This document shows positions 1-64,000 of a DNA stretch of 64,000 nucleotides, in pieces. The notes under the pieces were generated by a model. It made no database searches. It was given only the letters and a program-made list of their open reading frames with translations, and was not told the origin of the DNA. The translations under genes were made by a program, and so were the position numbers. The DNA lies in NCBI GenBank assembly GCA_965219585.1, contig CBDCOA010000003.1:2001375-2065374 (forward strand). The letters are read 5' to 3'. Within the stretch, counting starts at the first letter, position 1. The number at the start of each line of letters is the position of its first letter. Source of the DNA: Bryobacterales bacterium (lineage in GTDB: Bacteria; Acidobacteriota; Terriglobia; Bryobacterales; UBA6623).

Positions 1-3000
1 CGGCAGCTTTGCCGATTGGTTGGAGGCGGAAGGCGTGCCGCGGGGGGCTTGGGAGGCACTGCCCGGGGACATGGAACGATTGTCGCGATCGTACGCTCTG
101 GCGGCTCTGGAGGCATTGGGCTGGCACCGCGAGAGAGGGGCGGCGGTCGATCCGTCGCGTTTGCGCAGAGAGTTGCGGGTGGTAGCGGGCCACAAGCGCT
201 TGCTGCAGTGCCTGCTGGGGATGCTGGCGGAGGCCGGGGTCTTGCAGAGGAGTGGGGCGAAATCCCGCGAGTGGGTGGTGGCCGTGGGTGCGGGAGAGAC
301 CCTGCCCGATGGCCTGGTGGAGTCACCCGCCGGGCTGGGCGAGAGCCTGGCGGAGAGGCACTTGCAGGCCACCCACGAGCTGGGTCTGCTGATGCGCTGC
401 GGGGGAGCATTGGCGGAGGTGTTACGGGGGCGGGCGGATCCGTTGGATCTGCTCTTCGGCGATGAGGGCTGCGGGGCGGCCGAGCTGTACCGGGAAGCAC
501 CGTTGCTGCGGGCCGCGAACCGCATGCTGGGTGCCGCGGTCAAGTTGCTAGTGGCAGGCTTGCCGGAGGAACGGCGTCTGCGGGTGCTGGAAGTAGGTGC
601 CGGCACGGGCAGCGCGACGGCGGAGGTGCTGGCAGCGCTCCCGAAGGGGCGGTTTGACTACGCCTACACGGACATCTCGGCGGGGTTCTTTGCGGAGGCA
701 GCGGAACGGTTCGGTTCCGCATTCCCGGGCATTGAGTACCGCGCGCTGGACATCGAGGCGGACCCGACGGCACAGGGATTGGATGCGCACGGGTATGACC
801 TCGTGATCGCCGGCAATGTGTTGCACGCGACGCGGGATCTGGAGCGGACGCTGGCGCACTGCCGTGGTCTGCTGGCGCCGGCCGGGCAGCTGGTAGCGCT
901 GGAGACCTTGCAACCGCAAGGGTGGCTGGACCTGACGTTCGGGTTGCTGGAGGGCTGGTGGCGGTTCGATGACCGCTACCGGGACGAGCACGCCGTGGTG
1001 GAGGCGGACGTTTGGCGGCAGGCCCTGGCGGAGGCGGGTTTCGGCAGCGTGGAGGTGCTTGAGGGGGGTGTCGGGGACGTGGTCGCGCACGGCGTGATCG
1101 TGGCGCGGGGGCCTCTCGAGGTCGAAGAGGCCGCTGGCCTGTGGGTGTTGGCAGGCGAAGGGTCGGAACTGGTTCGGGAACTGGCCGAGGCGCTGGTCAC
1201 GCGCAATCAGGCAGTGATCGTGGCGGGCGGCGACGCGTCCGAAGTGCCGCCGCCGGGCATCACGGCGGCATATGTCGATCCAGCGAAGCGCGAGGCCTGG
1301 CGTTCGCTGCTGGAGGACTTGCCCGCCGGGCCCCCGTTGCGGGGCGTCGTGCATCTGGGTGCGCTGACGGGGTGCGGACAAGCGGCCACGACCGAGGAAT
1401 TGGCGCATGACACAACCCGAGTGGGCTCGGAGGCATTGGCGCTGGTGCAGGGACTGCTGGACGCGGCCGTTGAGCCCGCGGACGGGCTGTGGTTCGTGAC
1501 GCTTGGCGCGCAAGTGGTCGAGCGCGAGCGAGGCGGCCAGTTGGCTGGGGCGACGCTGTGGGGCCTGGGCAAGACAGTGGCGCTGGAAGCGCCGCAGTTG
1601 TATCCGCGGCTGGTGGACCTCGACCCGTCTCAGACGGTGCGCGCCGAAATGCTCGCGGACGAGTTGCTGCATTCCGACCGGGATGCCCAAGTGGCTCACC
1701 GCGGCGACAGGCGCTATGCCGCCCGACTGGCACGCAGCGCTGGGACAGGGTGGTTGCGACTGCCAGAGGATTCGGCTTGGCGCTTGGCACGCGATCCGGA
1801 CGGGGTCTTGGCCGACCTGCAGGCAGGGCCGGCTGAGCTGGCCGCCCCCGGGCCCGGCGAGGTCCGCGTGCAAGTGACCGCGGCAGGGCTGAATTTCAAA
1901 GACGTTCTGATCGCGATGGGCCTAGTCGACGCCCACGTTCCCCTGGGATCGGAGTTCTGCGGCCAAGTGACTGCCACGGGTCCGGGAGTCACCGCGCTGG
2001 CGGTCGGCGACCGGGTGGCCGGTCTGGCAGGAGGCGCCTTCGCTTCTGAAGTCGTCACGCGCGAGGAACTGGTCGCGAAAGCACCCGCAGGAATGCCGGT
2101 GGCAGAGTTGGCAACCGTGCCGATAACGTTCGTGACCGCGGCGCTGGCCTTTGAGCTGGCTGGCGTGAAGCCGGGAGAGCGCGTATTGGTACATGCCGCG
2201 GCCGGGGGAGTGGGCCAGGCGGCCATCCAAGTGGCGGGCGCGCTGGGGGCGGTCGTGATCGCCACTGCGAGTTCCGGGAAGCGCGACCACCTGCGGTCCT
2301 TGGGAGTCGAGCACGTGTTCGACAGCCGATCGACGGAGTTCGGCGAGGAAATCCTCGCCCTGACAGAGGGTGCCGGGGTCTCGATGGTCCTGAACAGCCT
2401 GACGGGGCCGGGCTTCATCGAAGCGAGCCTGTCGTGCCTAGGCGTGGGCGGCCGCTTCGTCGAGATCGGCAAGCGTGACATCTGGAGCGGAGAGCGGATG
2501 GAAGCGGCGAGGCCGGATGTCGGCTACCGCGTCTTGGCCGTGGACCAACTCGTGATCGATGAGCCGGCCACCGTCGGCGCGGTGCTCCGAAAGGTGATGC
2601 AGCGTGTCGAACTGGGGGAGCTGCGACCGCTGGAATACAGCGCGTGGCCCCTGGCGGAGGCGGCAGCGGCCATGGAGCACATGCGGTCGGGGCGCCACAC
2701 GGGCAAGATCGTGCTCAGGTTTCCACCGCTGACGGTTGTCGGGCTGCGGCAGGACGGCACTTACCTGGTAACAGGCGGGCTCTCCGGGATAGGGCAACTT
2801 GCGGCTGGCTGGCTGGCGGACCGCGGGGCGCGCTGGATCGTGCTGAACGGCCGGCGGGAGCCCGGGCCGGAGGCCCAAGCGGCGATCACGGGCCTTCGGG
2901 AGCGCGGTGTCGAAGTGCGCGTCGAACTGGCGGACGTGACCGACTCCGGGGCCGTGGACGCGATGCTCGAGCGGATCGAAGCGGCGATGCCGCCGCTGGC

Positions 3001-3800
3001 GGGAGTGATCCATAGCGTCGGGGTGATCGCCGACGCGTCACTGGCCAACCAAGACTGGGAGAGGTTCGAGCGCGTCCTGAGCCCCAAGGTTCTGGGCGCG
3101 TGGCAATTGCACAGGGCCACCGCTTCGAGAGACTTGGATCTCTTTATCCTTTTCTCAAGTGCGGCCGGCGTGCTCGGCAGCCCGGGCCAGGCCAACCACG
3201 CGGCGGCGAACGCTTTCTTGGACCACTTGGTACGCCACCGCCGTTCGATGGGCCTTTCCGGCCAGTCGATCGCGTGGGGCCCATGGTCGGAGATCGGCGA
3301 AGCGGCGGAGCAGCGGGACAGGCTTCACAGCCGCTTCAAGAGGCTCGGGATCGGCTGGATTGCGGCATCACGCGGAATGCGGGCCTTCTCGTGGCTGGTT
3401 CGACAGGACTTGCCGGCCAGCATGGCGGCTCCGGTGGACTGGCAACAATTCTCCGTGCATCTGAAGGACAGCCAGCTGCTAGGGGAGCTGCTCGCTGGCA
3501 CCCAGCGAGTGACCGGACTCGGAACACAGGCCGGCGACATGGTGTCACGCCTGCGGAATGCGCCAGAGGAAGAGCGCGTGCAGCTGCTGACAGCCCTGCT
3601 TCAGGCCGAGTCGCAGGCGGTGCTTGGCCTCCCCGCTCCTCCCGACCCGTCGGTGGGCTTCTTCGATCTGGGCATGGATTCGCTGATGGCCGTGGAACTG
3701 ACCAATCGGCTGAACCGAGCCTTGGCTGGCGAACACCATGCGTCCAGCAGCCTCGTGTTCGACCATCCTGACATCAACGCCCTGGCCCGCCACCTGACCG
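1..3800 (+). other. PKS module A (partial): cMT ~340-1115, psiKR ~1135-1780, ER ~1780-2730, KR ~2755-3460, ACP ~3570-3800
   Basis: cMT motif [12 protein letters not shown] starts at 578. ER has HAAAGGVG (~2190-2215) and RFVEIGK with the Lys codon aag at 2471-2473. KR has TGGLSGIG and QANHAAAN with His codon cac at 3197-3199. The ACP DSL Ser codon is at 3680-3682. Confidence 0.85.
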
Positions 3801-6800
3801 CGGAGCTGGGACTGGTCGAGGATCAGCGGCCGCAGGTCTTAGGGGAGCGCGCGCCAGCGCAGCACGACAGCGAATCGATAGCGATCGTGGGCATGGCATG
3901 CCGATTCCCGCAGGGGGATGGCCTGGCTGCCTTCTGGCGGCAGTTGGAGTTGGGCGAAAGCTCGGTGGTCCATGGCCGACCCGATTCGCGGGTCCGCCTC
4001 GGAGCATTCCAGGACCGGGGCGAGAGCCAGGGCAATGACGGCCTCCGCTGGGGCGGGTTCATCGAGGGGATCGACCAGTTCGACGCGGCATTCTTCCGGA
4101 TCACACCTCCGGAGGCACGCTTGATGGACCCGCAGCATCGAATCCTGCTGGAGACCACTTGGCATGCGATTGAAGAGGCAGGGCTTTCGGCGGCTGGCCT
4201 GGCGGGGAGTCGGACGGGGGTGTACGCCGGGATCGCCGGAAGCGACTATCGGGAGCTTGTCCTGCGGGCCGGCGAAGAGGCGGCGGGCCTGTATTCCGCC
4301 ACCGGCAGCCTTGGCAGCACAGCAATCGGACGGATCGCTTTTTCGCTGGGCCTCCAGGGTCCGGCAGTGGCGGTGGACACCGCCTGCTCATCGTCGCTCG
4401 TTGCCGTCCATCAGGCCATGGCAGCCCTGCAGCGGGGCGAGGTGGACTTAGCGCTCGCCGGCGGAGTGAACGCGATCCTCACAACAACATCGGCGGAAAC
4501 CTTTGCCAAGGCCGGCGCGATCGCGCGGGACGGGCGGTGCAAGACGTTTGACGCATCGGCCGACGGGTACGTGCGGGGAGAGGGCTGCGGGATCGTGGTG
4601 CTCAAGCGCCTCTCCGAGGCCAAGGCTGACGGGGACCGGATCTGGGCCGTGCTGCGGGGGTCGGCAATAAACCAGGACGGAGCGAGCGCAGGGCTGACCG
4701 TTCCGAACGGGACCGCCCAGCAGAGGGTGATCGAAGAAGCACTCGATCGCTCCGGGCTGAAACCGGCCGACGTGGACTACCTCGAAGCGCACGGAACGGG
4801 CACAGAGCTTGGAGACCCAGTGGAAGTCCACGCCGCTGCCGCGGTGTATGGACGCGGCCGACCGGCCGAGCGACCGCTGCTGATCGGCTCGGTGAAGCCC
4901 AATGTCGGCCATCTCGAGGCGGCTGCGGGCATCGCGGGCCTGATCAAGGTCGTGCTCTCCCTGCAGCGGGGCCTGATCCCGAAGCACTTGAACCTTCAAA
5001 CTCCGAGCCCGCGAATTGATTGGAGCGGACTCCCCGTGCGGGTCACGACAGAGGCCCTTCCCTGGCCAGCGTCACCCGGGCACCCGCTGCGCGCCGGTGT
5101 GAGTTCGTTTGGCATCTCTGGCACCAATGCGCATGTCATCGTCGAGGGGCACGCGGTTACCGACGCAGACGCGCAGGTGCCTTCGGCAGGATCCGTCACG
5201 GCTTCAACGCAGCCGACCGGACCCCGGCCACCGACGGAAGATGGACTGCAACCGCGCAAGGCACGCTTGCTGCCGTTGTCGGGTCGGTCGCAAGGTGCGC
5301 TCCGCGCTCTGGCGGTTCAGTATCGGTCGTGGCTGGAACACGGGTCGGACCAATGGCTCTCGCCTGGCCAGTGGCCCACCGGGGAGGCTGGCTCCCCGTC
5401 CGATCCGCCGGTTGCCGACGTGGCCTGGAACGCCGCCGTTAGCCGGGCCCACTTCCACCACAGAGCCGGTCTCGTCTTCACAGGGGTGGAGGACTTGCAG
5501 AAGAGTCTCGACCAACTGATCGCGGGCGGGCAGGGGCGCGAGGCGGTTGAGGAGCCGAAAGTTGCGTTCGTGTTCGCGGGTCAAGGCAGCCAATGGGACG
5601 GCATGGGACGGTCGCTATACGAGAGCGAGCCAGTGGTTCGGGAGGTCCTAGACCGTTGCGAGCAGGAGATCCGGCAGCTGCGCGGAGTGTCCTTGTTGGA
5701 GGTCATGTTTGGATCGGCGGGAGCAGCGGGGGATATCGACAGCACGGCTTGGACGCAACCCGCGCTCTACGCGCTGGAGTGCGCGCTGGCTGCGCTGTGG
5801 AAGAGCGTGGGAGTACGGCCGGCGGCAGTGCTAGGGCACAGCGTGGGGGAGATAGCGGCGGCGCAGGTAGCGGGGGTGTTCGGGCTGGAAGACGGGCTGC
5901 GGTTCGCGGCGGCGAGGGGAGAGCTGATGGGGTCGCTACCGGTGGAGGGCCCGGCCGCGGGCACGATGCTGGCAGTCTTCGATTCTCCCGAACGCGTGGC
6001 GATCGCACTGACGGAGCACAATGCTGCGACAGAGGGCGTGGGCCTGAGCCTGGCCGCGGAGAACGGGACGCACCGGGTGGTTTCCGGACCGCGGGCGGAT
6101 GTGGCGGCGTTTGCAGAGCGGTTCAAGAGCGCGGGCGTGCGGGTCGTCCCGCTGAACACAAGCCAAGCGTTTCACAGCGGGCTGATGGATCCGGTGCTGG
6201 ACGAGATCGAGGCGGCGGCGAGCATGCTTGCAACGGAACCCCCGTCGGCGCCCGTGATCAGCAACGTGACCGGGCGGGCGATCCGAGACAGGGAACAACT
6301 GGACGGGGCCTACTGGAGACTGCAGGCCCGGTCACCGGTAGCGTTCGGGGAGGGGATCGCGGCTCTGGCGGACCTGGGCGCGGAGCTTGTCATCGAGATA
6401 GGGCCGGATCCGGTGCTGGGTCCGTTGGTCGAGCAGGCTTGGCCGGCTCGAGCCGCTGACGGGACGGCCACGGAACTGGCGGTGATAGCCACCCAGCGAA
6501 AGGCAGCAGGCGAGCAGAGCGCGTTCGCGGAAGCGGCGGCCCGGGCGTACGAAGCCGGGGCCCCGCTCGACTTCGAGGGACTGTTCGCAGGCGAGACTCG
6601 GCGAAGGATTCCACTGCCCATGTATCCGTTCCAGCGCCAGCGTTATTGGGTGGCCGCGCCAAAGCCTCACGTGGCGAGCGGCGGGCACGGGCTCCTGGGC
6701 ACGCGGCGGGACTCCGCGCATGGGGAGGTCACCTTCGAGAACGAGCTTTCGGCGACTGCTCCGGAGTGGCTGGCAGATCACCGGGTGTTCGGACTGGTCG

Positions 6801-9800
6801 TTGCGCCGGCGGCCCAGTATGGGGCCGCGGCTGCCGAGGCGGCCGCGCTGACCTCGGGGTCAGTCTCGGCGGAGATTGAACAGCTGCAGATACTCGCTCC
6901 CTTGGTTCTGGGCGATGCGGATCCGGACAGCGACGGCGGCGCCCCGGAGCAGACCGTGCAGGTTGTGGTGGGCCGCCCTGGACGGTCCGCCGCCCGTGAA
7001 GTGAGCATTTATAGCAAGGCCCTGGAGGCCGGGACATGGACTCTGCACGCGACTGCCCGCGCGGTGCCGTGCGCGGCGGCCGAAGAGAGTGAGACCGACC
7101 TGCAGGAACTCAAGGAAAGCCTGTCACCCGTCGGAGTGCCAGAACTCTACGGGAATCTCGCGAAGAGCGGCATCGGGTACGGTTCGTCGTTCCGGGCGGT
7201 GGAAGCGGCCTGGTCGGGGCCGGACCAATCCATCGGCGAGATTGTGCTGTCACCCGAGTTGGACAGGGGAGCTTCGCTCGTGCACCCTGCGCAGCTTGAT
7301 GGATGCATCCAAATAGTTGCCGCCATGTCAAACTTCGGCGAAAGCGAAAGCTCGGAGGGGGGCACCTACGTGCCCCTCGGCTGGGATCGGTTGCGGCTGC
7401 ACAGAGCCCTGCCCGAGCGGGTGGTGTGTCACGCCGAAAGGCGAACTCGCGAAGGCGCGGGCCTTGACAATGCGGAGGCATCCCAGACATTGGTTGCGGA
7501 CCTGGCGTTCTTCGACCCGGAGGGCGCGCAGATAGGCGGCATCAGCGGGCTCGTGTTGAGACGGGTGACACGCGTGGCGCTGTTGTCAGCGGCCGAGGAT
7601 GTCGAGGATCTGCTGTACGAGGTGGCGTGGCGGAGACGACCGCATGTGAGCGGGATCTGCCCAGCCGATTTCCTGGCACGACCGACCGAAGCGAGCAAGC
7701 TCCGGGGCAGCTTTGCCCAGAGCCTTGAGGCAGCGGGGGTTGCGCCGGCCTCGTGGGATGCCTTGTTCACGGATTTGGGCCGTCTGGCGAGGTCGTATGC
7801 GTTGGCGAGCCTGGATGGCTTGGGCTGGCGGCGCGAGGCAGGGGCGGTCGTGGATCCGTCGGACTTGCGAAAACAGCTGAAGGTGGTGGCTGACCACGAG
7901 AAGCTGTTCCTGCGCCTGCTGCACATGTTGGCGGAGGCCGGCGTGCTGACACCAAAGGCGGCAGGCCCCCGAGGCTGGACGGTGGCCACCGGTGCGGATG
8001 ATGCACTGCCAGAAGGTCTGGCGGCAGAGCCGCGGGCTCTGGGGGAGCGGCTCTTGGGACAGCACGGGCACGGCTCGCACGAACTGGGCCTGCTGATGCG
8101 CTGCGGGCAGGCCTTGGCGGACGTGCTCCGGGGAAGGGTCGACCCCTTGGATCTGCTGTTCGGAAGCGACGGCGGCGGCGCGGCGGATTTGTACCAGGAG
8201 GCGCCGGCACTGCGGGCAGCGAATCAATTGGTCGGCGCCATCGTGGCGCTGCTGGGCGCTGGCCTGCCGGAAGGCCGCAGGCTGCGGGTGCTGGAGGTCG
8301 GGGCAGGCACGGGGAGCGCGACAGCGGAGGTGCTGGCAGTTCTGCCGAGCGGGAGCTTCGACTACGTCTACTCGGACATCTCGGCCGGTTTCTTCGCAAG
8401 CGCCGAGGAGCGCTTCGGCGGGCGGCAACAGGGACTTGAGTACCGTCCGCTGGACATCGAGGCAGATCCGACGGGACAAGGGCTGGAGGCTCACGGGTTC
8501 GACCTGCTGATCGCAGCGAACGTGCTGCACGCAACGCGGGACTTGGGGGAGACGCTGGAGCATTGCCGGAAACTGCTGGCACCGGCGGGGCAGCTGGTGG
8601 CCCTGGAGGTATTGAGGCCGCAAGAGTGGCTGGACCTGACGTTCGGCCTGCTCGAAGGCTGGTGGCGGTTTGACGACAAGTATCGGGGCGATCACGCCCT
8701 GCTCGGTGCAAGTGCATGGAAGCAAGCATTGTCGGAGGCAGGCTTCGGCGAGGTGGAGGTGCTGGAAGCGGCTGTCGGCGAGGAGGTCTCGCACGGGGTG
8801 ATCGTGGCGCGGGGGCCTGTCGAGGTTGAGGAGCAGCCGGGCCTTTGGGTGCTGGCGGGAGAAGGATCGGCGCTGGTCCAGGACTTGGCCCGCAGGCTGG
8901 CCGCGCACAACCAGGCGGTGATCGTGGCTGGGCCGGACACGGAGCGCGGGGAGGCGGAAGAGCCTGGAGTCACTTCGGCTTTCATGCACACCTCGAAGCG
9001 GGAAGCGTGGCGTTCCCTGTGCGACGATCTGCCAACGGACGTTCCATTCCGGGGCGTGGTGCACCTCAGCGGCCTGGAAGGGCACGGAGAGGCGGCTTCC
9101 ACTGCTGAAATGCGAGACGACGTGGCCCGCATCGGAGCAGAGGCGCTCGCGCTGCTGCAGGGACTGGAGGACGCGGGGGCGAAGCCGCTGGACGGGGTGT
9201 GCTTCGTGACGTGTGGGGGACAAGTGGTGCACAGCGAGGGATGCGGCCAGCTGGCGGGGTCGACGCTGTGGGGCTTGGGGCCGGCGGCGGCGCTGGAGGT
9301 GCCGCAGTTGCGTCCCCGGATGGTCGATCTCGACCCGCGCGGGCGGGTCCAGTTGGATGCGCTGGTGAACGAGTTGCTGCATGCCGACCAAGAGACCCAC
9401 GTAGCGCACCGCGGGGAGGCGCGCTACGTTGCGCGGCTCGTGCGTGGCTTGCGGGCCGGAGCCCTGCAGTTGCCGCAAGGGCCAGGCTGGCGCTTGGCGC
9501 GCAAAGAGGGCGCCGCGCCGCGTGGCTTGGCGGTTGAGACCGCAGGGCTGGCTCCGCCGGCAAGCGGCGAGGTTCGCGTGGCAGTCGCCGCGGCGGGGCT
9601 GAACTTCACCGACGTGCAGAGCGAGACGGAAATTGTCGGCGAGCCCATCGCTTTGGGCCGAGAGTTCGCCGGCCAAGTGCTGGCGACCGGTCCAGGCGTG
9701 GACACGGTGGCGGTCGGCGACCGGGTGGTCGGTCTCGCTTCGGGAGCGTTTGGCCCCGAGGCGCTCACCCGCGAGGAACTCGTCACAAAGGCACCCGCCG

Positions 9801-11698
9801 GGCTGCCGGCAGCGGCGCTGGCGACGGTGCCGAGGTCTTTCGTAACGGCGGCCCTTGCCTTCGAGCTTGCCGAAATGCAGGCCGGCCAGCGAGTGTTGGT
9901 GCACGCCGGGGCCGGGGACGTGGGACTGGCGGCGATTCAGTTGGCCCGGGCGGCGGGCGCCAAGGTGATTGCGACTGCCAGCGCTTGGCAGCACGCCTGC
10001 CTGCGGTCGCTGGGCGTGGAGCACGCGTTTGACGTCGGAACGGCGGCGTTCGGCGAGCAAGTGCTCGATGCGACCGAGGGAGCCGGAGTCGAGATCGTTC
10101 TGAACAGCCTTGCGGATCCAGGCCTAGTCGAGGCGAGCCTGTCGTGCCTAGGCCAGGGCGGGTGGTTTGTCGAGCTGTCTGGGCGCGATGTCTGGAGTGC
10201 CGACAAGATGGCAAGGGTCAGGCCCGACGTCGGCTACCACGCGCTGGCGCTGGATCAACTGGTGACCCAGGAGCCTGCGAGGGTCGGGGCCTGCTTGCGA
10301 GCCGTAACGCAGCGGCTGGGGGCCGGGGAGCTGCAACCACTGCCCCACGGCGCTTGGCCCATGGCGGAGGCAGCGGCGGCGATGGAGCACATGCGGTCCG
10401 GTCGCCAGGTAGGGAAGATCGTGCTGACGTTGCCGCCGCTGGCAACCGGTCGCCTGAGGGAGGACGGCACGTACCTGGTGACGGGCGGGCTGGCAGGCAT
10501 CGGGCTGCTGGCGGCCGGCTGGCTGGCGGACCGCGGTGCGCGCTGGATCGTGCTCAACGGCCGGCGCGAGCCGGAGGCAGAAGCCGAGTCCGCAATCGCG
10601 GACCTTCGGGCCCGGGGAATCGATGTGCGCGTCGAGCTGGCGGACGTGACCGACTCGGATGCGATGGACAGCATGCTGGAGCGGATCGAAGAGGCGATGC
10701 CGCCGCTGGCGGGAGTGATCCACAGCGCCGGGGTGATCGCGGACGCCTCGCTGGCCAATCAGGGCTGGGAGCGGTTCGAGCGCGTGTTGGGCCCGAAAGT
10801 GGCGGGCGCTTGGCACCTGCACCGCGCAACTGCGGATCGGGAATTGGACCTGTTCGTGCTGTTCTCGAGCGTCGCGGGTGTCCTCGGAAGCGCCGGACAG
10901 GCGAACCACGCGGCGGCGAACGCGTTCCTGGACCAGCTCGCGCTTCATCGCCGGTCGATGGGCTTGGCCGGCCAGTCGATTGCCTGGGGCGCATGGTCCG
11001 GCACTGGGGAAGCCGAGCAGTCCTGGGAGCGGATTGCCACGCGGCTGTCCTCGGCCGGGATCGGCTGGATCGTGCCGCGCCGCGGCTTGCTGGTGCTGGG
11101 GCGTCTTGTCAGGGACGATGTGGGGACGGGCGTGGCAGCGCCGATCGACTGGGCGCAATTCGCGTCCCACCTGGCAGCGACTCCGCTCCTGCTCGAAGAA
11201 CTGGTCGAGCCGGATGAATCGTTCGCGGAACTGACAGGCGTGCCGGAGGACTTGCTCGAGCGGCTGCGGGAAGCCTCGCCCGAAGGGCGCGAGGGGATTA
11301 TGGTGGAGTTCTTGGAGGCACAGGTGCAAGCAGTGCTGGGCGTCGACTCGCCACCGAACCCGAGACAGGGCTTCTTCGATCTCGGGATGGACTCTCTGAT
11401 GGCCGTGGAGTTGAGGAACCGGCTCAACCGAGCGCTCGCGGGCGAGCACACGGTGTCGAGCACGGTCGTATTCGATTTCCCGCGCGTCGCGGCGCTGGCC
11501 CGGCACTTGATGGATAAGATTGGCGCTCTTGGCGCAGCCGGTGAGTCGGTCGACCGGCGCAGTTCGCCGGACACCTCGGCACGCGGCACGAGGACAGACC
11601 AAGAACAGGCGAGAATTGCCAGTCTGGGGGAGGATGAGTTCCTGACAGAGGCATTCGAGACGCTCGGCGAGGAGTTCTCCGACGAAGACGATGGATAA
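1..11698 (+). CDS. Type I modular polyketide synthase, 5'-truncated by the window edge. Contains (module A, partial) cMT-psiKR-ER-KR-ACP and (module B) KS-AT-DH-cMT-psiKR-ER-KR-ACP, plus an acidic C-terminal docking tail.
   Basis: The frame is open from nt 2 to TAA at 11696-11698. The first residues [13 protein letters not shown] align with the post-DH linker of later modules (GSFAEWLAAGGVP in module D), so the start lies upstream of the window. In-frame motifs: c[10 protein letters not shown] / NVLHAT; [17 protein letters not shown]; [10 protein letters not shown]; [13 protein letters not shown]; [23 protein letters not shown]; AT GQGSQW, GHSVGE, QAFHS; [13 protein letters not shown]. Confidence 0.95.
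3878..11520 (+). other. PKS module B: KS 3878-5150, AT 5561-6650 (incl. post-AT linker), DH 6680-7585, cMT 8040-8820, psiKR 8840-9480, ER(degenerate) 9485-10435, KR 10465-11170, ACP 11285-11520
   Basis: KS has the Cys/His/His motifs. AT has GHSVGE and QAFHS. The DH catalytic His codon cac is at 6779-6781, and AQLDGCIQ is present. ER reads HAGAGDVG (Asp codon 9917-9919) and WFVELSG, with Gly (10181-10183) in place of the conserved Lys. KR reads QANHAAAN (cac 10907-10909). ACP Ser is at 11393-11395. Confidence 0.85.
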
Positions 11699-14600
11699 GT
11701 TGACGAAGTACGAACGGCTTTCCAGGAAACTTCTGGCCGAACTGAACCTTCGCAAGGAGGAAATCGCCCAATTCAGGCAGCCGATCGCGATTGTCGGCAT
11801 GGCCTGCCGATTCCCCGGCGGAGAGGGGCTTGCGTCCTACTGGCGGCAGCTGGAGGAAGGCCGTTGCACGGTGACGGAGGGCCGTCCCGGTTCAGTCGCG
11901 GGCGCGCCCATCGTCGGCTCGCGGCCGGGTTCGGAGGCCCAGGACGCTCGCCGGTGGGGGTCCTTTGTCCGCGAGATCGATCGTTTCGACGCCGACTTCT
12001 TCCGGATCGCCCCGGTAGAAGCCCGGCTGCTCGACCCGCAGCAGCGGATGCTGCTGGAAACGAGCTGGCACGCGCTGGAGGAGGCCGGGATCGATCCGTC
12101 ACGCCTAGTGGAGACGCGGACCGGAGTGTACGCCGGAATCTCGACCAGCGATTATCGAGCTCTATTGGCGGCGGGCGGCGAACAGGATTCGGGGCTGTAC
12201 GCGGTTTCCGGCGTCAGTGGCAGCACCGCGATCGGGCGCGTTGCCTTTGTCCTGGGATTGCAAGGGCCGGCGATCGCCGTGGACACAGCTTGCTCGTCAT
12301 CGCTGGTGGCGTTGCATCAAGCCTGCGTCGCGCTGCAGCAGGGCGAGGCTGACCTTGCGCTGGCCGGCGGGGTCAACGCGATTCTGGCGCCGAGTGTGAC
12401 AGAAGCCACGTCGAAGGCAGGGATGCTCGCGCCCGACGGGCGCTGCAAGACATTCGACGCATCCGCGAATGGCTTTGTCCGCGGCGAGGGTTGCGGAATC
12501 GTGGTCTTGAAGCGTCTTGCGAACGCGGAGGCCGATGGCGACCGGATCTGGGCGGTGATCCCCGGATCAGCGGTGAACCATGACGGAGCAAGCGCAGGCT
12601 TGACCGTGCCGAACGGGCCCGCGCAGGAGAAGGTGATCGCCGAGGCCCTAGCCCGGGCGGGGCTAGAGCCCGCCGATGTCGACTATCTGGAGGCGCACGG
12701 GACCGGAACAGAGCTCGGAGATCCGATCGAGGTGCATGCGGCCTCTTCCGCGTACGGTTCAGGCCGCAGGGCCGGCCGACCCCTGCTGATCGGGTCCGTC
12801 AAGACAAACATTGGCCACTTGGAGTCGGCCGCGGGAGTCGCGGGGCTGATCAAGGTCGTGCTGTCCATGGACCGAGGGGTCATACCGAAGCACTTGCACT
12901 TCAGGAACCCGAATCCGCGCATCGCGTGGGAACACCTGCCTGTGGAGGTCACATCGGAGGCACTGCCCTGGCCCTCGTTCGCGGATCGGCCATGGCGTGC
13001 CGGATTGAGCTCGTTCGGATTCTCCGGGACCAACGCCCACATGCTCATCGAGGCATACGGCCGTCCCCGCGGACGCAGTGCCCAGACCAAGCCTTCGTTC
13101 TCGAAGCGAGGCTTGGCGGTGGATGTTCCGGTGAGCCTGCCTGCCCAGGCGCCGGCACTGGCCGCGGGACAAGGACCCCTGGCGCCGCGCGAACAGCGGT
13201 TGCTGCCGTTGTCGGGAAGGTCATCGAAGGCGGTGCGAGAGCTGGCGAGCCGCTACCTGGCGTGGCTGCAAGGCCGGGAGAGCGAGGCATTGGGCGAGGA
13301 GGAGTCGCAGGCCCTGCTGGCAGACATGGCCTGGACGGCGGGGCTGGGCAGGACCCATTTCGACCGCCGGGCCGGACTGGTGTGCGGGGATCTCGCGGAA
13401 CTGCGGTCCGGCTTGGAGGAAGTGGTCGCGGGCCGCGAGATCGCGCGGGCCGCTCAGGAGCCGCAGGTAGCGTTCGTCTTCACGGGCCAGGGCAGCCAGT
13501 GGGCCGGCATGGGGCGCTGGCTGTACGAGCGGGAGCCGGTGGCACGGGCCGTGCTGGACCGCTGCGAGCAGGTGATGCAGGAGTTGCGGGGTGCATCGCT
13601 GCTGGATGTGATGTTCGGCGAGCCGGCGGCGGGGAGCTTGGACGAGACGGAGTGGACGCAGCCGACGCTGTACGCGCTGGAGTGCGCGCTGGCGGCGCAG
13701 TGGGCAAGCGTGGGCGTCCGGCCGGCGGCCGTGCTGGGGCACAGCGTGGGGGAAATCGCGGCGGCGCAAGCAGCGGGGGTGTTCGGCCTGGAGGACGGGC
13801 TGCGGTTCGCGGCAGCGAGGGGCGAGTCGATGGGATCGCTGCCGACGGAAGGTCCGGCGGCCGGGGCCATGCTGGCGGTGTTCGCTCCGCAGCAGCGGGT
13901 GGCCGAGGCCCTGGCGGAGCACAACGCGGGCGCGGCGGGAGCGGGGCTGAGCCTAGCGGCGGATAACGGCACGCACCGGGTGGTGAGCGGGCCGCGGGCA
14001 GAGCTTGAGGCTATCGCAGAGCACTTCGAGCCGGCGGGAGTGCGGGTGGCCTGGCTGAACACCAGCCACGCATTTCACAGCGCCCTGATGGATCCGGCGT
14101 TGGCCGACATCGAGGGGGCTCTGGAAGCGGTGGCGCTACGGTCGCCTGCGGTGCCGCTGGTGAGCAACGTGGCCGGCCGCGCGATGCGCGCGGGCGAGCA
14201 GCTGGACGGGGCGTACTGGCGGCGGCAGGCGCGGGAGCCGGTGGCGTTCGCGGCAGGCGTGGCGGCTTTGGCGGAGATTGGCGCGGAGGTGGTGATCGAG
14301 ATCGGCCCTCAAGCGGTCCTGGGGCCGCTGGTAGAGCAAGCGTGGCCGGCGGGCAACGCCGGGGGGGCCGAGTCAAGGCCGGCGGTACTGGGGAGCCTGC
14401 GGCGGGAGGAGGGCGCGGCAGGCGGCTTTGCAGCAGCCGCGGCCGCTGCCTACGAGGCTGGCGTGGCTGTCAGTTTCGAGCATCTGTTCGCGGGCGAGAG
14501 CCGCCGACGGGTGTCCCTGCCGGTGTATCCGTTCCAGCGCGAGAGGTTCTGGGTCGATCCGCTCCAGCGGCCGACAGCGGGAGAGGGCCACGCGCTGCTG

Positions 14601-17600
14601 GGCGCGCGGCGCGAGTCGGCTCGAGGCGGGCTGACGTTCGAGACCGAGATGTACAGCTCGGCCCCGGCGTGGTTGGGGGATCACCGGGTGTTCGGCATGG
14701 TGGTGGCGCCCGGCGCCCTGTACGGCGTGCTGGGCGTGGAAGTGGCGGCATCGGCGGCCGGCGAGGGCGCGGCGGTGCTGGAGGACCTGCAATTGCACGA
14801 GCCCCTGGTGTGGGCCCAAGAGACTCCGGATGGGGTGGCTGGCGGCGAGGGGCGCAGCGTACAGGTATTCGTCGACGGGGACGAGGGGGCCTCGCCCCGG
14901 GTCGTCGAGGTCTACAGCCGAGCAGGATCGGAGGCGGCGTGGCAGTTGCACGCCACGGCACGTGTCCTGCGGGGCCGGGCGGACACGGGCGGGGCGATCG
15001 ATCCGAAGGCCCTCAGGGAGGGCCTGTCGAGCGTGGATTCGGCGGATTTCTACCGCGGCGTCGCGGAGAGAGGCATTGAGTACGGCGCGCTCTTCCGGGG
15101 GCTGGCGGCGGTCTGGTCCGGGCCAGGGGAGGCTCTCGGCGAAGTGGTGCTCCCGCCGGAGGCGGACCGGGGCGAGATGTGGCTGCACCCGGCCCAGCTG
15201 GATGCGTGCTTCCAAGTGGTTGGCACCACGGGAGGTGACGACGGGGACAGTGCCGCGGATACCTTCATGCCATTCGGATGGGAGCGCTTGTGGCTGGCCG
15301 GACCGCTGCCCGACCGCGTGCTGTGCCACGCGCGGACACGGCAGGCGAGGGGGGCGGGGGGAGCCGGCGCTGAAGCCTCCGAAGTTCAAGTTGTCGATCT
15401 AGGGTTGTACGACCAGCAGGGCATGCCTCTGGGCGGAGTCAGCGGGCTGGTCCTGAAACGGGCGACGCGGGCAGCGTTGCTGTCGGCCGTCGAAGGCGTG
15501 GATGACCTGCTGTACGAGGTGGTGTGGCGGGAGCGGCCGCAGCTGGGCGGCCCGCAGTCGGCGGATTTCCTGGCGGCCCCGGGCGTGGTGGGCGAACTCA
15601 GGGGAAGCTTTGCCGAGAACCTCGAAGCGGAAGGCGCGGCCCTGGAGTCCTGGGACGATTTGCTGGCGGGCTTGGCGCAATTGTCGCAGTCGTACGCCCT
15701 GGCGGGGATGGATGCCTTGGGCTGGCATCGCGAGACGGGCGCGATTGTCGAGCCAGAGCCGTTGCGGCGTCAGCTCCGCGTGGTTGCGGACCACCGGCAG
15801 CTCTTCCGGCGACTGCTGGAGATGCTCGAGCAGGCCGGGATCTTGCAGGCGCAGGCAACGGAATCCCCCAGCTGGGTGGTGACCGCCGGTTCGGGCGAGC
15901 CCCTGCCCGAGGGCGTGGCGGAGAACCCCCGGGCCCTTGGAGCGGAGCTCTTGGAGCGGCACCCGGCCGGATCGCAAGAACTGGGTCTGCTCATGCGCTG
16001 CGGGGATGCGCTGGCAGACGTGCTGGCGGGGCGGGTGGAACCGCTGGAGTTGCTGTTCGGCGGCGAAGATTCCGGGGCAGCGGGCTTGTACCACCACTCG
16101 CCGGGGATGCGGGCGGCGAATCGCACGCTTGGCGCCGCGGTTGGCTTGCTGGCGGCAGGCCTGCCGGAGCGGCGGCGATTGCGGGTCTTGGAAGTCGGGG
16201 CCGGCACGGGCAGCGCTACGGCGCAGGCGCTCCAGACGCTGCCGAAAGGTCGATTCGAGTATCTCTACACGGATATCTCGGCGGGGTTCTTTGCCGAGGC
16301 AGAAGAGCGGTTCGGCGCGGAGCACGCGGGGATCGACTACCGCGTGCTGGACATCGAGGCGGATCCGGAAGTGCTGGGCCTGGACGCGCACGGGCACGAC
16401 TTGATCATTGCGGCGAACGTGTTGCACGCGACCCGGGACCTGGAGAAGACGCTGGAAAATTGCCGCAGGCTGCTGGCGCCGGCCGGGCTGCTGGTGGCAT
16501 TGGAAACGTTCCGCCCCCAAGAGTGGATGGACCTGACGTTCGGGTTGTTGGAGGGCTGGTGGCGGTTCTCGGACCGGTACCGGAGCGAGCACGCAATGGC
16601 GGGAGAGGCCGCGTGGCGGCAGGCCTTGAAGGACGCCGGCTTCGGCGATGCCGAGGTGCTGCAGGGCTGTGTCGGAGATGTGGTCTGGCAGGGCGTGATC
16701 GTGGCGCGGGGGCCGCTCGAAGTGGACGAAGCGCCGGGCTTGTGGGTGCTGGCAGGGAACGGATCGGAGTTGGTTCAAGAACTGGCCGGGCGGCTGGCGA
16801 CACGCAACCAGACGGTGGTTGTGGCCGGTCCGGGGACGCGGCCCGAGGCATCGCCGCATGCGCGGATCACGAGCGCTGACGTGGACCCGGCGAAGCGGGA
16901 GGCCTGGCGTGCGCTGCTGGAGGGCCTGCCCGCCGACGCCCGCTTGCGGGGAGTGGTTCACTTGGGGGCCTTGGACGAGCGTGGGAATGCGGTCACGGCG
17001 GCCGAATTGGCGGAATGCACGGCCCGCATCGGAAAAAGTGCGCTGGCGCTGGTGCAAGGCTTGCAGGACGCGGGGGCGGAGCCTCTCGACGGCTTGTGGT
17101 TCGTGACGCGCGGCGGCCAGGTGGTCAAGCGCGACCAGGGTGGCGAGCTGGCAGGAGCGACGCTGTGGGGCTTGGGCAAGGCGGTGGCCTTGGAGGCGCA
17201 CCAGCTGCGGCCCCGCATGGTGGACCTGGACCCGCGGGAGCCGGAGCCCTTGGGCAGGCTGGTGGATGAGCTGCTGCACGCCGACCGCGAGACGCACGTT
17301 GCGCACCGGGGCGCGGCCCGCTACGCGGCCCGCCTCGCGCGCAGCGCCGGGACAGGACGGCTTGGCCTGCCCGGGGAGCCGGGCTGGCGATTGGCACGTC
17401 CCGCCGGCGGCGAGCTGGACGCCCTCGGGATCGAGCCGGCCGGGCTGGCGGCGCCGGGCGCCGGCGAGATCCGCGTGGCGGTGGCTGCGGCGGGGCTGAG
17501 CCTTCACGACGTCCTGATCGCGATGGGCACCGTGGATCAAGCAAGCCCCCTGGGCACCGAGTTTTGCGGCCGTGTGGTTGCGATCGGCCCAGGCGTCACC

Positions 17601-20600
17601 GCCGTGTCCGTCGGCGACCGGGTGATCGGACTAGCGGCGGGAGCCTACGGTCCCGAGGTCGTCACCAGCCAGGAACTGGTCGCGAAAGCCCCCGGCGAAT
17701 TCCCGGCAGCGGCATTGGCGACGATCCCGGCAGCGTTCGTGACGGCGGCGCTGGCGTTGGAACTGGGCGGCCTCGAGGCTGGCCAGAGAGTGCTGGTGCA
17801 CACCGGGGCCGGGGATGTGGGCCTGGCGGCGATCCAACTGGCGCGCGCGGCGGGCGCGGCGGTGTTCGCGACGGCAAGCACCGAGAAGCTCGCCCACTTG
17901 CGGTCACTGGGCGTCGAGCAGGTGTTCGACAGCCAACCCGCGGCGTTCGGCCAAGAAGTGCTCGCAGTCACCGCGGGAGCCGGCGTCGAAATGGTGCTGA
18001 GCAGCCTGACGGGGCCGGGCTTCATCGAGGCGAGCCTGACGTGCCTGGCGCAGGGCGGCCGGTTTGTCGAGATCGCGGGTCGCGACACTTGGAGCGCTGA
18101 ACAGATGGCCGAGGCCCGGCCGGACGTGGGCTACCACACGCTGGCCGTGGATCGACTCGTGAGCGAGGAGCCGGAAAGGGTCGGGGCCCACCTGAGGGTC
18201 GTCGCACAGGGGATGGAAAACGGGGCGCTGGTGCCGCTGCCGCACAGCGCATGGCCGCTGGCGGAGGCGGGAGGGGCCATGGAGTACTTCCGGTCGGAGC
18301 GTCCCGTCGGAAAGGCCGTGCTAACACTGCCGCGGCTGGTGACCGGGGGACTGCGCGAGGACGGGACATACCTAATCACCGGCGGGCTGGCAGGGATCGG
18401 ATTGCTGGCGGCCGGCTGGCTGGCGGACAACGGGGCGCGTTGGATCGTGCTGAACGGCCGGCGTGAGCCCGGCCCCGAAGCGGAGGCGGCGATCGCGGGT
18501 CTGCGGGAGCGGGGAGTCGAGGTGCGCGTGGAGTTGGCGGACGTGGCCGACTCGGCGGCGGTGGACGGCATGCTGGAGCGGATCGGAGCCACGATGCCGC
18601 CGCTGGCAGGAGCGATTCACAGCGCGGGCGTGCTCGCGGACGCATCGCTGGCCAACCAGGGCTGGGAGCGGTTCGAAAAGGTAATGGGGCCGAAGGTGCT
18701 CGGGGCCTGGCACCTGCACCGGGCGACCTTGGGCCGGGATCTGGACCTGTTCGTTCTGTTCTCGAGCCTCACGGGCGTTCTGGGGAACGCTGGCCAGGCG
18801 AACCACGCGGCGGCGAACGCCTTCTTGGACCAGCTGGCACGGCACCGGCAGTCGCTGGGCTTGCCCGGCCAGTCGATTGCGTGGGGGCCTTGGTCGGAGG
18901 TCGGCGAGGCCGAGGAACAGCGCTCGCGGATCGCGGAGCGCCTGGCAGCGACCGGTCTGGGCTGGATCGTTCCGCGCCGGGGCATGCGGGCTCTCGACAG
19001 GCTGCTGCGGCAAGACGTGGTGAGCGGGACCGTGCTGTCCGTGGATTGGCCGCGGTTCGGTTCTCGGCTGCCTGCCAGGCAGTCTCTGCTGGAGGAACTC
19101 GTCGCTCCCAGGGCAGCTGCGCAGAGCGCGGCCGCCAAGGTCGATCTCGTGGAGCGCCTGAGGACGGTGCCGGCTCGCGAGCGGGAAGGGTTGCTGGCCG
19201 GCTTCCTGCAGGGCGAGCTCCAGGCCGTGCTGCGGCTGGCTTCCCCGCCAGAGGTGACATCCGGGTTCTTCGACCTTGGGATGGACTCGCTGATGGCCGT
19301 GGAACTGAGGAACCGGCTGAACCGGGCGTTTCGCGGGGAGTACAAGGCTTCGAGCACGGCGGTGTTTGACTTTCCCGACATCAAGAGCCTGGCCGAGCAC
19401 TTGGCGGCAGAGCTCGGGGAAACCGAGGCTGCCTCGACGGAGCGGGAGCGGCCGGTGCCAGCGCAGGCGCTGGAGGGCGGAATCGCGATCGTCGGAATGG
19501 CGTGCCGGTTCCCGGGAGCGCGGGACCTGTCGGAATTCTGGGATGAGCTCGAGGGGGCTGGATGGGCCGTGACGCCCGGTCGACAAGGTTCCGCGGTGGG
19601 GCCGACGGAAGACGACTTTCCGGAGAGCCTGGGCGAACACGACGCTCGCCGCTGGGGCGCGTTCGTCGACGAGATAGACCAGTTTGACGCGGAGTTCTTC
19701 CGCATCGCGCCCGTGGAGGCGGAGTTGCTGGACCCGCAGCAACGCCTGTTGCTGGAGACAAGCTGGCTCGCGCTGGAGGAGGCGGGAATCGACCCGGGCC
19801 GGCTGAAGGGCGGCCGCAGCGGGGTTTATGCGGGGATCTACACCAACGACTACTCGGAGCTCATTGACCGCGCGGGGCGCAGGACGACCGACTTGTACGT
19901 GGCAACCGGCAACTCGGCCAGCACGGCGATCGGGCGAGTGGCATTCGCGCTGGGGCTGGAAGGGCCGGCGATGGCCATTGACACGGCCTGCTCGTCATCC
20001 TTGGTCGCGGTCCACCAAGCGGCGGTGGCGTTGCAGAGGGGGGAGGCGGACCTGGCGTTGGCGGGAGGCGTGAACGCGATCCTGACGACGACCGGCAGCG
20101 AACTCTTGGCCAAGGGAGGGCTGTTGGCTCCGGACGGGCGCTGCAAGACATTCGACGGGTCGGCGGACGGGTTTGTGCGGGGCGAGGGATGCGGGGTCGT
20201 GGTGCTGAAGCGCCTGCGCGAAGCGGAGGCGGACGGGGACCGCATCTGGGCAGTGATCCGGGGGTCGGCGGTGAACCAGGACGGGGCGAGCGCGGGCCTG
20301 ACGGTGCCGAACGGGCCGGCGCAGGAGCGTGTGATCGGAGACGCGCTGGCGCGGGCGGGGCTGGAACCAGCCGAGGTCGACTATCTGGAGGCACACGGGA
20401 CGGGGACAGAACTGGGCGATCCGATCGAGGTGCAGGCCGCGGCAGCGGTCTACGGGCGCGGACGGGCGCCAGATCGACCGCTGTTGATGGGATCGGTGAA
20501 GACCAACATCGGCCATCTGGAGGCAGCCGCGGGCATTGCCGGCCTGATCAAGGTCGCGCTGTCGATGGAACGCGGAGTGCTGCCGCGGCACTTGCATTTC

Positions 20601-23600
20601 GAGAAGCCGAGTCCGCGCATCGACTGGGACGCGCTGCCGGTGGAGGTGGCCGCGGAGGCTAGGCGCTGGCCGGCGACGCCGGGCCGACCGGTGCGGGCGG
20701 GGGTGAGTTCGTTCGGGCTCTCGGGAACGAATTCCCACGTAGTGCTGGAGGCGCCCGATCGCGACGGGAAAGGCCCCAGGGACCGCGCAGCCACGGCAGA
20801 ATCTGAGAGTGGCGGATCGCGGGAGCGGCTGTTGCCGTTGTCGGGAAGGTCGCCGAGGGCGGTGCGGGAGCTGGCGGGCCGCTACCTGTCGTGGCTGCGA
20901 GACCGCGACGGCGAGGCATCGGGCGAGCAGGAGTCGCGGTCCCTGCTGGCAGACATGGCTTGGACGGCAGGTCTGGGCAGGAGCCATTTCGACCATCGGG
21001 CCGGACTGGTGTGCGCTGATCTCGCGGAACTGCGGTCCGGGCTGGAGGCGGTGGTCGCGGGCCGCGAGATCGCGCGGGCCGCCCACGGGCCGCAAGTGGC
21101 GTTCGTCTTCACCGGCCAGGGCAGCCAGTGGGGCGGCATGGGGCGCTGGCTGTACGAGCGGGAGCCGGTGGCGCGGGCCGTGCTGGAGCGCTGCGAGCAG
21201 GCCATGCAGGAGTTGCGCGGGGCGTCGCTGCTGGACGTGATGTTCGGGCGGCCGGGGGCGGCCGGGGATTTGGACGACACCGGCTGGACGCAGCCGGCGC
21301 TGTACGCGCTGGAGTGCGCGCTGGCGGCGCAGTGGGCCAGCGTGGGAGTGCGGCCGGCGGCGGTGCTGGGGCACAGCGTCGGGGAGATCGCGGCGGCGCA
21401 CGTGGCGGGAGTGTTCGGCCTGGAGGACGGCCTGCGGTTCGCGGCAGCGAGGGGCGAGTCGATGGGATCGCTGCCGGTGGAAGGGGAGGCGTCCGGGGCC
21501 ATGCTGGCGGTGTTCGCTCCGCAGCAGCGGGTGGCCGAGGCGCTGGCGGAGCACGGCGGAGGCGCGGCGGAAACGGGGCTGGGCGTGGCGGCGGAGAACG
21601 GCACGCACCGGGTGGTGAGCGGGCCGCGGGCCGCGCTGGAGGCACTGGCGGAGCGCTTCGAGCTGGCGGGAGTGCGGGTGGCACGGCTGAACACCAGCCA
21701 CGCATTTCACAGCGCCCTGATGGACCCGGCGCTGGACACCATCGAGGGGGCGCTGGAGGCCGTAGAGCTGGGGACGCCTGCGGTGCCGCTGGTCAGCAAC
21801 GTGACCGGCCGGGCGCTGCGCGCGGGCGAGCGGATGGACGGGGCGTACTGGCGGCGCCAGGCGCGGGAGCCGGTGGCGTTCGCGGCAGGCGTGGCGGCCT
21901 TGGCGGAGATTGGCGCGGGGCTGGTGGTCGAGATCGGCCCGCAAGCGGTCCTAGGGCCGTTGGTGGAGCAGGCGTGGCCGGCGGGGAACGGCGGCGGGTC
22001 CGGCTCCAAGCCGGCAGTGCTGGCGAGCCTGCGGCGGGAGGAGGGCGCGGCAGGCGGCTTCGCAGCGGCCGCGGCCGCTGCGTACGAAGCGGGCGCGGCT
22101 GTCCACTTCGAGGGCTTGTTCGCGGGCGAGAGCCGGCGGCGAATGTCCCTGCCGGGGTACCCGTTCCAGCGCGAGCGGTTCTGGGTCGAGCCGCCGAAGC
22201 GACGGATCGCGGGCGGCGGCCATGCGCTGCTGGGCGTGCGGCACGAGGCGGCACGAGGCGGGGTCACGTTCGAGACCGAGATGTACAGCTCGGACCCGGC
22301 GTGGCTGGAGGAGCATCGCGTCTTCGGCATGGTGGTCGCTCCGGGCGCCCTGTACGGCGTGATGGGCGTGGAGGTGGCAGCCACGCAGAGCGGCGCGGGC
22401 GCGGCGGCGCTGGAGGACCTGCAATTGCACGAGCCGCTGGTGTGGGACCAGGCGCGGCCGGATGGGGCGGCTGGCGGCGATGGGCGCAGCGTGCAGGTGT
22501 TCGTCGACGGCGCGGCGGGGTCCTCTGGCCGAGTCTTCGAGGTTTACAGCCGAGGGGGAGCGGAGAGCGCGTGGCGGTTGCACGCCACGGCACGCGTGCG
22601 GCGGGGCCAGGCGGACACGGGCCGGGCGATCGACCCGCAGTCCCTGCGGACGGGCTTGTCGGGCGTGGACTCGACGGATTTCTACCAGAGCATCGCTGAA
22701 AGAGGCATTGAGTACGGCCCGCTCTTCCGGGGGCTTGCGGCGGTCTGGACCGGGCCCGGGGAGGCCCTCGGCGAGGTGGTGCTCCCGCCGGAGGCAGGCC
22801 GGGACGGAATGTGGATGCACCCTGCCCAGCTGGATGCGTGCTTCCAGGTGGTTGGCGCCGCGGGAAGAGACAGCGGGGAGAGCGGCGCGGATACCTACAT
22901 ACCGTTCGGATGGGAGCGCTTGTGGCTTTCTGGCCCCCTGCCCGGGCAGCTGTTGTGCCACGCGCGAACACGGGAGGCCGGGCATGCCGCAGGTGCCGGT
23001 TCCGAGGCCGCCCAGACGCTGGTGGCTGATCTTGACCTGTACGACCAGCGGGGCATGCCGCTGGGCGGAGTCAGCGGGCTGGTTCTGAAACGGGCCACGC
23101 GGGCAGCGCTGCTCTCGGCCGTCGAAGGCGTGGACGACCTGCTGTACGAACTGGTGTGGCGGGAGCGGCCGCGGATCGGCGGGCCGCAATCAGCGGACTT
23201 CCTCGCGGCACCGGCTGCGGTGCGGGGACTCGCGGGGAGCTTTGCCGAGTGGCTTGCGGCGGGAGGCGTCCCGCTGGCGTCTTGGACCGCCTTGGAGGGC
23301 GGGCTGGAGCAGTTGTCACGCTCGTACGCCATGGCCGCCTTGGAGGCCTTGGGCTGGCGGCGCCGGAAGGGGTCGGTCGTGGACCCGTCGCGGTTGCGGA
23401 GGCAGCTGAAGGTGGTGGCCGACCACCGGAAGCTGTTCAGCCGCCTGCTGGGGATGCTGGCGGAGGCCGGGCTACTGCAGGCAAGGGCGGCGGATTTGCC
23501 GGGCTGGAGCGTGGCCGTCGGCGCGAGGGAGGACCTGCCGGAGGACCTCGTGGAACCGCGGGAGCTCGCGAGGCTGTTGCGCGAGCGGCATGCGCACGGC

Positions 23601-26600
23601 TCGGTCGAGCTTGGGCTGGTGATGCGCTGCGGCGAGGCGTTGGCGGACGTGCTGCGGGGCCGGGTCGATCCACGGGAGCTGCTCGGCGGCGATCATGCCG
23701 GGGCGCAGGGCGTGTACCGGGACGCTCCGGCCATGCGGGCCGTGCACCGCATGATGGGTGCGACGGTGGGGGCGCTGGTGGCAGGCCTGCCGGAGCAGCG
23801 GCGCCTGCAGGTGCTGGAGATCGGGGCCGGCACGGGGAGCGCGACGGCGGAGGTGCTGGCAGCGCTGCCGGAGGGGCGCTTCGACTACTTCTACACCGAT
23901 ATCTTGGCGGGCTGCTTCCCCGAAGCGCGGGAGCGGTTTGGCGCGGCGATTGAGTGCCGGGTGCTCGACATCGAGGAGGATCTGGCAATTCAGGGACTGG
24001 AGGCGCACCGATACGACCTGGTGGTCGCGGCCAACGTGTTGCACGCGACGCGGGACTTGGGGAAGGCCTTGGAGAATTGCCGGAAACTGCTGGCACCGGC
24101 GGGGCAGCTGGTGACGTTGGAGGCCTTCCAGGCGGCGGCATGGCGGGACTTGACCTTCGGTCTGGCAGAGGAATGGTGGTGGTCCTCAGATCGGTACCGA
24201 GGCGAGTGCCCGCTGGTGGGGGCGAGCGTGTGGCGGCAGGCCTTGGCGGATGCTGGCTTCGGCGAGGCGGAAGTGCTTGAGGGCGCTGTCGAGGACGCAG
24301 TCTGGCACGGGGTGATCGTGGCGCGAGGCCCGTTGGAAGTGGAGCAAGATCCGGGCCTGTGGGTACTGGCGGGAGACGCATCGCCAGCGGTTTGGGAATT
24401 GGCCGAGAAGCTGGCGGCTAGCAACCAAGCCGTGATCGTGGCAGGGCAGGCGGAGGAGCGTGATTCGGCACAGCCAGCAGGGGTCACGACGGCGTATGTG
24501 GACCCGACGAGACGAGAGGCTTGGCGGGCGCTGCTGGGCGACCCGCCGGCCGAGGCCCCGTTGCGGGGCGTGGTGCACTTGGGTGCGCTGGAGGGTCGCG
24601 GCGCGGCTGCCGCGACGCCGGAACTCGCCCAGGACGTGGCCCGTATCGGGGCGAGTGCACTGGCGCTCGTGCAGGGACTGCAGGATGCCCAGGCGAAGCT
24701 TCTGGATGGCGTGTGGTTCGTGACGCGGGGCGGCCAGGCGGTCGAGCGCGAGCGGGGCGGCCAGGTGGCGGGGTCGGCGCTGTGGGGCCTAGGCAAGACC
24801 GTGGGTCTGGAGGCGCCGCAGCTGCGTGCGCGGATGGTCGATCTCGATCCGCGGCTGCCGCTGCAGCTGGACGCGCTGGTGAGCGAGTTGCTGCACGCCG
24901 ACCCGGAGACGCATATCGCTCACCGAGGTGCGACGCGTCATGCGGCCCGGCTCGTGCGCGGCCCCCGGACGGGACGGCTGCGGCTGCCAGAGGAGGCCGG
25001 CTGGCGCCTGGCGCGAGACGCCGCCGGAGCCTTGGACGCGCTGAGAGTGGAGCCTGCCAGCCTGGCCGCGCCAGGAGCGGGAGAGATCCGCGCGTCGGTG
25101 ACCGCCGCTGGGCTCGATTTTCACGACGTCTTGTTCGCAATGGGGATCGCCGACCTGCAGAGCGAGCTGGGGGCGGAGTTCTGTGGTCACGTGACGGAGA
25201 CCGGCACGGGCGTGACCGCGGTGTCTGTCGGCGACCGGGTGGTCGGTCTTGCCGCGGGAGCCTTCGGCCCCGAGGTCGTCACCAGCGAGGAATTGGTTGC
25301 GAGGGCACCCGCCGGGCTGTCGGCGGCGGCCTTGGCAACCGTGCCGACGGCATTCTTGACGGCGGCACGGGGCTTCGAGCTGGCCGGCCTTGAGGCTGGC
25401 GACAGCGTGCTGGTGCATGCCGGAGCCGGGGCCGTGGGCATGGCAGCGATCCGGCTGGCCCAAGCGGCGGGTGCGGTGGTGATCGCGACGGCGAGCGATT
25501 CCAAGGGTGCCTACGCGCAGTCGCTGGGCGTGGAGCACGTGTTCGAAGGCCAGGCCACGGCATTCGCGCAGAAGGTGCTGGATGTCACCGGGGGAGCGGG
25601 TGTCGCGATCGTGCTGAACGGCGCGGCCGGGCCCGACTGCGTCGAGGCGAGCCTGTCGTGCCTTGCCCGGGACGGGCGGTTCGTCGAAACCGTCAGGGAC
25701 GGCTCGTGGAGCTCGGAGCAGATGGCAGCGGCCAGGCCGGACGTGGCCTATCACGCTCCGGCGATCGATCAACTCCTTGTCGATGAGCCCGGGCAGATCG
25801 GGACCCAGCTGCGGGCCTTGATGCGGCGCATGGAAGCAGGAGAGTTGGAGCCGCCGCTCTACAGCGCCTGGCCGGTGGCGGAGGCGGGAGCGGCAATGGA
25901 GCTCCTGCGGTCGGGGCGCACCGAGGGCAAGCTCGCGCTGATGCTGCCGCCGCTCGCGAGCGGGGGCCTGCGCGAGGACGGGACATATCTGGTGACGGGC
26001 GGGCTCGCGGGGATCGGTCGACTCGCGGCGGGCTGGTTGGCTGACAGCGGGGCGCGCTGGATCGTGCTGAATGGCCGACGGGAGCCTGATGCCGAGGCGA
26101 GAGCGGCAATCGCGTCACTACGGGAGCGGGGAGTCGATGTGCGCACGGAGTTGGCGGACGTGACCGACCCTGCGGCCGTGGACGCCATGCTGGAGCGCAT
26201 CGAAGCCACGATGCCCGCGCTGGCGGGAGTCATTCACAGCGCGGGCGTAATTTCAGACGCGTCCCTGGCCAACCAAGACTGGGAGCGGTTCGAAGGGGTG
26301 CTGGGGCCGAAGGTGCTCGGGGCCTGGCACCTGCACCGGGCGACCGCGAACCGAGACCTGGACCTGTTCGTGCTGTTCTCAAGCATCGCGGGCGTGCTCG
26401 GAAACCCCGGACAGGCGAACTACGCGGCGGCGAACGCGTTTCTGGACCAACTGGCGCGGCACCGGCGCTCGTTGGGTCTCGCGGGCCAGTCGATCGCTTG
26501 GGGACCTTGGTCAGTCACTGGCCAGGCAGAGGAGCTGCGTTCACGGCTTGCAGAGGGGATGGCAGCGGGCGGCGTGGGCTGGATCCGTCCGCGACGGGGC

Positions 26601-29600
26601 CTGCGGGCCTTGGACAGGCTGGTGCGCCAGGACGTGGTCAACGGGACTGTGCTGTCGGTTGACTGGCCGCAGTTCGCCTCTCGCTTGCCTGTCACGCTGC
26701 CCCAGCTGGAAGAACTGGTGGCAGCCGGGCCGGCTGCGCAGGACAGGGCCGCCAAGACGGACCTCGCGGAGCGCCTGAGAGCGGTTCCGGCCGGCGAGCG
26801 CGAGGGGCTGCTGAGCGGCTTCCTGCAGGCTGAGGTCCAGTCTGTGCTGCGGCTGGCGTCGCCGCCGGATCCGACGGCAGGGTTCTTCGATCTCGGCATG
26901 GACTCGCTGATGGCGGTGGAGCTGAGGAATCGCCTGAATCGGGAATTGGGCGGCGAGTACAAGGCCTCGAGCACGGCGATGTTTGATTTTCCCGACATCA
27001 AGAGCCTAGCCGGCCACTTGGCTGCGGAACTCGGGGAGATCGAGCCAGCCCCGATCGAGCGCAAACGGCCGCTGCCAGCGCAAGGACTGGACGGCGGCAT
27101 CGCGATCGTGGGAATGGCGTGTCGATTCCCGGGAGCGCAAGACCTGCCAGGATTCTGGCGCGAACTGGAGGCGGCCGAGTGCGCAGTGACGCCGGGCCGC
27201 CAGAATTCGACGGTGGGACCGACGGACGAGGACGTCGAGGGGCTGCTGGGCGAGGACGACGCTCGTCGTTGGGGGGCGTTCGTCGAGGAAATCGACAAAT
27301 TCGATGCGGAATTCTTCCGCATCGCGCCCGTGGAGGCCGAGCTGCTGGACCCGCAGCAGCGCCTGTTGCTGGAGACAAGCTGGCTGGCGCTGGAGGAGGC
27401 TGGAATTGACCCGGGCCGGCTGAAGGGCGGCCGCACGGGGGTCTATGCGGGGATCTTGAGCAACGACTACTCGGAGCTGATTGACCGGGCGGGCCGAACG
27501 ACTTCCGACCTGTACGTGGCAACCGGCAATGCGGGCAGCACGGCGATCGGGCGAGTGGCATTCGCGCTGGGGCTGGAAGGGCCGGCGATGGCCGTGGACA
27601 CGGCCTGCTCGTCTTCCTTGGTCGCGGTCCACCAAGCAGTTGTCGCCTTGGAAAGGGGCGAGGCGGACCTGGCGCTGGCAGGAGGCGTGAACGCGATCCT
27701 GACGTCGACCGGCAACGAGCTGTTGGCCAAGGGAGGAATGCTGGCGGCAGACGGGCGCTGCAAGACATTCGATGCGTCGGCGAACGGATATGTGCGGGGC
27801 GAGGGATGCGGGGTGGTCGTGCTGAAGCGCCTGCAGGAGGCGCAGGCGGACGGGGACCGCATCTGGGCGGTAATCCGAGGGTCGGCGGTGAATCAGGACG
27901 GGGCCAGCGCGGGCCTGACGGTGCCGAACGGGCCGGCCCAGGAACGGGTGATCGGAGAGGCGCTGGCGCGGGCAGGGCTGGAACCAGCGGACGTTGACTA
28001 CCTAGAGGCGCACGGGACCGGCACGGAGCTGGGGGATCCAATCGAGGTGCAGGCTGCGGCCGCAGCCTACGGGCCCGGACGAGCGCCGGATCGCCCGCTG
28101 TTGATGGGATCGGTGAAGACCAACATCGGCCATCTGGAGGCGGCGGCGGGCGTTGCCGGCCTGATCAAGGTCGCGCTGTCGATGGAGCACGGAGTGCTGC
28201 CGCGGCACTTGCATTTCGAGAAGCCGAGTCCGCGCATCGACTGGGACGCGCTGCCGGTGGAGGTGACCGCCGAGGCCAGGCGCTGGCCGACGACGCCGGG
28301 CCGGCCGGTGCGGGCGGGGGTGAGTTCGTTCGGATTCTCGGGAACGAATTCCCACGTAGTGCTGGAGGCGCCCGATCGCAACGGGAAAGGCCCCGTGGAC
28401 AGGTCAGCCACGGCGGAATCTGAGAGTGGCGGATCGCGGGAGCGGCTGTTGCCGTTGTCGGGAAGGTCGCCGAGGGCGGTGCGGGAGCTGGCGGGCCGCT
28501 ACCTGTCGTGGCTGCGAGACCGCGACGGCGAGGCATCGGGCGAGCAGGAGTCGCGGTCCCTGCTGGCAGACATGGCTTGGACGGCAGGTCTGGGCAGGAG
28601 CCATTTCGACCATCGGGCCGGACTGGTGTGCGCTGATCTCGCGGAACTGCGGTCCGGGCTGGAGGCGGTGGTCGCGGGCCGCGAGATCGCGCGGGCCGCC
28701 CACGGGCCGCAAGTGGCGTTCGTCTTCACCGGCCAGGGCAGCCAGTGGGGCGGCATGGGGCGCTGGCTGTACGAGCGGGAGCCGGTGGCGCGGGCCGTGC
28801 TGGAGCGCTGCGAGCAGGCCATGCAGGAGTTGCGCGGGGCGTCGCTGCTGGACGTGATGTTCGGGCGGCCGGGGGCGGCCGGGGATTTGGACGACACCGG
28901 CTGGACGCAGCCGGCGCTGTACGCGCTGGAGTGCGCGCTGGCGGCGCAGTGGGCCAGCGTGGGAGTGCGGCCGGCGGCGGTGCTGGGGCACAGCGTCGGG
29001 GAGATCGCGGCGGCGCACGTGGCGGGAGTGTTCGGCCTGGAGGACGGCCTGCGGTTCGCGGCAGCGAGGGGCGAGTCGATGGGATCGCTGCCGGTGGAAG
29101 GGGAGGCGTCCGGGGCCATGCTGGCGGTGTTCGCTCCGCAGCAGCGGGTGGCCGAGGCGCTGGCGGAGCACGGCGGAGGCGCGGCGGAAACGGGGCTGGG
29201 CGTGGCGGCGGAGAACGGCACGCACCGGGTGGTGAGCGGGCCGCGGGCCGCGCTGGAGGCACTGGCGGAGCGCTTCGAGCTGGCGGGAGTGCGGGTGGCA
29301 CGGCTGAACACCAGCCACGCATTTCACAGCGCCCTGATGGACCCGGCGCTGGACACCATCGAGGGGGCGCTGGAGGCCGTAGAGCTGGGGACGCCTGCGG
29401 TGCCGCTGGTCAGCAACGTGACTGGGCGGGCGCTGCGCGAGGGCGAGCGGATGGACGGGGCGTACTGGCGGCGCCAGGCGCGGGAGCCGGTGGCGTTCGC
29501 GGCAGGCGTGGCGGCCTTGGCGGAGATTGGCGCGGGGCTGGTGGTCGAGATCGGCCCGCAAGCGGTCCTAGGGCCGCTAGTGGAGCAGGCGTGGCCGGCG

Positions 29601-32600
29601 GGGAACGGCGGCGGGTCCGGCTCCAGGCCGGCGGTGCTGGCGAGCCTGCGGCGGGAGGAGGGCGCGGCAGGCGGCTTCGCAGCGGCCGCGGCCGCTGCGT
29701 ACGAGGCCGGCGCGGCTGTCCACTTCGAGGGCTTGTTCGCGGGCGAGAGCCGCCGGCGGGTGTCCCTGCCGGGGTACCCCTTCCAGCGCGAGCGGTTCTG
29801 GGTCGAGCCGCCGAAGCGACGGATCGCGGGCGGCGGCCACGCGCTGCTGGGCACGCGCCGCGACATGGTCGGCGGGGAAGTCACGTTCGAAACGCAGATG
29901 TTCGCTTCGGCCCCGGAGTGGCTGGGAGACTACTCGGTGCTCGGACTGATCGTGGTCCCCGGGTCCCTGTACGGAGCGGCGGCCGTGGAGACAGCGGGCG
30001 CGATGCCCGGAATGGCCGGGGTCGTGGTCGAGGACCTGCATGTGCAGGTGCCCATGCACTTCGCAGGCGAAGACGGGCACAGCGAGCCTGACGACCGCGG
30101 AAAGACCGTGCAGGTGGTCGTCAAGGACACGGAAGAATCGGCGGCTCGTCGCATGGAGCTCTACAGCCAAGGCCCGGAGGACACGTGGACGCTGCACGCA
30201 GCGGCACGGCTGGGGAGGCCTGCCGACCGTGTCGATTTGCCGGCTGCAGTGGACATTGAAGCGCGCAGGTCGGGGCTTTCGCCCAAGAGCGCGCCAGACA
30301 TCTACCGAGGTCTTGCCGCCACCGGCATCGAGTACGGAGAGGCACTCCGCAGCGTCGAGGCTGTTTGGTCGAGCCAAGGAGAGGCAGTGGCCGAAATTGC
30401 GCTCCCCGGCGGATTGGAGCCGATGGGGTCGTGGCTGCATCCGGCTCAAATCGAGGGCTTCTTCCAGCTAGCCGCCCTGTTGGCGAATGACACGGAGGGG
30501 GCGAGGCCGGGCGCGCTCATTCCTTCCGGATGGGAGCGGCTGTGGCTTGTCGGCCCCCTGCCGGAGCGCCTAGTTTGCTGCGCGCGGATGCGCGCCTCCA
30601 ACGGCGTGGGACTGCAGCGGGCCGGGGATTCCGGGGCCCAGGTTGCAGACCTTGACTTGTACGACCCCCGGGGCATGCCTCTGGGCGGGGTCAGCGGGCT
30701 GGCGTTGAAGCCGACCACGCGGGCAGCGTTGTTGTCTGCAGCCGGGGGCGTGGAGGACCTCTTGTACGAGGTCGTATGGCGGGAGCAACCTTGGGTGAGC
30801 GGGTTGCAATCGGCCGGGTTCCTGGCGGCGCCGAGCGCGGCCGGCGAACTCAGGGGAACCTTCATCGAGAAGCTTGAAGCGGAAGGTGCAGTCCTGGAGT
30901 CTTGGGAAGAGCTGCTGGGGGGGCTGGCGCAAGTGTCGCGGTCGTACGCCCTGGCGGGGATGGAGGCCTTGGGCTGGCATCGCGAGACAGGCGCGATTGT
31001 CGAGCCGGAGCCGTTGCGGAGGCAGCTGAGAGTAGTCGCGGACCACCAGCATCTCTTCCGGCGCCTGCTGGGGATGCTGGAGAAGGCCGGGGTGTTGCAG
31101 GCGCGGGAGACGGAATCCCCAAGCTGGGTGGTGACCGTTGGTTCAGGCGAGCCCTTGCCCGAGGGTGTGGCGCAGAATCCCCGGGCCTTGGCAGAGGGAT
31201 TCTTGGAGCGGCATCCGTCCGGATCGCACGAGATGAGTCTGCTAATGCGTTGCGGGGATGCGTTGGCGGACTTGCTGGCGGGGCGGGTGGAACCGCTGGA
31301 GCTGCTGTTCGGCGGTGAGTTTGCCGGACTGGCGGACTTGTACCACCACTCGCCGGGGATGCGGGCGGCGAATCGCATGCTCGGCGCCGCGGTCGGCTTG
31401 CTGGCGGCAGGCCTGCCAGAGGGACGGCGATTGCGGGTTCTGGAAGTGGGGGCCGGCACGGGCAGCGCCACGGCGGAGGCGCTCAAGGCTCTGCCGGCAG
31501 GTCGCTTCGAATACCTCTTCACGGATCTCTCGGCGGGGTTCTTCGCCGAGGCGGAAGAGCGCTTCGGCGCGACCGACGCGGGGATCGAGTACCGAGTGCT
31601 GAACATCGAGGCGGCCCCTGAAGGCCTGGGCCTGCCAGCGCACAGGCACGACGTGATCATTGCCGCGAACGTGCTGCACGCGACCCGGGACCTGGCCAAG
31701 ACGCTGGAGAATTGCCGGAGGCTGCTGGCGCCGGCAGGGCTGCTCCTGGCATTGGAGACCTTCCGCCCCCAGGAGTGGATGGACCTGACGTTCGGGGCGC
31801 TGGAGGGCTGGTCCCGCTTCTCGGACCAATACCGGAGCGAGCACGCAATGGCGGACGAGGGCGTGTGGCGGCAGGCCTTGGCGGACACCGGCTTCGGCGA
31901 GGTAGAGGTGCTGGAGGGCGGCGTCGGAGATGTGGTCTGGCAGGGGGTGCTCGTGGCGCGAGGGCCACTCGAGGTGGCCGACACGCCGGGCCTGTGGGTG
32001 CTGGCAGGAAACGGATCGGCAGCGGCCCAGGAGCTGGCCGGCCGACTGGCGACCCGCAACCAGACGGTGATCGTGGCGGGTCAGGGGACGATGCCCGAAG
32101 CGTCGCAGCATGCGCGCATCACGGCCGCCGACATGGACCCGGCGAAGCGGGAGGCCTGGCGTGCGCTGCTAGAGGGCCTGCCTGCCGAGGCCCGCTTGCG
32201 GGGCGTGGTGCACCTGGGGGCCTTGAACGAGCAAGGCAATGCGGTCACGACAGCCAAACTGGCGGAATGCACGACCCGCATCGGAGAGAGTGCGCTGGCT
32301 CTGGTGCAAGGGTTGCAGGACGCGGGGGCGGAGCCGCTCGACGGCCTGTGGTTCGTGACGCGGGGCGGCCAGGTCGTCAAGCGCGACCAAGGTGGCGAGC
32401 TGGCCGGGGCGATGCTCTGGGGCTTGGGCAAGGCGGTGGCCATGGAGGCGGACCAGCTGCGGCCCCGCATGGTGGATCTGGACCCGCGGGAGCCGGAGCC
32501 GATGGACAGGTTGGTGGATGAGCTGCTGCACGCCGACCGCGAGACGCACGTTGCTCACCGGGGCGCGGCCCGCTTTGCAGCCCGCCTCGTAAGCAGCGCC

Positions 32601-35600
32601 CGGACAGGACGCCTTGGCCTGCCAGGGGAGCCGGGCTGGCGCCTGACACGCGACACGGGCGGCGCGCCGGACGCCCTCAGGGTTGAGTCGGCCGGGCTGG
32701 CCGCGCCGGGTCCCGGCGAGGTCCGCGTGGCGGTGGCCGCGGCCGGGCTGAATTCTCACGACGTCCTGATCGCGATGGGCATCTCGGACCAGCACAGTCC
32801 GCTGGGCACGGAGTTCTGCGGCCAGGTGACCTCGACCGGCGCGGGCGTGACCGAGGTGTCAGCCGGCGACCGGGTGGTCGGCCTTGCCTCGGGAGCCTTC
32901 GGCCCGGAGGTCCTCGCAAGCGAGGAACTGGTCGCGAAGGCCCCCGACGGATTCCCGGCGGCGGCGCTGGCGGCGATCCCTGCGGCGTTTGTGACGGCCG
33001 AGCTGGCATTGGAACTGGGCGGCCTCGAGGCTGGCCACAGAGTGCTGGTGCACGCGCGGGAGGGGGATGTGGGCCTAGCGGCGGTCCAACTGGCGCGCGC
33101 GGCGGGCGCGGAGGTGCTTGCAACGGCAAGCACCGACATGCTTGCCTACCTGCGGTCGCTGGGTGTCGAGCACGTGTTCGACAGCCAAGCCACGGATCTC
33201 GGCCAGGAAGTGCTCGCGGCGACCGCGGGAGCCGGCGTCGGAATGGTGCTGAACAGCCTGGCGGAGCCGGGCTTCATCGAAGCGAGCCTGGCGTGCCTGG
33301 AGCAGGGCGGCCGGTTTGTCGAGATCGCGGGACGGGACACCTGGAGCGCCGAGCGGATGGCGGAGGCCAGGCCGGACGTGGGCTACCACGTGCTGGCCTT
33401 GGATCGGCTCGCGAGCGACGAGCCGGCGAGGGTGGGGACCCAGCTGAGGTCCGCGGTGCGGAGGATGGGAGCCCGCAAACTGGAGCCGCTGCCGCACAGC
33501 GCATGGCCGCTGGCGGAGGCAGGGGCAGCGATGGAGTACTTCCGGTCGGAGCGTCCCGTCGGCAAGGTGGTGCTGACGCTGCCGCGGCTGGCGACCGGGG
33601 GCCTGCGGGAGGACGGAACGTACCTGGTGACCGGAGGGCTGGCTGGGATCGGATTGCTGGCGGCCGACTGGCTGGCGGACTGCGGCGCGCGCTGGGTCGT
33701 GTTGAACGGCCGCCAAGAACCGGATGCCGAAGCGAAGCCGGCGATCGAGGCCCTGCGGAAGCTGGGAGTCGAAGTGCGCGTGGAGGTGACGGACGTGACC
33801 GACTCGGCGGCCGTGGACGGCATGCTGGAGCGGATCGAACGCACCATGCCGCCGCTGGCGGGAGTGATTCACAGCGCGGGGGTGCTCGCGGACGCCACCC
33901 TGGCCAACCAGGGCTGGGAACGATTCGAACGGGTGATCGGGCCGAAGGTGCTAGGGGCCTGGCACCTGCACACGGCAACCGCAGGCCGGGACTTGGACTT
34001 CTTCGTTCTGTTCTCGAGCATTGCGGGCGTGTTGGGAAACGCCGGCCAGGCGAACCACGCGGCGGCCAACGCGTTTCTGGACCAGTTGGCGTGGCATCGG
34101 CGGTCGATGGGCCTAGCGGGCCAGTCGATTGCGTGGGGGCCTTGGTCGGAGGTTGGCGAGGCCGAGGAACAGCGTGCGCGGATCGCGGAGCGCTTGGCAG
34201 CGAGCGGCGTGGGATGGATCGTTCCGCGCCGAGGCCTGCGAGTGCTCGACAGTCTCGTGCGGCGGGACGTGGTGTGCGCGACTGTGCTGTCGGTGGATTG
34301 GTCTCAGTTCGCGTCCCACCTGCCTGCCACCCTGCCACTGCTGCGAGAACTGGTGGCTCCGAGGGCCGGTGGACGGGGTGTGGCCGCCAAGGTCGACCTC
34401 GTCGAGCGCCTCAGAGCGGTGTCGGCTCGCGAGCGCGAACGGCTCTTGGCCGGCTTCCTGCAGGGCGAGGTTCAGGCCGTCCTGCGGCTGGCTTCCCCGC
34501 CCGAGGTGACCTCCGGGTTCTTCGACCTTGGGTTGGACTCGCTGATGGCCGTGGAACTGGGGAATCGTCTGAACCGGGCGTTCGGCGGGGAGTACAAGCC
34601 CACGAGCACGGAGGTGTTTGACTTTCCCGACATCAAGAGCCTGGCCGGACACTTGGCGGCAGCGTTCGGGGAGATCGAGGAAGCCCCGGCCGGGCCGGAA
34701 CGGCCGGTCCCGACGCTAGGACAGGAGGGCGGCATCGCGATCGTGGGCATGGCGTGTCGATTCCCGGGAGCGCGGGACCTGTCGGCATTTTGGGATGAAC
34801 TGGCCGGGGCCGGATGCGCAGTGACGCCGGGTCGCCAGGGTTCGTCGGTGGGGCCCTCGGAAGGGGATTTTCCGGAACAAGTGGGCGAACAGGACGCTCG
34901 TCGCTGGGGGGCGTTCGTCGACGAGATCGACCTGTTTGACGCAGAGTTCTTCCGCATCGCGCCCGTGGAGGCAGAGGTGCTGGACCCGCAACAGCGGATC
35001 TTGCTGGAGACGAGTTGGCTGGCGCTGGAGGAGGCGGGGATCGACCCGGGCCGGCTGAGAGGCGGCCGCACCGGCGTGTACGTGGGGATTGCGACCAACG
35101 ACTATTCGGAGGTGATTGAGCGAGGGGGGCGAAGGACGGGCGATTTGTACGTGGCGACCGGGAATTCGGGCAGCACTGCAATCGGGCGAGTGGCATTCTC
35201 GCTCGGGCTGGAAGGGCCGGCGATGGCCGTGGACACGGCCTGCTCGTCTTCCCTGGTCGCACTCCACCAAGGGGTGGCGGCGTTGGAGCGGGGCGAGGCG
35301 GACTTGGTGCTGGCGGGAGGGGTGAACGCGATCCTGACGCCGACCAGCACCGAACTGCTGGCCAAGGGGGGGATGCTGGCGCCGGACGGCGTGTGCAAGG
35401 CATTCGATGCGGCGGCAAATGGGTTCGTGCGAGGCGAGGGATGCGGGGTCGTGGTGCTGAAGCGTCTGCGGGAAGCGGAGGCGGACGGGGACCGCATCTG
35501 GGCTGTGATCCGGGGTTCGGCGGTGAACCAGGACGGGGCCAGCGCGGGCCTGACGGTGCCGAACGGGCCGGCCCAGGAGCGGGTGATCGGACAGGCGCTG

Positions 35601-38600
35601 GCGCGGGCAGGGCTCGAGCCGGCAGAAGTCGACTACCTAGAGGCGCACGGCACCGGGACGGAACTGGGGGATCCGATCGAGGTGCGGGCCGCTGCTGCGG
35701 CCTACGGGCGTGGCAGGGCGGCGAATCGACCTCTGTTGATGGGATCGGTGAAGACAAACATCGGCCACCTGGAAACGGCGGCGGGAATCGCCGGGCTGAT
35801 CAAGGTGGTGCTGTCGATGGAGCACGGAATGTTGCCGAAGCACCTGCATTGCCGGCAGCTGAATCCGCGCATCGACTGGGACGCGCTGCCCGTGGAGGTG
35901 ACAACGGAGGCCCGGCCGTGGCCGGCTTCGCCGGACCGACCGGTGCGGGCGGGAGTGAGTTCCTTCGGATTCTCCGGAACGAATTCGCACGTGGTCTTGG
36001 AAGCCCCCGAGAGTCACCGTCGCGGGCATGGCCCCTTGATGCCGATCGCCGCGGCGCAGGCTGGAACCGGCGGTCCCCCGGAGCCGCGCGGGAAGCGGCT
36101 CTTGCCGCTCTCCGGGAAGTCTTCGCTGGCGGTGCGGGAGTTGGCGGGCCGCTACCTGTCTTGGCTGGAGAGCCGGGGCGGCGTGCTGGGCCAGGGGGAA
36201 GAGTCGGAATCGCTGCTGGCCGACATGGCGTGGACGGCGGGAGCCGGCAGGAGCCACTTCGAGCACCGGGCCTCGGTGGTGTTCGGGGACCTATCGGAAC
36301 TGCGGGCCGCGCTGGAGGAGCTGGCCGCGGACCGGGAGATCGCGCGCGCAGCCCAAGAGCCGCAGGTAGCTTTCGTGTTCACGGGCCAAGGCAGCCAGTG
36401 GGCTGGCATGGGGCGCTGGCTGTACGAGCGGGAGCCGGTGGCACAGGCAGTGCTGGACCGCTGCGAAAAGGTAATGCAGGAATTGCGGGGAGCGTCCCTG
36501 CTGGAGGTGATGTTCGGGCAGCCGGGAGCGGCCGGGGATTTGGACGACACCGGATGGACGCAGCCGGCGCTGTACGCGCTGGAGTGCGCGCTGGCGGCAC
36601 AGTGGGCGAGCGTCGGACTGTCTCCGGTGGCCGTGCTGGGCCACAGCGTGGGAGAGATCGCGGCGGCGCAAGTGGCGGGGGTGTTCGAGCTGGAGGACGG
36701 TCTGCGGTTTGCGGCGGCGAGGGGCGAGTTGATGGGATCGCTGCCGGTGGACGGGCCGGAGGCAGGGGCCATGCTGGCGGTGTTCGCCTCGCCGCAGCGG
36801 GTGAGTCAGGCGCTGGAGGAGCACGCTGCGGGCGATGACGGATCGGGGCTGAGCCTAGCGGCGGAAAACGGGACGCACCGCGTGGTCAGCGGGCCGTTGG
36901 AGGAGGTGGAGACACTGGCAAAGCGCTTCGAGCAGGCGGGAGTGCGGGTGGCGCGGCTGAACACGAGCCACGCGTTCCATAGCACCCTGATGGACCCAGT
37001 GCTGGACGACATCGAGGAGGCGCTGGAGGCAGTGACCCTGGGTTCGCCCGCAGTAGCCTTGGTGAGCAACGTCACGGGCCGGGCGGTGCGCGAGGGCGAG
37101 CGGCTGGACGGGGCGTACTGGCGGCGGCAGGCGCGCGAGCCGGTAGCCTTCGCGGCCGGCGTACAGGCACTGGCGGAAATCGGCGTCGATGTAGTCGTCG
37201 AGATCGGCCCGCAGGCGATCTTGGGGCCGTTGGTCGAGCAGGCGTGGCCGGCCGAGAGCAGCGACGGAGCGGTTTCGGGACCGAGAGTGGTGGAGAGCCT
37301 CCGACGGGAGGCGGGCGGGGCGAACGGCTTCTCCGCAGCCGTGGCCGGCGCATATGAGGCCGGGGCGGCGATCAGCTTCGAGGGCCTGTTTGCCGGCGAG
37401 ATCAGGCGAAGGGTGCCCCTGCCCGGCTACCCGTTCCAGCGGAAGAGGTTCTGGATTGAGCAAGGCAAGCGCAAGGTGACCGAAGAGGGCCATGCGCTGC
37501 TGGGGGCGCGGCGCGACTCGGCACGAGGCGGGATGGCGTTCGAGACGGACCTGCACGCCACGGACCCGGCTTGGCTGGCAGATCACCGGGTGTTCGGCAT
37601 GGTAGTGGCGCCGGGTGCCTTGTACGGGGTGCTGGGGGTGGAAGCGGCAGCGACGACCGGCGGAACCGATGCAGTGGTGCTGCAGGACCTACAGTTGCAC
37701 GAGCCTATGATATGGCTCGAAGAGCCGGAGGATGGGCCGCCTGCCGGCGAGGGGCGCACCGTGCAGGTGTTCGTGGACGGAGCGGAGGGATCTTCAGGCC
37801 GGCTCTTCGAGGTCTACAGCCAAGGCAGCGGGGAGACTGCGTGGCAGTTGCACGCCACGGCGCGCGTGGAGCGGGGCGAGGCGGGCACGCCCGAAGCGAT
37901 CGGCCTGGGGGCACTCAGGGAGACCCTGTCGAGGGTGGACTCGACCGACTTTTACCGGAGCATCAGGAGGCGAGGCATTGTGCACGGTCCCGCCTTCCAG
38001 GGGCTGGCGGCCATCTGGTCCGGCCCGGGGGAGGCCATCGGCGAGGTGGTGCTCTCATCGCAGGCAGGTCCTGGCAGGTTGTGGATGCATCCGGCGCAGC
38101 TGGATGCGTGCTTCCAGGTGGTCGTCGCCACCGTAAGGGACGCCGAAGAGTTCGATTCAGACACCTACATGCCCATCGGATGGGAGCGCATGTGGCTTGC
38201 GGGCCCCGTGCCGGAGCGGATGTTCTGCCATGCGCGGTTGCTTGAGAGGCCCGATGCAGGTACCCCGGGTCCCGGGCCCGCCGAAGTGTTGGTTGCGGAA
38301 CTTGGGCTGTACGACATGCAGGGCGCGGCCCTGGGCGGAGTCAGGGGACTGGTGCTGAAACGCGCGACGCGTGCCGCGCTGGTGTCCGCCATCGAAGGCG
38401 TGGAGGACCTGCTGTACGAGACGGCGTGGCGGAAACAGCCCCGGGCAGGCAGACAGCGGGCAGCCGATCTCCCAGCGGCACAGGCCGGGTTGGAGCAACT
38501 CAGGGGCAGCTTTGCCGAGAGCCTTGCGTCGGAAGGCGTACCGCCGGAGGCTTGGTCCGCCCTGCATGAGGATCTCGACCGGTTGGCACGGTCATACGCC

Positions 38601-41600
38601 ATGGCAGGGCTGGAAGCCTTGGGCTGGCGGCGCGAGAAGGGTGCGGTCGTAGATCTGTCCCTGGCGCAAGAGCAGCTGAAGGTCGTGGGGGACCACCGGA
38701 GACTGTTCGGGCGGATGCTCGCCATGCTGGCCGAGGCCGGGGTCTTGCAGGCGGAGGCGGAGGGCACCCCGGGCTGGGCGGTGGCCGTCGGCGCGGACGA
38801 CGACTTGCCAGAAGGACTGGCGTCGGAACCTGGGGCCGTCGGGGCGCGGCTGCTGGAGCGGCATGCACACGGCGCGCACGAGCTGGGCGTGCTAATTCGC
38901 TGCGGGGAGACGCTAGCGGACGTGCTGCGGGGCCACGCGGATCCGCTAGAAGTGCTGTCCGGCCCCGAAGGTGCCGGGCTGGCGGACATCTACCGGCACG
39001 CACCGGGGATGCGCGCGGCGAACCGTATGGTCGGCAAGACGGTGGCAGCGCTCGTGGCGGGCCTGCCCAAGGGCCGTCCTTTGCGGGTGCTCGAGATCGG
39101 GGCCGGCACGGGCAGCACGACGGCGGAGGTGCTGGCAGTGCTGCCGGCGGGTCGATTCAGCTATGTCTGCACGGACAGCTCCCAGAGTTGCCTCGCAGAG
39201 ACAGAGGCGCGATTCGGTGCGGGAGTCGAGTCCCGGGTGCTGGACATCGAGGCGGACCCGGCAGGCCAGGGGCTGGAGCCGCACCGATACGACCTGGTGA
39301 TCGCGGCGGACGTGCTGCACGCAACACGGGACCTCGGGAAGACACTGGAGCATTGCCGGAGGCTGCTGGCGCCGGCTGGGCACTTGGTGGTGCTGGAGTC
39401 CCTGCGCCCGCAGGCATGGCGGGACCTGACGTTCGGGTTGATGGAGGGTTGGTGGCGATTCGCGGACCCGTACCGGGACGATCAAGCCTTGGCGGGAGCG
39501 AGCGCGTGGCGGCAGGCGTTGGAGGAATCGGGCTTCGGTGACGTGGAAGTGCTGGAGAGCGGCGCGGAGGACACGGCCTGGCAAGGGGTGATCGTAGCGC
39601 GGGGCCAATTCGAAGCGGAGGAAGAGCCGGGCGTGTGGGTGCTGGCCGGAGGGGCTTCAGCGCTGGCTCAGGAGCTGGCCGAGAAGCTGGAGACACGCAA
39701 TCAGGCGGTCGTCTTGGCGAGGCACGACACGGACCAACTGGCAGGAGTCACGACGGCGTATGTGGACCCGACGAGGCGAGAGGCCTGGAGCTCGCTGCTG
39801 GCGGATCTGCGCAGCGAGGCCCCTCTGCGAGGCGTGGTGCACCTAGGCGCCCTAGAGGGCCACGGAGCAACGGCGACGACGCCGGAACTGGCACAAGACA
39901 TGGCCCGGATCGGGGAGGGGGCTCTGGCGCTGCTCCAGGGGCTGCAGGACGTGGGGGCTGAGCCCCTGGAAGGCATGTGGTTCGTTACGCGGGGTGGCCA
40001 AGTGGTCGAGCGCGAGCGAGGCGGCCAATTGGCAGGGGCGACGCTGTGGGGCTTGGCTAGGGCGGTGGCGCTGGAGGCACCGCAGTTGCGCTTGCGCATG
40101 GTCGATCTCGATCCGCGGGCACCGCTCCAGGCGGACTCGCTGCTAGACGAATTGCTGGATGCCGACCGGGAGACGCTCGTGGCTCACCGAGGCGCCACCC
40201 GCCATGCAGCGCGGCTCGTGCGGGCCGCCCGGACGGGCCGCCTGCGGCTGCCGGAGGAGGCGGGTTGGCGCCTTGCCCCGGGCACCGGCGGAAGCCTGGA
40301 TGACCTGAGGGTAGAGCCCGCAGGCCTGCCCGCACCGGGAGAAGGCAAGATCCGCGCATCCGTGAGCGCGGCAGGACTCAACTTCTACGACGTCTTGTCC
40401 GCAATGGGGGTTGTCGATCTGTACAACCCCCTGGGCGCGGAGTTCTGCGGTCGGGTAATCGCGATCGGTCCGGGCGTAACCTCAGTGGCAGTTGGAGACC
40501 GGGTGGCCGGCCTCGCCGCGGGAGCCTTCGGCCCCGAGGTTGTCACGAGCGAGGAACTGGTCGCGAAGTCGCGTTCCGGCTTGCCGGCGGCGGCGCTGGC
40601 AACCGTGCCGACGACTTTCCTGACAGCGGCCATAGCTTTCGAGCTGGCCGGCCTCCAAGCCGGCGACCGGGTGCTAGTGCACGCCGGGGCCGGCGGTGTG
40701 GGCTTGGCGGCAATCCGCTTGGCCCAGGCTGGCGGCGCGGAGGTGATCGCGACGGCGAGCAGCTGGAAGCGCCCGTATCTGCGGTCGCTGGGCGTGCAGC
40801 ACGTGTTCGACAGCCGAACCACGGCCTTCGGCGAGAAAGTTCTGGCGGTTACCGGGGGAGCGGGCGTCGAGGTCGTGCTGAACAGCCTGACGGGCCCGGG
40901 ATTCATCGAGGCGAGCCTTGCGTGCCTGGGCCAGGGCGGCAGGTTCGTCGAGATCGCCAAGCGCGACATCTTCAGCGCGGAGCAGATGGCGGCGGCCAGG
41001 CCAGATGTCGACTACCACATCCTGGCGCTCGATCAACTCGTGATCGATGAGCCGGAGAGAGTCGGAACACAGCTGCGGGCGTTGATGGATCGGATCGACT
41101 CCAAGGATTTGGAGCCGCTCCCGCACAGCGCATGGCCCCTAGCGGAGGCGAGCGCGGCGATGGAGCACATGCGGTCGGCGCGCCATGTGGGCAAGATTGT
41201 GCTGACGCTGCCGTCGCTGGCGTCCGGCGGGCTGCGGGGGAACGGCACGTATCTGGTGACGGGCGGCCTAGCTGGGATTGGACGACTGGCGGCGACCTGG
41301 CTGGCTGACAACGGGGCGCGCTGGATCGTGCTGAACGGCCGGCGGGAGCCCGACTCCGAAGCCGGCGCAGCAATCGCGGCGCTGCGGGAGCGGGGAGTCA
41401 CGGTGCAGGTGGAACTGGCGGACGTGACCGACTCCGCTGCCCTAGACTCCATGCTAGAGAGGGTCGAGGCTGCGATGCCGCCGCTGGCAGGGGTGATTCA
41501 CAGCGCGGGGGTAATCGCCGACGCATCGCTGACCAACCAAGACTGGGGGGGATTCGAGCGAGTCTTGGAGCCGAAAGTGCTTGGGGCCTGGCACCTGCAC

Positions 41601-44600
41601 AGGGCGACGGCGGACCGGGACTTGGATCTGTTCGTGATGTTCTCGAGCATTGCTGGCGTGCTGGGGAATGCAGGTCAGGCGAACTACGCGGCGGCGAACG
41701 CGTTTCTGGACCAGTTGGCGCGGCACCGGCGGTCGGTGGGATTGGTCGGCCAAGCGATCGCGTGGGGGGCTTGGTCGGAAGTGGGCGAAGCAGAAGAGCG
41801 GCGTGCTCGGATCGCGCAGCAGTTGGCGGCGGCCGGCCTGGGCTGGATCACGCCGGAACGTGGCCTGCGTGTCTTCGACAAGCTGCTGCGGCAAGACTTG
41901 GTTGCCCCGGCAGCGGTCTCGATGGACTGGCAACGGTTCGCAGCCCTTCTGTCAGCGGACCAGCCCCTGCTGGACGAGCTTGTGGACTCCAAGCCCGTAG
42001 CAGAGGAGACAGCCCCAACGCTCGATCTCAGGAACCGTCTGCGAGAGGCGTCGCCCGGGGATCGCGAAGCCCTGCTAATGGAAATCGTGCAGGGCGAGGT
42101 CCAAGCGGTCCTGCAGCTTGCCTCACCCCCAGACCCGGCCGTCGGCTTCTTCGATCTCGGCATGGATTCGTTGATGGCGATTGAGCTGACGAACAGGTTG
42201 AACAGGTTGTTGACTGGCGAGTACCGGCTGGCTAACACCGCCGTGTTTGACCATGTCGACATCGCGAGCCTCGCACGACACCTGGCCGTGGAACTGCGTG
42301 TCGTTGAAGATGAGAGCCCGGAACCCGAACGGGCCGCGGCCCGCAGGCCGGAGGATGGCGGGATCGCTGTAGTCGGAATGGCGTGCAGGTTCCCGGGCGG
42401 GCAGGACCTGTTCAGGTTCTGGCAACAGCTCGAGGACGGGGGCAGCGCAATCACGGCGGAACGGCCAGGGGATCTCTGGGTCCATGCTGTCAGCGATTCC
42501 AAGGCGAGCTCTTCAGTCCGAGAAGCCGGTCGTTGGGGAGCGTTCATCGACGGGATCGACCAGTTCGATCCCGGCTTCTTCCGGATCACACCGATCGAGG
42601 CAGAGGGGATCGATCCGCAGCACCGGCTGCTGTTGGAGACAAGCTGGCACGCGCTAGAAGACGCAGGGATTAATCCCGGCTCTCTGCGTGGCCGCCGAGC
42701 CGGGGTTTTCGTGGGGATTTCAGGCAGCGAGTACAAGGATCTGATCCAGGCAAGCGAGAGCGACTTCTTCGATATCACGGCCCTGGAAGGGAACAGTACG
42801 AGCACTGGGGTCGGCCGCGTCGCGCACTTCCTCGGCCTCGAGGGTCCGGCAATGCCCGTGGACACGACGTGCTCTTCGTCGTTGGTGGCACTGCACCAGG
42901 CTTCGGCGGCACTGCGCTTGGGAGAAGCCGACCTGGCGCTGGCGGGGGGCGTGAACGCGATTCTCTCGAAGCGTGCGACCTACGGGATGGCCGGAGTGGG
43001 ACTGCTGTCGAATGACGGGCAGTGCAGGGCCTTCGATGCCTCGGCCAACGGATACGTGCGAGGAGAGGGCTGCGGCATGGTGGTCCTGAAGCGCCTGGCT
43101 GACGCAAAACGCGACGGGGACCCAATCTGGGCAGTGATCCGAGGATCGGCCGTGAACCACAACGGGGGCGGGGCGGGCCTGACCGTGCCGAACCTTGGGG
43201 CGCAGAGTCGGCTGCTCAGGGAAGCGCTCGCGAGCGCCGGGTTGGAGCCCCCCGACGTGGACTATCTTGAGGCACATGCGACGGGGTCGCTGCTTGGGGA
43301 CTCAGTCGAGTTGCAGGCCGCAGCCGAGGTGTACGGGGCGGGACGATCTTCCGACAGACCCCTGCTGCTGGGGTCCGTGAAGTCGAACATTGGGCACTTG
43401 GAGGCCGCTTCCGGCGTGGCTAGCCTGATCAAGGTTGTCCTAGCGATGCAGCGGCGGACCATTCCCAGGCACCTGCACTTCCGCGAGCCAAGCCCTGAGA
43501 TCGATTGGGGAAACTTGCCAGTGAAGGTCACGTCGGACGAAACTCCGTGGCTTTCGGCACAGCCTGGCTGCCCCTTGAGGGCAGGCATCAGTTCCTTCGG
43601 GCTCTCGGGCACAAACGCACACGTGCTCGTCGAGAGTTGCCAAACGACGGGCACCCATTCCGAGCGGGCGGCGCTCTCCGTGGCAGTCCCGATGCACTCT
43701 TCCGCGGGCTCAGAAACCACGGAGGGATCGTTCCGGGAGCGGGAGACAAGGCTGCTGCCGCTGTCGGGGCGGTCCGCGAGGGCGGTCCGCGACCTAGCCG
43801 GCCAATACTTGTCTTGGCTCGAACAGAATGCGGAGCGGCCAGCCGCGGAACACGAGGGTTCGGACCCGCCTGCCACCAGTGCAGACGCTGCCTCGCTGCT
43901 TGCGGACATGGCGTGGACGGCGGGAGTGGGCCGGAACCACTTTGGCCATCGGGTGGGATTGGTGTTCGGAAGTGCCGACGAACTGCGGGAAAGGTTGACA
44001 GCATTGGCAAGTGCGCGCGACGCCGCCCACTTTGCCGGACGTGCACCGAGTGTGGCATTTGTGTTTGCGGGCCAAGGCAGCCAGTGGCCAGCCATGGGGA
44101 GGGCACTCTACGAGAGAGAGCCAGACGGGCGGGCGATCTTGGAGCGCTGTGACCGGGTTATGCGGAAAGTGCGCGGGGTATCGCTGGTGGATGCGATGCT
44201 CGGTCGGCCAGGTGCCGCCGACGATCAGGGCGATCCGCTTTGGGCGGAACCGGGGCTGTACGCGGTGGAGTGTGCGCTGGCGGCCCTGTGGGAGAGGGTG
44301 GGGGTACGACCAGTCACGGTGCAGGGACACGGCGTGGGCGAGTTGGCGGCGGCCAAGGTTGCCGGAGTGTTCGGCCTGGAAGACGGCCTGCGACTCGCAG
44401 CGGCGCGGGGTGCGCTGAGTAGTTCCTTGCCCACAACAGGTCCGCGCGCCGGAACCCTCCTAGCCGTCTCCGCTCCCATGGAACGCTTGGAGACTGCCTT
44501 GGGCGCGCTGAATTCCGATTCAAGTCACGCTGGGCCGAGCGTGGTGTTGGATTCCGGGACACACCGCCTAGTCCATGGACCGGTGGCGGACATGGAACGG

Positions 44601-45158
44601 CTGGAAGCGCTGATCTCGGCTGAAGGGCTGCGGACGGAGAGGGTGAAGCCGGGGAGGGCTTCGCACGGCAGGTTGGCGGAAGCAGGACTCCATGAACTCG
44701 AATCGGCATTCCAAGGGACAAAGATGACGGTGCCGTCAGTGACCTTGGCCAGTTCGACCACCGGTCGCGATGTCGAGCCAGCCAAGCTGCTGGAGGCGAC
44801 GTACTGGCGACGCCAGGCTAGCGAGCCGGCAATCGACGGACGCAGTGCGGAGGCACCGCAGACACGGAAGGCGGGAATGGTCCTGGAGATCGGCTTCGAC
44901 GGGGACCCGCTGCGGGTCGTGGGCCAGGATTCGCCCAAGGCAGACACCAATGTCGACCCGGCACCTGAGCAGGGGATAAGCCTCCGGCAAGAATCTGGCA
45001 GTTCCAGCGGCTTTGCGACGGCGGTGGCCGCGGCGTACGAGGCTGGCGCGGCGCTCTCGTTCGAAGGGCTGTTCACCGGGGAGAGGCGCCGAAAGGTGCC
45101 GCTGCCGGGCTATCCGTTCCAGCGGGAGCGCTACTGGGTCACGCCCTCCAAGCATTAG
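11691..45158 (+). CDS. Giant type I modular polyketide synthase, 11,155 aa. Four complete KS-AT-DH-cMT-psiKR-ER-KR-ACP modules (C, D, E, F) followed by a terminal KS-AT(Ser->Gly) didomain with no ACP or TE.
   Basis: ATG at 11691 overlaps the gene 1 stop by 8 nt (gacgATGGATAAgt). One uninterrupted ORF runs to TAG at 45156-45158. The IA(I/V)[10 protein letters not shown] starts lie at 11784, 19482, 27099, 34734 and 42363. GHSVGE/HAFHS ATs, HxxxGxxxxP DHs, LE(V/I)GAGTG cMTs, TGGLAGIG KRs and GxDSL ACPs recur with about 7.6-kb period. Confidence 0.95.
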   Translation: MDKLTKYERLSRKLLAELNLRKEEIAQFRQPIAIVGMACRFPGGEGLASYWRQLEEGRCTVTEGRPGSVAGAPIVGSRPGSEAQDARRWGSFVREIDRFDADFFRIAPVEARLLDPQQRMLLETSWHALEEAGIDPSRLVETRTGVYAGISTSDYRALLAAGGEQDSGLYAVSGVSGSTAIGRVAFVLGLQGPAIAVDTACSSSLVALHQACVALQQGEADLALAGGVNAILAPSVTEATSKAGMLAPDGRCKTFDASANGFVRGEGCGIVVLKRLANAEADGDRIWAVIPGSAVNHDGASAGLTVPNGPAQEKVIAEALARAGLEPADVDYLEAHGTGTELGDPIEVHAASSAYGSGRRAGRPLLIGSVKTNIGHLESAAGVAGLIKVVLSMDRGVIPKHLHFRNPNPRIAWEHLPVEVTSEALPWPSFADRPWRAGLSSFGFSGTNAHMLIEAYGRPRGRSAQTKPSFSKRGLAVDVPVSLPAQAPALAAGQGPLAPREQRLLPLSGRSSKAVRELASRYLAWLQGRESEALGEEESQALLADMAWTAGLGRTHFDRRAGLVCGDLAELRSGLEEVVAGREIARAAQEPQVAFVFTGQGSQWAGMGRWLYEREPVARAVLDRCEQVMQELRGASLLDVMFGEPAAGSLDETEWTQPTLYALECALAAQWASVGVRPAAVLGHSVGEIAAAQAAGVFGLEDGLRFAAARGESMGSLPTEGPAAGAMLAVFAPQQRVAEALAEHNAGAAGAGLSLAADNGTHRVVSGPRAELEAIAEHFEPAGVRVAWLNTSHAFHSALMDPALADIEGALEAVALRSPAVPLVSNVAGRAMRAGEQLDGAYWRRQAREPVAFAAGVAALAEIGAEVVIEIGPQAVLGPLVEQAWPAGNAGGAESRPAVLGSLRREEGAAGGFAAAAAAAYEAGVAVSFEHLFAGESRRRVSLPVYPFQRERFWVDPLQRPTAGEGHALLGARRESARGGLTFETEMYSSAPAWLGDHRVFGMVVAPGALYGVLGVEVAASAAGEGAAVLEDLQLHEPLVWAQETPDGVAGGEGRSVQVFVDGDEGASPRVVEVYSRAGSEAAWQLHATARVLRGRADTGGAIDPKALREGLSSVDSADFYRGVAERGIEYGALFRGLAAVWSGPGEALGEVVLPPEADRGEMWLHPAQLDACFQVVGTTGGDDGDSAADTFMPFGWERLWLAGPLPDRVLCHARTRQARGAGGAGAEASEVQVVDLGLYDQQGMPLGGVSGLVLKRATRAALLSAVEGVDDLLYEVVWRERPQLGGPQSADFLAAPGVVGELRGSFAENLEAEGAALESWDDLLAGLAQLSQSYALAGMDALGWHRETGAIVEPEPLRRQLRVVADHRQLFRRLLEMLEQAGILQAQATESPSWVVTAGSGEPLPEGVAENPRALGAELLERHPAGSQELGLLMRCGDALADVLAGRVEPLELLFGGEDSGAAGLYHHSPGMRAANRTLGAAVGLLAAGLPERRRLRVLEVGAGTGSATAQALQTLPKGRFEYLYTDISAGFFAEAEERFGAEHAGIDYRVLDIEADPEVLGLDAHGHDLIIAANVLHATRDLEKTLENCRRLLAPAGLLVALETFRPQEWMDLTFGLLEGWWRFSDRYRSEHAMAGEAAWRQALKDAGFGDAEVLQGCVGDVVWQGVIVARGPLEVDEAPGLWVLAGNGSELVQELAGRLATRNQTVVVAGPGTRPEASPHARITSADVDPAKREAWRALLEGLPADARLRGVVHLGALDERGNAVTAAELAECTARIGKSALALVQGLQDAGAEPLDGLWFVTRGGQVVKRDQGGELAGATLWGLGKAVALEAHQLRPRMVDLDPREPEPLGRLVDELLHADRETHVAHRGAARYAARLARSAGTGRLGLPGEPGWRLARPAGGELDALGIEPAGLAAPGAGEIRVAVAAAGLSLHDVLIAMGTVDQASPLGTEFCGRVVAIGPGVTAVSVGDRVIGLAAGAYGPEVVTSQELVAKAPGEFPAAALATIPAAFVTAALALELGGLEAGQRVLVHTGAGDVGLAAIQLARAAGAAVFATASTEKLAHLRSLGVEQVFDSQPAAFGQEVLAVTAGAGVEMVLSSLTGPGFIEASLTCLAQGGRFVEIAGRDTWSAEQMAEARPDVGYHTLAVDRLVSEEPERVGAHLRVVAQGMENGALVPLPHSAWPLAEAGGAMEYFRSERPVGKAVLTLPRLVTGGLREDGTYLITGGLAGIGLLAAGWLADNGARWIVLNGRREPGPEAEAAIAGLRERGVEVRVELADVADSAAVDGMLERIGATMPPLAGAIHSAGVLADASLANQGWERFEKVMGPKVLGAWHLHRATLGRDLDLFVLFSSLTGVLGNAGQANHAAANAFLDQLARHRQSLGLPGQSIAWGPWSEVGEAEEQRSRIAERLAATGLGWIVPRRGMRALDRLLRQDVVSGTVLSVDWPRFGSRLPARQSLLEELVAPRAAAQSAAAKVDLVERLRTVPAREREGLLAGFLQGELQAVLRLASPPEVTSGFFDLGMDSLMAVELRNRLNRAFRGEYKASSTAVFDFPDIKSLAEHLAAELGETEAASTERERPVPAQALEGGIAIVGMACRFPGARDLSEFWDELEGAGWAVTPGRQGSAVGPTEDDFPESLGEHDARRWGAFVDEIDQFDAEFFRIAPVEAELLDPQQRLLLETSWLALEEAGIDPGRLKGGRSGVYAGIYTNDYSELIDRAGRRTTDLYVATGNSASTAIGRVAFALGLEGPAMAIDTACSSSLVAVHQAAVALQRGEADLALAGGVNAILTTTGSELLAKGGLLAPDGRCKTFDGSADGFVRGEGCGVVVLKRLREAEADGDRIWAVIRGSAVNQDGASAGLTVPNGPAQERVIGDALARAGLEPAEVDYLEAHGTGTELGDPIEVQAAAAVYGRGRAPDRPLLMGSVKTNIGHLEAAAGIAGLIKVALSMERGVLPRHLHFEKPSPRIDWDALPVEVAAEARRWPATPGRPVRAGVSSFGLSGTNSHVVLEAPDRDGKGPRDRAATAESESGGSRERLLPLSGRSPRAVRELAGRYLSWLRDRDGEASGEQESRSLLADMAWTAGLGRSHFDHRAGLVCADLAELRSGLEAVVAGREIARAAHGPQVAFVFTGQGSQWGGMGRWLYEREPVARAVLERCEQAMQELRGASLLDVMFGRPGAAGDLDDTGWTQPALYALECALAAQWASVGVRPAAVLGHSVGEIAAAHVAGVFGLEDGLRFAAARGESMGSLPVEGEASGAMLAVFAPQQRVAEALAEHGGGAAETGLGVAAENGTHRVVSGPRAALEALAERFELAGVRVARLNTSHAFHSALMDPALDTIEGALEAVELGTPAVPLVSNVTGRALRAGERMDGAYWRRQAREPVAFAAGVAALAEIGAGLVVEIGPQAVLGPLVEQAWPAGNGGGSGSKPAVLASLRREEGAAGGFAAAAAAAYEAGAAVHFEGLFAGESRRRMSLPGYPFQRERFWVEPPKRRIAGGGHALLGVRHEAARGGVTFETEMYSSDPAWLEEHRVFGMVVAPGALYGVMGVEVAATQSGAGAAALEDLQLHEPLVWDQARPDGAAGGDGRSVQVFVDGAAGSSGRVFEVYSRGGAESAWRLHATARVRRGQADTGRAIDPQSLRTGLSGVDSTDFYQSIAERGIEYGPLFRGLAAVWTGPGEALGEVVLPPEAGRDGMWMHPAQLDACFQVVGAAGRDSGESGADTYIPFGWERLWLSGPLPGQLLCHARTREAGHAAGAGSEAAQTLVADLDLYDQRGMPLGGVSGLVLKRATRAALLSAVEGVDDLLYELVWRERPRIGGPQSADFLAAPAAVRGLAGSFAEWLAAGGVPLASWTALEGGLEQLSRSYAMAALEALGWRRRKGSVVDPSRLRRQLKVVADHRKLFSRLLGMLAEAGLLQARAADLPGWSVAVGAREDLPEDLVEPRELARLLRERHAHGSVELGLVMRCGEALADVLRGRVDPRELLGGDHAGAQGVYRDAPAMRAVHRMMGATVGALVAGLPEQRRLQVLEIGAGTGSATAEVLAALPEGRFDYFYTDILAGCFPEARERFGAAIECRVLDIEEDLAIQGLEAHRYDLVVAANVLHATRDLGKALENCRKLLAPAGQLVTLEAFQAAAWRDLTFGLAEEWWWSSDRYRGECPLVGASVWRQALADAGFGEAEVLEGAVEDAVWHGVIVARGPLEVEQDPGLWVLAGDASPAVWELAEKLAASNQAVIVAGQAEERDSAQPAGVTTAYVDPTRREAWRALLGDPPAEAPLRGVVHLGALEGRGAAAATPELAQDVARIGASALALVQGLQDAQAKLLDGVWFVTRGGQAVERERGGQVAGSALWGLGKTVGLEAPQLRARMVDLDPRLPLQLDALVSELLHADPETHIAHRGATRHAARLVRGPRTGRLRLPEEAGWRLARDAAGALDALRVEPASLAAPGAGEIRASVTAAGLDFHDVLFAMGIADLQSELGAEFCGHVTETGTGVTAVSVGDRVVGLAAGAFGPEVVTSEELVARAPAGLSAAALATVPTAFLTAARGFELAGLEAGDSVLVHAGAGAVGMAAIRLAQAAGAVVIATASDSKGAYAQSLGVEHVFEGQATAFAQKVLDVTGGAGVAIVLNGAAGPDCVEASLSCLARDGRFVETVRDGSWSSEQMAAARPDVAYHAPAIDQLLVDEPGQIGTQLRALMRRMEAGELEPPLYSAWPVAEAGAAMELLRSGRTEGKLALMLPPLASGGLREDGTYLVTGGLAGIGRLAAGWLADSGARWIVLNGRREPDAEARAAIASLRERGVDVRTELADVTDPAAVDAMLERIEATMPALAGVIHSAGVISDASLANQDWERFEGVLGPKVLGAWHLHRATANRDLDLFVLFSSIAGVLGNPGQANYAAANAFLDQLARHRRSLGLAGQSIAWGPWSVTGQAEELRSRLAEGMAAGGVGWIRPRRGLRALDRLVRQDVVNGTVLSVDWPQFASRLPVTLPQLEELVAAGPAAQDRAAKTDLAERLRAVPAGEREGLLSGFLQAEVQSVLRLASPPDPTAGFFDLGMDSLMAVELRNRLNRELGGEYKASSTAMFDFPDIKSLAGHLAAELGEIEPAPIERKRPLPAQGLDGGIAIVGMACRFPGAQDLPGFWRELEAAECAVTPGRQNSTVGPTDEDVEGLLGEDDARRWGAFVEEIDKFDAEFFRIAPVEAELLDPQQRLLLETSWLALEEAGIDPGRLKGGRTGVYAGILSNDYSELIDRAGRTTSDLYVATGNAGSTAIGRVAFALGLEGPAMAVDTACSSSLVAVHQAVVALERGEADLALAGGVNAILTSTGNELLAKGGMLAADGRCKTFDASANGYVRGEGCGVVVLKRLQEAQADGDRIWAVIRGSAVNQDGASAGLTVPNGPAQERVIGEALARAGLEPADVDYLEAHGTGTELGDPIEVQAAAAAYGPGRAPDRPLLMGSVKTNIGHLEAAAGVAGLIKVALSMEHGVLPRHLHFEKPSPRIDWDALPVEVTAEARRWPTTPGRPVRAGVSSFGFSGTNSHVVLEAPDRNGKGPVDRSATAESESGGSRERLLPLSGRSPRAVRELAGRYLSWLRDRDGEASGEQESRSLLADMAWTAGLGRSHFDHRAGLVCADLAELRSGLEAVVAGREIARAAHGPQVAFVFTGQGSQWGGMGRWLYEREPVARAVLERCEQAMQELRGASLLDVMFGRPGAAGDLDDTGWTQPALYALECALAAQWASVGVRPAAVLGHSVGEIAAAHVAGVFGLEDGLRFAAARGESMGSLPVEGEASGAMLAVFAPQQRVAEALAEHGGGAAETGLGVAAENGTHRVVSGPRAALEALAERFELAGVRVARLNTSHAFHSALMDPALDTIEGALEAVELGTPAVPLVSNVTGRALREGERMDGAYWRRQAREPVAFAAGVAALAEIGAGLVVEIGPQAVLGPLVEQAWPAGNGGGSGSRPAVLASLRREEGAAGGFAAAAAAAYEAGAAVHFEGLFAGESRRRVSLPGYPFQRERFWVEPPKRRIAGGGHALLGTRRDMVGGEVTFETQMFASAPEWLGDYSVLGLIVVPGSLYGAAAVETAGAMPGMAGVVVEDLHVQVPMHFAGEDGHSEPDDRGKTVQVVVKDTEESAARRMELYSQGPEDTWTLHAAARLGRPADRVDLPAAVDIEARRSGLSPKSAPDIYRGLAATGIEYGEALRSVEAVWSSQGEAVAEIALPGGLEPMGSWLHPAQIEGFFQLAALLANDTEGARPGALIPSGWERLWLVGPLPERLVCCARMRASNGVGLQRAGDSGAQVADLDLYDPRGMPLGGVSGLALKPTTRAALLSAAGGVEDLLYEVVWREQPWVSGLQSAGFLAAPSAAGELRGTFIEKLEAEGAVLESWEELLGGLAQVSRSYALAGMEALGWHRETGAIVEPEPLRRQLRVVADHQHLFRRLLGMLEKAGVLQARETESPSWVVTVGSGEPLPEGVAQNPRALAEGFLERHPSGSHEMSLLMRCGDALADLLAGRVEPLELLFGGEFAGLADLYHHSPGMRAANRMLGAAVGLLAAGLPEGRRLRVLEVGAGTGSATAEALKALPAGRFEYLFTDLSAGFFAEAEERFGATDAGIEYRVLNIEAAPEGLGLPAHRHDVIIAANVLHATRDLAKTLENCRRLLAPAGLLLALETFRPQEWMDLTFGALEGWSRFSDQYRSEHAMADEGVWRQALADTGFGEVEVLEGGVGDVVWQGVLVARGPLEVADTPGLWVLAGNGSAAAQELAGRLATRNQTVIVAGQGTMPEASQHARITAADMDPAKREAWRALLEGLPAEARLRGVVHLGALNEQGNAVTTAKLAECTTRIGESALALVQGLQDAGAEPLDGLWFVTRGGQVVKRDQGGELAGAMLWGLGKAVAMEADQLRPRMVDLDPREPEPMDRLVDELLHADRETHVAHRGAARFAARLVSSARTGRLGLPGEPGWRLTRDTGGAPDALRVESAGLAAPGPGEVRVAVAAAGLNSHDVLIAMGISDQHSPLGTEFCGQVTSTGAGVTEVSAGDRVVGLASGAFGPEVLASEELVAKAPDGFPAAALAAIPAAFVTAELALELGGLEAGHRVLVHAREGDVGLAAVQLARAAGAEVLATASTDMLAYLRSLGVEHVFDSQATDLGQEVLAATAGAGVGMVLNSLAEPGFIEASLACLEQGGRFVEIAGRDTWSAERMAEARPDVGYHVLALDRLASDEPARVGTQLRSAVRRMGARKLEPLPHSAWPLAEAGAAMEYFRSERPVGKVVLTLPRLATGGLREDGTYLVTGGLAGIGLLAADWLADCGARWVVLNGRQEPDAEAKPAIEALRKLGVEVRVEVTDVTDSAAVDGMLERIERTMPPLAGVIHSAGVLADATLANQGWERFERVIGPKVLGAWHLHTATAGRDLDFFVLFSSIAGVLGNAGQANHAAANAFLDQLAWHRRSMGLAGQSIAWGPWSEVGEAEEQRARIAERLAASGVGWIVPRRGLRVLDSLVRRDVVCATVLSVDWSQFASHLPATLPLLRELVAPRAGGRGVAAKVDLVERLRAVSARERERLLAGFLQGEVQAVLRLASPPEVTSGFFDLGLDSLMAVELGNRLNRAFGGEYKPTSTEVFDFPDIKSLAGHLAAAFGEIEEAPAGPERPVPTLGQEGGIAIVGMACRFPGARDLSAFWDELAGAGCAVTPGRQGSSVGPSEGDFPEQVGEQDARRWGAFVDEIDLFDAEFFRIAPVEAEVLDPQQRILLETSWLALEEAGIDPGRLRGGRTGVYVGIATNDYSEVIERGGRRTGDLYVATGNSGSTAIGRVAFSLGLEGPAMAVDTACSSSLVALHQGVAALERGEADLVLAGGVNAILTPTSTELLAKGGMLAPDGVCKAFDAAANGFVRGEGCGVVVLKRLREAEADGDRIWAVIRGSAVNQDGASAGLTVPNGPAQERVIGQALARAGLEPAEVDYLEAHGTGTELGDPIEVRAAAAAYGRGRAANRPLLMGSVKTNIGHLETAAGIAGLIKVVLSMEHGMLPKHLHCRQLNPRIDWDALPVEVTTEARPWPASPDRPVRAGVSSFGFSGTNSHVVLEAPESHRRGHGPLMPIAAAQAGTGGPPEPRGKRLLPLSGKSSLAVRELAGRYLSWLESRGGVLGQGEESESLLADMAWTAGAGRSHFEHRASVVFGDLSELRAALEELAADREIARAAQEPQVAFVFTGQGSQWAGMGRWLYEREPVAQAVLDRCEKVMQELRGASLLEVMFGQPGAAGDLDDTGWTQPALYALECALAAQWASVGLSPVAVLGHSVGEIAAAQVAGVFELEDGLRFAAARGELMGSLPVDGPEAGAMLAVFASPQRVSQALEEHAAGDDGSGLSLAAENGTHRVVSGPLEEVETLAKRFEQAGVRVARLNTSHAFHSTLMDPVLDDIEEALEAVTLGSPAVALVSNVTGRAVREGERLDGAYWRRQAREPVAFAAGVQALAEIGVDVVVEIGPQAILGPLVEQAWPAESSDGAVSGPRVVESLRREAGGANGFSAAVAGAYEAGAAISFEGLFAGEIRRRVPLPGYPFQRKRFWIEQGKRKVTEEGHALLGARRDSARGGMAFETDLHATDPAWLADHRVFGMVVAPGALYGVLGVEAAATTGGTDAVVLQDLQLHEPMIWLEEPEDGPPAGEGRTVQVFVDGAEGSSGRLFEVYSQGSGETAWQLHATARVERGEAGTPEAIGLGALRETLSRVDSTDFYRSIRRRGIVHGPAFQGLAAIWSGPGEAIGEVVLSSQAGPGRLWMHPAQLDACFQVVVATVRDAEEFDSDTYMPIGWERMWLAGPVPERMFCHARLLERPDAGTPGPGPAEVLVAELGLYDMQGAALGGVRGLVLKRATRAALVSAIEGVEDLLYETAWRKQPRAGRQRAADLPAAQAGLEQLRGSFAESLASEGVPPEAWSALHEDLDRLARSYAMAGLEALGWRREKGAVVDLSLAQEQLKVVGDHRRLFGRMLAMLAEAGVLQAEAEGTPGWAVAVGADDDLPEGLASEPGAVGARLLERHAHGAHELGVLIRCGETLADVLRGHADPLEVLSGPEGAGLADIYRHAPGMRAANRMVGKTVAALVAGLPKGRPLRVLEIGAGTGSTTAEVLAVLPAGRFSYVCTDSSQSCLAETEARFGAGVESRVLDIEADPAGQGLEPHRYDLVIAADVLHATRDLGKTLEHCRRLLAPAGHLVVLESLRPQAWRDLTFGLMEGWWRFADPYRDDQALAGASAWRQALEESGFGDVEVLESGAEDTAWQGVIVARGQFEAEEEPGVWVLAGGASALAQELAEKLETRNQAVVLARHDTDQLAGVTTAYVDPTRREAWSSLLADLRSEAPLRGVVHLGALEGHGATATTPELAQDMARIGEGALALLQGLQDVGAEPLEGMWFVTRGGQVVERERGGQLAGATLWGLARAVALEAPQLRLRMVDLDPRAPLQADSLLDELLDADRETLVAHRGATRHAARLVRAARTGRLRLPEEAGWRLAPGTGGSLDDLRVEPAGLPAPGEGKIRASVSAAGLNFYDVLSAMGVVDLYNPLGAEFCGRVIAIGPGVTSVAVGDRVAGLAAGAFGPEVVTSEELVAKSRSGLPAAALATVPTTFLTAAIAFELAGLQAGDRVLVHAGAGGVGLAAIRLAQAGGAEVIATASSWKRPYLRSLGVQHVFDSRTTAFGEKVLAVTGGAGVEVVLNSLTGPGFIEASLACLGQGGRFVEIAKRDIFSAEQMAAARPDVDYHILALDQLVIDEPERVGTQLRALMDRIDSKDLEPLPHSAWPLAEASAAMEHMRSARHVGKIVLTLPSLASGGLRGNGTYLVTGGLAGIGRLAATWLADNGARWIVLNGRREPDSEAGAAIAALRERGVTVQVELADVTDSAALDSMLERVEAAMPPLAGVIHSAGVIADASLTNQDWGGFERVLEPKVLGAWHLHRATADRDLDLFVMFSSIAGVLGNAGQANYAAANAFLDQLARHRRSVGLVGQAIAWGAWSEVGEAEERRARIAQQLAAAGLGWITPERGLRVFDKLLRQDLVAPAAVSMDWQRFAALLSADQPLLDELVDSKPVAEETAPTLDLRNRLREASPGDREALLMEIVQGEVQAVLQLASPPDPAVGFFDLGMDSLMAIELTNRLNRLLTGEYRLANTAVFDHVDIASLARHLAVELRVVEDESPEPERAAARRPEDGGIAVVGMACRFPGGQDLFRFWQQLEDGGSAITAERPGDLWVHAVSDSKASSSVREAGRWGAFIDGIDQFDPGFFRITPIEAEGIDPQHRLLLETSWHALEDAGINPGSLRGRRAGVFVGISGSEYKDLIQASESDFFDITALEGNSTSTGVGRVAHFLGLEGPAMPVDTTCSSSLVALHQASAALRLGEADLALAGGVNAILSKRATYGMAGVGLLSNDGQCRAFDASANGYVRGEGCGMVVLKRLADAKRDGDPIWAVIRGSAVNHNGGGAGLTVPNLGAQSRLLREALASAGLEPPDVDYLEAHATGSLLGDSVELQAAAEVYGAGRSSDRPLLLGSVKSNIGHLEAASGVASLIKVVLAMQRRTIPRHLHFREPSPEIDWGNLPVKVTSDETPWLSAQPGCPLRAGISSFGLSGTNAHVLVESCQTTGTHSERAALSVAVPMHSSAGSETTEGSFRERETRLLPLSGRSARAVRDLAGQYLSWLEQNAERPAAEHEGSDPPATSADAASLLADMAWTAGVGRNHFGHRVGLVFGSADELRERLTALASARDAAHFAGRAPSVAFVFAGQGSQWPAMGRALYEREPDGRAILERCDRVMRKVRGVSLVDAMLGRPGAADDQGDPLWAEPGLYAVECALAALWERVGVRPVTVQGHGVGELAAAKVAGVFGLEDGLRLAAARGALSSSLPTTGPRAGTLLAVSAPMERLETALGALNSDSSHAGPSVVLDSGTHRLVHGPVADMERLEALISAEGLRTERVKPGRASHGRLAEAGLHELESAFQGTKMTVPSVTLASSTTGRDVEPAKLLEATYWRRQASEPAIDGRSAEAPQTRKAGMVLEIGFDGDPLRVVGQDSPKADTNVDPAPEQGISLRQESGSSSGFATAVAAAYEAGAALSFEGLFTGERRRKVPLPGYPFQRERYWVTPSKH
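11784..19410 (+). other. PKS module C: KS 11784-13060, AT 13467-14555, DH 14585-15480, cMT 15945-16725, psiKR 16745-17380, ER(degenerate) 17385-18335, KR 18363-19060, ACP 19180-19410
   Basis: AT has GHSVGE and HAFHS. DH has DHRVFGMVVAP and AQLDACFQ. ER reads HTGAGDVG and RFVEIAG (Gly 18078-18080 at the Lys position). KR reads QANHAAAN (cac 18804-18806). ACP Ser is at 19287-19289. Confidence 0.85.
19482..27030 (+). other. PKS module D: KS 19482-20755, AT 21096-22190, DH 22215-23100, cMT 23565-24335, psiKR 24355-25000, ER(degenerate) 25005-25950, KR 25981-26680, ACP 26800-27030
   Basis: DH has EHRVFGMVVAP and AQLDACFQ. ER reads HAGAGAVG and RFVETVRD, with no Lys. KR has the canonical QANYAAAN (tac 26421-26423). 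ACP Ser is at 26904-26906. Confidence 0.85.
20800..22235 (+). repeat. AT-domain repeat, copy 1 (module D KS-AT linker + AT + post-AT linker)
   Basis: Copy 2 lies exactly 7617 nt downstream. 20800-21805 is identical by direct reading. The supplied track confirms this: shadow ORFs 20809..21240, 20882..21694 and 21109..21705 translate identically to 28426..28857, 28499..29311 and 28726..29322. 21806-22235 differs by roughly a dozen substitutions. Confidence 0.9.
27099..34665 (+). other. PKS module E: KS 27099-28372, AT 28713-29807, DH0 29832-30720, cMT 31190-31970, psiKR 31990-32625, ER(degenerate) 32630-33585, KR 33615-34310, ACP 34435-34665
   Basis: The DH motif reads WLGDYSVLGLIVVPG, with Tyr codon tac 29931-29933 where the other modules have His. 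It also reads AQIEGFFQ, with Glu 30453-30455 where the others have Asp. ER reads HAREGDVG and RFVEIAG. KR reads QANHAAAN (cac 34056-34058). ACP reads GLDSL (Ser 34539-34541). Confidence 0.85.
28417..29852 (+). repeat. AT-domain repeat, copy 2 (module E)
   Basis: See copy 1. Identity decays upstream of ~28417 (KS region about 90% at protein level) and ends abruptly after HALLG at 29852, where the divergent module E DH begins. Confidence 0.9.
34734..42300 (+). other. PKS module F: KS 34734-36010, AT 36366-37455, DH 37488-38360, cMT 38840-39610, psiKR 39630-40255, ER 40260-41212, KR 41243-41940, ACP 42065-42300
   Basis: DH has DHRVFGMVVAP and AQLDACFQ. ER has HAGAGGVG (~40679-40703) and RFVEIAK with Lys codon 40959-40961. 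KR has QANYAAAN (tac 41685-41687). ACP Ser is at 42168-42170. This is the only complete module in which every reductive motif is canonical. Confidence 0.85.
42363..45158 (+). other. Terminal KS-AT0 didomain: KS 42363-43635, AT-like 44052-45155. No ACP, TE, reductase or condensation domain follows.
   Basis: KS has VDTTCSSS, EAHATGS and SNIGHLEAASG, so Cys/His/His are present. The AT-like region has GQGSQW but reads VQGHGVGE, with Gly codon ggc at 44331-44333 at the active-site Ser position, and RASHG where the other modules have HAFHS. The ORF stops right after the post-AT linker YPFQRERYWVTPSKH. Confidence 0.85.
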
Positions 45159-45782
45159 CGGTTGCGAACTCAAGGGAATCTCGATGGTGGATCGCACGTC
45201 AGGAGATCGTATAGGCCAACTGCGGTACCTTGGAACAGCACGGAGTTGCTCGAACGCAGCTGGTCGGGAGGCTTCGGTCAGGCTGGCTAGTCCTAGCCCA
45301 CGGCCTGCGAGCAGCGGTGACGCCAGCGGCCGCCGGTGGCATCTGGCATTCGCCAGCCAAATTCAACACCAGAAGCCCGGACGTACGAGTCCGACACGAC
45401 CGAGACCGACTGGCGGCGTGATGCTGGAAGCACCCCATGGCAGCCGGGCAGTTGTCGTGCGAGATGGCGCAGGGAGCCTGCTCCTACCATGCCGGAGCGT
45501 CAATCCGCACCGCGCTGGCTCGCCAAGGGTTTCCGTTGAGGTGGCTGCAGGCGTTCGCTCTGGGATGAGTGCGCATCGGGCTGATTGGGCCACTAGACCC
45601 GGCATTGACCGCGACCCAATCCGCCAGCAAACCCTCTGCTGCCGTCCGTCTTGTGCAACGGACTACTCGCGAGGAGTTCAGCCCGCTTCCGCAGCAGCCT
45701 TGAGCGCTTCTGCGGACTGGCCAGGTTCGGAGGCAATGGCAGTGCAAGGCGAGCTGAAGCGGCTGCTAGGTGTCGTGTAGCC

Positions 45783-46931
45783 ATGAGTGAACCTCTCGTC
45801 TCGGGCAGCACTGCGGACCGTCGCCAACCGTCCGGGGTGCCAAGCCTCTCATATATGTTCCCGTTCATTCCGCCCAAGGTGTGGATTCGACTGCTTTGGG
45901 AACACAACGGATCACAACTTCGTCATTGGCCTCACTTAGCACAGCAGCTTCTGACCAGCATCCTGGCGAGCCCCTTGAAGTGGGCCGAGCGCATTCAATT
46001 CGACCAACGGATTGCCAGAACACCGATCGAGGAGGCCCCGCTGACGATTCTGGGCCTCCCACGCAGTGGGACTACTCACTTGCACAACTTGCTCGCTCAA
46101 GATCCAAGGCACGGGTTCGTCTCCACGTTTCAAGCGATTGCACCGGAGTGTTGTCTGAGCGGGGGAGAAACACTCCAACGGTGGGTTGCAAAGCATCTTC
46201 CAAGCAATCGACCAATGGACAGCGTAGAATTCGCACTGGAGCACCCACAAGAGGAAGAATTTGCGATAGCCAACTTGAGCCATATGTCGTTCTACCATGC
46301 AATGTGGTTCCCGAGACTCTCAACGGAATATTTTGGCAAGTATGTCCTTATGTATGGACTGAAATCCGAAGAATTCATCGAGTGGAGAAAAACCTATCTT
46401 GACGTCGTACGCAAGGCCCAATATTATTCCAAGAGGCGTCGAATCATACTCAAGAATCCGTTAAGCATTTTCAGAATACCTGCAATTCTCAAGATCTTCC
46501 CAAGCATGAAGTTCATCCACATTGTGAGGAATCCATTTCTGCTATACCAATCCTTGTGCAATGCAATGCGACAGCTCTCCTTTGGATTAGACTATTCGGA
46601 CAAAGAAATCGAGAACTTTGGCATCATGTACTATACGATCGGACTGAATTCATACCTCCAAGACCGTAAGCTGATTCCGTCAGGAAACTTGATTGAAGTG
46701 CGATATGAAGATCTAATTGCAAATCCAATTCCTGAACTTGAGCAGGTTTATACACAACTCGATCTCCGCGAATGGGAACAACACAAGGGTCACATTTCTG
46801 AATATATTCGCTCCATATCAGACTACAAGAAAAATCGTTACAAGATTAGCAAGTCAGCGATTGACCGGGTAAATGACGCTTGGGGTTTTGCGGTAAAGGA
46901 GTGGGGGTATAGCGCGCCAGAACCGCAGTAA
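45783..46931 (+). CDS. Stand-alone PAPS-dependent sulfotransferase (TPST-like / Sulfotransfer_3-type)
   Basis: The 5'-PSB loop is LGLPRSGTTHLHNLLAQDP. The 3'-PB segment is FPSMKFIHIVRNPFLLYQS, which fits the ...FPxAKFIhIVRdPxxxxxS pattern. Stop TAA is at 46929-46931. The start is uncertain: ATG 45783 or the in-frame ATG 45855 (MFPFIPPKVW), where the GC drop begins. The track ORF start at 45651 is an upstream extension with no support. Confidence 0.85.
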   Translation: MSEPLVSGSTADRRQPSGVPSLSYMFPFIPPKVWIRLLWEHNGSQLRHWPHLAQQLLTSILASPLKWAERIQFDQRIARTPIEEAPLTILGLPRSGTTHLHNLLAQDPRHGFVSTFQAIAPECCLSGGETLQRWVAKHLPSNRPMDSVEFALEHPQEEEFAIANLSHMSFYHAMWFPRLSTEYFGKYVLMYGLKSEEFIEWRKTYLDVVRKAQYYSKRRRIILKNPLSIFRIPAILKIFPSMKFIHIVRNPFLLYQSLCNAMRQLSFGLDYSDKEIENFGIMYYTIGLNSYLQDRKLIPSGNLIEVRYEDLIANPIPELEQVYTQLDLREWEQHKGHISEYIRSISDYKKNRYKISKSAIDRVNDAWGFAVKEWGYSAPEPQ

Positions 46932-47380
46932 GGGGCAGTTGTATCAGAAATGAGGCCCCGGGGCACATCGTACCACTTCGGGCACAGCGGCTTGGTCGCC
47001 GATCAGCAGAGGGCCGGCCGAGCGAGGAACACCAGCGGAGCGATTGGAGTTGAGGATCGAGGCTTGCTTGCGAATCCAGACAGACAAGTCGTTGGGCAAG
47101 GCAACCGTGCCTAGCGACAATTGTTCATGTCGGCGTGTTGCCTCATCTCCGGATGTTCTCTGGATTCCCATCGTCGGCAACTCGCTGTGAATGGAAAGGT
47201 CTTGGGGAAATTCTTGGGCACGGGTCGAAGTGCCGCGCCAAATCATCGACGGCGGGCGATTTGGAGAATTGCTCTTTCCACCACGCCGAGCGCTTCGTAC
47301 TGGCTCGAGGCCCTCGGAGAGCCCCGCTGTGCGGCCGCGTACGCCTGCCGGCTGACCGGGCGGCATGTTGATTGAGCCCA

Positions 47381-48769
47381 TCAATCAGCACTGAAACCGA
47401 TCCTGCTGAGGAAATCAGTGGTCAGGCGTGCACATTCCGCTGGCCGTTCAAGTTGGGCGAGATGAGTGGTGCCGGGGATCGACTCAAAGTCAACGGACTC
47501 GACATGGCTAAGGTCACACGGTGGCAGGAAATAGTGACGGATGCTTGGATCCGCACCGATCACCTTTGTCGGCAAAGGGAAGAACTCTACATCGACCATG
47601 CGCGAGAACGTGGGCATAGCAGCCAAGATCTGGGCCTCGTAATTGGGCGGGCACCGAAGTTCGAAGGCTCCGTCTGGCACATATCGGAGGGTAGTCCGCG
47701 CCATCAACTCCGCCACGTTCGGAACCAAGCGCTCCATTCCTGGCGAAGCGTTCATGAGCTTGACGAATTTCCATTCGCTTGGAAACAGACCGAGCCGATT
47801 GCGAGTTCTCATGGCCGCCTGCCGACATGCAGATTCGAAGATCCGGTGCTTGGACTCTGACGCACAGAAAGGTGGATCGAAACAGACGAGGGCTGAGAAC
47901 TCGCTCTCGAGGGACGGTGACAAGACCGCCGCTAAGCTCGAGACGGAATGAAAGACACCAGCTTTCGGATGCACGCCGAATGCCCGATCCACCGTCTGAC
48001 ACACTGCCTCCAAATCTCTGCGAAAGGAAGGAATGGTGTGGTGCGACCTCTCAGCCAGCGGGTTCGCGCCTTGATTTCGAAGGTCGAACAGCAACAGGTC
48101 GAACTTGTCGAGCAAAAGCGACCAGTACGGGAAATAGAGGTCTATAGCGAGACCGTTGCCCGAGCTCACCACTAGGCGTGGGCCGTCTGGATTCCCGTGC
48201 TGCCGCAACAGGATCACGGCGCCGTCTTGTAGCCGCAGCTCCTCGACCCGATGAGGCGAAGGCAATTCGAAGTGAGCGGTTGCCCCGCTTGGCAAATATG
48301 GCCTCACGACTGGTGCCCCCGGAAGCGCGATCCAAGAGCCAACAGGTCGCGACCCCGACGACTTAGCAGACCATTGCCGACCGTCGCAATCGACGTGCAA
48401 GCCTTGATTCCCATCGAGCAGTCGGCATGCAGCGGGCCGGCTCCCAGCTAGCCGAATTCTAGCAGCCTGCGGCAAGAGACTGAGTCCTGAAAGATGGCTG
48501 AGTTGCGCGACCGTGGACAGGCTCTGTCCACCGGGCCCGGCCCGCCGCCCATATGCACCGACTTCCTCGCGAGCGAACCGGGTGTCGACTTCAGGCTGAA
48601 TCCGCGGGTAACCCTCCACAGCCGCAAACACCATAGAGGTGTGACCGATGGCGAGCATTAGGACCGGCAAGTTCGACGATGACTTGAAAGTGCGGCTGCG
48701 CAGCTCGCAGCTGTGCGCCGCCGTTCCATAGAAGAGGAGGTTAGAATCACCCTGCGCGACACTGTGCAT
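47381..48769 (-). CDS. Alpha/beta-hydrolase fold protein (candidate thioesterase/esterase). The fold occupies the C-terminal ~300 aa (~47381-48310). The N-terminal ~150 codons of the ORF are of doubtful coding value.
   Basis: Motifs: the oxyanion-region strand PRLVVSSGNGLAIDLYFPYW...FDLRNQG; a nucleophile-elbow-like GVFHSVSS (Ser275 codon 47945-47947), aligned to GHSxGG; and a C-terminal ESIPGTTHLAQLERPAE with the catalytic-His context (His436 codon 47462-47464). There is no Met between codons ~45 and 320. GTG at 48307-48305 is a possible real start. Confidence 0.65.
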   Translation of the reverse strand: MHSVAQGDSNLLFYGTAAHSCELRSRTFKSSSNLPVLMLAIGHTSMVFAAVEGYPRIQPEVDTRFAREEVGAYGRRAGPGGQSLSTVAQLSHLSGLSLLPQAARIRLAGSRPAACRLLDGNQGLHVDCDGRQWSAKSSGSRPVGSWIALPGAPVVRPYLPSGATAHFELPSPHRVEELRLQDGAVILLRQHGNPDGPRLVVSSGNGLAIDLYFPYWSLLLDKFDLLLFDLRNQGANPLAERSHHTIPSFRRDLEAVCQTVDRAFGVHPKAGVFHSVSSLAAVLSPSLESEFSALVCFDPPFCASESKHRIFESACRQAAMRTRNRLGLFPSEWKFVKLMNASPGMERLVPNVAELMARTTLRYVPDGAFELRCPPNYEAQILAAMPTFSRMVDVEFFPLPTKVIGADPSIRHYFLPPCDLSHVESVDFESIPGTTHLAQLERPAECARLTTDFLSRIGFSAD

Positions 48770-49067
48770 GGAGGCCGGGCGGGCCGTTGGGTCCTAGCGA
48801 AGTTCACCCGCGATTGCTTCGCGCCTTTCGGCAGCGTCGAACTCGAACTTCCCTAGCGTGGCCCTATGCATGGGCCTCCGGAGTTTTTCTGATCAGCCTC
48901 TCACGCTCGTCCCAGACACGAATGTCGCGTCCGGACCGATGCGACCGAACCGACGCCGACTGTTGCGGCGTGGATGGCGAACCTCTCAGTTCGGCAGGCT
49001 GGTTGGTGGAGTCGACAAGCGTGCAGAGTTCGGGCCACTGAGCGGGGACTGGTGCTAGCATTTCGAT

Positions 49068-50402
49068 GTGCGGTCCTCCAAACGGGCGAGAGAGCTCACA
49101 AATCCGGTGCCGAACCCACCGCGACGTGCTGCAACATATCGCGCCGGGACACCTTGCAGACGGCTTGGACGGCGAAAGTTCCTGCAAGGACTTGGCGGGA
49201 TCTCGGTTGGCAGTCGACTCCTTCCGGTGGCACCACGTCCCATGTCGGCGCAGGACTCGCAGCGATTCCTGTCGGCCATCGGCAAGGATCCACGAATGAT
49301 CGTCCACGACGCCGAGTCGGCGGTCTTGGAGACTCCGGTCGAGTTGCTGCGGGAGCATACGCTGACGCCGAAAGAGTACATCTTCGTGCGCAACAACCAA
49401 GTCCTGCCAGGAGCCCTGACTCTGGCTCCGTACCCATCCGAGAGCTGGAACCTCGAATTGAGCGGTCTGGTGACGCCAGCGCGGACGGTCAGCTTGTCGG
49501 AACTGATGCGGCTCGAGCAGACCCTGACGGTCGCGGTGCTGCAGTGCGCAGGCAACGGCCGCGCCTTCTACGCGCGATCCGCCATGACATCGGGCACGCA
49601 GTGGCGCCGCGGCGGGATGGCGCAAGTCTCTTGGGCGGGGGTTCGCCTGAGAGACTTGCTCGACTCGCTCGACTTGCGAGTGAGCGCAAGTGCTAGGTTC
49701 GTCACGGCCGAGGGGCATGATCCGGCGGCGACGCCGGCGGACGACGGCTATGAACAGAGCGTCCCGCTGGAGGATGTGCTGGACACCGCACTGCTTGCGA
49801 CGAGCATGAACGGCGAACCCATACCGGCCATCCACGGCGGTCCGCTGCGCCTGGTGATACCGGGCTACTACGGGTCCATGAATGTGAAGTGGCTGAGCCG
49901 GCTGCGGTTTGAAGAAGAGCGTTCGTCCAGCCGCCACCACGCGCAGAGATACCGCACGTTTCGAGATCGGATCGAGCCGGGCACTGCTCCGGAAGTGACC
50001 GAAGAGACCACCAACTCGACTTGGCGCCAGAAGATCAAGAGCGTCATCTGGGAGCCTGCAGAAGAAGAGCGCCGCTTTCCCGGCCCATTCAAGGTCAGCG
50101 GCGTCGCATGGAACGACGGACGGACGGAGATTGTCGCTGCCGAGCTTTCCACGGATGGCGGGAACACATGGTGCCGAGTGAATCTCGAAACGCCGCTGAG
50201 CCCTTATGGCTGGCATCCATGGCACGCGACGCTTTGGTACGAGGGGAACGGACTGCTCAGGCCCGGCGGCACGGTCGAAGATCTCCGCGTGCGAGCGTTC
50301 GATGCCTACGGGCGGTCCCAGCCGGACGACGGTTCGGTGCATTGGAATCCGTCCGGTTACGAATGGTACGGAGTGGATCGCGTCAAGGTCAATCTGCACT
50401 GA
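49068..50402 (+). CDS. Sulfite-oxidase-family molybdopterin oxidoreductase (SorA/SUOX-like catalytic + dimerisation domains) with a Tat signal
   Basis: The twin-arginine motif is GRRKFLQGLGG. The Mo-ligand Cys context is VLQCAGNGRAFY (compare CAGNRR). The conserved GGPLRLVIPGYYGSMNVKWL segment is present, and the C-terminal beta-rich domain reads GVAWNDG...STDGGNTW. Start codon choice is uncertain because the n-region is long. Confidence 0.8.
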   Translation: MRSSKRARELTNPVPNPPRRAATYRAGTPCRRLGRRKFLQGLGGISVGSRLLPVAPRPMSAQDSQRFLSAIGKDPRMIVHDAESAVLETPVELLREHTLTPKEYIFVRNNQVLPGALTLAPYPSESWNLELSGLVTPARTVSLSELMRLEQTLTVAVLQCAGNGRAFYARSAMTSGTQWRRGGMAQVSWAGVRLRDLLDSLDLRVSASARFVTAEGHDPAATPADDGYEQSVPLEDVLDTALLATSMNGEPIPAIHGGPLRLVIPGYYGSMNVKWLSRLRFEEERSSSRHHAQRYRTFRDRIEPGTAPEVTEETTNSTWRQKIKSVIWEPAEEERRFPGPFKVSGVAWNDGRTEIVAAELSTDGGNTWCRVNLETPLSPYGWHPWHATLWYEGNGLLRPGGTVEDLRVRAFDAYGRSQPDDGSVHWNPSGYEWYGVDRVKVNLH

Positions 50403-50641
50403 ACCCGCATTCGGACAGCTGCTAGCTTCGAGCTGGCGGGTCAGCTGGAGACCTCAGGCCCCATATCGGCATCAGCGCCGCAAACACTTCAGCGGTTGGG
50501 CGAACATGCAAGACCAAGGGCCCAATATCCCGGCCGCCTTATATATAATGGGCGCAGACCGCCGACGGCCCAGGCCTTCGGGCCAGCGGTGATCCGGTGA
50601 GTGAGTTGTCTGGAGCAAGCCGGCGCCCCGCAACTTCTGTA

Positions 50642-52939
50642 ATGCGAGCACTGCCGCTATTGATCGCGGCAGCACTGCCGGCCTACTCCGAGCCCGCCCG
50701 CGAGATCTCTTTCTCATCCGAGCAGCGCGCCTACTGGGCGCTCCAGCCGGTCGAGCGCCCGAGCCCGCCAGCGATTTCCGGCGAGGCTTGGATCCGCAAC
50801 CCGGTGGACGCGTTCGTGATGGCCAAGCTCTCCGACGAGAGCTTGGCGCCATCTCCGCAAGCCGACAAGGCGGCCCTCGTCCGACGGCTATTCTTCGACC
50901 TGACCGGCCTGCCACCCTCGCCCGAGGACGTGTCCGCATTCGTCGCGGACGATTCCCCGGAAGCCTACGAGAGGCTGGTCGAGCGCCTCCTGGCGTCGCC
51001 CCACTACGGAGAGCGCTGGGGCCGCCACTGGCTCGACTTGGCTCGCTACGCGGAGAGCGGGGGTTTCGAACAGGACATCACCCGGCCCAACGCCTGGCGC
51101 TACAGGGACTATGTCAGCGACGCCTTCAACGCGGACAAGCCCTACGACACGTTCGTGCAGGAACAGATCGCAGGGGACGAGCTGTGGCCGGAGCGATCGG
51201 ACGCCCGGATCGCCACTGCCTTCAACCGGAACTATGCCGAAGAGCCGAACCAGAAGGACCTTCTGCTGGCGCGGCAGGAAACGCTGCACGACATCACCAG
51301 CGTCGTCGGATCCACGTTCTTGGGGCTCACCTTTGGATGCGCCCAGTGCCACGACCACAAGTTTGATCCGATCACGCAGCGCGACTACTACCGCCTGCAA
51401 GCGTTCTTTGCAAGCGTCAACCACGTCAATTCCTTCCCCATGGTGCCTGCGGCCGAGTACAGGGAGTACGAGCGCAAGCTGGCGATCTGGGAAGAGAAGA
51501 CTGCGGCGATTTGGCAGGAGATGTACGAGCTCCTCGAGCCGTTGCGGAAATTCACCCCGAAACAGCTCCTCCATCGCTACCCGGATTACGTCATCGAGGC
51601 TATCGAGACTCCGGCGGACCGGCGGGATCCGGATCAGGAATGGATGGCTAGCCTGCTGAGCACGAAGGTCTGCGGAACGTGCCCGATCGAGCCCAAGCCG
51701 TACCTAGACCCCGGCTTCCGGGGCAGGGCGAGAAGGGTCAAGGGGGAGGCCAAGGAGCGATTCGAAGAACTCGAGGCCGAGCTGGCGAAGTTCGCACACC
51801 TCAAGCCTGCCGATTTGCCGCGCGGCACGGGAATCTACGACGTCAGCTCGAACCCGCCGGCGACCTATGTCCTCGGCAACGGGCTCTATACGAACCCCAG
51901 CGAGGAGGTGCAGCCCGGGTTCCTTTCGATTCTCGACCCCGCGCCGGCGACCGTCGTCCCGCCACCGGACGGCCGGTCCACGGGCCGGCGGTCCGCCCTT
52001 GCCAAGTGGCTGACCGACCCGGCTAACCCGCTGGTCGCGCGGGTGATGGCGAACCGCATCTGGCACCACCACTTCGGACGCGGGATCGTCGCGACTCCCA
52101 GCGATTTCGGGGCGATGGGAGAGAGGCCCACGCATCCGGAGCTGCTCGACTGGCTGGCCTCGGAATTCGTGGACAGCGGCTGGAGCGTCAAGCACCTCCA
52201 TCGGACGATCGTGCGCTCAAGCACCTACCGCCAGGCCGCGAAGCCCGACCCGGCCGGGGCATCAGATGACAGTGCGGCTCGGGCCGAACAGGCCGATCCC
52301 TCTAACCGCCTGCTCTGGAAGTTTCCCGCGCGGCGTCTGGAAGCCGAAGTCGTGCGCGACGCCGCCCTGTCCGTGGCCGGGCTGCTGAATCCAACCATTG
52401 GCGGGCCGAGCGTCTTTCCGCCGTTGCCGGAGGGAGTGCCCAAGCCGCCAGGCGGATGGGACGTGACCGAATCGCCTGCCGAACACCGCCGGCGCAGCGT
52501 CTACGTGTTCGTGCGGAGAAACATGCCCCTGCCCTTCCTCGCGAACTTCGATTTCCCGGACACGCACGAGTCTTGCGGCAAGCGCTACCGCACCACGACC
52601 GCTCCCCAGGCGCTTTCCCTGCTGAACGCCCACGAACCCTCCGAATGGGCGCGGGCATTCGCCGGGCGGGTCATGGAGTCCGCCGGTTCCGACGCGGCGA
52701 AACAGGTCGAGACGGCCAACCGCCTCGCCTACGGGCGCGCTCCAAACCCCCGCGAGAAGGATGTCGCCCTCACTTTCTTGGAGCGCCAAGCGCAGATCGT
52801 GGCCGACCGGCCGGAAGCTGCCGCGCCGGCGTCGGTGCCCGACCCGCTTCCGCCCGAGGTGTCGCCGCAGCACGCTGCCGCGCTCGTCGACTACTGCCTG
52901 ATGTTGCTGAACTCGAACGAGTTCGTCTACAGTCTCTGA
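50642..52939 (+). CDS. DUF1549 (PSCyt2) / DUF1553 (PSD1) domain protein, secreted
   Basis: The signal peptide is MRALPLLIAAALPAYSEPA from ATG 50642; the track ORF starts at an in-frame GTG at 50597. Family hallmarks: YWALQPV, NPVDAFV, RRLFFDLTGLPPSPEDV, GCAQCHDHKFDP (CxxCH at 51338-51352), and the DUF1553-type RRSVYVFVRRN...APQALSLLN. Stop TGA is at 52937-52939. Confidence 0.85.
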   Translation: MRALPLLIAAALPAYSEPAREISFSSEQRAYWALQPVERPSPPAISGEAWIRNPVDAFVMAKLSDESLAPSPQADKAALVRRLFFDLTGLPPSPEDVSAFVADDSPEAYERLVERLLASPHYGERWGRHWLDLARYAESGGFEQDITRPNAWRYRDYVSDAFNADKPYDTFVQEQIAGDELWPERSDARIATAFNRNYAEEPNQKDLLLARQETLHDITSVVGSTFLGLTFGCAQCHDHKFDPITQRDYYRLQAFFASVNHVNSFPMVPAAEYREYERKLAIWEEKTAAIWQEMYELLEPLRKFTPKQLLHRYPDYVIEAIETPADRRDPDQEWMASLLSTKVCGTCPIEPKPYLDPGFRGRARRVKGEAKERFEELEAELAKFAHLKPADLPRGTGIYDVSSNPPATYVLGNGLYTNPSEEVQPGFLSILDPAPATVVPPPDGRSTGRRSALAKWLTDPANPLVARVMANRIWHHHFGRGIVATPSDFGAMGERPTHPELLDWLASEFVDSGWSVKHLHRTIVRSSTYRQAAKPDPAGASDDSAARAEQADPSNRLLWKFPARRLEAEVVRDAALSVAGLLNPTIGGPSVFPPLPEGVPKPPGGWDVTESPAEHRRRSVYVFVRRNMPLPFLANFDFPDTHESCGKRYRTTTAPQALSLLNAHEPSEWARAFAGRVMESAGSDAAKQVETANRLAYGRAPNPREKDVALTFLERQAQIVADRPEAAAPASVPDPLPPEVSPQHAAALVDYCLMLLNSNEFVYSL

Positions 52940-54408
52940 TGCCGATCATGCCCGAACAGACCAATCGCCCGCGGACGGCTGCCACCCGGCCTTCTCGACG
53001 CGCGTTCCTGTCGCGGACCGGGAGCGGCCTGGGCAGCATCGCGCTGGCTCACCTGCTCGCTTCCGAAGGAGTTCTGGCACCGGCCCAAGCTGCCGCGCCG
53101 GCGAAGCGAGCGCATCACGCGCCGCGGGCAAAGGCCGTCATCTGGCTGTTCATGGAGGGCGGCCCCAGCCACATCGACCTCTTCGACCCGAAGCCGGAGC
53201 TCGACAAGCTAGCCGGCCAGGTCACCCCGAGCTCGTTCAACCTGCCCGTCACGAGTGCGACGGGGTCGCATCGCATGCCGCTCGTCGCCTCGCAACGAGA
53301 GTGGCAGCAGCACGGCCAGAGCGGGCTGTGGGTCTCGGACTGGTATCCGCATGTCGCGGAGCACGTGGACGACCTGGCGGTCATCCGGTCCTGCTGGTCG
53401 GACGGCGTGAACCATGTCGGCGCCAACCGGCAGATGAACACCGGTTCGATCCTAGCGGGACGGCCCTCGCTAGGCGCATGGACAAGTTACGGGCTGGGCT
53501 CGGCCAATCGCGACCTGCCGGCATTCGTCGTGCTGACGGACCACAAGGTGGTAAGAGGAGGCGCGACGAACTGGAGCTCGGGCTTCCTGCCAGCGACCTA
53601 CCAAGGCACGCACTTGCGCAACGACGGCCCTCCGATCCTGCACTTGCAGCCCCCGGACAATGTCACGGATGCGCAGCAGCGCAGCCGGCTGGACCTGCTG
53701 CGGGAGCTCAACAGCATGCACGCGGACAAGTGGCCGGCGGAGGACGAGCTGGAAGCTCGCATCGAGTCGTACGAGCTCGCCTACCGGATGCAGGCGTCGG
53801 CCCCGGAGGCCACGGATTTGAACAGCGAGTCCGAGGCGACCAAGCGCCTGTACGGCCTTGACGAGGATGCGACGCGGCAGTTCGGGACAAATTGCCTGCT
53901 CGCGCGCCGCTTGGTCGAGCACGGCGTCCGATTCGTAGAGGTGTACTGCGGCAGCGGCAGCGGCTGGGACGCTCACACCGGCCTGGAAGCCAATCACGAG
54001 AAATGGTGCAAGGTGTCGGACAAGCCGGTCGCGGCCTTGCTCAAGGACTTGAAGTCTCGCGGGCTTCTGCAAGACACTCTGGTGGTCTGGGGCGGCGAGT
54101 TCGGGCGGACGCCCTTCACCGACACGAACTCCCTAGCCCAAAACGCGGGAGAGTACGGGCGCGATCACAATCCGTGGGGCTTCACCATCTGGATGGCCGG
54201 CGGCGGAATTCGCGGCGGGCGGGCGATCGGCGCGACCGACGCGATCGGCTTCCGCGCGGTCGACAAGCCGTACCACGTTCACGACATTCACGCCACGATG
54301 CTGCACATGCTCGGCCTGAACCACCTCAATCTGACGTACTTGCACAACGGGCGCGCCGAGCGGCCGACCATCAACGGGGGCGTGCTGATGGACGAGGTTC
54401 TATCCTGA
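52939..54408 (+). CDS. DUF1501 family protein (sulfatase / alkaline-phosphatase-superfamily-like), Tat signal
   Basis: ATG 52939-52941 overlaps the upstream stop (TGATG). The N-terminus MPIMPEQTNRPRTAATRPSRRAFLSRTGSGLGSIALAHLLA is a Tat-type signal. IWLFMEGGPSHIDLFDPKPEL and VWGGEFGRTP...GRDHNPWGF are typical of DUF1501. The track ORF start at 52456 lies inside the upstream gene. Confidence 0.85.
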   Translation: MPIMPEQTNRPRTAATRPSRRAFLSRTGSGLGSIALAHLLASEGVLAPAQAAAPAKRAHHAPRAKAVIWLFMEGGPSHIDLFDPKPELDKLAGQVTPSSFNLPVTSATGSHRMPLVASQREWQQHGQSGLWVSDWYPHVAEHVDDLAVIRSCWSDGVNHVGANRQMNTGSILAGRPSLGAWTSYGLGSANRDLPAFVVLTDHKVVRGGATNWSSGFLPATYQGTHLRNDGPPILHLQPPDNVTDAQQRSRLDLLRELNSMHADKWPAEDELEARIESYELAYRMQASAPEATDLNSESEATKRLYGLDEDATRQFGTNCLLARRLVEHGVRFVEVYCGSGSGWDAHTGLEANHEKWCKVSDKPVAALLKDLKSRGLLQDTLVVWGGEFGRTPFTDTNSLAQNAGEYGRDHNPWGFTIWMAGGGIRGGRAIGATDAIGFRAVDKPYHVHDIHATMLHMLGLNHLNLTYLHNGRAERPTINGGVLMDEVLS

Positions 54409-54508
54409 CGCCGAAGTCCTTCGGTCCGGGGCCTCGGTCAATCGTCGGGCAGCGGCTGCACGGCAGCCAAGCACCCAAGGGTTGCCGGCAAGCGTCACTC
54501 GCGGCGCA

Positions 54509-56983
54509 TCAATAGTTGACCCACATCGGGCTGCCCCAAGCTACGTTGCCGTCTGCCTGCTCGACCCGCACGTAGTAATACTGCATGCCGCGGCCCTCGC
54601 GCGGGTCTTGGTCCAAGTACTCGAACTCGGCCTCCTGGCCTTCCGGCTCGTGCACGTAGACCACCTCGCCATCGCGCAGCACGTTGACCTTGGCAATGTC
54701 GGTCGTGCCTCTCACCTTCACCGAGATCGGCAGCGGCTCGGGCGCGAAGAACTCGTCACCCATGAAGTGCTCGCCCATGCGCACGTCAAGCACGATGTTG
54801 TCCGTCGCCCCGTAGGTGTGGCGCCGACGGATCGAATCGAGGATGCCCTCCCGCGTGACCCGATCCGTGTAGACCATCGTGTACGAGTAGTGGGTCGAGC
54901 CGTGATCCGAGCTGACCGTGGTCCCCAGCCGATATCCCTTGTTCCATGCGTTGCGAACCACGCCGATCGGCACATAGCCGCCCGGAGCGTCGGCCGGCTC
55001 GCCGCTCTTGGCAGACAGCGGCGCCCCGATGTACTCGTAGTTCGTGCGCGCCCCTTGCATGATTTCCACAACCGGTTCGATTTCAGGATCGTTGTCGCGC
55101 CAGTCCGTGCCCATGCGCGTGCCCGACGTGTGCGAGATCGCGATGCCGCCCATGCGGCGCACGGCCTCATAGAGGTGCTTCGTGTCGTCGCGCACGACGT
55201 TGCCGGTGGCGACGCCCGGGATGTCGCCGATCGGATTCCGACCCAAGGCATAGCTCTCTTGGTCGCGCATGATGAACGGCGTGACCTCGCCCGTGCGGTC
55301 CGCGAAGAAGATGTTGCGGTGCCCGTTGGGCTGTGTCACGCTGCGCTCGTAGCCGAAGATGCTCGTATAGGCCCCTGGCACGTGGTGCATGTCGGTCATC
55401 TTCTGCGAAAACCACCACCAGTAGTCGTAGGCTCCGCCTTGGTGGTCCGTTGACGCGCCGAAGTCCATCGCCGCGGCGTCGATCATGTAGCGGTAGAACT
55501 CTTGCAAGTTGCCGTCGTTGCCGCCCCCGCCGTCCCAGCTCAGCTCGGTGTGGCGGTGAAAGTCTCCTCTGACGATCTGCACGCTGCGCCCCCGGACGGT
55601 CGTGCGGTATCCGCGAATCGCGTCCAAGTCCGCAGCCTCGTTCGGATGCCAGGGCTTGATCTCGACATCCTCCAGCTCGAACCCGACCAAGCTCGGGGCC
55701 GTCGCGGCCCCCTCCGGAGCGATCCGCCCGACCCAAGTCTCGCCTCGGATCGGCCTGTGCGCGTAAGCGGTCGTGCGGTTGTCGGTGGGCCATGCCAGCC
55801 ACAAGTCGCCATCCGCAGCGTTGGCGAAGCTGATGCGGGTGCTCGATCGCCCGAAGCTGTGCGGGATCGGCGCCGCCGCCGTCCACGACGAGCCATCCAA
55901 GCGAGTCAGCCAGTACTCCCAGTAGCCCCTGGTGCCTGTGTTCTCGCCGCGGTGGCGAATCAAACGCTTGGCAGCCACTCGCACGTGTCCGCGCGCATCC
56001 ACCAACACATGCGGATGGTACGTCCACTTCGGCGTGCCTTCGCCCGCCGCAAAGACAGCCTGCAGCGGCTGTGCCGTGGTCTCCAGCCTCCCGCCAGCGT
56101 ACGCTGCGATATTCACCTCGCGATCCGCTCCGATGACGACTCCCGGCTGCCGCGGCCGAATGTTGAAACCCGTGTCCTTGCCCCAATTGGCGCCGCCGGA
56201 TTCCCAAGCCACCCAAACGCGATCGTCGCCGTCGACCGCTACGGTGGCCTTGACCTCGTGGCGGCCGCTGGCCGCCACAGCGATTTCCGGGACAGCCAGC
56301 GCACCGCCGCGCACGCCGGTCAGCATTACGTCGTAATTCCCGCTCGCATAGCTGTCGTAGGCGACCCAGATCGTGCCCCCGGAATCAAACGCGACCGCAG
56401 GCTCCCAGTGGTTCGCGGGCTGCCTGGTGATCTGGATCGGATCGGACCAGCCGCCTTCGCCGGAGTATGTCTTGAGGAAAATGTTCGAGTGCCGGCCGCG
56501 GAATCCCTGCCAAGCCAGCGCCAGGCTGCCCTTGCCATCGCTCGCCATGCGCGGGTTGATATCCGGCATCGGATGGTCGGTCAGCCGGATGAGCGGGCCC
56601 CAAGCCTGCTCGCCCGGGTCGTACGAGCGGGCGTACATGTCCCAGTTCCCGTCGAGCATCTGCGACCACGCAATCCACAAGCGGCCATCCCCGTCCACGG
56701 CGGCCTGCGGCAGCCAGACATCGCCGCTGGTGTTCGGCACGAAGCGCATGTTGCCCCAAGTCCCGTCCTTCCACTGCCGGACCACGATCTCGTCGCGCCG
56801 GTCCGCGTAGGCCATCCACGCCAGCCAGAGCGAGCCGTCGGGGCCGGCCGCAAGCGAGGGCAGGTCGTCTTCGCGCATCTGCGATCCCGCCATGGTGACG
56901 TCGGCCAGATCCTGGGCCGCGAGCGGAATGTCCGCAGGGCCGCACAACAGCAATCCAAGAACGAGCAAACAGTCACGCCGCAT
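54509..56983 (-). CDS. Secreted protein: N-terminal beta-propeller-like repeats + C-terminal PHP/CehA-McbA-like metallohydrolase domain
   Basis: ATG at 56983 is preceded by GGAGGGA (rc of 56990-57000). The signal peptide is MRRDCLLVLGLLLCGPADIPLAAQ. The motif D-G-x-(L/I)W(L/I/V)AW recurs: GSLWLAW, GRLWIAW, GSLALAW, GTIWVAY, DRVWVAW, GDLWLAW. Metal-ligand-like motifs are GDFHRHTE, STDH, GHRN, SHTSG, SSDHGSTH and ATDN. The C-terminus YYYVRVEQADGNVAWGSPMWV matches the family tail. Confidence 0.6.
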   Translation of the reverse strand: MRRDCLLVLGLLLCGPADIPLAAQDLADVTMAGSQMREDDLPSLAAGPDGSLWLAWMAYADRRDEIVVRQWKDGTWGNMRFVPNTSGDVWLPQAAVDGDGRLWIAWSQMLDGNWDMYARSYDPGEQAWGPLIRLTDHPMPDINPRMASDGKGSLALAWQGFRGRHSNIFLKTYSGEGGWSDPIQITRQPANHWEPAVAFDSGGTIWVAYDSYASGNYDVMLTGVRGGALAVPEIAVAASGRHEVKATVAVDGDDRVWVAWESGGANWGKDTGFNIRPRQPGVVIGADREVNIAAYAGGRLETTAQPLQAVFAAGEGTPKWTYHPHVLVDARGHVRVAAKRLIRHRGENTGTRGYWEYWLTRLDGSSWTAAAPIPHSFGRSSTRISFANAADGDLWLAWPTDNRTTAYAHRPIRGETWVGRIAPEGAATAPSLVGFELEDVEIKPWHPNEAADLDAIRGYRTTVRGRSVQIVRGDFHRHTELSWDGGGGNDGNLQEFYRYMIDAAAMDFGASTDHQGGAYDYWWWFSQKMTDMHHVPGAYTSIFGYERSVTQPNGHRNIFFADRTGEVTPFIMRDQESYALGRNPIGDIPGVATGNVVRDDTKHLYEAVRRMGGIAISHTSGTRMGTDWRDNDPEIEPVVEIMQGARTNYEYIGAPLSAKSGEPADAPGGYVPIGVVRNAWNKGYRLGTTVSSDHGSTHYSYTMVYTDRVTREGILDSIRRRHTYGATDNIVLDVRMGEHFMGDEFFAPEPLPISVKVRGTTDIAKVNVLRDGEVVYVHEPEGQEAEFEYLDQDPREGRGMQYYYVRVEQADGNVAWGSPMWVNY

Positions 56984-57110
56984 GGGAAGTTCCCTCCATC
57001 TTGGCCCGGGCATCCGCGCCCGAACTGCCAAGAGTCTACCGCAGCGCCGAGAGCCGCGGACTGCCATGCAAGTGTTGAGGGCTGTCCGGCTCGGTCGACC
57101 GAGCCGGCGG

Positions 57111-59330
57111 CTAGAACTTGCTGCTCCGTTCGACGGAGCGGACCGAAGCCGTCCCGGACAGCGCCGACTCGACCTTGTCGAGCTGCAGCTTGTCGGCAAC
57201 TTCCACAACGAACGCGATCGCCACTTGGTCGTCGCGCCGGCCGTTGTGGGATTCAATCTTGACGATGTTCAGCCCTTCGTTGGCGACGATGCTCGTCAAG
57301 TCCTTGAGGATCCCTTGGCGATCGTCGACGAAGGCCGTCAGCCTCACTTGGTACGTTGAGCCTTCCTTGGGAGCCCACCGCACGTCGATCCGGCGCTCGG
57401 CGTCGAACAGCAGGTTCTGGACATTGGCACAGGCGTGGGAATGCACGCCCACCCCCTTGCCGCGTGTCACGTAGCCGACAATCGGCTCGCCCGGGATCGG
57501 GTTGCAGCAGCGCGCCCGATAGATCAGCACGTCATCGATTCCGCGGACTTCGAGCGTGCCGTCGCTTTGCGAGGCCAGGCTGGCATCCAGATCCTCGGGC
57601 ACGGGGGGCTTCTTGCGCAGCTGCGACGGGTCGGGCACCGCACCTTCCGGAAACAGCTTGCGTAGAACCTGGCGCACGGAGTAGCGCCCGAAACCGAGAC
57701 GCGCGTATAGCGCGTCCGTGCTCGAACAGCCGTATTCGCGGCATACGGCCTCCAGCCTGTCGGCGGTGATGCGCCGCAGGGGCACCTTGAAGATCCGGGC
57801 CTCCTTCTCCAACAGCCGCTGGCCGATCTCGATCGCTTGCTGGCGGCGCTCGGCATTGAGCCACTGCTTGATCTTGTTGCGGGCCCGCGAGGTCTTCACG
57901 AAGGACAGCCAGTCCTGCGCGGGATGACTGCCCGGCTTGGTCAGCACTTCCACGATCTCGCCATTGGTGAGCGGGCGCTTCAGCTGCGCGATCTGACCGT
58001 CCACCTTCGCTCCCACGCAAGTGTGGCCGACCTCGGTGTGGATGGCATAGGCGAAGTCCACCGGCGTCGCGTCCCGGGGCAAGGTGATGACCTTTCCCCG
58101 CGGCGTGAACACGTAGACCTCCTCGGGGTAGAGCTCGACCTTCAGCGTGGACAGGAAATCCGTGGAGTCGCGCATTTCCCGCTGCCACTCCACCAGCCGC
58201 CGCAGCCACGCCATCTGGCCGTCAGCCGTGTCCGGGCCGCGCCGCCCCTCCTTGTACTTCCAGTGCGCGCAGATGCCCTCTTCGGCCATTGCGTGCATTT
58301 CCTCGGTGCGGATCTGGACCTCGAAGCGCTGGCCGTCCTGCGTGATGACCGAGGTGTGCAGGGACTGGTACAGGTTGGGGCGCGGCAGCGCGACGAAATC
58401 CTTGATGCGGCCCGGCACCGGCTGCCACTGCCCGTGGATCACGCCCATCGCCGCGTAGCAATGCGTCTTGGTATCTGTGATCACGCGCAGGGCCAGCAGG
58501 TCGTAGACCATGTCGAACGTCACGTTCTGGCGCTCCAGCTTCTGATGGATCGAATAGGGCCGCTTGATGCGGCCCTCCACCCGCGCGGGGATCCCTGCCT
58601 GCCCGAGCTTCTGCTCCAGCGCCGCCTGCGTTTCCGCCAGGAATTCCTCGCTCGATTCGCGCCGCGACTCGATCTGGGCGATGATCGTCTCGTACGCTCG
58701 CGGCTCCAGGTAGGCGAAAGCCAGGTCCTCGAGCTCGCTGCGAATCTTGCCCATGCCCAGCCGCAGCGCCACTGGAGCGTAGATTTCGCGCGTCTCCAGC
58801 GCGATCCTCTGCTGCCGCTCGGCGTCGAGCGCGTACAGCGTCCGCATGTTGTGCATGCGGTCGGCCAGCTTGATCAGGATCACGCGGATGTCCTTGACCA
58901 TGGCCAGCAGCATCTTGCGGAACGTTTCCGCCTGGCGCGCCTCGGAGGAGTGGTAGCGCAGCCGCCCGATCTTGGTCACGCCGTCCACGCAGCGCGCCAC
59001 GCCGTCGCCGAACTCGCGGCGCAGCTGCGGCACGGTCACCGGCGTGTCCTCCACAATGTCGTGCAGCAGCCCGCTGGCGAGCGCGGCCTGGTCCAGCCGC
59101 ATGTCGGCCAGCATGTGCGCCACTTCGAGCGAGTGCGCCAGATAAGGGTCGCCGCTCTTGCGCTTCTGGCCGCGATGCCGCTCGGCGGCGAACGCGAAGG
59201 CGCGCCGCAGCAGTTCAGGATCCTGGCCCGGCCGCTGGTCGAGCAGCTTGCGCTCCAGTTCCTCGTAGCGCCCCAGCATCGCCGCGGGGACCGCTTCCCC
59301 TTCAGGCGTGATCCGGCTCTTGGCGGACAT
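57111..59330 (-). CDS. rel: Bifunctional (p)ppGpp synthetase/hydrolase (RelA/SpoT homologue)
   Basis: Four domains are recognisable:
- HD: HRGQKRKSGDPYLAHSLEVA...LLHDIVEDT.
- Synthetase: RIKRPYSIHQKLERQ...YDLLALRVIT.
- TGS: VYVFTPRGKVITLPRDATPVDFAYAIHTEVG.
- ACT: VRLTAFVDDRQGILKDLTSIVA.
ATG at 59330 has GGAG upstream. Confidence 0.95.
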   Translation of the reverse strand: MSAKSRITPEGEAVPAAMLGRYEELERKLLDQRPGQDPELLRRAFAFAAERHRGQKRKSGDPYLAHSLEVAHMLADMRLDQAALASGLLHDIVEDTPVTVPQLRREFGDGVARCVDGVTKIGRLRYHSSEARQAETFRKMLLAMVKDIRVILIKLADRMHNMRTLYALDAERQQRIALETREIYAPVALRLGMGKIRSELEDLAFAYLEPRAYETIIAQIESRRESSEEFLAETQAALEQKLGQAGIPARVEGRIKRPYSIHQKLERQNVTFDMVYDLLALRVITDTKTHCYAAMGVIHGQWQPVPGRIKDFVALPRPNLYQSLHTSVITQDGQRFEVQIRTEEMHAMAEEGICAHWKYKEGRRGPDTADGQMAWLRRLVEWQREMRDSTDFLSTLKVELYPEEVYVFTPRGKVITLPRDATPVDFAYAIHTEVGHTCVGAKVDGQIAQLKRPLTNGEIVEVLTKPGSHPAQDWLSFVKTSRARNKIKQWLNAERRQQAIEIGQRLLEKEARIFKVPLRRITADRLEAVCREYGCSSTDALYARLGFGRYSVRQVLRKLFPEGAVPDPSQLRKKPPVPEDLDASLASQSDGTLEVRGIDDVLIYRARCCNPIPGEPIVGYVTRGKGVGVHSHACANVQNLLFDAERRIDVRWAPKEGSTYQVRLTAFVDDRQGILKDLTSIVANEGLNIVKIESHNGRRDDQVAIAFVVEVADKLQLDKVESALSGTASVRSVERSSKF

Positions 59331-59431
59331 GGTAAAGCTCCGGCTCGCTGGCTCCCAGCAAGAAAACGGCCCGAGACCCCACGGGCCTCAGGCCGAATTA
59401 TAAGACGTGCGCCGCGCCGCGGCAACGGCAC

Positions 59432-60307
59432 CTACTCGTCAGTCGTGAAGGTATCGATCGTGCTCTCCTCGGCCTTGCGCTTGCGCGTGTCCAGAGCGGT
59501 CTGCACCCACTCGTCGGCACTCGCCAGAAGCTCGTCGTGCTCTTCCTTGGTCGCCGCGAAGTCCGCCTTCTCGCGGTAGAGCAGGTTTACGTAGGCCATC
59601 GCGTCGTCATAGTCGGGATCGATCTCGATCGCCTTTTCCAGCGATGTCAAGCCCTCGTCAATGATGGGCATGATCTCCTCGGAGAGGCCGGCATACTCCT
59701 CGCGCTGCGCCCGACTCAGGCGCCCCCTGAGCACGATGGGCCCCTCGTCTTCCTGCTTCATGCCCACGTTGGCGCGGAACTCCAAGCGCGGCTCGTAGGA
59801 CTGCGTCCACGAGATGACGCCAATGGTGTAGTACGACTCCTTGTGGTCGGGCTGGAGCTCTAGCACCTTGCCGTGCCATTCCTTGGCCAAGTCCATCTTC
59901 TTCATGTTGAAGTAGAGCGACGCGATGCTCTGCAGGGCGGTCGAATTCTCCGGATCGTCCTGCAGCACGGCCTTGAAGCCGTCCAAGGCCCTGTTCGCGA
60001 TGTCGATGTTCTCTTGGTACTCAGCGCCGGGCTGGTACTGCATCATCACGGAGTATGCACCGTACACGCGAGCCGCCTTGAGTTCCGGGTCAAGGTCCGC
60101 CGCGGCCTCGAAATAGTCACCGGCACGGACGAAATCGCCCGCCGAGAACGCGCCCACTCCCTTGTTCAGCGAGTTCCGCGCCTGCAACGCCGCGATGCTG
60201 GTCACGCCGTACTGCTGCATCAGGAACAGCAGGGCGCCTACTACGACGAGCACCACGACCAACACGATGGCCCCGATCTTGATGACTTTTTGCTTATCGA
60301 TTTCCAT
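59432..60307 (-). CDS. Membrane-anchored TPR-repeat protein (Tol/Ton-cluster associated)
   Basis: There is an N-terminal TM helix IKIGAIVLVVVLVVVGALLFL. TPR-like helical repeats follow: FSAGDFVRAGDYFEAAADLDP, ALQSIASLYFNMKKMDLAKEWHGKVLELQP and LTSLEKAIEIDPDYDDAMAYVNLLY. Confidence 0.7.
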   Translation of the reverse strand: MEIDKQKVIKIGAIVLVVVLVVVGALLFLMQQYGVTSIAALQARNSLNKGVGAFSAGDFVRAGDYFEAAADLDPELKAARVYGAYSVMMQYQPGAEYQENIDIANRALDGFKAVLQDDPENSTALQSIASLYFNMKKMDLAKEWHGKVLELQPDHKESYYTIGVISWTQSYEPRLEFRANVGMKQEDEGPIVLRGRLSRAQREEYAGLSEEIMPIIDEGLTSLEKAIEIDPDYDDAMAYVNLLYREKADFAATKEEHDELLASADEWVQTALDTRKRKAEESTIDTFTTDE

Positions 60308-60377
60308 TGTTCACTCCGTTGCCCGGGTCGCGACGACCGCCGGGCACTGCGCCCGGCGCCATGCCGCAAGCACTAGC

Positions 60378-60797
60378 CTACTCGATCTGCTCCGTCAGCA
60401 GCCCGATCTTGTCCACGCCGGCGCCCTTGCCGAGGTCGATGATCTTGGCCACGTCCTGGTAGTCCAGCTGCGGCGCCCCGCGCACGAACATGACCCGCTC
60501 GGCGCGCGTCTTGAAGATGTCCCTCAGGTTCTCTTCGAGCGTGTCCAGCGTCGAGGGATCGCGATTGATCATGATGCTGCGATCCGCGTTGATCGAGACC
60601 ACAACCGTGCGCGCATTGGGCTGCTCCTGCTGCTCGCCCTCATTGGGCTGCGGCACCAGCGCCTCCAACCCCTTGGGGGTGATCGGCGTGATGACCATAA
60701 AGATGATCAACAGCACCAAAAGCACGTCGATCAAGGGCGTCATGTTGATATAGGGCACGGACTTTGAGCCGCCCGAACCGCCAACCGCCATTCCCAT
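60378..60797 (-). CDS. exbD: ExbD/TolR family biopolymer transport protein
   Basis: ATG at 60797 is preceded by AGGAGG. INMTPLIDVLLVLLIIFMVITP is the ExbD TM signature. The track start at 60962 is an unsupported extension overlapping the upstream exbD. Confidence 0.85.
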   Translation of the reverse strand: MGMAVGGSGGSKSVPYINMTPLIDVLLVLLIIFMVITPITPKGLEALVPQPNEGEQQEQPNARTVVVSINADRSIMINRDPSTLDTLEENLRDIFKTRAERVMFVRGAPQLDYQDVAKIIDLGKGAGVDKIGLLTEQIE

Positions 60798-60841
60798 GGT
60801 GAATGTCCTCCTGTTTGTTTGCGTGCTCGAGAGTCGCGGCG

Positions 60842-61324
60842 CTAGCTGAAGCCGCCCGTACCCTCTTCCTTCTCTGTCAGCAACCCGACCTGGTCGACGC
60901 CGGACGTCCGCACGGCATTGACCACTTCCACGACGCGCTCGTAGCGCGATCGTGCGTCGCACTTGACGTAGACCGTCTTGTCGATGCGATTGCTGACTAC
61001 GTCGCTGACGCGCGACGTGAGCTCATCCAGCGCGTCCAGCTTGGACGTGCCCAGAAACACTTGGCCGTCGCGAGTCACCGCCACGACAACGGCATCCTCC
61101 GCGTCCGCCTCGTCCATTGCGACCGGGTTGCGCGTGCGCACCAAGTCGACGCTGACGCCCTTGCTGAGCATGGGCGTGATCACCATGAAGATGATCAGCA
61201 GCACGAGCATCACGTCCACCATCGGCGTGACGTTGATCTCGTTGATGGCGGCCATGCCGCCACGCGTGCCTTTCCTGACGCCTTCCTCTTCGACCTCGAT
61301 CAGGCCCTTTTCTTCTTCCGCCAT
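60842..61324 (-). CDS. exbD: ExbD/TolR family biopolymer transport protein
   Basis: INVTPMVDVMLVLLIIFMVITP is the TM signature. The C-terminal periplasmic domain reads VYVKCDARSRYERVVEVVNAVRTSGVDQVGLLT. Confidence 0.85.
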   Translation of the reverse strand: MAEEEKGLIEVEEEGVRKGTRGGMAAINEINVTPMVDVMLVLLIIFMVITPMLSKGVSVDLVRTRNPVAMDEADAEDAVVVAVTRDGQVFLGTSKLDALDELTSRVSDVVSNRIDKTVYVKCDARSRYERVVEVVNAVRTSGVDQVGLLTEKEEGTGGFS

Positions 61325-61441
61325 GCTGGTTACCTCGTTCCCGGGCGGTCGGTCGGCAGCGCGCCCTCCGGGGTCGCCGCCTCCCGACCGCTACACGATA
61401 CTACAGCCGGTCAATCCGCTGCGGCTTGCGCCCAGCGAACC

Positions 61442-62152
61442 TCAACCGCTCCTCTTCAGGAAGTAGTCGATCAGCTCAGAGCTGGCGTTCTCCATCTCGA
61501 CGTCGAAGCCCTCGACCTTCGAGTTGAAGTAGTTGAACATCCACACGGCCGGCAGCGCGACAAACAGGCCGATCGCGGTGGCGACCAGCGCCTCCGAGAT
61601 GCCGCCGGCAACGGCGCCAAGTCCGGTGGATCGCTCCTGGGAGATGCCCTGGAACGCGTTGATGATGCCGACCACGGTGCCGAACAGGCCCACGAACGGC
61701 GCTGTCGAGCCGATCGTGGCCAAGCCGCTCAGCCCGCGGTTCAGCTCGGCGTGGGTGATCGCCTGGGCCCGCTCCAAGGCGCGCTTGGAAGCGTCGACCG
61801 TGCGGCCCGGCACGTCGCTGCCCGCGTCGTGCGACTTGAACTCGGCCAGCCCTGCGGAAACCACCTTGGCGAGGTGGCTCTTCTTGAAGCCTTCGGAGAG
61901 CTTGATGGCCTCGTCGAGCTTGCCGTTGCGCAGGGCGCCGGCCACAGCCGGGGCGAACGCCTTGGACTGCTTCTTGGCGGCGAAGTACGCCAATCCACGG
62001 TCGATCATCACTCCGATCGACCACGCCGACATCAGGAACATGACGATGACGACGGCCTTGGCCGCGAATCCCATCTGGTTCCACATCGACATCGTGTCGA
62101 ATCCGACTTCCTGCTGCAGCAAGAAGGCGGTAGTTGCGAATTGCGAAAGCAT
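61442..62152 (-). CDS. exbB: MotA/TolQ/ExbB proton-channel protein
   Basis: Three TM segments are apparent. The conserved C-terminal half is GLATIGSTAPFVGLFGTVVGIINAF...GGISEALVATAIGLFVALPAVWMFNYF. AGGAGG lies upstream of ATG 62152. Confidence 0.9.
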   Translation of the reverse strand: MLSQFATTAFLLQQEVGFDTMSMWNQMGFAAKAVVIVMFLMSAWSIGVMIDRGLAYFAAKKQSKAFAPAVAGALRNGKLDEAIKLSEGFKKSHLAKVVSAGLAEFKSHDAGSDVPGRTVDASKRALERAQAITHAELNRGLSGLATIGSTAPFVGLFGTVVGIINAFQGISQERSTGLGAVAGGISEALVATAIGLFVALPAVWMFNYFNSKVEGFDVEMENASSELIDYFLKRSG

Positions 62153-62282
62153 GTTGCTTGTTTTTCCTCCTAAAGAGACAACGGAATCCGTTGACCAACT
62201 GTTCGTGTCGAGCCGTGCGGGCGGCGGCCTTCCGCCGCCCTTGCGGTCCGACTCCCCGGGGGGAGACTCTAGGACGCTAACC

Positions 62283-63032
62283 TCAGCCGCTGAGAGTGAA
62301 GTTCACGTCGATATTTGTCAGCACCTCGACCGCCTCGCCGTTTAGCAGCGTCGGCTTGTAGCGCCACTGCTTCACGGCAGCCAGCGCGGCCGGGACCAAG
62401 AGCGGGTGGCCGGACATAACCTCCAGCTTCTGGATCGAGCCGTCCTTGGAAATCACGGCCGAGAGCTTGACCGTGCCCTGGATGCGCGCCTGGCGGGCCA
62501 GCGGCGGGTACTGCGGGCGCACCTGGCGCGTGAGGCGGGCCTTGGCGACATTGCCGCCCACGCGAATGCGCTTGGGCGGGGCCTTCTTCTTGACCGGCGG
62601 AGGGGGCGGGGGCGGGGGCGCGTTCGAAGCCGCGGACGTGATGATTCCGCCGAGCACGCCGCCGAGCTGCCCGCCGACGCTGCCGCCGGGCACGCCGCCG
62701 ACCACGCCGGCGATGCCGGCGCTAGGCGCCGCGATGTCCTCTTCGATGATCGCAACCTTGTCGGGGATGGCGACCGGCTGCGTGAGGGCGCCGCTGTCAA
62801 ATTCCTTGGGAACGGCCTTCACCACCACGGCCGCAGGCGGGGGCGGCGGGGGCGGCGGAGGCGGGGGCGCCGTCAGGAAGCTCACGAAGTCGGCGTCCGG
62901 CAGCTCGTAGTAGTTGATCAGCGGGATCAACAGCACGACGCCGACCAACAACAGCTGCAGGACGGTGGACAGAATGACGGACCATTTCGAGGTCCCCTTC
63001 TGAACGTTTTCCATTAATGCGTCTTCAAACAT
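62283..63032 (-). CDS. tonB: TonB family energy transducer
   Basis: The gene has an N-terminal TM helix (WSVILSTVLQLLLVGVVLLIPL), poly-Pro spacers (PPPPPPPPPPPP and PPPPPPPP) and a C-terminal TonB domain (RPQYPPLARQARIQGTVKLSAVISKDGSIQKLEVMSGHPLL...AVKQWRYKPTLLNGEAVEV). Confidence 0.9.
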   Translation of the reverse strand: MFEDALMENVQKGTSKWSVILSTVLQLLLVGVVLLIPLINYYELPDADFVSFLTAPPPPPPPPPPPAAVVVKAVPKEFDSGALTQPVAIPDKVAIIEEDIAAPSAGIAGVVGGVPGGSVGGQLGGVLGGIITSAASNAPPPPPPPPVKKKAPPKRIRVGGNVAKARLTRQVRPQYPPLARQARIQGTVKLSAVISKDGSIQKLEVMSGHPLLVPAALAAVKQWRYKPTLLNGEAVEVLTNIDVNFTLSG

Positions 63033-63066
63033 GGTTGCAAGTTCCTCCCAAGATACCTTGCCATAC

Positions 63067-64000
63067 TCAAGCTCGCCGTCCCGCCCGCGAGCCGGGGGCC
63101 CGCGCGGTCAGCAGACCTTGGCCCCACAGCAGCACCGGGCTGGCGATGAAGATCGAGGAGTAAGTGCCCACCAGCACGCCCACCACGAGGGCGAACGAGA
63201 AGCTGCGCAGGACTTCCCCCCCAAAGACAAACAGACACACCACAGCGATCAATGTCAAGCCCGACGTCAGCACGGTGCGGCTGAGCGTCTGGTTGATGCT
63301 GAGATTCAGCAGTTCGGTCAAGCTGGACCTCCGGATCGCGTTGCGGTTCTCGCGGACACGGTCGAAAATCACGATCGTATCATTCATCGAGTAGCCAACT
63401 AGTGTCAACAATGCTGCCACTACTGTCAACTCGATTTCCCGCCCGAACAGCGAGAAGAACCCGATAGTGATAAAAACGTCATGGAAGACGGCGATCACGG
63501 CGGCGACGCCGTAGATCCACTCGAACCGGAATGCAATGTAGACTAGCATACCCGCAAGTGCGAATAGGGTAGCTTTGATGGCCTGCCACTGCAATTCCGC
63601 CCCGATTTTCGGCCCAACGACCTCAACTCCGCCGATATGGAACGCTCCCAGCTCCGTTTCCTGCTTCACGGCGGAGAGGACGCTTTGGGGCACGCCCGGA
63701 ACCGCGTCGAACTCCGAGGAGTCGCGCACCAGGCCCGAGCGCGGCGCCTGGTCGCGCCAGGCAACGAGCGCCTCGGCCGCGCTGACCAGCTCCTGGCTGC
63801 TGTGGCCGGCGTCGCGGAGGGCCGGGCTCGCCATCAGCCGCTGGCCCAGCGCGTCGGAACTGGCGTTGTTGAAATCCAGCTTGCCCCCGGCGATGGGATA
63901 GATCTCGCGCAGGGTCTCGATCACCTGCGACTTGCCGGAGGTCTCGACCACCTCGCCGGCCAGATCCAAGTCGATCTTGAGCTCGTGGCTGTCTCCGCTG
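63067..64000 (-). CDS. secF: Protein translocase subunit SecF (N-terminus beyond the window end)
   Basis: The conserved SecF core is AIKATLFALAGMLVYIAFRFEW...AVIAVFHDVFITIGFFSLFGREIELTVVAALLTLVGYSMNDTIVIFDRVRENR. The reading frame stays open to nt 64000 (…SGDSHELKIDLDLAGEVV…), so the track's Met at 63969 is not the real start. Confidence 0.85.
   Translation of the reverse strand, partial: SGDSHELKIDLDLAGEVVETSGKSQVIETLREIYPIAGGKLDFNNASSDALGQRLMASPALRDAGHSSQELVSAAEALVAWRDQAPRSGLVRDSSEFDAVPGVPQSVLSAVKQETELGAFHIGGVEVVGPKIGAELQWQAIKATLFALAGMLVYIAFRFEWIYGVAAVIAVFHDVFITIGFFSLFGREIELTVVAALLTLVGYSMNDTIVIFDRVRENRNAIRRSSLTELLNLSINQTLSRTVLTSGLTLIAVVCLFVFGGEVLRSFSFALVVGVLVGTYSSIFIASPVLLWGQGLLTARAPGSRAGRRA

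Follow-up and report, generated by a model that had tools for sequence, protein, structure and literature searches.

SUP-type synthases ("sponge symbiont ubiquitous") are single-module type I PKSs for which mid-chain methyl-branched fatty acids have been proposed as products, as yet unproven (PMC4245539, PMC9426513). Sponge MAGs carry the domain string KS-AT-DH-cMT-ER-KR-ACP together with a "repeat of the KS-AT modules", flanked by abhydrolase and PPTase genes (PMC11832590). In the single-module loci that we compared, PPTase and alpha/beta-hydrolase genes follow the synthase. The SupA KS clade was reportedly defined by Fieseler et al. in 2007. As judged from its architecture, its neighbours and its habitat, the locus described here appears to be an expanded, many-module relative of these single-module, cMT-containing synthases of sponge symbionts. 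It lies in a stretch of 64,000 nt, the whole of which was analysed (the window), with the following features.

2..11698, + strand: gene 1, cut by the window start; partial module 0 and module 1 (Pfam)
2..3877, + strand: module 0, partial; cMT ~554-1045, ER 1850-2716, KR 2756-3292, ACP 3614-3796 (Pfam)
3878..11783, + strand: module 1, KS-AT-DH-cMT-ER-KR-ACP, then the gene 1/gene 2 junction (Pfam)
11691..45158, + strand: gene 2, 11,155 aa; modules 2-5 and terminal KS-AT
11784..19481, + strand: module 2, KS-AT-DH-cMT-ER-KR-ACP (Pfam and motifs)
19482..27098, + strand: module 3, KS-AT-DH-cMT-ER-KR-ACP, KR with canonical Tyr (Pfam and motifs)
20799..21805, + strand: exact direct repeat, copy 1, 1,007 nt; linker and AT of module 3
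27099..34733, + strand: module 4, same domain order, degenerate DH (~29838-30731) and ER (~32709-33575)
28416..29422, + strand: exact direct repeat, copy 2, 1,007 nt; linker and AT of module 4, 7,617 nt downstream of copy 1
34734..42362, + strand: module 5, KS-AT-DH-cMT-ER-KR-ACP, KR with canonical Tyr (Pfam and motifs)
42363..43481, + strand: terminal KS, Cys-His-His triad kept (DTTCSSS, EAHATGS, NIGH)
44058..45155, + strand: terminal dead AT, Ser replaced by Gly in GHGVGE, RASHG at the HAFHS position
45783..46931, + strand: sulfotransferase, 382 aa (Pfam Sulfotransfer_3, 1.5e-33)
47384..48292, - strand: alpha/beta-hydrolase, ~300 aa, the conserved part of a 462-aa ORF (47384-48769)

Gene 1 contains no stop codon from base 2 to 11698 and thus extends upstream of the window, in line with the first-pass annotation, which had the assembly line continuing in that direction. 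It ends in an acidic tail (EEFSDEDDG, then the stop codon). Gene 2 starts 8 nt inside gene 1 (overlap sequence ATGGATAA) and is a single unbroken ORF of 11,155 codons (11691-45158), as had been reported for the 33.5-kb frame. Its product had been ranked among very large bacterial polypeptides; it is large but, to our knowledge, of unexceptional size among polyketide synthases. The six KS starts annotated earlier (3878, 11784, 19482, 27099, 34734 and 42363) proved exact; they are spaced by 7906, 7698, 7617, 7635 and 7629 nt, and all six are in frame and open with IA(I/V)VGMACRFPG. HMM annotation of both ORFs returned the Pfam order KS-AT-DH-Methyltransf_12-ER-KR-ACP in the modules starting at 3878, 11784, 19482, 27099 and 34734, which confirms the domain set of five complete modules. 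The sixth KS heads only a KS and a dead AT: gene 2 ends at the post-AT motif YPFQRERYW, with no ACP after the terminal AT. The window thus holds five complete modules, one partial module cut by its edge and a terminal KS-AT didomain, where six full modules had been counted. Their supposedly identical architecture stands at the Pfam level and fails at the DH and ER motifs of module 4. In its layout, a row of modules that all have an AT of their own, the synthase is a modular cis-AT type I PKS. PSCyt2/PSD1 and DUF1501 genes in the window at first pointed to a planctomycete, an origin discarded in view of the 99.4% match to a Bryobacterales MAG described below. The exact RelA/SpoT protein is absent from the record. 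Scans of the whole window for tRNA and Rfam families returned no match.

The window matches MAG contig JAJDZN010000329 at 99.4% identity over 18.5 kb, gap-free. This MAG, jk18x40bins.51, belongs to the Bryobacterales (Acidobacteriota, family UBA6623) and was recovered from the sponge Ircinia strobilina (PMC9531527, supplementary file 5), a match that places the synthase in a sponge symbiont. The locus shares with SUP-type systems this habitat (their phylum range includes Acidobacteriota), the domain order of every module as seen by Pfam, a terminal KS whose AT lacks the active serine, a neighbouring alpha/beta-hydrolase that is homologous and a His-for-Tyr signature in the KR. It differs in scale, with at least six modules in series against one in the small SUP-type enzymes, and in being encoded by two giant genes with a docking-type junction. 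In addition, the terminal AT is of full length in the window and internally deleted in SUP-type synthases, one module has a degenerate DH and ER, and the locus carries an extra sulfotransferase and no PPTase.

Arrays of the same module type occur in other public MAGs, namely of Bryobacterales (L003, L009, L012, L013, L017), Rhodothermales (L010, L014, L019), Alphaproteobacteria (L011, L015) and Binatia (L006). They likewise contain consecutive KS-AT-DH-cMT-ER-KR-ACP modules (50-69% protein identity), and in L015 a terminal KS is followed by a homologous hydrolase. Read within 24 kb, most differ from the window in having two or three full modules followed by modules without ER, and none has the sulfotransferase. 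Such runs in several phyla make the array less novel than first claimed, and not unique. L003 (69% identity) was considered as an orthologue from which upstream modules might be deduced and was rejected, its modules showing no one-to-one pairing with those of the window. A search of the literature on the bacterial domain string, on deoxypropionate with methyltransferase and on Acidobacteria/Bryobacterales PKSs found no characterised homologue, no product is known for any family member, and the Acidobacteriota are, as had been stated, a lineage with few characterised polyketides. The papers retrieved for the domain string itself were exclusively or mostly on fungi.

Module motifs, predicted product and the sulfotransferase

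Malonyl-type AT motifs (GHSVGE and HAFHS) are found in four of the five elongating ATs in the window, module 1 reading QAFHS in the second; the count leaves out the cut module 0, whose AT falls beyond the window start. All six cMTs retain the SAM motif and the His/Glu pair. Modules 0-3 and 5 have intact DH, ER and ACP motifs. Module 0, the KS-AT-DH part of which lies upstream of the window, has intact motifs in the domains that are present, and its KR, like that of module 1, has His at the Tyr position; the DH motifs of module 1 are intact. Module 4 stands apart: in its DH the catalytic His is replaced by Tyr and the Asp by Glu, and the NADPH motif of its ER is damaged (HAREGDVG). This DH is an outlier, with 43-48% identity to every other DH and the lowest Pfam DH score, and the same DH and ER changes recur in an independent MAG contig (L024). 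From these motifs, module 4 is predicted to leave, probably, a beta-hydroxyl. The motifs of AT, KS, DH, cMT, ER, KR and ACP domains are reproduced in independent assemblies.

Our main reading, to which we assign a probability of roughly 0.6, is that the locus encodes a collinear multi-module cis-AT PKS of an uncultured Bryobacterales symbiont of Ircinia, an expanded SUP-type relative whose proposed product is a methyl-branched, possibly sulfated lipid. The product would probably be a long-chain lipid in which every second carbon bears a methyl branch. This fits the long C-methylated, lipid-like class put forward earlier, given the malonyl-type motifs in four of five ATs and the cMT residues in six of six. 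Each module would add a malonyl unit, methylate its alpha carbon from SAM and then reduce it fully. Assuming that the modules are used collinearly, the six visible ones would place six methyl branches on alternate carbons of a chain that is saturated save for one hydroxyl from module 4, at C5 while the chain sits on the last ACP. The chain would then pass to the cysteine of the terminal KS, from which the hydrolase may release it as an acid or delta-lactone, or from which it may be condensed with an extender on a separate ACP; the sulfotransferase would sulfate the remaining hydroxyl.

SUP-type synthases rank with the most abundant biosynthetic genes of sponge microbiomes, and published accounts still call their product proposed or cryptic. 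One module that looks iterative says little about what it makes, whereas a collinear relative with six or more modules predicts traits that can be searched for: a ladder of C3H6 units, methionine-derived methyls and a single hydroxyl or sulfate group. Mass spectrometry of Ircinia strobilina, from which the matching MAG was recovered, could be used to look for such a compound. If found, it would provide the first chemical handle on the SUP family and bear on where the methyl-branched lipids ascribed to sponge symbionts come from.

The sulfotransferase lies between the synthase and the alpha/beta-hydrolase. The hydrolase shares 45% identity with one that adjoins single-module synthases and 59% with one that adjoins a multi-module synthase, and is a probable release or transfer partner of the synthase; it also weakly matches zearalenone lactonase. 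The N-terminal 160 aa of the 462-aa ORF were rejected as a genuine domain, as they are unconserved in the closest homologue. The sulfotransferase itself might be a horizontally acquired passenger without a role in the pathway. Its GC content (0.49, against 0.66 in the synthase) is foreign, the gene is missing from more distant relatives and from the GTDB relatives, and its composition and this absence count against our model; the next homologues (46% identity) were found away from synthases in the one locus checked. The gene is nevertheless kept directly after the synthase stop in three lineages (99, 78 and 74% sulfotransferase identity) whose other neighbours differ (the hydrolase only; Metallophos, PPTase and hydrolase; an RND efflux system), and exactly one module of the array is predicted to leave a hydroxyl. 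We regard a passenger gene as unlikely. A further point against the model is that the window has no PPTase, unlike related loci; among the relatives, this gene is broken in L076 (an 87% relative) and intact in L078.

The terminal KS and dead AT

The terminal KS motifs are identical in L001 and L024; in L076 and L158 the motif scan recovered EAHATGS alone. A terminal KS with a vestigial AT (Ser to Gly) recurs in nine single-module loci, and each single-module relative examined shows either this change or a deleted AT. The KS retains both His residues, not obviously needed by a pure holding station, and neither an ACP nor a supply of extender for it can be seen; we count both observations against the model as formulated above. 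A tentative proposal, which we hold to be rather unlikely as it stands, is that the terminal KS and dead AT form a new type of off-loading device, in which a KS still able to condense, but deprived of an AT and ACP of its own, would couple the completed polymethyl chain to an extender borne by another carrier protein, such as the malonyl-ACP used in making fatty acids. On this view SUP enzymes in general would place methyl-branched blocks within ordinary fatty acids, with a single branch for a single-module enzyme and six or more here, and the product would be a very long, sulfated, polymethyl-branched lipid. If true, this would be a counterpart of the acyl chains in mycobacterial sulfolipids, built with SAM and by way of ketoreductases with His for the canonical Tyr. 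The locus also raises two enzymological questions, one on a conserved terminal KS without AT or ACP, the other on the family-wide His at the ketoreductase Tyr position.

Ketoreductase signature and integrity of the array

Canonical KRs need the Tyr for catalysis. Four of the six KRs in the window (modules 0, 1, 2 and 4) carry QANHAAAN, with His for the catalytic Tyr, and by the usual rule would score as inactive, which speaks against the model. Were they indeed inactive, alpha-methyl-beta-keto units would be left in place, giving a product other than a saturated lipid. In the homologues, however, His is the family rule at this position (79 of 83 motifs, with Tyr in 3 and Gln in 1), and these homologues keep intact ER cofactor motifs. 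In the His-type KRs the active-site Lys, Ser and Asn are all present, as is the NADPH motif, and modules 1 and 2 still have their catalytic DH residues; with inactive KRs, DH and ER would lack a substrate, yet both are conserved. Loss of ketoreduction appears improbable to us.

It is equally improbable that the array is in part an assembly artefact, with modules gained, lost or swapped through recombination-prone repeats. The 1,007-nt exact repeat is common to modules 3 and 4 and its copies lie exactly one module apart, and among the independent assemblies seen none covers positions 1-28,504 of the window. Against this, no other exact match between modules exceeds 50 nt and the modules diverge by 24-39% at the protein level (61-76% identity), so that a collapsed or expanded repeat, which the first-pass annotation had named as a concern, is not what we find. 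Positions 28505-47025 (the confirmed last 18.5 kb) are collinear and gap-free in the MAG from another sample, as are positions 35783-49446 in an ENA assembly. The frame is open across 33.5 kb, and the 3' layout is the same in relatives at 80% and 87% identity. The matching MAG contig begins inside module 3, with an expected start near 25,974 by coordinate arithmetic. For the upstream flank, a protein search with the first 1,292 aa gave at most 61% identity, and the matches listed were all of 2,260 aa or less; an exact 32-mer from the window start was absent from the JGI metagenome collection, and the best match in a protein scan of the same collection reached 52% identity.

Comparison with other known systems

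Jam/Cur-type modules had been named for comparison; closer are the single-module cMT synthases of sponge symbionts, whose terminal KS-AT and alpha/beta-hydrolase and PPTase neighbours recur in this family (PMC11832590, PMC4245539). CurJ/JamJ and CurM do resemble the window in that a cMT is embedded in a cis-AT module and the line closes with a sulfotransferase, but the cyanobacterial loci are only 35-38% identical to the window and continue past an active AT. The least probable reading that we weighed, and one rejected on the PDB comparison, has the sulfotransferase act as in curacin CurM or cyanobacterial olefin synthase (OLS), by activating a beta-hydroxyl for hydrolysis and decarboxylation to a terminal alkene and hence a polymethylated hydrocarbon: a sulfotransferase and a hydrolase do stand at the end of the line, but the sulfotransferase is a separate gene and not a CurM/OLS-type ACP-ST-TE fusion, it matches 2z6v (9e-13) and 2zq5 (1e-9) against E = 0.18 for the olefin-synthase structure 4gox, the last complete module is fully reducing and so leaves no beta-hydroxyl on the last ACP, and the hydrolase family is widespread without any sulfotransferase.

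Fungal highly reducing PKSs and animal FAS are iterative single modules. The window shares their domain order, in which the methyltransferase sits between DH and ER, and differs in its at least six chained modules and its KS-dead-AT end. Mycobacterial Mas and Pks2 are single iterative modules without cMT, have a methylmalonyl-specific AT and draw their methyls from methylmalonyl-CoA. Against the Pks2 and Pks13 NCBIfam models, the terminal KS-AT scores far below threshold, with 494 against a cut-off of 2400 in the Mas/Pks2 comparison. The likeness to Mas/Pks2 and sulfolipid-1 lies in the predicted product, a saturated acyl chain methyl-branched at alternate carbons and with a link to sulfation, whereas the synthase in the window is multi-module, with malonyl-type ATs and a cMT in each module, and its methyls would come from SAM.

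Organization and assembly of the module array

Five modules in the window are complete, another is truncated by the window edge, and a KS-AT didomain closes the array. The gene 1 frame is open from base 2 until its stop at 11698, and gene 1 thus enters the window from upstream; its 3′ end reads GAT GGA TAA, and the ATG of gene 2 lies 8 bases ahead of that stop. Gene 2 (11691-45158) is a single ORF of 11,155 amino acids with no internal stops on translation, confirming the first-pass annotation, whose KS starts are likewise exact: all six are in frame and open with IA(I/V)VGMACRFPG. By Pfam, the modules starting at 3878, 11784, 19482, 27099 and 34734 show the full order Ketoacyl-synt, Acyl_transf_1, PS-DH, Methyltransf_12, ADH_zinc_N, KR and PP-binding, and the segment 2-3877 is methyltransferase-ER-KR-ACP. 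The six equal modules originally proposed are not borne out, as the sixth KS (42363) heads only a KS and an AT-like domain (931 residues to the end of the segment, post-AT motif YPFQRERYW). The plus-strand GC skew is strongly positive (0.10-0.25) over the whole synthase (window 1-46000) and near zero or slightly negative over 46000-64000, which is probably an effect of the codon and amino-acid composition of the giant genes.

The modules share 61-76% protein identity in pairwise comparisons, and exact nucleotide matches from one module to another reach at most 50 nt, with the exception of a 1,007-nt exact repeat covering the linker and AT in modules 3 and 4:

20799-21805, copy 1, in module 3
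28416-29422, copy 2, in module 4, exactly one module from copy 1

Domain-wise, modules 3 and 4 are 89% identical in the KS, 97% in the linker and 99% in the AT, and modules 2 and 4 share 77-87% identity from the DH-cMT linker through the ER. Such a mosaic across modules is consistent with inter-module recombination. The repeat is the sole place where the assembly could have gained or lost a module. Window 28505-47025 is covered by a GTDB MAG contig at 99.4% identity with zero gaps, its 112 mismatches being evenly distributed and the reading frame staying open. An ENA contig (35783-49446) and a Logan contig (45111-48823) match at 99.4-99.5%, and the 3′ layout recurs in relatives at 87% and 80% nucleotide identity; for window 1-28,504, no independent sequence was seen among the matching assemblies. 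The GTDB MAG contig, JAJDZN010000329.1 ("Bryobacterales bacterium isolate jk18x40bins.51"), belongs to a 6.18-Mb genome with 63.9% GC from the sponge Ircinia strobilina, assigned to Acidobacteriota, Acidobacteriae, Bryobacterales, family UBA6623 (Kelly et al. 2022 supplementary tables, PMC9531527).

Catalytic residues and predicted product

The KS of all five complete modules reads DTACSSS, and the DSL serine is kept in all ACPs. The five AT domains carry GHSVGE together with HAFHS (modules 2-5) or QAFHS (module 1), which we take to be malonyl-type signatures. In all six cMT domains VLE(V/I)GAGTGS is retained, as are the histidine of NVLHAT and, 27 residues further, a glutamate, a His-Glu spacing reportedly similar in the CurJ cMT. 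These AT motifs and cMT residues support the product class suggested earlier, a poly-C-methylated lipid-like polyketide. Module 4, previously read as equivalent to the others, differs: the DH motifs HxxxGxxxxP and DxxxQ, intact in modules 1, 2, 3 and 5, are YSVLGLIVVP and HPAQIEGFFQ here, with both catalytic residues replaced, and the ER motif is HAREGDVG instead of HA(G/A)AG(G/D/A)VG. Among the DH domains, that of module 4 scores lowest in Pfam and is only 43-48% identical to each of the others, and the DH/ER residues of this module recur in an independent MAG.

At the canonical catalytic Tyr position, the KR domains contain either His (QANHAAAN) or Tyr:

2756-3292, His-type KR, module 0
10466-10999, His-type KR, module 1
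18363-18899, His-type KR, module 2
25980-26513, Tyr-type KR, module 3
33615-34151, His-type KR, module 4
41244-41780, Tyr-type KR, module 5

Standard annotation rules score a KR with His at this position as inactive. The KR motifs found among the best 120 database homologues comprise 79 His, 3 Tyr and 1 Gln, making His the family norm, and 105 intact ER motifs occur among the same homologues. Given the conserved DH and ER beside them, the His-type KRs are probably active.

Methylation at the beta-keto stage is the established order for embedded cMTs. We propose that every module would condense malonyl-ACP, that the cMT would methylate the alpha-carbon of the beta-keto intermediate, and that KR, DH and ER would next fully reduce the methylated intermediate. 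Modules 0-3 and 5 would yield CH2-CH(CH3) units and module 4 CH(OH)-CH(CH3), placing a 5-hydroxy-2,4,6,8,10,12-hexamethyl acyl thioester, extended from a primer, on the last ACP. From there the chain would be transferred to the terminal KS, where the Cys (DTTCSSS) and the two His residues (EAHATGS, NIGH) are intact; in the adjoining AT, the active serine is replaced by glycine (GHGVGE), and RASHG replaces HAFHS. Two fates appear compatible: a conserved hydrolase could hydrolyse or lactonise the chain, or the chain could be condensed with an extender borne by another, separate ACP, and this second fate would account for the His residues retained in the terminal KS.

Genes flanking the synthase

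Downstream of the synthase we located the following genes:

45783-46931, sulfotransferase (Sulfotransfer_3, Pfam)
47384-48769 (-), alpha/beta-hydrolase ORF, 462 aa, homology over the last ~300 residues
49068-50402 (+), molybdopterin oxidoreductase, sulfite-oxidase type
50597-52939 and 52456-54408 (+), PSCyt2/PSD1 and DUF1501 gene pair
57111-59330 (-), RelA/SpoT, housekeeping
59432-60307 (-), TPR protein, housekeeping
62283-63032 (-), TonB C-terminal domain protein, housekeeping
63067-63969 (-), SecF, housekeeping

No Pfam family clearly fits the ORFs 54509-57256 (-) and 60803-62173 (+). PSCyt2/PSD1-DUF1501 pairs are usually associated with Planctomycetes; the pair here is in an acidobacterium, and a planctomycete origin, which it had first suggested, was rejected because the matching MAG contig is from Bryobacterales.

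Three lineages have the sulfotransferase 3′ of the synthase stop codon, namely the window's species and the relatives represented by loci L076 and L158. In L076 it is 78% identical, and a metallophosphoesterase and a broken PPTase separate it from the hydrolase; in L158 (74%) an RND efflux system comes next instead. That the sulfotransferase stays next to the synthase although the remaining neighbours vary speaks for a common function, and the single hydroxyl predicted for module 4 would be its obvious target. The next homologues share 46% identity, with no synthase found beside one in the one locus checked, and the gene was not found in the loci of more distant relatives. Its GC content (0.49 in the window, 0.46 in L076 at 4243-5412, compared with 0.66 for the synthase) is low in two species, which suggests an old horizontal acquisition, since retained. 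The best solved relatives in a PDB comparison are 2z6v and 2zq5, presumably mycobacterial Stf sulfotransferases.

The hydrolase shares 59% identity with that found 3′ of a multi-module synthase in L015, and 45% over its last 300 residues with that of the single-module locus L004, where the synthase is followed by a PPTase and a 301-aa alpha/beta-hydrolase. The first 160 residues of the 462-aa ORF are not conserved, so its start is probably mis-called and the true start internal. The family comprises >1,000 clusters at 90% identity, and its best solved relative is zearalenone lactonase (E = 1.4e-8). In relatives, a metallophosphoesterase and a PPTase separate the hydrolase from the synthase end (L076 2473-4132; L078 6450-8269), the L076 PPTase being split and adjoining a transposase fragment. 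Both genes are lost from the corresponding interval in the window (46932-47383), and the synthase must therefore rely on a PPTase encoded elsewhere.

Relationship to SUP-type and other synthases

A GTDB scan returned 73 loci, which we mapped with the window's own domains. Nine are made up of a single KS-AT-DH-cMT-ER-KR-ACP module and a further KS after it. Their sources are Latescibacterota, Dehalococcoidia, Albidovulum and Rhodothermales, and L016 originates from the same Ircinia study. Eight of the nine were aligned: the second KS keeps its Cys in all eight and has lost the first His in one (L066, EAQGVGS), the second AT is either serine-less with its centre deleted or wholly absent, and all proteins end at YPF(Q/E)RR... 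Exactly this architecture, with a repeated KS-AT after the ACP, has been described in sponge MAGs, flanked by an abhydrolase and a PPTase and with product not known (Chen et al. 2025, PMC11832590). "Sup" is the dominant single-module sponge PKS, with methyl-branched fatty acids as its proposed product (PMC4245539), and SUP-like clusters are reported from Chloroflexota, Spirochaetota, Proteobacteria and Acidobacteriota (PMC9426513). Judged from architecture, neighbours, habitat and host range, the window synthase is best filed with Sup.

Near-uniqueness of the array is not supported. Runs of the same module type are found in MAGs of Bryobacterales (L003, L009, L012, L013, L017), Rhodothermales (L010, L014, L019), Alphaproteobacteria (L011, L015) and Binatia (L006), which places the window array in a broader set that is still undescribed; these loci were read over at most 24 kb, and their run lengths are lower bounds. 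Several arrays have two full modules and then an ER-less one, followed in L009, L010, L012, L013, L017 and L011 (Bryobacterales, Rhodothermales, Alphaproteobacteria) by another module, a recurring pattern that hints at one multi-module cluster type spread horizontally among sponge symbionts. The closest relative, L003 (69% identity), is from another Ircinia species; it was rejected as a one-to-one orthologue, its modules not pairing one-to-one with the window's. Two loci of a Rhodothermales MAG (OY760427.1; L019 and L014, both 3482-6500) open directly with a Cys-to-Ser KS (GTASSSS), then a Ser-to-Gly AT (GHGIGE) and an ACP, possibly a loading didomain mirroring the terminal KS-dead-AT.

Literature searches found no bacterial cluster of this module series that has been characterised. 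The locus can best be classed as a new SUP-type variant, expanded and sulfotransferase-bearing, and its main interest is that a long-unsolved family gains a specific, searchable product prediction. The olefin-synthase sulfotransferase (4gox) is only marginally similar to the window's (E = 0.18). The cyanobacterial loci L029, L026, L031 and L065 have two consecutive cMT-ER modules, but their next KS has an active AT and ∼600 further residues, and they make up a distinct group at greater distance (35-38% identity). SUP-type single-module synthases share with the window the module order and the terminal KS with a serine-less AT, whereas the window has many modules.

Follow-up and report, generated by a model that had tools for sequence, protein, structure and literature searches.

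The window, by which is meant the whole 64,000-nucleotide stretch analysed, comes from a sponge-associated member of the Bryobacterales (Acidobacteriota) and contains a portion of a cis-AT PKS that is multimodular. PKS ORF 1 (20–11698, plus strand) is open at the 5' end of the window and covers the last part of module A (cMT-ER-KR-ACP) and the whole of module B (KS-AT-DH-cMT-ER-KR-ACP). PKS ORF 2 (11691–45158, plus strand; 11,155 amino acids) carries modules C, D, E, and F, each arranged as KS-AT-DH-cMT-ER-KR-ACP, so that six or more modules follow one another in the two reading frames, which are free of stop codons across 45 kb. At its 3' end ORF 2 encodes a final KS-AT pair that lacks a downstream ACP, and the AT of this pair has Gly in place of Ser. 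The ATs have malonyl-type motifs, the catalytic Tyr/His/Glu of the cMT are found in modules B–D, and every one of the six KRs retains the NADPH motif TGGLxGIG. At the active site of DH_E (29928–29960, plus strand) the motif is DYSVLGLIVVP instead of (D/E)HRVFG(M/L)VVAP, Tyr taking the place of the catalytic His (29931–29933), and the Asp of its HPAQLD motif is Glu (30453–30455). A sulfotransferase is adjacent to the PKS.

All six ER domains are 308 amino acids long and free of insertions and deletions, which bears out the description of the module B–E ERs in the original prediction as full length, and those of B–E are 59–77% identical to those of A and F. ORF 1 has two matches to each of the Pfam families ADH_N, ADH_zinc_N, and ADH_zinc_N_2, one set in ER_A and one in ER_B. 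The domains share a common MDR fold with SpnB ER2 (PDB code 3SLK), the CurK ER (5DP1), the MAS ER (5BP4), and the mammalian FAS ER, aligning over their full length with E values from 1e-67 to 1e-33; ER_A aligns with CurK, SpnB, and MAS over residues 1–308 with E values of 9e-67 to 2e-62. Alignment of the sequences with these last three ERs places the glycine-rich loop and the Lys where the original prediction had assumed them to be, and all six motif strings and coordinates that it quoted are correct. The ER_A Lys falls on K443 of the 3SLK chain, which is SpnB K422 if the numbering is offset by 21. Position 224 is the equivalent of FAS K1771/SpnB K422, Asp-248 is the equivalent of FAS D1797/SpnB D444, and the substituted Gly-136 falls on one of the "x" residues in the classical GxGxxG fingerprint.

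ER_A (1802–2725, plus strand) and ER_F (40290–41213, plus strand) are canonical with GGVG, Lys-160, Ser-175–Arg-176, Lys-224, Asp-248, and Arg-298–His-299 all present. The loop reads HAAAGGVG in ER_A (2192–2215) and HAGAGGVG in ER_F (40680–40703), and Lys-224 is encoded by AAG in both (2471–2473 and 40959–40961). Like the structurally characterised active ERs, both have the GGVG loop together with the Lys/Asp pair and, as MDR-type domains with every conserved cofactor- and active-site residue, presumably reduce the enoyl group.

ER_B (9512–10435, plus strand), with the loop HAGAGDVG and the segment WFVELSG, is predicted to be inactive and carries Gly136Asp (9917), Lys160Gln, Ser175Val, Arg176Gly (10037), Lys224Gly (GGG, 10181), and His299Gln (10406). 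ER_C (17409–18332, plus strand; HTGAGDVG and RFVEIAG) is the sister copy of ER_E and likewise predicted inactive, the changes being Asn31Ser, Phe32Leu, Gly136Asp (17814), Arg176Gln (17934), Lys224Gly (GGT, 18078), and His299Pro (18303). ER_E (32661–33584, plus strand; HAREGDVG and RFVEIAG), a third domain predicted to be inactive, has Phe32Ser, Lys160Met, Arg176Gln, Lys224Gly (GGA, 33330), and His299Pro; since the DH of module E has no catalytic His, an ER here would be redundant in any case. The ER_E and ER_F motifs are identical in L001 and L002, two independent MAG contigs matching the window at 99.4% identity. ER_D (25026–25949, plus strand; HAGAGAVG and RFVETVRDG) is the most divergent of the six and the least certain, probably being inactive, with Asn31Asp, Gly136Ala (25431), Ser175Gly, Arg176Gln (25551), and His299Thr (25920).

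Taken by position, Arg-176 and His-299 are lost from all four of the B–E domains, Lys-160 from B and E, Ser-175 from B and D, and Asn-31 from C and D, and the second loop Gly is Asp in B, C, and E and Ala in D. Compared with the characterised active ERs, B–E thus have neither this Gly nor Arg-176 nor His-299, and B, C, and E are also without the Lys. Asp-248 and Arg-298 are kept in all four, which speaks against a loss of activity, as does the location of Gly-136 at an "x" residue of the fingerprint. Among 76 single-module relatives Asn-31, Phe-32, Gly-136, Lys-160, and Arg-176 are invariant, His-299 is present in 74, position 224 is basic (Arg) in 73, and position 248 is Asp in 53 and Tyr in 22. 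Across 210 diverse PKS ERs the conserved residue is found in 206 at Gly-136, 205 at Arg-176, 206 at Lys-160, and 200 at Lys/Arg-224, with a GEVG loop occurring in one otherwise intact domain. At the 41 columns with a conservation of 90% or more among these 210 ERs, B–E deviate in 18 of 164 cells and A and F in 1 of 82 (Fisher p = 0.005); the count is 4–5 for each of B–E (4 in ER_B) and 0–1 for A and F (0 in ER_A).

The lost residues cluster at a site that can be read from E. coli quinone oxidoreductase (QOR), in which we take K177, Y192/R193, and R317 to form the 2'-phosphate site on the basis of the QOR structure. QOR K177 aligns with Lys-160 (one residue out of register in MAFFT), Y192/R193 with Ser-175/Arg-176, and R317 with Arg-298/His-299. 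The absence of Arg-176 and His-299 from B–E would therefore remove predicted 2'-phosphate contacts. With the KR motif intact in all six modules, the loss appears specific to the ER.

The original prediction had rested on the loop and the Lys segment being lost together, a co-variation it regarded as unlikely to be noise. These two features alone are weak evidence, because two binary traits in six modules would coincide perfectly by chance with a probability of 1/15, and ER_C and ER_E are not independent but sisters; the argument is carried instead by the further positions that follow the same split. Nor are the two obligately coupled, as one related ER of that MAG (L003) retains GGVG, FDSR, and RH but has Lys replaced by Thr. 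The Asp of the proposed Lys/Asp pair is present in all six ERs. The Lys had been described as one of a pair implicated in catalysis, but it is not established as an essential residue: no mutation of a single proposed residue abolishes ER activity (PMC7327777), mutation of the FAS K1771/SpnB K422 equivalent lowering the activity without abolishing it (PMC7327777), and the ER proton donor is not settled (PMC5369529).

In module D neither of the two features is diagnostic. The Lys was thought to be missing from ER_D, and yet the residue aligned to it without a gap is Arg (AGG, 25695–25697), as is typical for the family. Its GAVG loop, taken as a sign of a dead domain, is the native loop of the NADP-dependent LTB4 12-hydroxydehydrogenase (LTB4DH) and prostaglandin reductase 1 (PTGR1). 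Together with the retention of Arg-224, Asp-248, Lys-160, and Arg-298 this would fit a reading in which at least module D, and possibly others, still reduces, with the substitutions retuning cofactor affinity or specificity, for instance toward weaker NADPH binding or the use of NADH; the losses are centred on the 2'-phosphate site, which distinguishes NADPH from NADH, and B–E remain under purifying selection (ω of 0.3–0.4). We consider this unlikely, given that Arg-176 and His-299 are gone in all four domains and are invariant or nearly so in the 76 relatives. A switch to NADH also predicts the gain of an acidic residue at the end of β2, where none was found and ATAS is retained, and the loop Asp of B, C, and E would adjoin the pyrophosphate. 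In ER_D itself VLNSL is altered to VLNGA, and 32 of 113 conserved columns deviate, the highest count. These deviations and the combination of Asn31Asp, Ser175Gly, Arg176Gln, and His299Thr suggest that ER_D is probably inactive. For B, C, and E, the loop Gly to Asp change, the loss of 2'-phosphate-site residues, and a Lys to Gly change as in the fungal LpaA and PPS1 make it very probable that the domains are unable to reduce. The proposal that the ER is active only in A and F is partly supported, very probably holding for B, C, and E and for D depending on positions other than those originally cited.

The replacing residues differ between the modules. Position 136 is Asp in B (GAC) and in C and E (GAT) and Ala in D; in the order B, C/E, D, position 176 is Gly, Gln, Gln, position 224 is Gly, Gly, Arg, and position 299 is Gln, Pro, Thr. 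A single ER death with B–E as its descendants, in which case the pattern would be one event holding little independent information, would account for the Asp-136 and Gly-224 common to B and C/E and for the sister pairing of C and E (100% bootstrap), which have all four substitutions in common. Gene conversion between modules is also apparent, the D and E linker and AT being 97–99% identical in protein sequence and the KS 89%. This explanation is nevertheless improbable, as a clade of B, C, D, and E is recovered with a bootstrap value of only 9%, D grouping weakly with F (57%), and one ancestral event would not yield lineages that differ at 176, 299, 136, and 224. The differing residues and the failure of B–E to form a clade point to at least three parallel losses, in B, in C/E, and in D.

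Selection on the ERs is only mildly relaxed, with dN/dS of 0.35 (CI 0.29–0.43) among B–E versus 0.24 between A and F, values that are rough since the paralogue dS is high (0.3–0.9) and gene conversion is evident. The B–E domains lie at 0.31–0.40 and purifying selection continues; no significant rate acceleration was detected for B, C, or E. The relaxed selection expected for B–E is thus seen in direction and is modest in size, indicating that the fold is maintained. SNPs in ER_E comprise 6 synonymous and 3 nonsynonymous changes, a comparison of low power, as it is for ER_F.

Decay of the entire synthase, with the ER changes as part of a general pseudogenisation and not a programmed loss, might be suspected from the His to Tyr change in DH_E, the Ser to Gly change in the terminal AT with no ACP after it, the many deviations in the cMT domains of D and F, and the fall in G+C content at 44–48 kb. 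Two intact frames over 45 kb argue against it, as do the dN/dS values of 0.15–0.33 for the KS, AT, and KR domains and the 99.4–99.5% identity of three independent assemblies in which synonymous SNPs exceed nonsynonymous (44:33 and 69:39), and general decay is regarded as very improbable.

The closest precedent is found in the fungal PKSs LpaA (from Laetiporus) and PPS1, which have a KS-AT-DH-MT-ER0-KR-ACP arrangement and make methyl-branched polyenes (PMC7473843). Their full-length ER was judged inactive from a Gly at the FAS K1771-equivalent Lys (PMC7473843), and the ERs of B, C, and E share both this substitution and the domain order. LpaA and PPS1 are single iterative modules, whereas here four modules of an assembly line from a bacterium carry the putative ER0 domains, beside two modules with an intact ER, and in B–E the cofactor site is eroded as well. 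LovB is a related fungal highly reducing PKS with an inactive ER. ER knock-outs in modular PKSs have been made in the GGVG loop, the monensin and aureothin mutants changing GGVG to SPVG, so that it is the NADPH loop and no single catalytic residue whose alteration removes the activity (PMC7327777); these alter both Gly residues, whereas B–E alter only the second, to Asp or Ala, in addition to other cofactor contacts. The fostriecin ER1, a natural case, is inactive despite an intact NADPH site.

For every domain the closest relatives lie in KS-AT-DH-MT-ER-KR-ACP genes of one module each, from MAGs of sponge symbionts that belong to many phyla. In 79 related loci a single ER is present in 76, and two ERs are found only in L001–L003, all from Bryobacterales MAGs. 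By their titles, the MAGs with these 79 loci are from lineages typical of sponge symbionts, for instance Ca. Porisulfidus "lac_sponge," Ca. Palauibacter, SAR202, and Bryobacterales. To our knowledge, the product of this Sup-like PKS type has never been established. [quoted passage not shown] The PKS described here differs in being multimodular and in having ERs that group in a clade of their own (100% bootstrap). Inactivating-type substitutions are present in four of its ERs, one DH, and one AT, and in none of the 76 single-module relatives.

The explanation we favour, and consider likely from the residues present, is that the ERs of A and F reduce and that those of B, C, E, and probably D have lost NADPH-binding residues (the second Gly in the GGVG loop, Ser-175/Arg-176, His-299, and in B and E Lys-160), no longer reduce, and persist as a folded scaffold within the FAS-like modifying region. 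The basic residue beside the nicotinamide has also gone from B, C, and E (Lys/Arg-224 to Gly). The KS-AT-DH-cMT-ER-KR-ACP modules would have arisen by duplication of a single-module PKS type resembling Sup. The predicted units are saturated for A and F and α-methyl-α,β-enoyl for B, C, and D, the limitation of the latter to B–D in the original prediction agreeing with the loss of the DH_E catalytic His; module E would give an α-methyl-β-hydroxy unit, because its DH also appears dead.

More tentatively, a Bryobacterales symbiont may have built a collinear assembly line out of a sponge-specific, normally single-module Sup-like PKS, its reduction pattern being set as four ERs, one DH, and one AT were inactivated in parallel by point changes. 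If so, the product would be a polymethylated lipid in which three trisubstituted olefins in a row precede a hydroxy unit and then a saturated unit, and the adjacent sulfotransferase might sulfate it. The inactivation of an ER with its fold kept is a familiar device, here in an unusual enzyme family, and the locus would represent domain "programming by decay" caught in progress.

Two giant co-directional ORFs fill the first 45 kb of the window, the first (20-11698) entering from upstream and the second (11691-45158) encoding 11,155 amino acids, with a G+C of 0.67-0.73 along the PKS stretch. A motif scan together with Pfam defines a repeated module order of KS-AT-DH-cMT-ER-KR-ACP, in which modules B to F are complete and module A is represented in the window by cMT-ER-KR-ACP only; the end of the second ORF carries an additional KS-AT pair. 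The GC skew on the PKS coding strand is strongly positive (0.12-0.22) along positions 1-44000 and about zero beyond 48 kb. The six ER domains, each of 308 amino acids, are located at 1802-2725 (ER_A), 9512-10435 (ER_B), 17409-18332 (ER_C), 25026-25949 (ER_D), 32661-33584 (ER_E), and 40290-41213 (ER_F) and are free of indels relative to one another.

The loop and Lys-segment strings on which the original prediction was built are all present. ER_A (HAAAGGVG) and ER_F (HAGAGGVG) keep the GGVG loop together with the Lys of the RFxEIGK segment, position 224 in ER domain numbering (AAG at 2471-2473 and 40959-40961, respectively), whereas the corresponding strings are HAGAGDVG and WFVELSG in ER_B, HTGAGDVG and RFVEIAG in ER_C, HAGAGAVG and RFVETVRDG in ER_D, and HAREGDVG and RFVEIAG in ER_E. 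Full-length alignment of ER_A with CurK (PDB code 5DP1, E 9e-67), SpnB (PDB code 3SLK, 3e-64), and MAS (PDB code 5BP4, 2e-62) pairs its Lys with chain residue K443 of 3SLK, which is SpnB K422 given an offset of 21, and an Asp common to all six window ERs with chain residue D465, SpnB D444. The positions originally assigned to the loop and the Lys are thus correct by alignment to these three characterized enzymes, and the Lys/Asp pair is affected in one half only, as the Lys varies but the Asp is conserved in all six domains. In FAS (RFLEIGKFD...ILLD), K1771 and D1797 are spaced as in the window ERs. Two independent Bryobacterales MAG contigs, L001 and L002, are 99.4% identical to window positions 29433-43584 and 25974-43584 and repeat the E and F motifs exactly, which shows that these are not assembly errors. 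The two MAGs (JAJEHF01 and JAJDZN01) are listed as representatives of different species, yet their PKS region (25974-43584) is 99.4% identical to the window and to each other, for which binning or dereplication artefacts or recent transfer are possible explanations. An AlphaFold model of ER_C from a six-sequence alignment (mean pLDDT 62, N-terminal domain unmodelled) was set aside as evidence.

According to a review, the active site of ERs is only partly established: changing any one of the proposed Lys, Asp, or Tyr residues does not eliminate activity, the largest loss being seen when the Lys of the spinosyn ER is mutated to Ala, and effective ER knock-outs convert GGVG to SPVG (PMC7327777). 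Human FAS K1771 and D1797 adjoin the nicotinamide (PMC12058525), and a proton-donor role of their equivalents is doubted for a fungal ER (PMC5369529). Scanning species-representative genomes with the six-domain alignment gave 79 loci, nearly all in MAGs of lineages typical of sponge symbionts and spread over many phyla. In 76 of these a single ER lies inside one KS-AT-DH-MT-ER-KR-ACP gene, and the only multimodular loci are L001, L002, and L003, all Bryobacterales. Position 224 is Arg in 73 of the 76 single-module ERs, and in a more diverse set of 210 PKS ERs, 168 have Lys there and 32 have Arg. ER_D also carries Arg at this position (AGG, 25695-25697), with no gap from RFVE to the following W/F-S anchor. 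The original prediction had both features lost together in B-E; for D the second feature is not lost, because its Arg is the usual residue of the single-module relatives. The GAVG of the ER_D loop is native in the NADP-dependent LTB4 12-hydroxydehydrogenase and prostaglandin reductase 1 (PDB codes 1V3T and 2Y05), which read AAAGAVG, and alignment of AAGGVG with GLGGVG suggests that the substituted Gly (position 136) falls on one of the "x" positions in the GxGxxG fingerprint.

The separation of B-E from A and F is nevertheless a real signal and is wider than the two motifs, with further nearly invariant positions dividing the modules in the same way. Arg-176 of FDSR (CGA in A and F) is replaced by Gly in B and by Gln in C, D, and E, and His-299 of RHxGK, kept in A and F, by Gln in B, Pro in C and E, and Thr in D. 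Lys-160 of ATASxxK is kept in A, F, C, and D and is Gln in B and Met in E; Ser-175 is kept in A, F, C, and E and is Val in B and Gly in D; Asn-31 of LNFxD is kept in A, F, B, and E and is Ser in C and Asp in D. Cofactor contacts were inferred through the E. coli quinone oxidoreductase (QOR), whose qorA sequence was fetched and aligned with the ERs. QOR K177, Y192/R193, and R317, which match the fetched sequence in residue identity, pair with ER Lys-160 (one residue out of register in MAFFT), Ser-175/Arg-176, and Arg-298/His-299. We take these QOR residues to be contacts of the NADPH 2'-phosphate, and the lost residues therefore point to erosion of the cofactor site as the theme common to B-E.

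Column counts agree with this division. Of the 41 columns with 90% or higher conservation across the 210 PKS ERs, ER_A deviates at none, F at one, B and C at four each, and D and E at five each (A and F 1/82 versus B-E 18/164, Fisher p=0.005). At the 111 columns where conservation among the single-module relatives reaches 95% or more, the deviations are 13 in A, 12 in F, 23 in B, 19 in C, 31 in D, and 22 in E; a second alignment with 113 such columns gives 14, 13, 24, 20, 32, and 23, respectively (27/226 versus 99/452, p=0.002). Each of the six modules has an intact KR NADPH motif, indicating that the loss is specific to the ER. ERs B-E belong to the MDR ER fold and depart from competent ERs in the cofactor loop and in the residues that pair with the 2'-phosphate site, and by sequence they would behave like the known class of full-length inactive ERs (ER0). 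The closest precedent is the fungal LpaA/PPS1, a KS-AT-DH-MT-ER0-KR-ACP(-TE) synthase of methyl-branched polyenes in which Lys is replaced by Gly and the ER is judged structural; B, C, and E show the same Lys-to-Gly change in the same domain order (PMC7473843).

Perfect co-variation of the two motifs had been considered unlikely to be noise. As stated the argument is weak, since two binary traits over six modules co-vary perfectly by chance with a probability of 1/15 and the ERs of C and E are sister copies (100% bootstrap), but it is strengthened by the ER tree and by the differing replacements. The tree unites B, C, D, and E in 9% of bootstraps only, places D weakly with F (57%), and groups A with the ERs of L003, and at each of the four key sites B, C/E, and D carry unlike replacement residues or codons. 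The pattern is most simply explained by three or more parallel losses, which argues that selection on cofactor binding was relaxed or reversed in several of the module lineages. L003 (JAJEHF010000190.1, 1-14492) is a second multimodular contig from the same MAG as L001, with the same module architecture and about 73% identity to the window modules, and possibly represents an upstream portion of the window synthase. In its second ER (11225-12148), GGVG, FDSR, and RH are kept alongside Lys224Thr, Asp248Asn, and Lys160Gln, and thus the loop and the Lys are not obligately coupled.

Relatives of the B-E ERs are distant. A word-indexed homologue search with ER_C returned 34 short fragments only, all GGVG and none close; the best relative in a representative protein library is 62% identical, with no orthologues of the putatively dead ERs found there, and a JGI metagenome scan with ER_C gave a best match of 33% and no close relative. 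Paralogue pairs (NG86) give dN/dS values of 0.24 for the A-F pair, 0.25-0.34 for mixed pairs, and 0.31-0.40 within B-E, all of them rough given a dS of 0.3-0.9 and the evident gene conversion. By codon bootstrap B-E is at 0.354 (CI 0.29-0.43) versus 0.238 (CI 0.16-0.31) for the A-F pair, a difference of 0.12 (CI 0.03-0.20); values for other domains are about 0.2 (KR), about 0.17 (KS), about 0.3 (cMT), and 0.4-0.5 (DH). Tajima relative-rate tests against a consensus of single-module relatives detect no acceleration for B, C, and E (p>0.17), and only D versus F is faster (40 versus 21 unique changes, p=0.015 uncorrected). SNPs number 2-7 per ER in each comparison with L001 and L002, leaving no statistical power for pN/pS; those of ER_E (six synonymous, three nonsynonymous) are too few for a test. 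The relaxed selection anticipated for B-E is thus seen in a mild form but far from neutrality, and we conclude that the ERs are maintained as folded units. Recent gene conversion or recombination between modules is indicated by the KS-AT regions of D (19467-22043) and E (27084-29660), whose proteins are 89% (KS), 97% (linker), and 99% (AT) identical with a dS of 0.02 in the AT, whereas identity falls to 44-64% across their DH, cMT, and ER regions. C and E likewise form a mosaic sister pair, over the stretch that begins at the DH-cMT linker and ends with the ACP.

The ATs carry malonyl-type motifs (GHSVG, HAFHS or QAFHS), with the terminal AT as the exception. Alignment to CurJ (PDB code 5THY) identifies the catalytic Tyr, the His of NVLHAT, and the Glu of LVxLE in the cMT of every module, with the expected 26-residue spacing; the His-Glu dyad is spaced as in CurJ. 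His-161 (Cys in D, Gln in F) was ruled out as a catalytic residue, CurJ and LovB having Tyr and Glu there. The cMTs of D (23736-24506) and F (39012-39770) show 23 and 21 deviations at 99 conserved columns versus 10-11 in A-C, and in that of F the Asn of NVLHAT has become Asp (39309-39311) and the post-I motif, YVCTDSSQSCL (39162-39194), is degenerate. The KRs appear active and of the B type. At the site of the KR catalytic Tyr, modules A, B, C, and E carry His (GQANHAAAN), as do at least 95% of the single-module relatives, and D and F have Tyr (KRs at, for example, 2726-3442 and 25950-26666). Modules B, C, D, and F retain HxxxGxxxxP in their DHs; DH_E has its catalytic His replaced by Tyr (29931-29933, within DYSVLGLIVVP, 29928-29960) and the Asp of HPAQLD by Glu (30453-30455), with 22 deviations at 61 conserved columns and 42-48% identity to the other DHs, and is probably inactive or of different origin.

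All functional statements on this PKS are ones that we infer from sequence. The ERs of A and F would reduce the enoyl intermediate. Those of B, C, and E very likely fail to bind NADPH productively, and the same is reasonably likely for ER_D; B-E would then act as scaffolds in a FAS-like modifying region. The predicted units are alpha-methyl-enoyl for B-D, alpha-methyl-beta-hydroxy for E, saturated and methyl-branched for A, and saturated for F, where methylation is uncertain because of the altered NVLHAT and post-I motifs.

The terminal KS-AT (42312-45158, forward strand) follows the ACP of module F and keeps the KS Cys (DTTCSS), with HGTGT changed to HATGS; in its AT, Gly replaces the active-site Ser (GHGVG, 44331-44333) and HAFH is absent. 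The ORF stops directly after the post-AT linker YPFQRERYW, with neither ACP nor TE following, and stop and spacing are identical in an independent ENA assembly (L083, 99.5% identity). No thioesterase or other release domain is seen in the window. Directly after the PKS lies a stand-alone sulfotransferase gene (45783-46931; Pfam Sulfotransfer_3 and Sulfotransfer_1), around which the G+C falls to 0.59. A trans-acting ER was sought downstream, and none is present among the ORFs at 45-64 kb (sulfotransferase, DUF1549/1553/1501, RelA/SpoT, TPR, TonB, SecF). DUF1549/DUF1553 (PSCyt2/PSD1) and DUF1501 genes at 50597-54408 and housekeeping genes (RelA/SpoT, TPR, TonB, SecF) from about 57 kb follow, and the biosynthetic cluster accordingly appears to end before 50 kb. 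Exact-sequence look-ups of the DUF1501 and RelA ORFs gave no match.

Sup PKSs are described as small, single-module synthases found specifically in high-microbial-abundance sponges and are proposed as makers of methyl-branched fatty acids (PMC4245539, PMC9864124). The single-module relatives found here fit this published description and are apparently Sup-type; the window PKS is a multimodular derivative of such a sponge-specific single-module type. Inactive ERs kept as scaffolds are well known, and the finding reveals no new domain kind or mechanism. Less ordinary is the setting, a multimodular derivative in which several paralogous modules show point inactivation in parallel. Should B-E indeed be inactive ER0 domains, the reduction pattern of this uncharacterized sponge-symbiont PKS becomes predictable, and the structure type to seek in the host sponge would be an alpha-methyl triene with hydroxy and saturated units after it. 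The module copies would also constitute a natural experiment in which the same cofactor-binding residues are lost independently while the fold remains under selection, showing which ER positions are dispensable for structure yet needed for function, which would be useful for engineering ER-silent reductive loops.

Follow-up and report, generated by a model that had tools for sequence, protein, structure and literature searches.

A modular polyketide synthase of the cis-AT type is encoded in the 64-kb stretch of DNA analysed here (the window), and in this synthase four of six ketoreductase (KR) domains have a His where SDR enzymes have their catalytic Tyr. This raises the question of whether these four domains can still reduce, and of how His and Tyr came to stand side by side in one locus. 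The explanation that we regard as very probable is that all six belong to a KR lineage linked to C-methyltransferase (C-MT) domains in which His is the usual residue, that the four His-bearing KRs (modules A, B, C and E) most likely work, and that the Tyr of modules D and F is derived.

The six KRs and the His/Tyr codon

Every module of the synthase has a FAS-like domain set (KS-AT-DH-CMT-ER-KR-ACP). The locus comprises six modules or more, followed by a KS-AT at its end, so that it closes with ACP-KS-AT. Two giant ORFs on the + strand, 2..11698 (which runs off the left edge of the window) and 11691..45158 (11,155 aa), carry the six KR motifs in frame, each KR lying in the order ER-KR-ACP. A C-MT domain is present in all six modules, A to F, while the DH of module A falls outside the window.

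All window KRs match the PF08659 profile, with E-values of 3e-65 to 2.9e-130, and read GQAN[H/Y]AAAN at the catalytic position. A previous sequence-only reading had described a single CAC/TAC switch at this position, and we recovered it in full. His is encoded by CAC in the KRs of module A (2741..3412, + strand, as are all domains below; codon 3197-3199), module B (10448..11122; 10907-10909), module C (18345..19022; 18804-18806) and module E (33597..34274; 34056-34058), which share one extended motif of 13 residues. Tyr, as part of YxxxN, is found only in the KRs of module D (25962..26639; TAC 26421-26423) and module F (41226..41903; TAC 41685-41687). The rest of the catalytic set stays, as that reading had also claimed: the NADPH motif (TGGLSGIG, as in A, or TGGLAGIG), the Lys of PKV, the Ser of FSS and the Asn of AAAN are present in six of six. 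The LDD-motif region is V(L/I)(A/S)D in every copy, with the last Asp, a criterion for B-type (D-hydroxyl, DH-compatible) KRs, kept. At the 29 columns that are at least 90% conserved among 757 reference KRs, A deviates once, while B and the other four do not deviate at all. The domains are nevertheless not "otherwise perfectly conserved," as had been stated, since they are 73–83% identical in amino acids and, over 123 nt around the codon, the copies differ at 19–36 positions, with identical flanks of no more than 17 nt on either side.

The His of the window aligns without gaps with the catalytic Tyr of solved KRs (DEBS, AmphB KR2 and mycocerosic acid synthase, MAS), as seen for module C with MAS and AmphB KR2. 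Canonical Tyr-type KRs (DEBS KR1, AmphB KR2 and MAS) share with the window KRs the PF08659 family, the NADPH motif, Lys, Ser and Asn; they have Tyr, as do D and F, whereas A, B, C and E have His. The best PDB matches of a window KR are MAS (E = 2.9e-45) and AmphB. All top PDB matches carry Tyr, and no solved His-type PKS KR was among the PDB hits.

Distribution and ancestry of His, and its link to C-methylation

The same His occurs in hundreds of homologues. With the module C KR as query, 85 His-type and 21 Tyr-type domains stood among the best 120 matches, and a DNA pattern for an 11-residue stretch of the motif matched at least 117 loci in many phyla, the selection of both samples favouring His. 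In 114 of the pattern-matched KRs, TGGxxGxG, the catalytic Lys and the Ser are at least 90% conserved, the consensus at the LDD-motif region being G+L.D. Sponge-associated and other uncultured bacteria are the source of many His-type loci, which frequently close with ACP-KS-AT, as the window locus does. Going by its description, SupA may be comparable to the window locus (KS-AT-DH-MT-ER-KR-ACP), one of the Sup-type FAS-like PKSs of sponge symbionts that are proposed to make methyl-branched fatty acids (PMC4245539), since both have a FAS-like domain order with an embedded C-MT. SupA is, however, described as monomodular. A 2020 review describes the Tyr of KRs as "sometimes replaced by histidine" (PMC7327777), while we found no dedicated mechanistic study of a His-type KR in the literature. 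The database search for such KRs and their module contexts, proposed in the sequence-only reading, thus reveals a widespread natural variant, spread across bacterial phyla and typical of C-MT modules, that is already known though under-studied and is not new chemistry.

The link to C-MT is strong. With the Tyr-type KR of module D as the query, the sample comprised 150 megasynthases, whose complete modules contained 456 KRs. C-MT modules accounted for 11 His-type KRs and 1 Tyr-type KR, and modules lacking a C-MT for 5 and 430, respectively (Fisher p = 1.6e-17, a value that overstates the evidence because the sampled KRs are phylogenetically non-independent). A C-MT-centred sample contained 85 His and 35 Tyr. 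The frequency of His is therefore about 70–90% in C-MT modules versus about 1% elsewhere.

For each window KR, D and F included, His-type domains account for 24–25 of the 25 nearest relatives (24 for D). Although part of this collection was enriched for His, P0255 and P0147, the best matches to come from the Tyr-query sample, carry His too. In a neighbor-joining (NJ) tree the window KRs branch as ((((D,F),A),(C,E)),B), F being the sister of D, and the outgroups are His-type. Since the nearest relatives of the six are all or nearly all His-type, His is, as far as sequence relationships indicate, both the ancestral state and the more frequent one in this family, whose Tyr copies in D and F are derived. 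The framing from which this analysis started, a Tyr replaced by His, is consequently the wrong way round. One CAC→TAC change in the common ancestor module of D and F would have given the Tyr copies.

That ancestor module would also have had a decayed C-MT. Compared at 49 conserved columns, the C-MT of module A (2..1141, cut at the window edge) looks intact, with two deviations and with its His/Glu dyad and SAM motif kept, and those of B (7703..8845; no deviation) and C (15600..16742; two) are intact. The C-MT of E (30852..31994) has three deviations, including W320S, and is a borderline case that is probably active, judging from its residues. The C-MT of D (23232..24359), with six deviations at near-invariant columns (F152 deleted, N173H, F229C, P255L, G318E and F322S), and that of F (38502..39635), with four (F152S, F229C, A233T and N272D), are probably inactive, and a 3-aa deletion is common to both. 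D and F are hence the two window modules that combine a decayed C-MT with a Tyr-type KR. In the close clade of the window, the Tyr-type modules found are D, F and the database protein P0123, and their C-MTs are mutated at F152 and F229, residues that are otherwise invariant. The coincidence of Tyr and mutated C-MT in these three modules probably goes back to a single evolutionary event.

What the association means is less clear-cut. We give serious weight, if short of an even chance, to neutral polymorphism, whereby His would be functionally equal to Tyr, its link to C-MT would be due to common descent only, and the Tyr of D and F would be unrelated to their decayed C-MTs. The KRs of C-MT modules largely form a clade of their own, about 18 His↔Tyr parsimony steps are counted on a 211-tip NJ tree, and no other KR residue switches together with the codon between D/F and A/B/C/E. 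Moreover, Tyr-type C-MT modules elsewhere mostly have intact C-MTs, with a median deviation of 1, the same as for His. Neutrality sits less well with the steep difference in His frequency between C-MT modules and all others, and with the finding that the Tyr modules of the window clade are precisely those with F152/F229 mutations, even if these probably count as one event.

A more speculative idea, which we consider rather unlikely, is that the choice between His and Tyr is a tuned switch coordinating ketoreduction with C-methylation. A His-type KR might be slower, or selective for alpha-methylated 3-oxoacyl-ACP, or might lack a Tyr-dependent enolisation/epimerisation, so that the C-MT would act first and the stereocentre that it makes would survive. 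With the C-MT decayed, selection would favour Tyr again, which is what would have happened in the module ancestral to D and F. If this were true, the locus would provide a natural H/Y pair with near-identical active sites for testing inter-domain timing. Since His- and Tyr-type KRs that share their catalytic motifs occur together in this locus, and the link to C-MT is strong, the question of what His does that Tyr does not can be tested by a single-codon swap.

Activity of the His-type KRs

The sequence-only reading had left two options for A, B, C and E: KR0 domains kept for structure, or non-canonical KRs that use His. KR0, which we judge improbable, would mean that the four domains are reductase-dead and that their modules give (methylated) beta-keto units. 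In its favour, the Tyr counts as essential in SDRs, and KR activity is lost upon Y→F mutation (PMC7327777). It has to be reconciled, however, with the retention of the NADPH motif, Lys, Ser and Asn in all four domains, and likewise in more than 100 diverse His-type KRs.

The partner domains speak to this indirectly, through their intact or decayed motifs. The ER of module A (1763..2725), partner of a His-type KR, is intact, with HAAAGGVG and no deviation at 48 conserved columns, and that of F (40251..41213; HAGAGGVG) is intact with one deviation. The other ERs are decayed, the GGVG having become GDVG in B (9473..10435; six deviations) and C (17370..18332; five), GAVG in D (24987..25949; seven) and REGDVG in E (32622..33584; six). 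As for the DHs, those of B (6689..7570; a 10-residue motif and DxxxQ) and C (14592..15467) show no deviation at 12 columns each, and those of D (22224..23099) and F (37494..38369) are intact, while the DH of E (29841..30719) is dead, its catalytic His changed to Tyr and Asp to Glu. The dead ERs of B, C and E and the dead DH of E do represent some loss of reductive capacity, but E is the only His module in which DH and ER are both dead. The earlier description of the DHs of B and C and the ER of A as intact is thus borne out, and KR0 is unlikely because unneeded domains of the same proteins (the ERs of B to E and the DH of E) have decayed while these three have not.

The same holds beyond the window. 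Among database modules with a His-type KR, 97 of 100 DHs retain both catalytic residues, His and Asp, and 105 of 107 ERs retain the GG motif. With a Tyr-type KR the corresponding counts are 169 of 174 and 55 of 59; the HMM length filters applied give an advantage to domains in a good state. By these counts, a DH or ER that follows a His-type KR is as intact as one that follows a Tyr-type KR. His also occurs in synthases that have no other KR to rely on, as L004, L006 and L021 are complete single-module proteins with intact DH and ER motifs and a His-type domain as their sole KR.

A functional precedent is provided by HMWP1 (irp1), whose PKS module in the yersiniabactin synthetase has the order KS-AT-CMT-KR-ACP. 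Like A, B, C and E, it has a His at the Tyr position (GQSAHALAC, which aligns without gaps with the window motif) in a C-MT module, and its KR shares with those of the window a GVLADA(P/S)L motif, the NADPH motif, Lys and Ser. Unlike the window modules, HMWP1, which is only distantly related to them in sequence, is without DH or ER and has a C-MT that adds two methyl groups. Four residues beyond the His, its KR has Cys in place of Asn. Yersiniabactin, a product with the reduction carried out, has been made in vitro from four purified proteins, YbtE, HMWP1, HMWP2 and YbtU, alone (PMC5995452), so HMWP1 functions with His. This shows that His can work, though not that it does so in the window.

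The C-type, or KR0, class exemplified by DEBS KR3 and PikKR3 was considered for the four domains, which resemble it in the absence of the canonical Tyr. C-type KRs are described as being without the active-site Asn, and C1-type KRs as being without both Ser and Tyr (PMC7327777). In contrast, A, B, C and E keep everything but the Tyr, Asn and Ser included, and three of the partner domains (the ER in A, the DH in B and in C) are intact. Membership of this class is thus unlikely.

Between the two options, an active His-using KR is the better supported, by its frequency, HMWP1 and the review, but it is not a new idea. The window KRs would accordingly be members of a KR lineage that travels with C-MT and usually has His at the SDR "catalytic Tyr" position, and the four with His most likely function as NADPH-dependent beta-ketoreductases, to judge from their residues. 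The imidazole would probably stand in for the Tyr hydroxyl and donate the proton to the carbonyl oxygen, beside the conserved Ser and Lys. From domain integrity, the predicted products are alpha-methyl and fully saturated for module A, alpha-methyl enoyl for B and C, enoyl and unmethylated for D, alpha-methyl-beta-hydroxy for E, and saturated and unmethylated for F. A rule-based annotation that requires K-S-Y-N would class all four His-type KRs of the window as inactive, probably along with many others in C-MT modules elsewhere, and would predict ketones where hydroxyl, ene or saturated carbons form.

Finally, although the modules are paralogous repeats and two of the ATs, those of D and E, share 99.4% identity, making parts of the locus prone to misassembly, a collapsed-repeat or consensus error in the C/T calls is extremely improbable because the copies diverge around the codon as described above, and the His recurs in hundreds of independent homologues and in the irp1 genes of E. 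coli, where the HMWP1 KR region is present in 2266 of 5426 genomes.

Module organization and domain integrity

The six PKS modules (A to F) lie in two giant ORFs on the forward strand, the first of which (2..11698) is open at the left window edge, while the second (11691..45158) encodes 11,155 aa. Pfam searches and module alignment reveal the same FAS-like order, KS-AT-DH-CMT-ER-KR-ACP, in every module. The sequence-only reading had reported that the catalytic Tyr is replaced by His in four of the six ketoreductases (KRs), and this is indeed the case: within GQAN[H/Y]AAAN on the + strand, the codon is CAC in A, B, C and E (3197, 10907, 18804 and 34056) and TAC in D and F (26421 and 41685). The window His forms a gap-free alignment with the catalytic Tyr of solved KRs. 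Likewise, all six KRs have the NADPH motif TGGL(S/A)GIG as well as the catalytic residues Lys, Ser and Asn, although calling these KRs otherwise perfectly conserved was an overstatement. Judging by the divergence of the copies, which are 73–83% identical at the protein level and differ at 19–36 positions in the 123 nt surrounding the codon, it is very unlikely that the C/T calls stem from a repeat-collapse error.

Domain decay was scored as the number of deviations at columns nearly invariant in database homologues. The ERs of B, C, D and E show 6, 5, 7 and 6 deviations, including GGVG→GDVG or GAVG, while those of A and F show 0 and 1 (reference median 1, 90th percentile 4). Among DHs, that of E has three deviations, two of which are catalytic His→Tyr and Asp→Glu, while those of B, C, D and F have none (median 1, 90th percentile 2; the DH of A is not in the window). 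The C-methyltransferases (C-MTs) of A to F deviate at 2, 0, 2, 6, 3 and 4 columns, respectively (median 1, 90th percentile 3). Since the ERs of B–E and the DH of E are damaged, unneeded domains do decay in this assembly line. The ER of A and the DHs of B and C, which had been described as intact and show no deviations, are undamaged despite this decay, and the KRs themselves have one deviation in A and none in B to F (median 1, 90th percentile 4), so that the four His-type KRs are without further damage. Taken together, this argues against reading the His-type KRs as reductase-dead domains retained for structure only (KR0).

Activity of His-type KRs

Four lines of evidence, drawn from sequence comparison and the literature, argue that His-type KRs are active. 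First, across the modules collected, 97/100 with a His-type KR retain both catalytic residues of the DH, His and Asp, and 105/107 retain the ER GG motif; for modules with a Tyr-type KR, the counts are 169/174 and 55/59. Second, there are complete single-module proteins in which the sole KR is His-type and the DH and ER motifs are intact, such as that encoded at locus L004 (Ruegeria spongiae). Third, the yersiniabactin synthase protein HMWP1 (irp1) resembles the His modules of the window in having both a His at the KR Tyr position and a C-MT in the same module (KS-AT-CMT-KR-ACP), its KR reading ...ILYSSAAATLGAPGQSAHALACGYLDGLA. Two genes provided this sequence, the frameshifted irp1 of Escherichia coli CFT073 and the intact copy of Nissle 1917, and the KR region was found in 2266/5426 E. 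coli genomes. The alcohol of yersiniabactin is presumably the product of the HMWP1 KR, formed from a PKS beta-keto group. This origin of the alcohol is based on the known pathway and on the domain legend of a preprint (bioRxiv 10.1101/2022.03.18.483834). Yersiniabactin has been produced in vitro from only YbtE, HMWP1, HMWP2 and YbtU (PMC5995452). Fourth, according to a 2020 review that cites Keatinge-Clay 2012 (Nat Prod Rep), the tyrosine in the active site of KRs is "sometimes replaced by histidine" (PMC7327777).

The earlier suggestion of a His-using KR is therefore favored as regards activity but not as a new idea, because the variant is already known in passing, with HMWP1 as a working example. 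In the part of the field covered by our literature search, that review sentence was the only explicit account of His-type KRs, and we found no paper on their association with C-MTs; no solved structure of a His-type KR was found among the PDB matches. Within CFT073 irp1 (locus L120, 29035-38522), a 5-nt deletion in the KR domain relative to Nissle 1917 and others (601 vs 606 nt) explains the annotated frameshift.

Apart from the His in place of Tyr, the KR active site is complete, and the domains depending on the KR product are conserved. A residue comparison of His- and Tyr-type KRs revealed no compensating Tyr near the active site of the former. The imidazole of the His probably acts as the proton donor. 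The window locus offers a natural His/Tyr KR pair useful for experiments, and is a caution for automated KR activity calls.

Association with C-methyltransferases and direction of change

A database search for QANHAAAN-type KRs, which the sequence-only reading had proposed, showed that His-type KRs are widespread. With the KR of module C as protein query, the best 120 matches include 85 His and 21 Tyr, in a search that is based on shared words and biased towards His. A DNA pattern for His-type KRs matched at least 117 loci (one genome per species searched) in cyanobacteria, Chloroflexota, Acidobacteriota, sponge-associated Gammaproteobacteria, Latescibacterota, Rhodobacteraceae, Micromonospora, Streptomyces and others, and conservation of the NADPH motif, the catalytic Lys and the catalytic Ser reaches at least 90% in 114 His-type KRs from these loci. 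Domain HMMs built from the window's own modules detected a C-MT in the same module at nearly all His-type loci.

To reduce bias, the Tyr-type KR of module D was searched against 1.84 billion representative proteins, and all KRs were scored in the 150 best megasynthases. In this sample of 456 KRs in complete modules, His and Tyr numbered 11 and 1 in modules with a C-MT, and 5 and 430 in modules without (Fisher's exact p = 1.6e-17, a value that overstates independence because the sequences are related). A C-MT-centered sample contained 85 His and 35 Tyr. These counts show that C-MT modules mostly, but not obligatorily, have His, which is rare in modules without a C-MT. Exceptions are found in actinomycetes (loci L028, L041, L042, L060 and L061, from Streptomyces, Micromonospora and Amycolatopsis), whose His-type KRs (GQANHAAAN) have no detected C-MT and may have a separate origin; the DH motif of L061 is intact (HVVLGSTVVP). 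A family of stand-alone CMT-KR proteins of ~903 aa without ACP (P0311, P0315, P0318, P0322, P0326, P0328, P0332 and P0355), at least two of them from Desulfobaccales and Syntrophobacteraceae, is Tyr-type in 8/8 cases.

As for the direction of change, 24–25 of the 25 KRs nearest to each window KR are His-type, D and F included. In a neighbor-joining (NJ) tree, the window KRs group together as ((((D,F),A),(C,E)),B), surrounded by His-type outgroups; most parsimoniously, CAC changed to TAC once, in the ancestor that D and F have in common. Both also retain a Q..W..F signature (ANQGWERF) that lies just past the LxD motif and precedes the His/Tyr by ~47-49 residues (for example, at window 18650-18680). 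The Trp of this signature occurs in 82% of His-type vs 12% of Tyr-type KRs. This lineage signature marks D and F, by sequence, as His-lineage KRs that now have Tyr. Across the 211 tips of the NJ tree there are ~18 His↔Tyr steps, so that both residues are viable.

In addition, the C-MTs of D and F have in common a 3-aa deletion and substitutions at two Phe positions that are Phe in 115/118 database C-MTs. Both positions also deviate in one further sequence, P0123, which is the closest of the database relatives whose KR is Tyr-type. Within the window KR lineage, Tyr thus accompanies a damaged C-MT, probably as a single event. That Tyr-type KRs in C-MT modules generally go with a decayed C-MT was not supported, the median deviation being 1 in both groups. 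Database-wide, C-MTs beside Tyr-type KRs are as intact as those beside His-type KRs, and the low C-MT deviations of the Tyr-type set as a whole (not of the ~903-aa proteins alone) indicate that Tyr and an apparently intact C-MT coexist.

The preference for His beside a C-MT could have a functional basis. Methylation would come first if His delayed reduction or limited it to the methylated intermediate. Alternatively, His might remove a Tyr-dependent epimerase activity; in epimerizing KRs, both the Tyr and the Ser of the catalytic set are used (PMC7327777). A plain lineage effect may also lie behind the preference.

Relatives and surroundings of the locus

Among the 117 His-type loci compared, the top nucleotide identity to the window is about 73%. 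The locus, which belongs to an uncultured bacterium, is an orphan and a multimodular relative of the FAS-like PKSs that contain a C-MT. L118 (Moorena producens JHB, CP017708.2 3211099-3235346) is a multi-C-MT cluster of similar architecture, with consecutive KS-AT-DH-CMT-ER-KR modules, many short gene calls and at least one His-type KR (QGNHSAAN). Protein P0284 from the same strain belongs to a multi-CMT cluster that is not clearly that of jamaicamide. L001 (Chrysosporum bergii) encodes CMT-KR(His)-ACP followed by KS-AT-DH-KR, a layout that would fit cyrB–cyrE. Of two JGI entries with automatic "McyG" labels, one has His and the other Tyr.

The two PKS genes overlap at 11691-11698 (+), the ATG of the second lying at 11691 and the stop of the first ending at 11698, and the second protein starts with a docking sequence of coiled-coil-like character. 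Between modules D and E, protein identity is 99.4% for the AT domains (~21100-22100 and ~28700-29700) but only 43% for the DH domains. The modules are thus mosaics, and recent gene conversion or segmental duplication is indicated. After module F, the second ORF ends in a KS-AT didomain (42402-45158, +) without ACP or TE. Its KS retains the Cys (DTTCSS) and both His, while its AT, in which Gly replaces the active-site Ser (GHGVG) and HAFH has been lost, is probably dead. An ACP-KS-AT(-AT) ending is common to many related loci.

Directly 3' of the PKS is a sulfotransferase gene (45651-46931, +; PF13469, E = 2e-33), which is reminiscent of CurM-type systems, where a sulfotransferase assists off-loading. 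The ORF after it (47381-48769, -) bears only a faint resemblance to alpha/beta-hydrolases. Farther along are PSCyt2/PSD1 (DUF1549/DUF1553) and DUF1501 genes (50597-54408, +), a pairing typical of Planctomycetota and relatives and as such a hint at the host lineage; since the listed ORFs overlap (52456 vs 52939), the true DUF1501 start is probably farther downstream than listed. The flanking genes also include RelA and TonB, and a TPR gene that is present in two metagenome assemblies.

Follow-up and report, generated by a model that had tools for sequence, protein, structure and literature searches.

Recent gene conversion as the probable origin of a perfect 1-kb AT-cassette repeat in adjacent modules of a Bryobacterales PKS

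Modules D and E of a giant modular PKS gene, which are direct neighbors, carry AT cassettes that are identical over 1007 nt, and the block to which this core belongs very probably records a recent intragenic gene conversion that involved both cassettes, a term used here for non-reciprocal homologous recombination or for repair templated by a paralogous copy. The gene lies in a 64,000-nt stretch of DNA, called the window below (Table 1), which a contig of 99.4% identity places in an uncultured Bryobacterales MAG. The process is a known one, of which this locus is a fresh example, and current understanding of PKS evolution is unchanged by it.

Each module of the host gene is ordered KS, KS-AT linker, AT, DH, cMT, ER, KR, and ACP according to Pfam matches, and the modules follow one another in tandem at a regular interval of about 7.6 kb. 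This in-line domain order, together with the catalytic motifs, identifies the gene as a cis-AT modular type I PKS; the nearest solved KS-AT structure is that of CurL (4mz0, E = 1e-210). Modules B-F carry the motifs DTACS, HGTGT, NIGH/NVGH, GHSVG, and GxDSL, and the AT of module G has a Ser to Gly replacement. In AT domains, GHSxG with a downstream HAFH denotes malonyl specificity and YASH denotes methylmalonyl specificity. The ATs of C, D, E, and F all carry GHSVG and HAFH and by this signature are malonyl-type.

Table 1. Coordinates of the repeat and of the PKS features around it, in window positions.
Feature	Coordinates	Strand	Description
Perfect repeat copy 1, module D	20799..21805	+	Distal KS-AT linker and first ~70% of AT; exact match, domain map, dS = 0
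Perfect repeat copy 2, module E	28416..29422	+	Exact match to 20799-21805
3' extension, module D	21806..22235	+	AT C-terminus, post-AT linker (YPFQRERFW), first DH residues (GHALLG); dS 0.10
3' extension, module E	29423..29852	+	Near-perfect partner of 21806-22235
5' shoulder, module D	20604..20798	+	Proximal part of KS-AT linker; 93% identity with 28221-28415; dS 0.12
5' shoulder, module E	28221..28415	+	Partner of 20604-20798
PKS ORF containing the repeat	11691..45158	+	11,155 aa
Module C	11784..19481	+
Module D	19482..27098	+
Module E	27099..34733	+
Module F	34734..42335	+
Module G	42336..45155	+
KS, module D	19482..20603	+	87% nt and 89% aa identity to KS of E (27099-28220); 85% nt to KS of F
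DH, module D	22236..23120	+	60% nt and 44% aa identity to DH of E; groups with DH of module C
DH, module E	29853..30731	+	Divergent from all other DHs; both catalytic residues replaced (His to Tyr, Asp to Glu); probably inactive

Self-comparison of the window confirmed the original prediction of a base-for-base repeat at an offset of 7617 nt and extended it by one base on the left, to 20799/28416. The offset equals 3 x 2539, making this an in-frame direct repeat, and the exact run is bounded by mismatches at 20798 and at 21806, the latter being the first mismatch that had been reported. In the 3' extension, where about a dozen substitutions had been reported, 14 were counted (96.7% identity), with 10 of the 14 at third codon positions, and the whole block in D and E comprises 1437 nt at 99.0% identity. 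The span that had been assigned to it, KS-AT linker, whole AT, and post-AT linker, proved right, with the start falling inside the KS-AT linker at residue 440 of module D; the AT of this module occupies 21102-22094, and the block reaches 5 residues into the DH, stopping after GHALLG. The runner-up among exact repeats in the window is 136 nt long and lies inside the same block, so far does the 1007-nt repeat exceed all others. When the 171 D/E differences over 19482-22235 were permuted 20,000 times, the longest mismatch-free run had a mean of 88 nt and a maximum of 230 nt, and the analytic probability of a 1007-nt run is about 3e-32; chance is excluded as its source. The absence of differences in 1007 positions places the 95% upper bound of divergence at about 0.3%, a perfect match that is read from one assembly.

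Self-alignment, which had been proposed as a check, placed the identity of the block far above that of both flanks. The right edge is sharp, identity being 77% in 22200-22299 and at most 60% thereafter. The left edge is gradual, D and E being 91-95% identical over 20500-20798 and 80-90% identical through the KS. The flanking KSs agree with the earlier figure of about 90% protein identity, and the description of the downstream DHs as unrelated in detail is borne out by the values in Table 1; between D and E, amino acid identity is 44-64% in DH, cMT, and ER and 80-82% in KR and ACP. The second proposed check, a comparison of synonymous divergence inside and outside the block, gave D-E dS values of 0.41 in the KS, 0.12 in the 5' shoulder, 0.00 in the core, 0.10 in the 3' extension, and 1.0 in the DH.

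Parsimony quartet sites were counted among modules C, D, E, and F, segment by segment. The grouping CF|DE is backed by 27 sites in the KS, 13 in the linker (the 5' shoulder, where 13 of 14 sites back DE), 49 in the core, and 16 in the extension. Within the DH, CD|EF has 38 sites vs. 20 and 11 for the other two groupings, and in the segments from the DH-cMT linker through the ACP, CE|DF has 56, 103, 52, 26, and 18 sites. The topology thus changes at 22236, the right edge of the block, and again near 23150, and a per-100-codon identity matrix reproduces the same mosaic. The block thereby shows two marks of a conversion tract, synonymous identity raised over both flanks and phylogeny discordant across the breakpoints. 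The dS contrast and the phylogenetic switch at the right edge support the original prediction of recent gene conversion or recombination homogenizing the AT cassette. The further claim that the block is direct evidence of assembly-line shuffling stands only as regards homogenization; the AT event is not a diversifying one, and shuffling is shown instead by the downstream mosaic, in which the DH of C resembles that of D and the cMT-ACP region of C resembles that of E.

The identity pattern, the dS gradient, the topology switches, and the domain boundaries are directly observed; from them we infer how recombination acted, how many events there were and in what order, and what fixed the boundaries. 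Three topologies across the KS-AT, DH, and cMT-ACP segments make nested, non-reciprocal recombination the best reading, and an older tract with dS of about 0.1 around a recent 1-kb core points to at least two nested conversion events. The older tract would have covered about 1.6-1.7 kb, from roughly 20.5/20.6 kb to 22235, and would since have diverged by about 3% (dS ~0.1); the 5' shoulder appears to be part of it. The very recent tract would span at least 1007 nt (20799-21805), with no divergence accumulated. On the right, the tract would end at the junction of the post-AT linker and the DH by being homology-limited there, because the divergent and probably inactive DH of E makes D/E homology collapse beyond this point, and/or by selection sparing only linker-bounded cassettes. 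The left end falls in linker sequence where D and E remain homologous. Because all four ATs are of the malonyl type, the event would represent functionally silent concerted evolution, leaving AT specificity unaltered. The similarity of the KSs of D, E, and F indicates older exchange. The converted cassette has the highest GC3 (0.90-0.92 vs. 0.71-0.87 in other modules), as GC-biased conversion would give. Of the 14 differences in the extension, five match module C in D, eight match it in E, and one in neither, so these bases do not reveal which module was the donor and which the recipient.

Four other explanations were weighed. The most serious, though improbable, is that the repeat is an assembly or polishing artefact, the true copies being about 97% identical and having been equalized by bubble-popping or cross-mapped polishing, or a node having been traversed twice, or a module having been duplicated in silico. 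Kilobase-scale repeats spaced 7.6 kb apart are a classic assembly trap, the window sequence comes from one assembly, and two contigs of other strains, considered below, count in favor of an artefact: that of a short-read relative breaks just inside the block, and that of a species-representative MAG is apparently unbroken where a perfect core predicts a break. Against this, the DH and cMT-ER-KR-ACP regions of D and E clearly differ, and two modules therefore exist; 31976-47505 is collinear and indel-free with an independent assembly at 99.4%; and related PKSs on two other MAG contigs, of which one measures 326 kb, have near-perfect cassette repeats just as long. Even if the core had been made by consensus, shoulder dS of about 0.1 vs. 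0.41 and 1.0 in the flanks would still require gene conversion. A very recent whole-module tandem duplication, of which the AT cassette would be the remnant after replacement or divergence of the flanks (KS, DH, and reductive loop), would accord with the tandem arrangement at a constant spacing of about 7.6 kb and with module duplication as an accepted origin of PKS modules (PMC8256042), but is very unlikely: an age that gives 0/1007 cannot be squared with a KS dS of 0.41 and a DH dS of 1.0, the replacements needed on both sides would themselves be conversions, and quartet sites put the DH of D and the cMT-ACP of E with C.

There is just as little to favor the block being a GRINS (genetic repeat of intense nucleotide skews), a specialized recoding element that promotes conversion. 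As in GRINS, the duplication is longer than 500 bp and its two copies, which share one PKS, are over 80% identical, which also makes it a duplicated region by the DNA-identity definition, and it covers the AT, the commonest GRINS domain. With skews computed in 150-nt windows at a 30-nt step and thresholds of mean |GC skew| > 0.15 and mean |TA skew| > 0.15, mean |GC skew| was 0.239 in D and 0.242 in E, above the threshold but indistinct, since positive GC skew is gene-wide: the whole PKS gives 0.176, and the ATs of modules C and F, which are non-identical, have 0.24. Mean |TA skew| was 0.114 (D) and 0.118 (E), under the threshold, and GC and TA skews correlated at r = 0.19 (D) and -0.08 (E) vs. 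about 0.7 reported for GRINS. GRINS identity was rejected as TA skew and skew correlation both fall short. Least credible of all is that purifying selection or codon constraint alone keeps the ATs identical without recombination. Catalysis depends on the AT, and AT motifs are kept in all modules, but selection fails to explain zero synonymous differences in 335 codons because the same AT differs from that of module C at dS 0.26-0.27, and modules C and F at the same residues tolerate dS of 0.26-0.46 and dN of 0.10-0.15. No overlapping gene constrains the block; antisense and off-frame ORFs over it gave no Pfam domain match.

A yardstick for the age of the recent tract is given by strain-level relatives, which cover window positions 31976-64000 and differ from the window by 0.2-0.6%, with SNPs evenly spread. 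This tract has diverged no more than about half as far as co-occurring strains have. The independent short-read contig of a 99.5% relative breaks at window-equivalent 29798/29799, 54 nt inside the right edge of the block, which indirectly supports the earlier warning of a short-read collapse hazard. By coordinate arithmetic only, JAJDZN010000329.1, from the species-representative MAG (megahit k141), seems to run about 3.3 kb past the predicted repeat break, so that the strain lacks the core or else collinearity fails at this point of the contig. Because 0/1007 compares with 0.2-0.6% strain divergence and the representative-MAG contig is apparently unbroken, it is conceivable, although we consider it doubtful, that the core is younger than the split of the co-occurring strains and the conversion polymorphic in the population; the core being an in-frame direct repeat, module number might vary too. 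If so, the locus would offer a natural in situ system for conversion rate, GC bias, and module gain and loss.

In a search for an independent copy of the D-E interval, genome contigs scanned with the AT cassette yielded nothing beyond the AT of module F in the 99.4% relative (L044), at a locus beginning at window position 31976. Metagenome contigs gave no match to an exact core 35-mer with degenerate third positions, nor to a DH-E protein query. Protein databases held no match above 65% identity among the matches listed, which were at most ~1.75 times the query length, the giant ORF and its strain-level copies being seemingly out of reach. Exact-protein look-up found the TPR protein and the sulfotransferase, on contigs that cover window positions 35783-64000, and returned no record for RelA or the 462-aa ORF.

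Comparable events have been described in other PKSs. Among 203 PKS clusters, 93% have duplicated regions of >80% identity and 0.3-1.4 kb, over ATs more often than over any other domain (PMC8256042), and the block resembles the duplicated regions of Nivina et al. (2021; PMC8256042) in size class (1.0-1.44 kb), in its AT and KS-AT preference, and in the reading as intra-cluster conversion. Unlike GRINS, it is without intense correlated GC/TA skews and without a change of AT specificity, and its copies are 100% identical where GRINS copies are typically 75-95%. In the cinnamomycin PKS (Streptomyces cinnamoneus cmm, modules 2/6/7), a gene-conversion region with 100% nucleotide identity between two modules likewise involves malonyl-CoA-specific ATs and runs from the C-terminal side of the KS to the post-AT linker (PMC12391348). 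That case, however, is an actinomycete macrolide PKS with non-adjacent modules on different proteins, whereas the modules here are adjacent on one Bryobacterales protein and fully reducing with C-methyltransferases, and an older tract encloses the core. Related PKS loci in other MAGs carry cassette repeats of this kind, one of 2967 bp at 99.97% over linker-AT-postAT-DH and another of 1018 bp at 99.6% that ends at the post-AT linker. DEBS-based AT exchanges use junctions in the KS-AT linker and the post-AT linker. Evolution-guided or engineered AT-cassette swaps with such junctions include those with boundaries of the GTNAH...HHYWL type (PMC12391348). The natural tract ends at the downstream swap boundary, where the post-AT linker (YPFQRERFW) gives way to the DH; unlike in engineered swaps, the upstream end of the recent tract is set away from the KS, in the variable middle part of the KS-AT linker, and the event is natural. 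This boundary match lends weight to evolution-guided rules for PKS engineering, and the locus provides a clean, datable case of AT-cassette concerted evolution outside actinomycetes.

The in-frame 1-kb repeat offers unequal crossing-over an obvious target, at which exactly one module would be deleted or duplicated, and it predicts the site of such a change. For assembly, binning, and annotation of this cluster, the practical point is that with short reads the AT cassette will be a place of breakage or collapse, and long reads are needed to back any count of modules in this PKS. As to the enzyme itself, the nearest homologues (52-58% aa identity) are numerous in MAGs of many phyla, many are proteins of about 3400 aa, and several come from taxa whose names derive from sponges, e.g., Candidatus Spongiisocius and Poriferisocius. 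The sponge-symbiont ubiquitous (Sup/SupA-like) PKSs are proposed makers of methyl-branched fatty acids (PMC4245539, PMC9426513), and the host gene is like them in having a cMT and a full reducing loop, a likeness that is circumstantial and drawn from domain set and homologue taxon names; unlike Sup-type PKSs, the host enzyme is far larger, with at least seven modules in two ORFs.

Modules D and E of the PKS share, at an offset of 7617 nt, an exact run of 1007 nt by direct comparison (20799-21805 = 28416-29422; hereafter the core), flanked by mismatches at 20798 and 21806. The original prediction of a 1.0-kb perfect repeat with its first right-hand mismatch at 21806 is thereby borne out, and the roughly dozen substitutions that it placed up to 22235/29852 were counted as 14, in a near-identical 3' extension (21806-22235 in D). 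Identity ends at 22235/22236, with dense mismatches beyond. The predicted duplication is confirmed, with one correction: it has no sharp boundary on the left, the two modules still being 91-95% identical over 20500-20798. All 100-nt bins at this offset are 100% identical over 20800-21799, and values of 96-98% up to 22199 then give way to 77%, 60%, and lower. Self-alignment, by which the repeat was to be checked, shows identity raised over the flanks, at 100% in the core against 80-90% throughout the KS and at most 60% beyond 22299.

In k-mer counts over the entire window, no other exact direct repeat came near the core in length; those that follow (136, 76, 71, and 59 nt) all lie on the same diagonal, and no other module pair has an exact repeat of more than 50 nt. 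When the 171 differences between D and E across the KS-AT interval were placed randomly in 20,000 trials, the longest clean run had a mean of 88 nt and a maximum of 230 nt, compared with the 1007 nt observed, and the analytic probability of such a gap is about 3e-32. The domain map agrees with the predicted cover of KS-AT linker, AT, and post-AT linker, with the core beginning at residue 440 of module D, within the variable central stretch of the KS-AT linker. In module D, the post-AT linker ends in YPFQRERFW and identity runs on into the first DH residues (GHALLG). Antisense and off-frame ORFs over the block, that is, core plus extension, gave no Pfam hits, and no overlapping gene was found.

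Self-BLAST of the window resolved modules in tandem, repeating about every 7.6 kb with an overall identity of 70-80%, in which Pfam identified a repeated set of KS, KS-AT linker, AT, DH, C-methyltransferase (cMT), ER, KR, and ACP. The closest solved structure to the KS-AT didomain is CurL (4mz0, E = 1e-210). All four ATs of modules C-F carry the malonyl signature GHSVG/HAFH, and the cMT domains would supply the methyl branches. The upstream and downstream PKS ORFs overlap by 8 nt (11691-11698, ATGGATAA); the upstream protein closes in an acidic tail (…EEFSDEDDG) and the downstream one has a helical-looking start, an arrangement that suggests translational coupling and docking-domain-like ends. 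The giant ORF terminates at 45158 in the KS-AT didomain of module G, without an ACP, its stop codon lying directly after the post-AT motif YPFQRERYW. The KS of this module retains Cys/His/His (DTTCSSS, EAHATGS, NIGH), and its AT reads GHGVG (active-site Ser to Gly), with RASH replacing HAFH.

Positions of the PKS reading frames, their modules, and the AT of module D
Feature	Position (nt)	Remark
PKS reading frame	20-11698	cut by window start
PKS ORF	11691-45158	11,155 aa
Module A	2-3847	partial
Module B	3848-11697	
Module C	11784-19481	
Module D	19482-27098	
AT of module D	21102-22094	
Module E	27099-34733	
Module F	34734-42335	
Module G	42336-45155	terminal, KS-AT only

Synonymous divergence between D and E (Nei-Gojobori dS, from a codon alignment of all modules) is 0.41 in the KS, 0.12 in the 195-nt 5' shoulder (20604-20798), 0.00 in the core, 0.10 in the 3' extension, 1.00 in the DH, and 0.5-0.8 from cMT to ACP, so that the contrast proposed as a check, inside against outside the block, is found. 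Protein identity follows the same course (KS 89%, KS-AT linker 96%, AT 99%, post-AT linker 98%, DH 44%), in line with the predicted KS identity of about 90% and DHs unrelated in detail. The 14 extension differences, 10 of them at third codon positions, look like ordinary divergence following an earlier homogenization; 5 match module C in D and 8 in E, and no polarity emerges from 14 sites. GC3 of the cassette is 0.90-0.92 in D and E, 0.84-0.87 in C and F, and 0.71-0.80 in B and G; a peak in the most recently converted cassette is the pattern that GC-biased conversion would give, and is at most suggestive of it.

Two alternatives are contradicted by these values. A recent duplication of the whole module is at odds with a dS of 0.41 in the KS and 1.0 in the DH, and selection keeping the AT copies identical is countered by the synonymous contrast: the core has dS 0.26-0.27 (dN 0.10) with module C and 0.46 with module F, so constraint on the AT cannot explain the absence of synonymous change between D and E. 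The perfection of the core might instead be questioned if it were a consensus artefact or if modules had been mis-assembled. Past the right end of the block, however, D and E are beyond doubt two different sequences, an independent assembly runs collinear with the 3' portion of the gene, and shoulders at dS ~0.1 would still demand conversion even if the perfection of the core were artefactual.

Searches of protein databases and metagenome contigs found no independent sequence of the D-E interval, and two indirect clues to the artefact question do not point the same way. A short-read contig in ENA from a 99.5% relative (KELL22-1_SAMN22237344 scaffold_4037; 19,630 nt) encodes an incomplete PKS protein of 5119 aa, which places the start of the contig at window-equivalent 29798/29799, within the block and 54 nt from its right edge; a repeat that ends at 29852 would halt a de Bruijn graph there, on the assumption of k=55. 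The second contig, JAJDZN010000329.1 (megahit k141; representative Bryobacterales MAG, isolate jk18x40bins.51), is 62,878 nt long, and positions 41347-56876 (locus L044) match window 31976-47505 at 99.40% without indels. By coordinate arithmetic only, it would reach window-equivalent ~25974, through the AT cassette of E, whereas an exact repeat of 1007 nt ought to have broken the contig earlier; that strain may lack the core, or its contig may be non-collinear or rearranged.

Per-100-codon identities and parsimony-informative quartet sites revealed three incompatible histories among modules C, D, E, and F. The grouping (D,E) is preferred in KS, linker, and AT (27, 13, 49, and 16 quartet sites), (C,D) in the DH (38 sites vs 20 and 11), and (C,E) from the DH-cMT linker through the ACP (56, 103, 52, 26, and 18 sites), with breakpoints at ~22236 and ~23150. 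The likeness of C to D/E also sets in within ~40 nt of the core's left end, and the same cassette boundaries have thus apparently served repeatedly. In module E the DH (29838-30731) is an outlier, at 43-48% aa identity to every other DH, with both catalytic residues replaced (HxxxGxxxxP His to Tyr, 'DYSVLGLIVVP'; DxxxQ Asp to Glu, 'IEGFFQ'), and homology, hence any heteroduplex, therefore stops abruptly there. This DH is probably inactive, in which case the product may retain a hydroxyl at that position; module E nonetheless retains cMT, ER, and KR. Identity is 83-92% between the cMT-ER-KR-ACP of C and E (15420-19481 vs 30700-34733), 83-90% between the AT-DH of C and D (13200-15400 vs 20830-23150), and 84-87% among the KS domains of modules D-F, against 70-71% between these and the KS of C. 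Such older mosaic blocks imply that several exchanges took place earlier, with breaks near 22236 and 23150.

Nested gene conversion among paralogous modules explains the data most simply, and the dS contrast and topology switches support the predicted recent intragenic conversion or recombination. In an old exchange, the KS domains of modules D-F would first have become similar; a later tract of ~1.6-1.7 kb, across linker, AT, and post-AT linker, would have left dS ~0.1; and a last tract, very recent and at least 1 kb long, would account for dS 0. With 0/1007 differences, the 95% upper bound on divergence is ~0.3%, at or below the 0.2-0.6% separating the window from strain-level relatives, indicating that the last event is about as young as strain diversity, or younger. 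As the ATs of C-F all bear the malonyl signature, conversion would be a functionally neutral homogenization and not a switch of specificity. The repeat is in frame (7617 = 3 x 2539), and unequal crossing-over inside it would delete or add exactly one module.

Comparable repeats make the phenomenon ordinary for this PKS class. Regions of 0.3-1.4 kb at >80% identity, mostly over ATs and KS-AT fragments, occur in 93% of 203 PKS clusters and have been attributed to gene conversion (Nivina et al., PMC8256042). The cinnamomycin PKS of Streptomyces cinnamoneus has a conversion region over malonyl ATs, from KS C-terminus to post-AT linker, at 100% nucleotide identity between two modules (PMC12391348), with essentially the same anatomy as the D/E block. 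Two further repeats on Stappiaceae MAG contig CBDHYI010000003.1 (326 kb) span the AT cassette and share the post-AT-linker or DH boundaries of the block: one of 2967 bp (99.97%) between adjacent modules, from linker through AT and post-AT linker to DH (L030, 1-2967 vs 6559-9525), and one of 1018 bp (99.6%) that stops at the post-AT linker (L025, 1-1018 vs 4783-5800). Bryobacterales MAGs (L042, L047) hold adjacent-module repeats of 2.7-5.5 kb at 90-95%, with repeats of 2.7 kb and 5 kb at 92-95% in one such MAG. New here are the instance, the host lineage, the nested structure, and the youth. The main value is practical, for assembly and module counting in this cluster, and the block offers a clean, datable case of AT-cassette concerted evolution outside actinomycetes. 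A GRINS assignment was rejected: under the published definition (duplication, |GC skew|, and |TA skew| 0.15; PMC8256042), the block is duplicated and its |GC skew| of 0.24 suffices, although this is a property of the whole PKS gene, while mean |TA skew| falls short of 0.15 (0.114-0.118) and GC and TA skews are uncorrelated (r = 0.19 and -0.08).

Relatives of window 35783-64000 occur at 99.5-99.8% in other assemblies. The next-nearest AT cassettes (52-58% aa) belong to MAGs of many phyla, several with sponge-derived taxon names (e.g., Candidatus Spongiisocius, Poriferisocius), which fits reports of SUP-like PKS clusters across phyla in sponge microbiomes (PMC9426513); Sup-family membership is only putative. 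One relative has an extra Mrr_cat/NA-iREase (restriction-like) gene beside the DUF3604 gene (window ~54485 vs L080 13199-14584).

About 620 nt downstream of the PKS lies a stand-alone sulfotransferase gene (Pfam Sulfotransfer_3/_1; 45783-46931), in a patch of 53% GC (46001-48000) compared with 65-73% elsewhere. The exact protein is also present in two other public assemblies, and strains differ by a 19-nt indel just 3' of the gene (window ~46968 vs L082/L083). The enzyme may have been horizontally acquired, or may act in tailoring or release. In this genome, labelled Bryobacterales (Acidobacteriota) through its 99.4% match, PSCyt2/PSD1 (DUF1549/DUF1553) and DUF1501 genes, best known from Planctomycetes, adjoin the cluster at 50597-54408.
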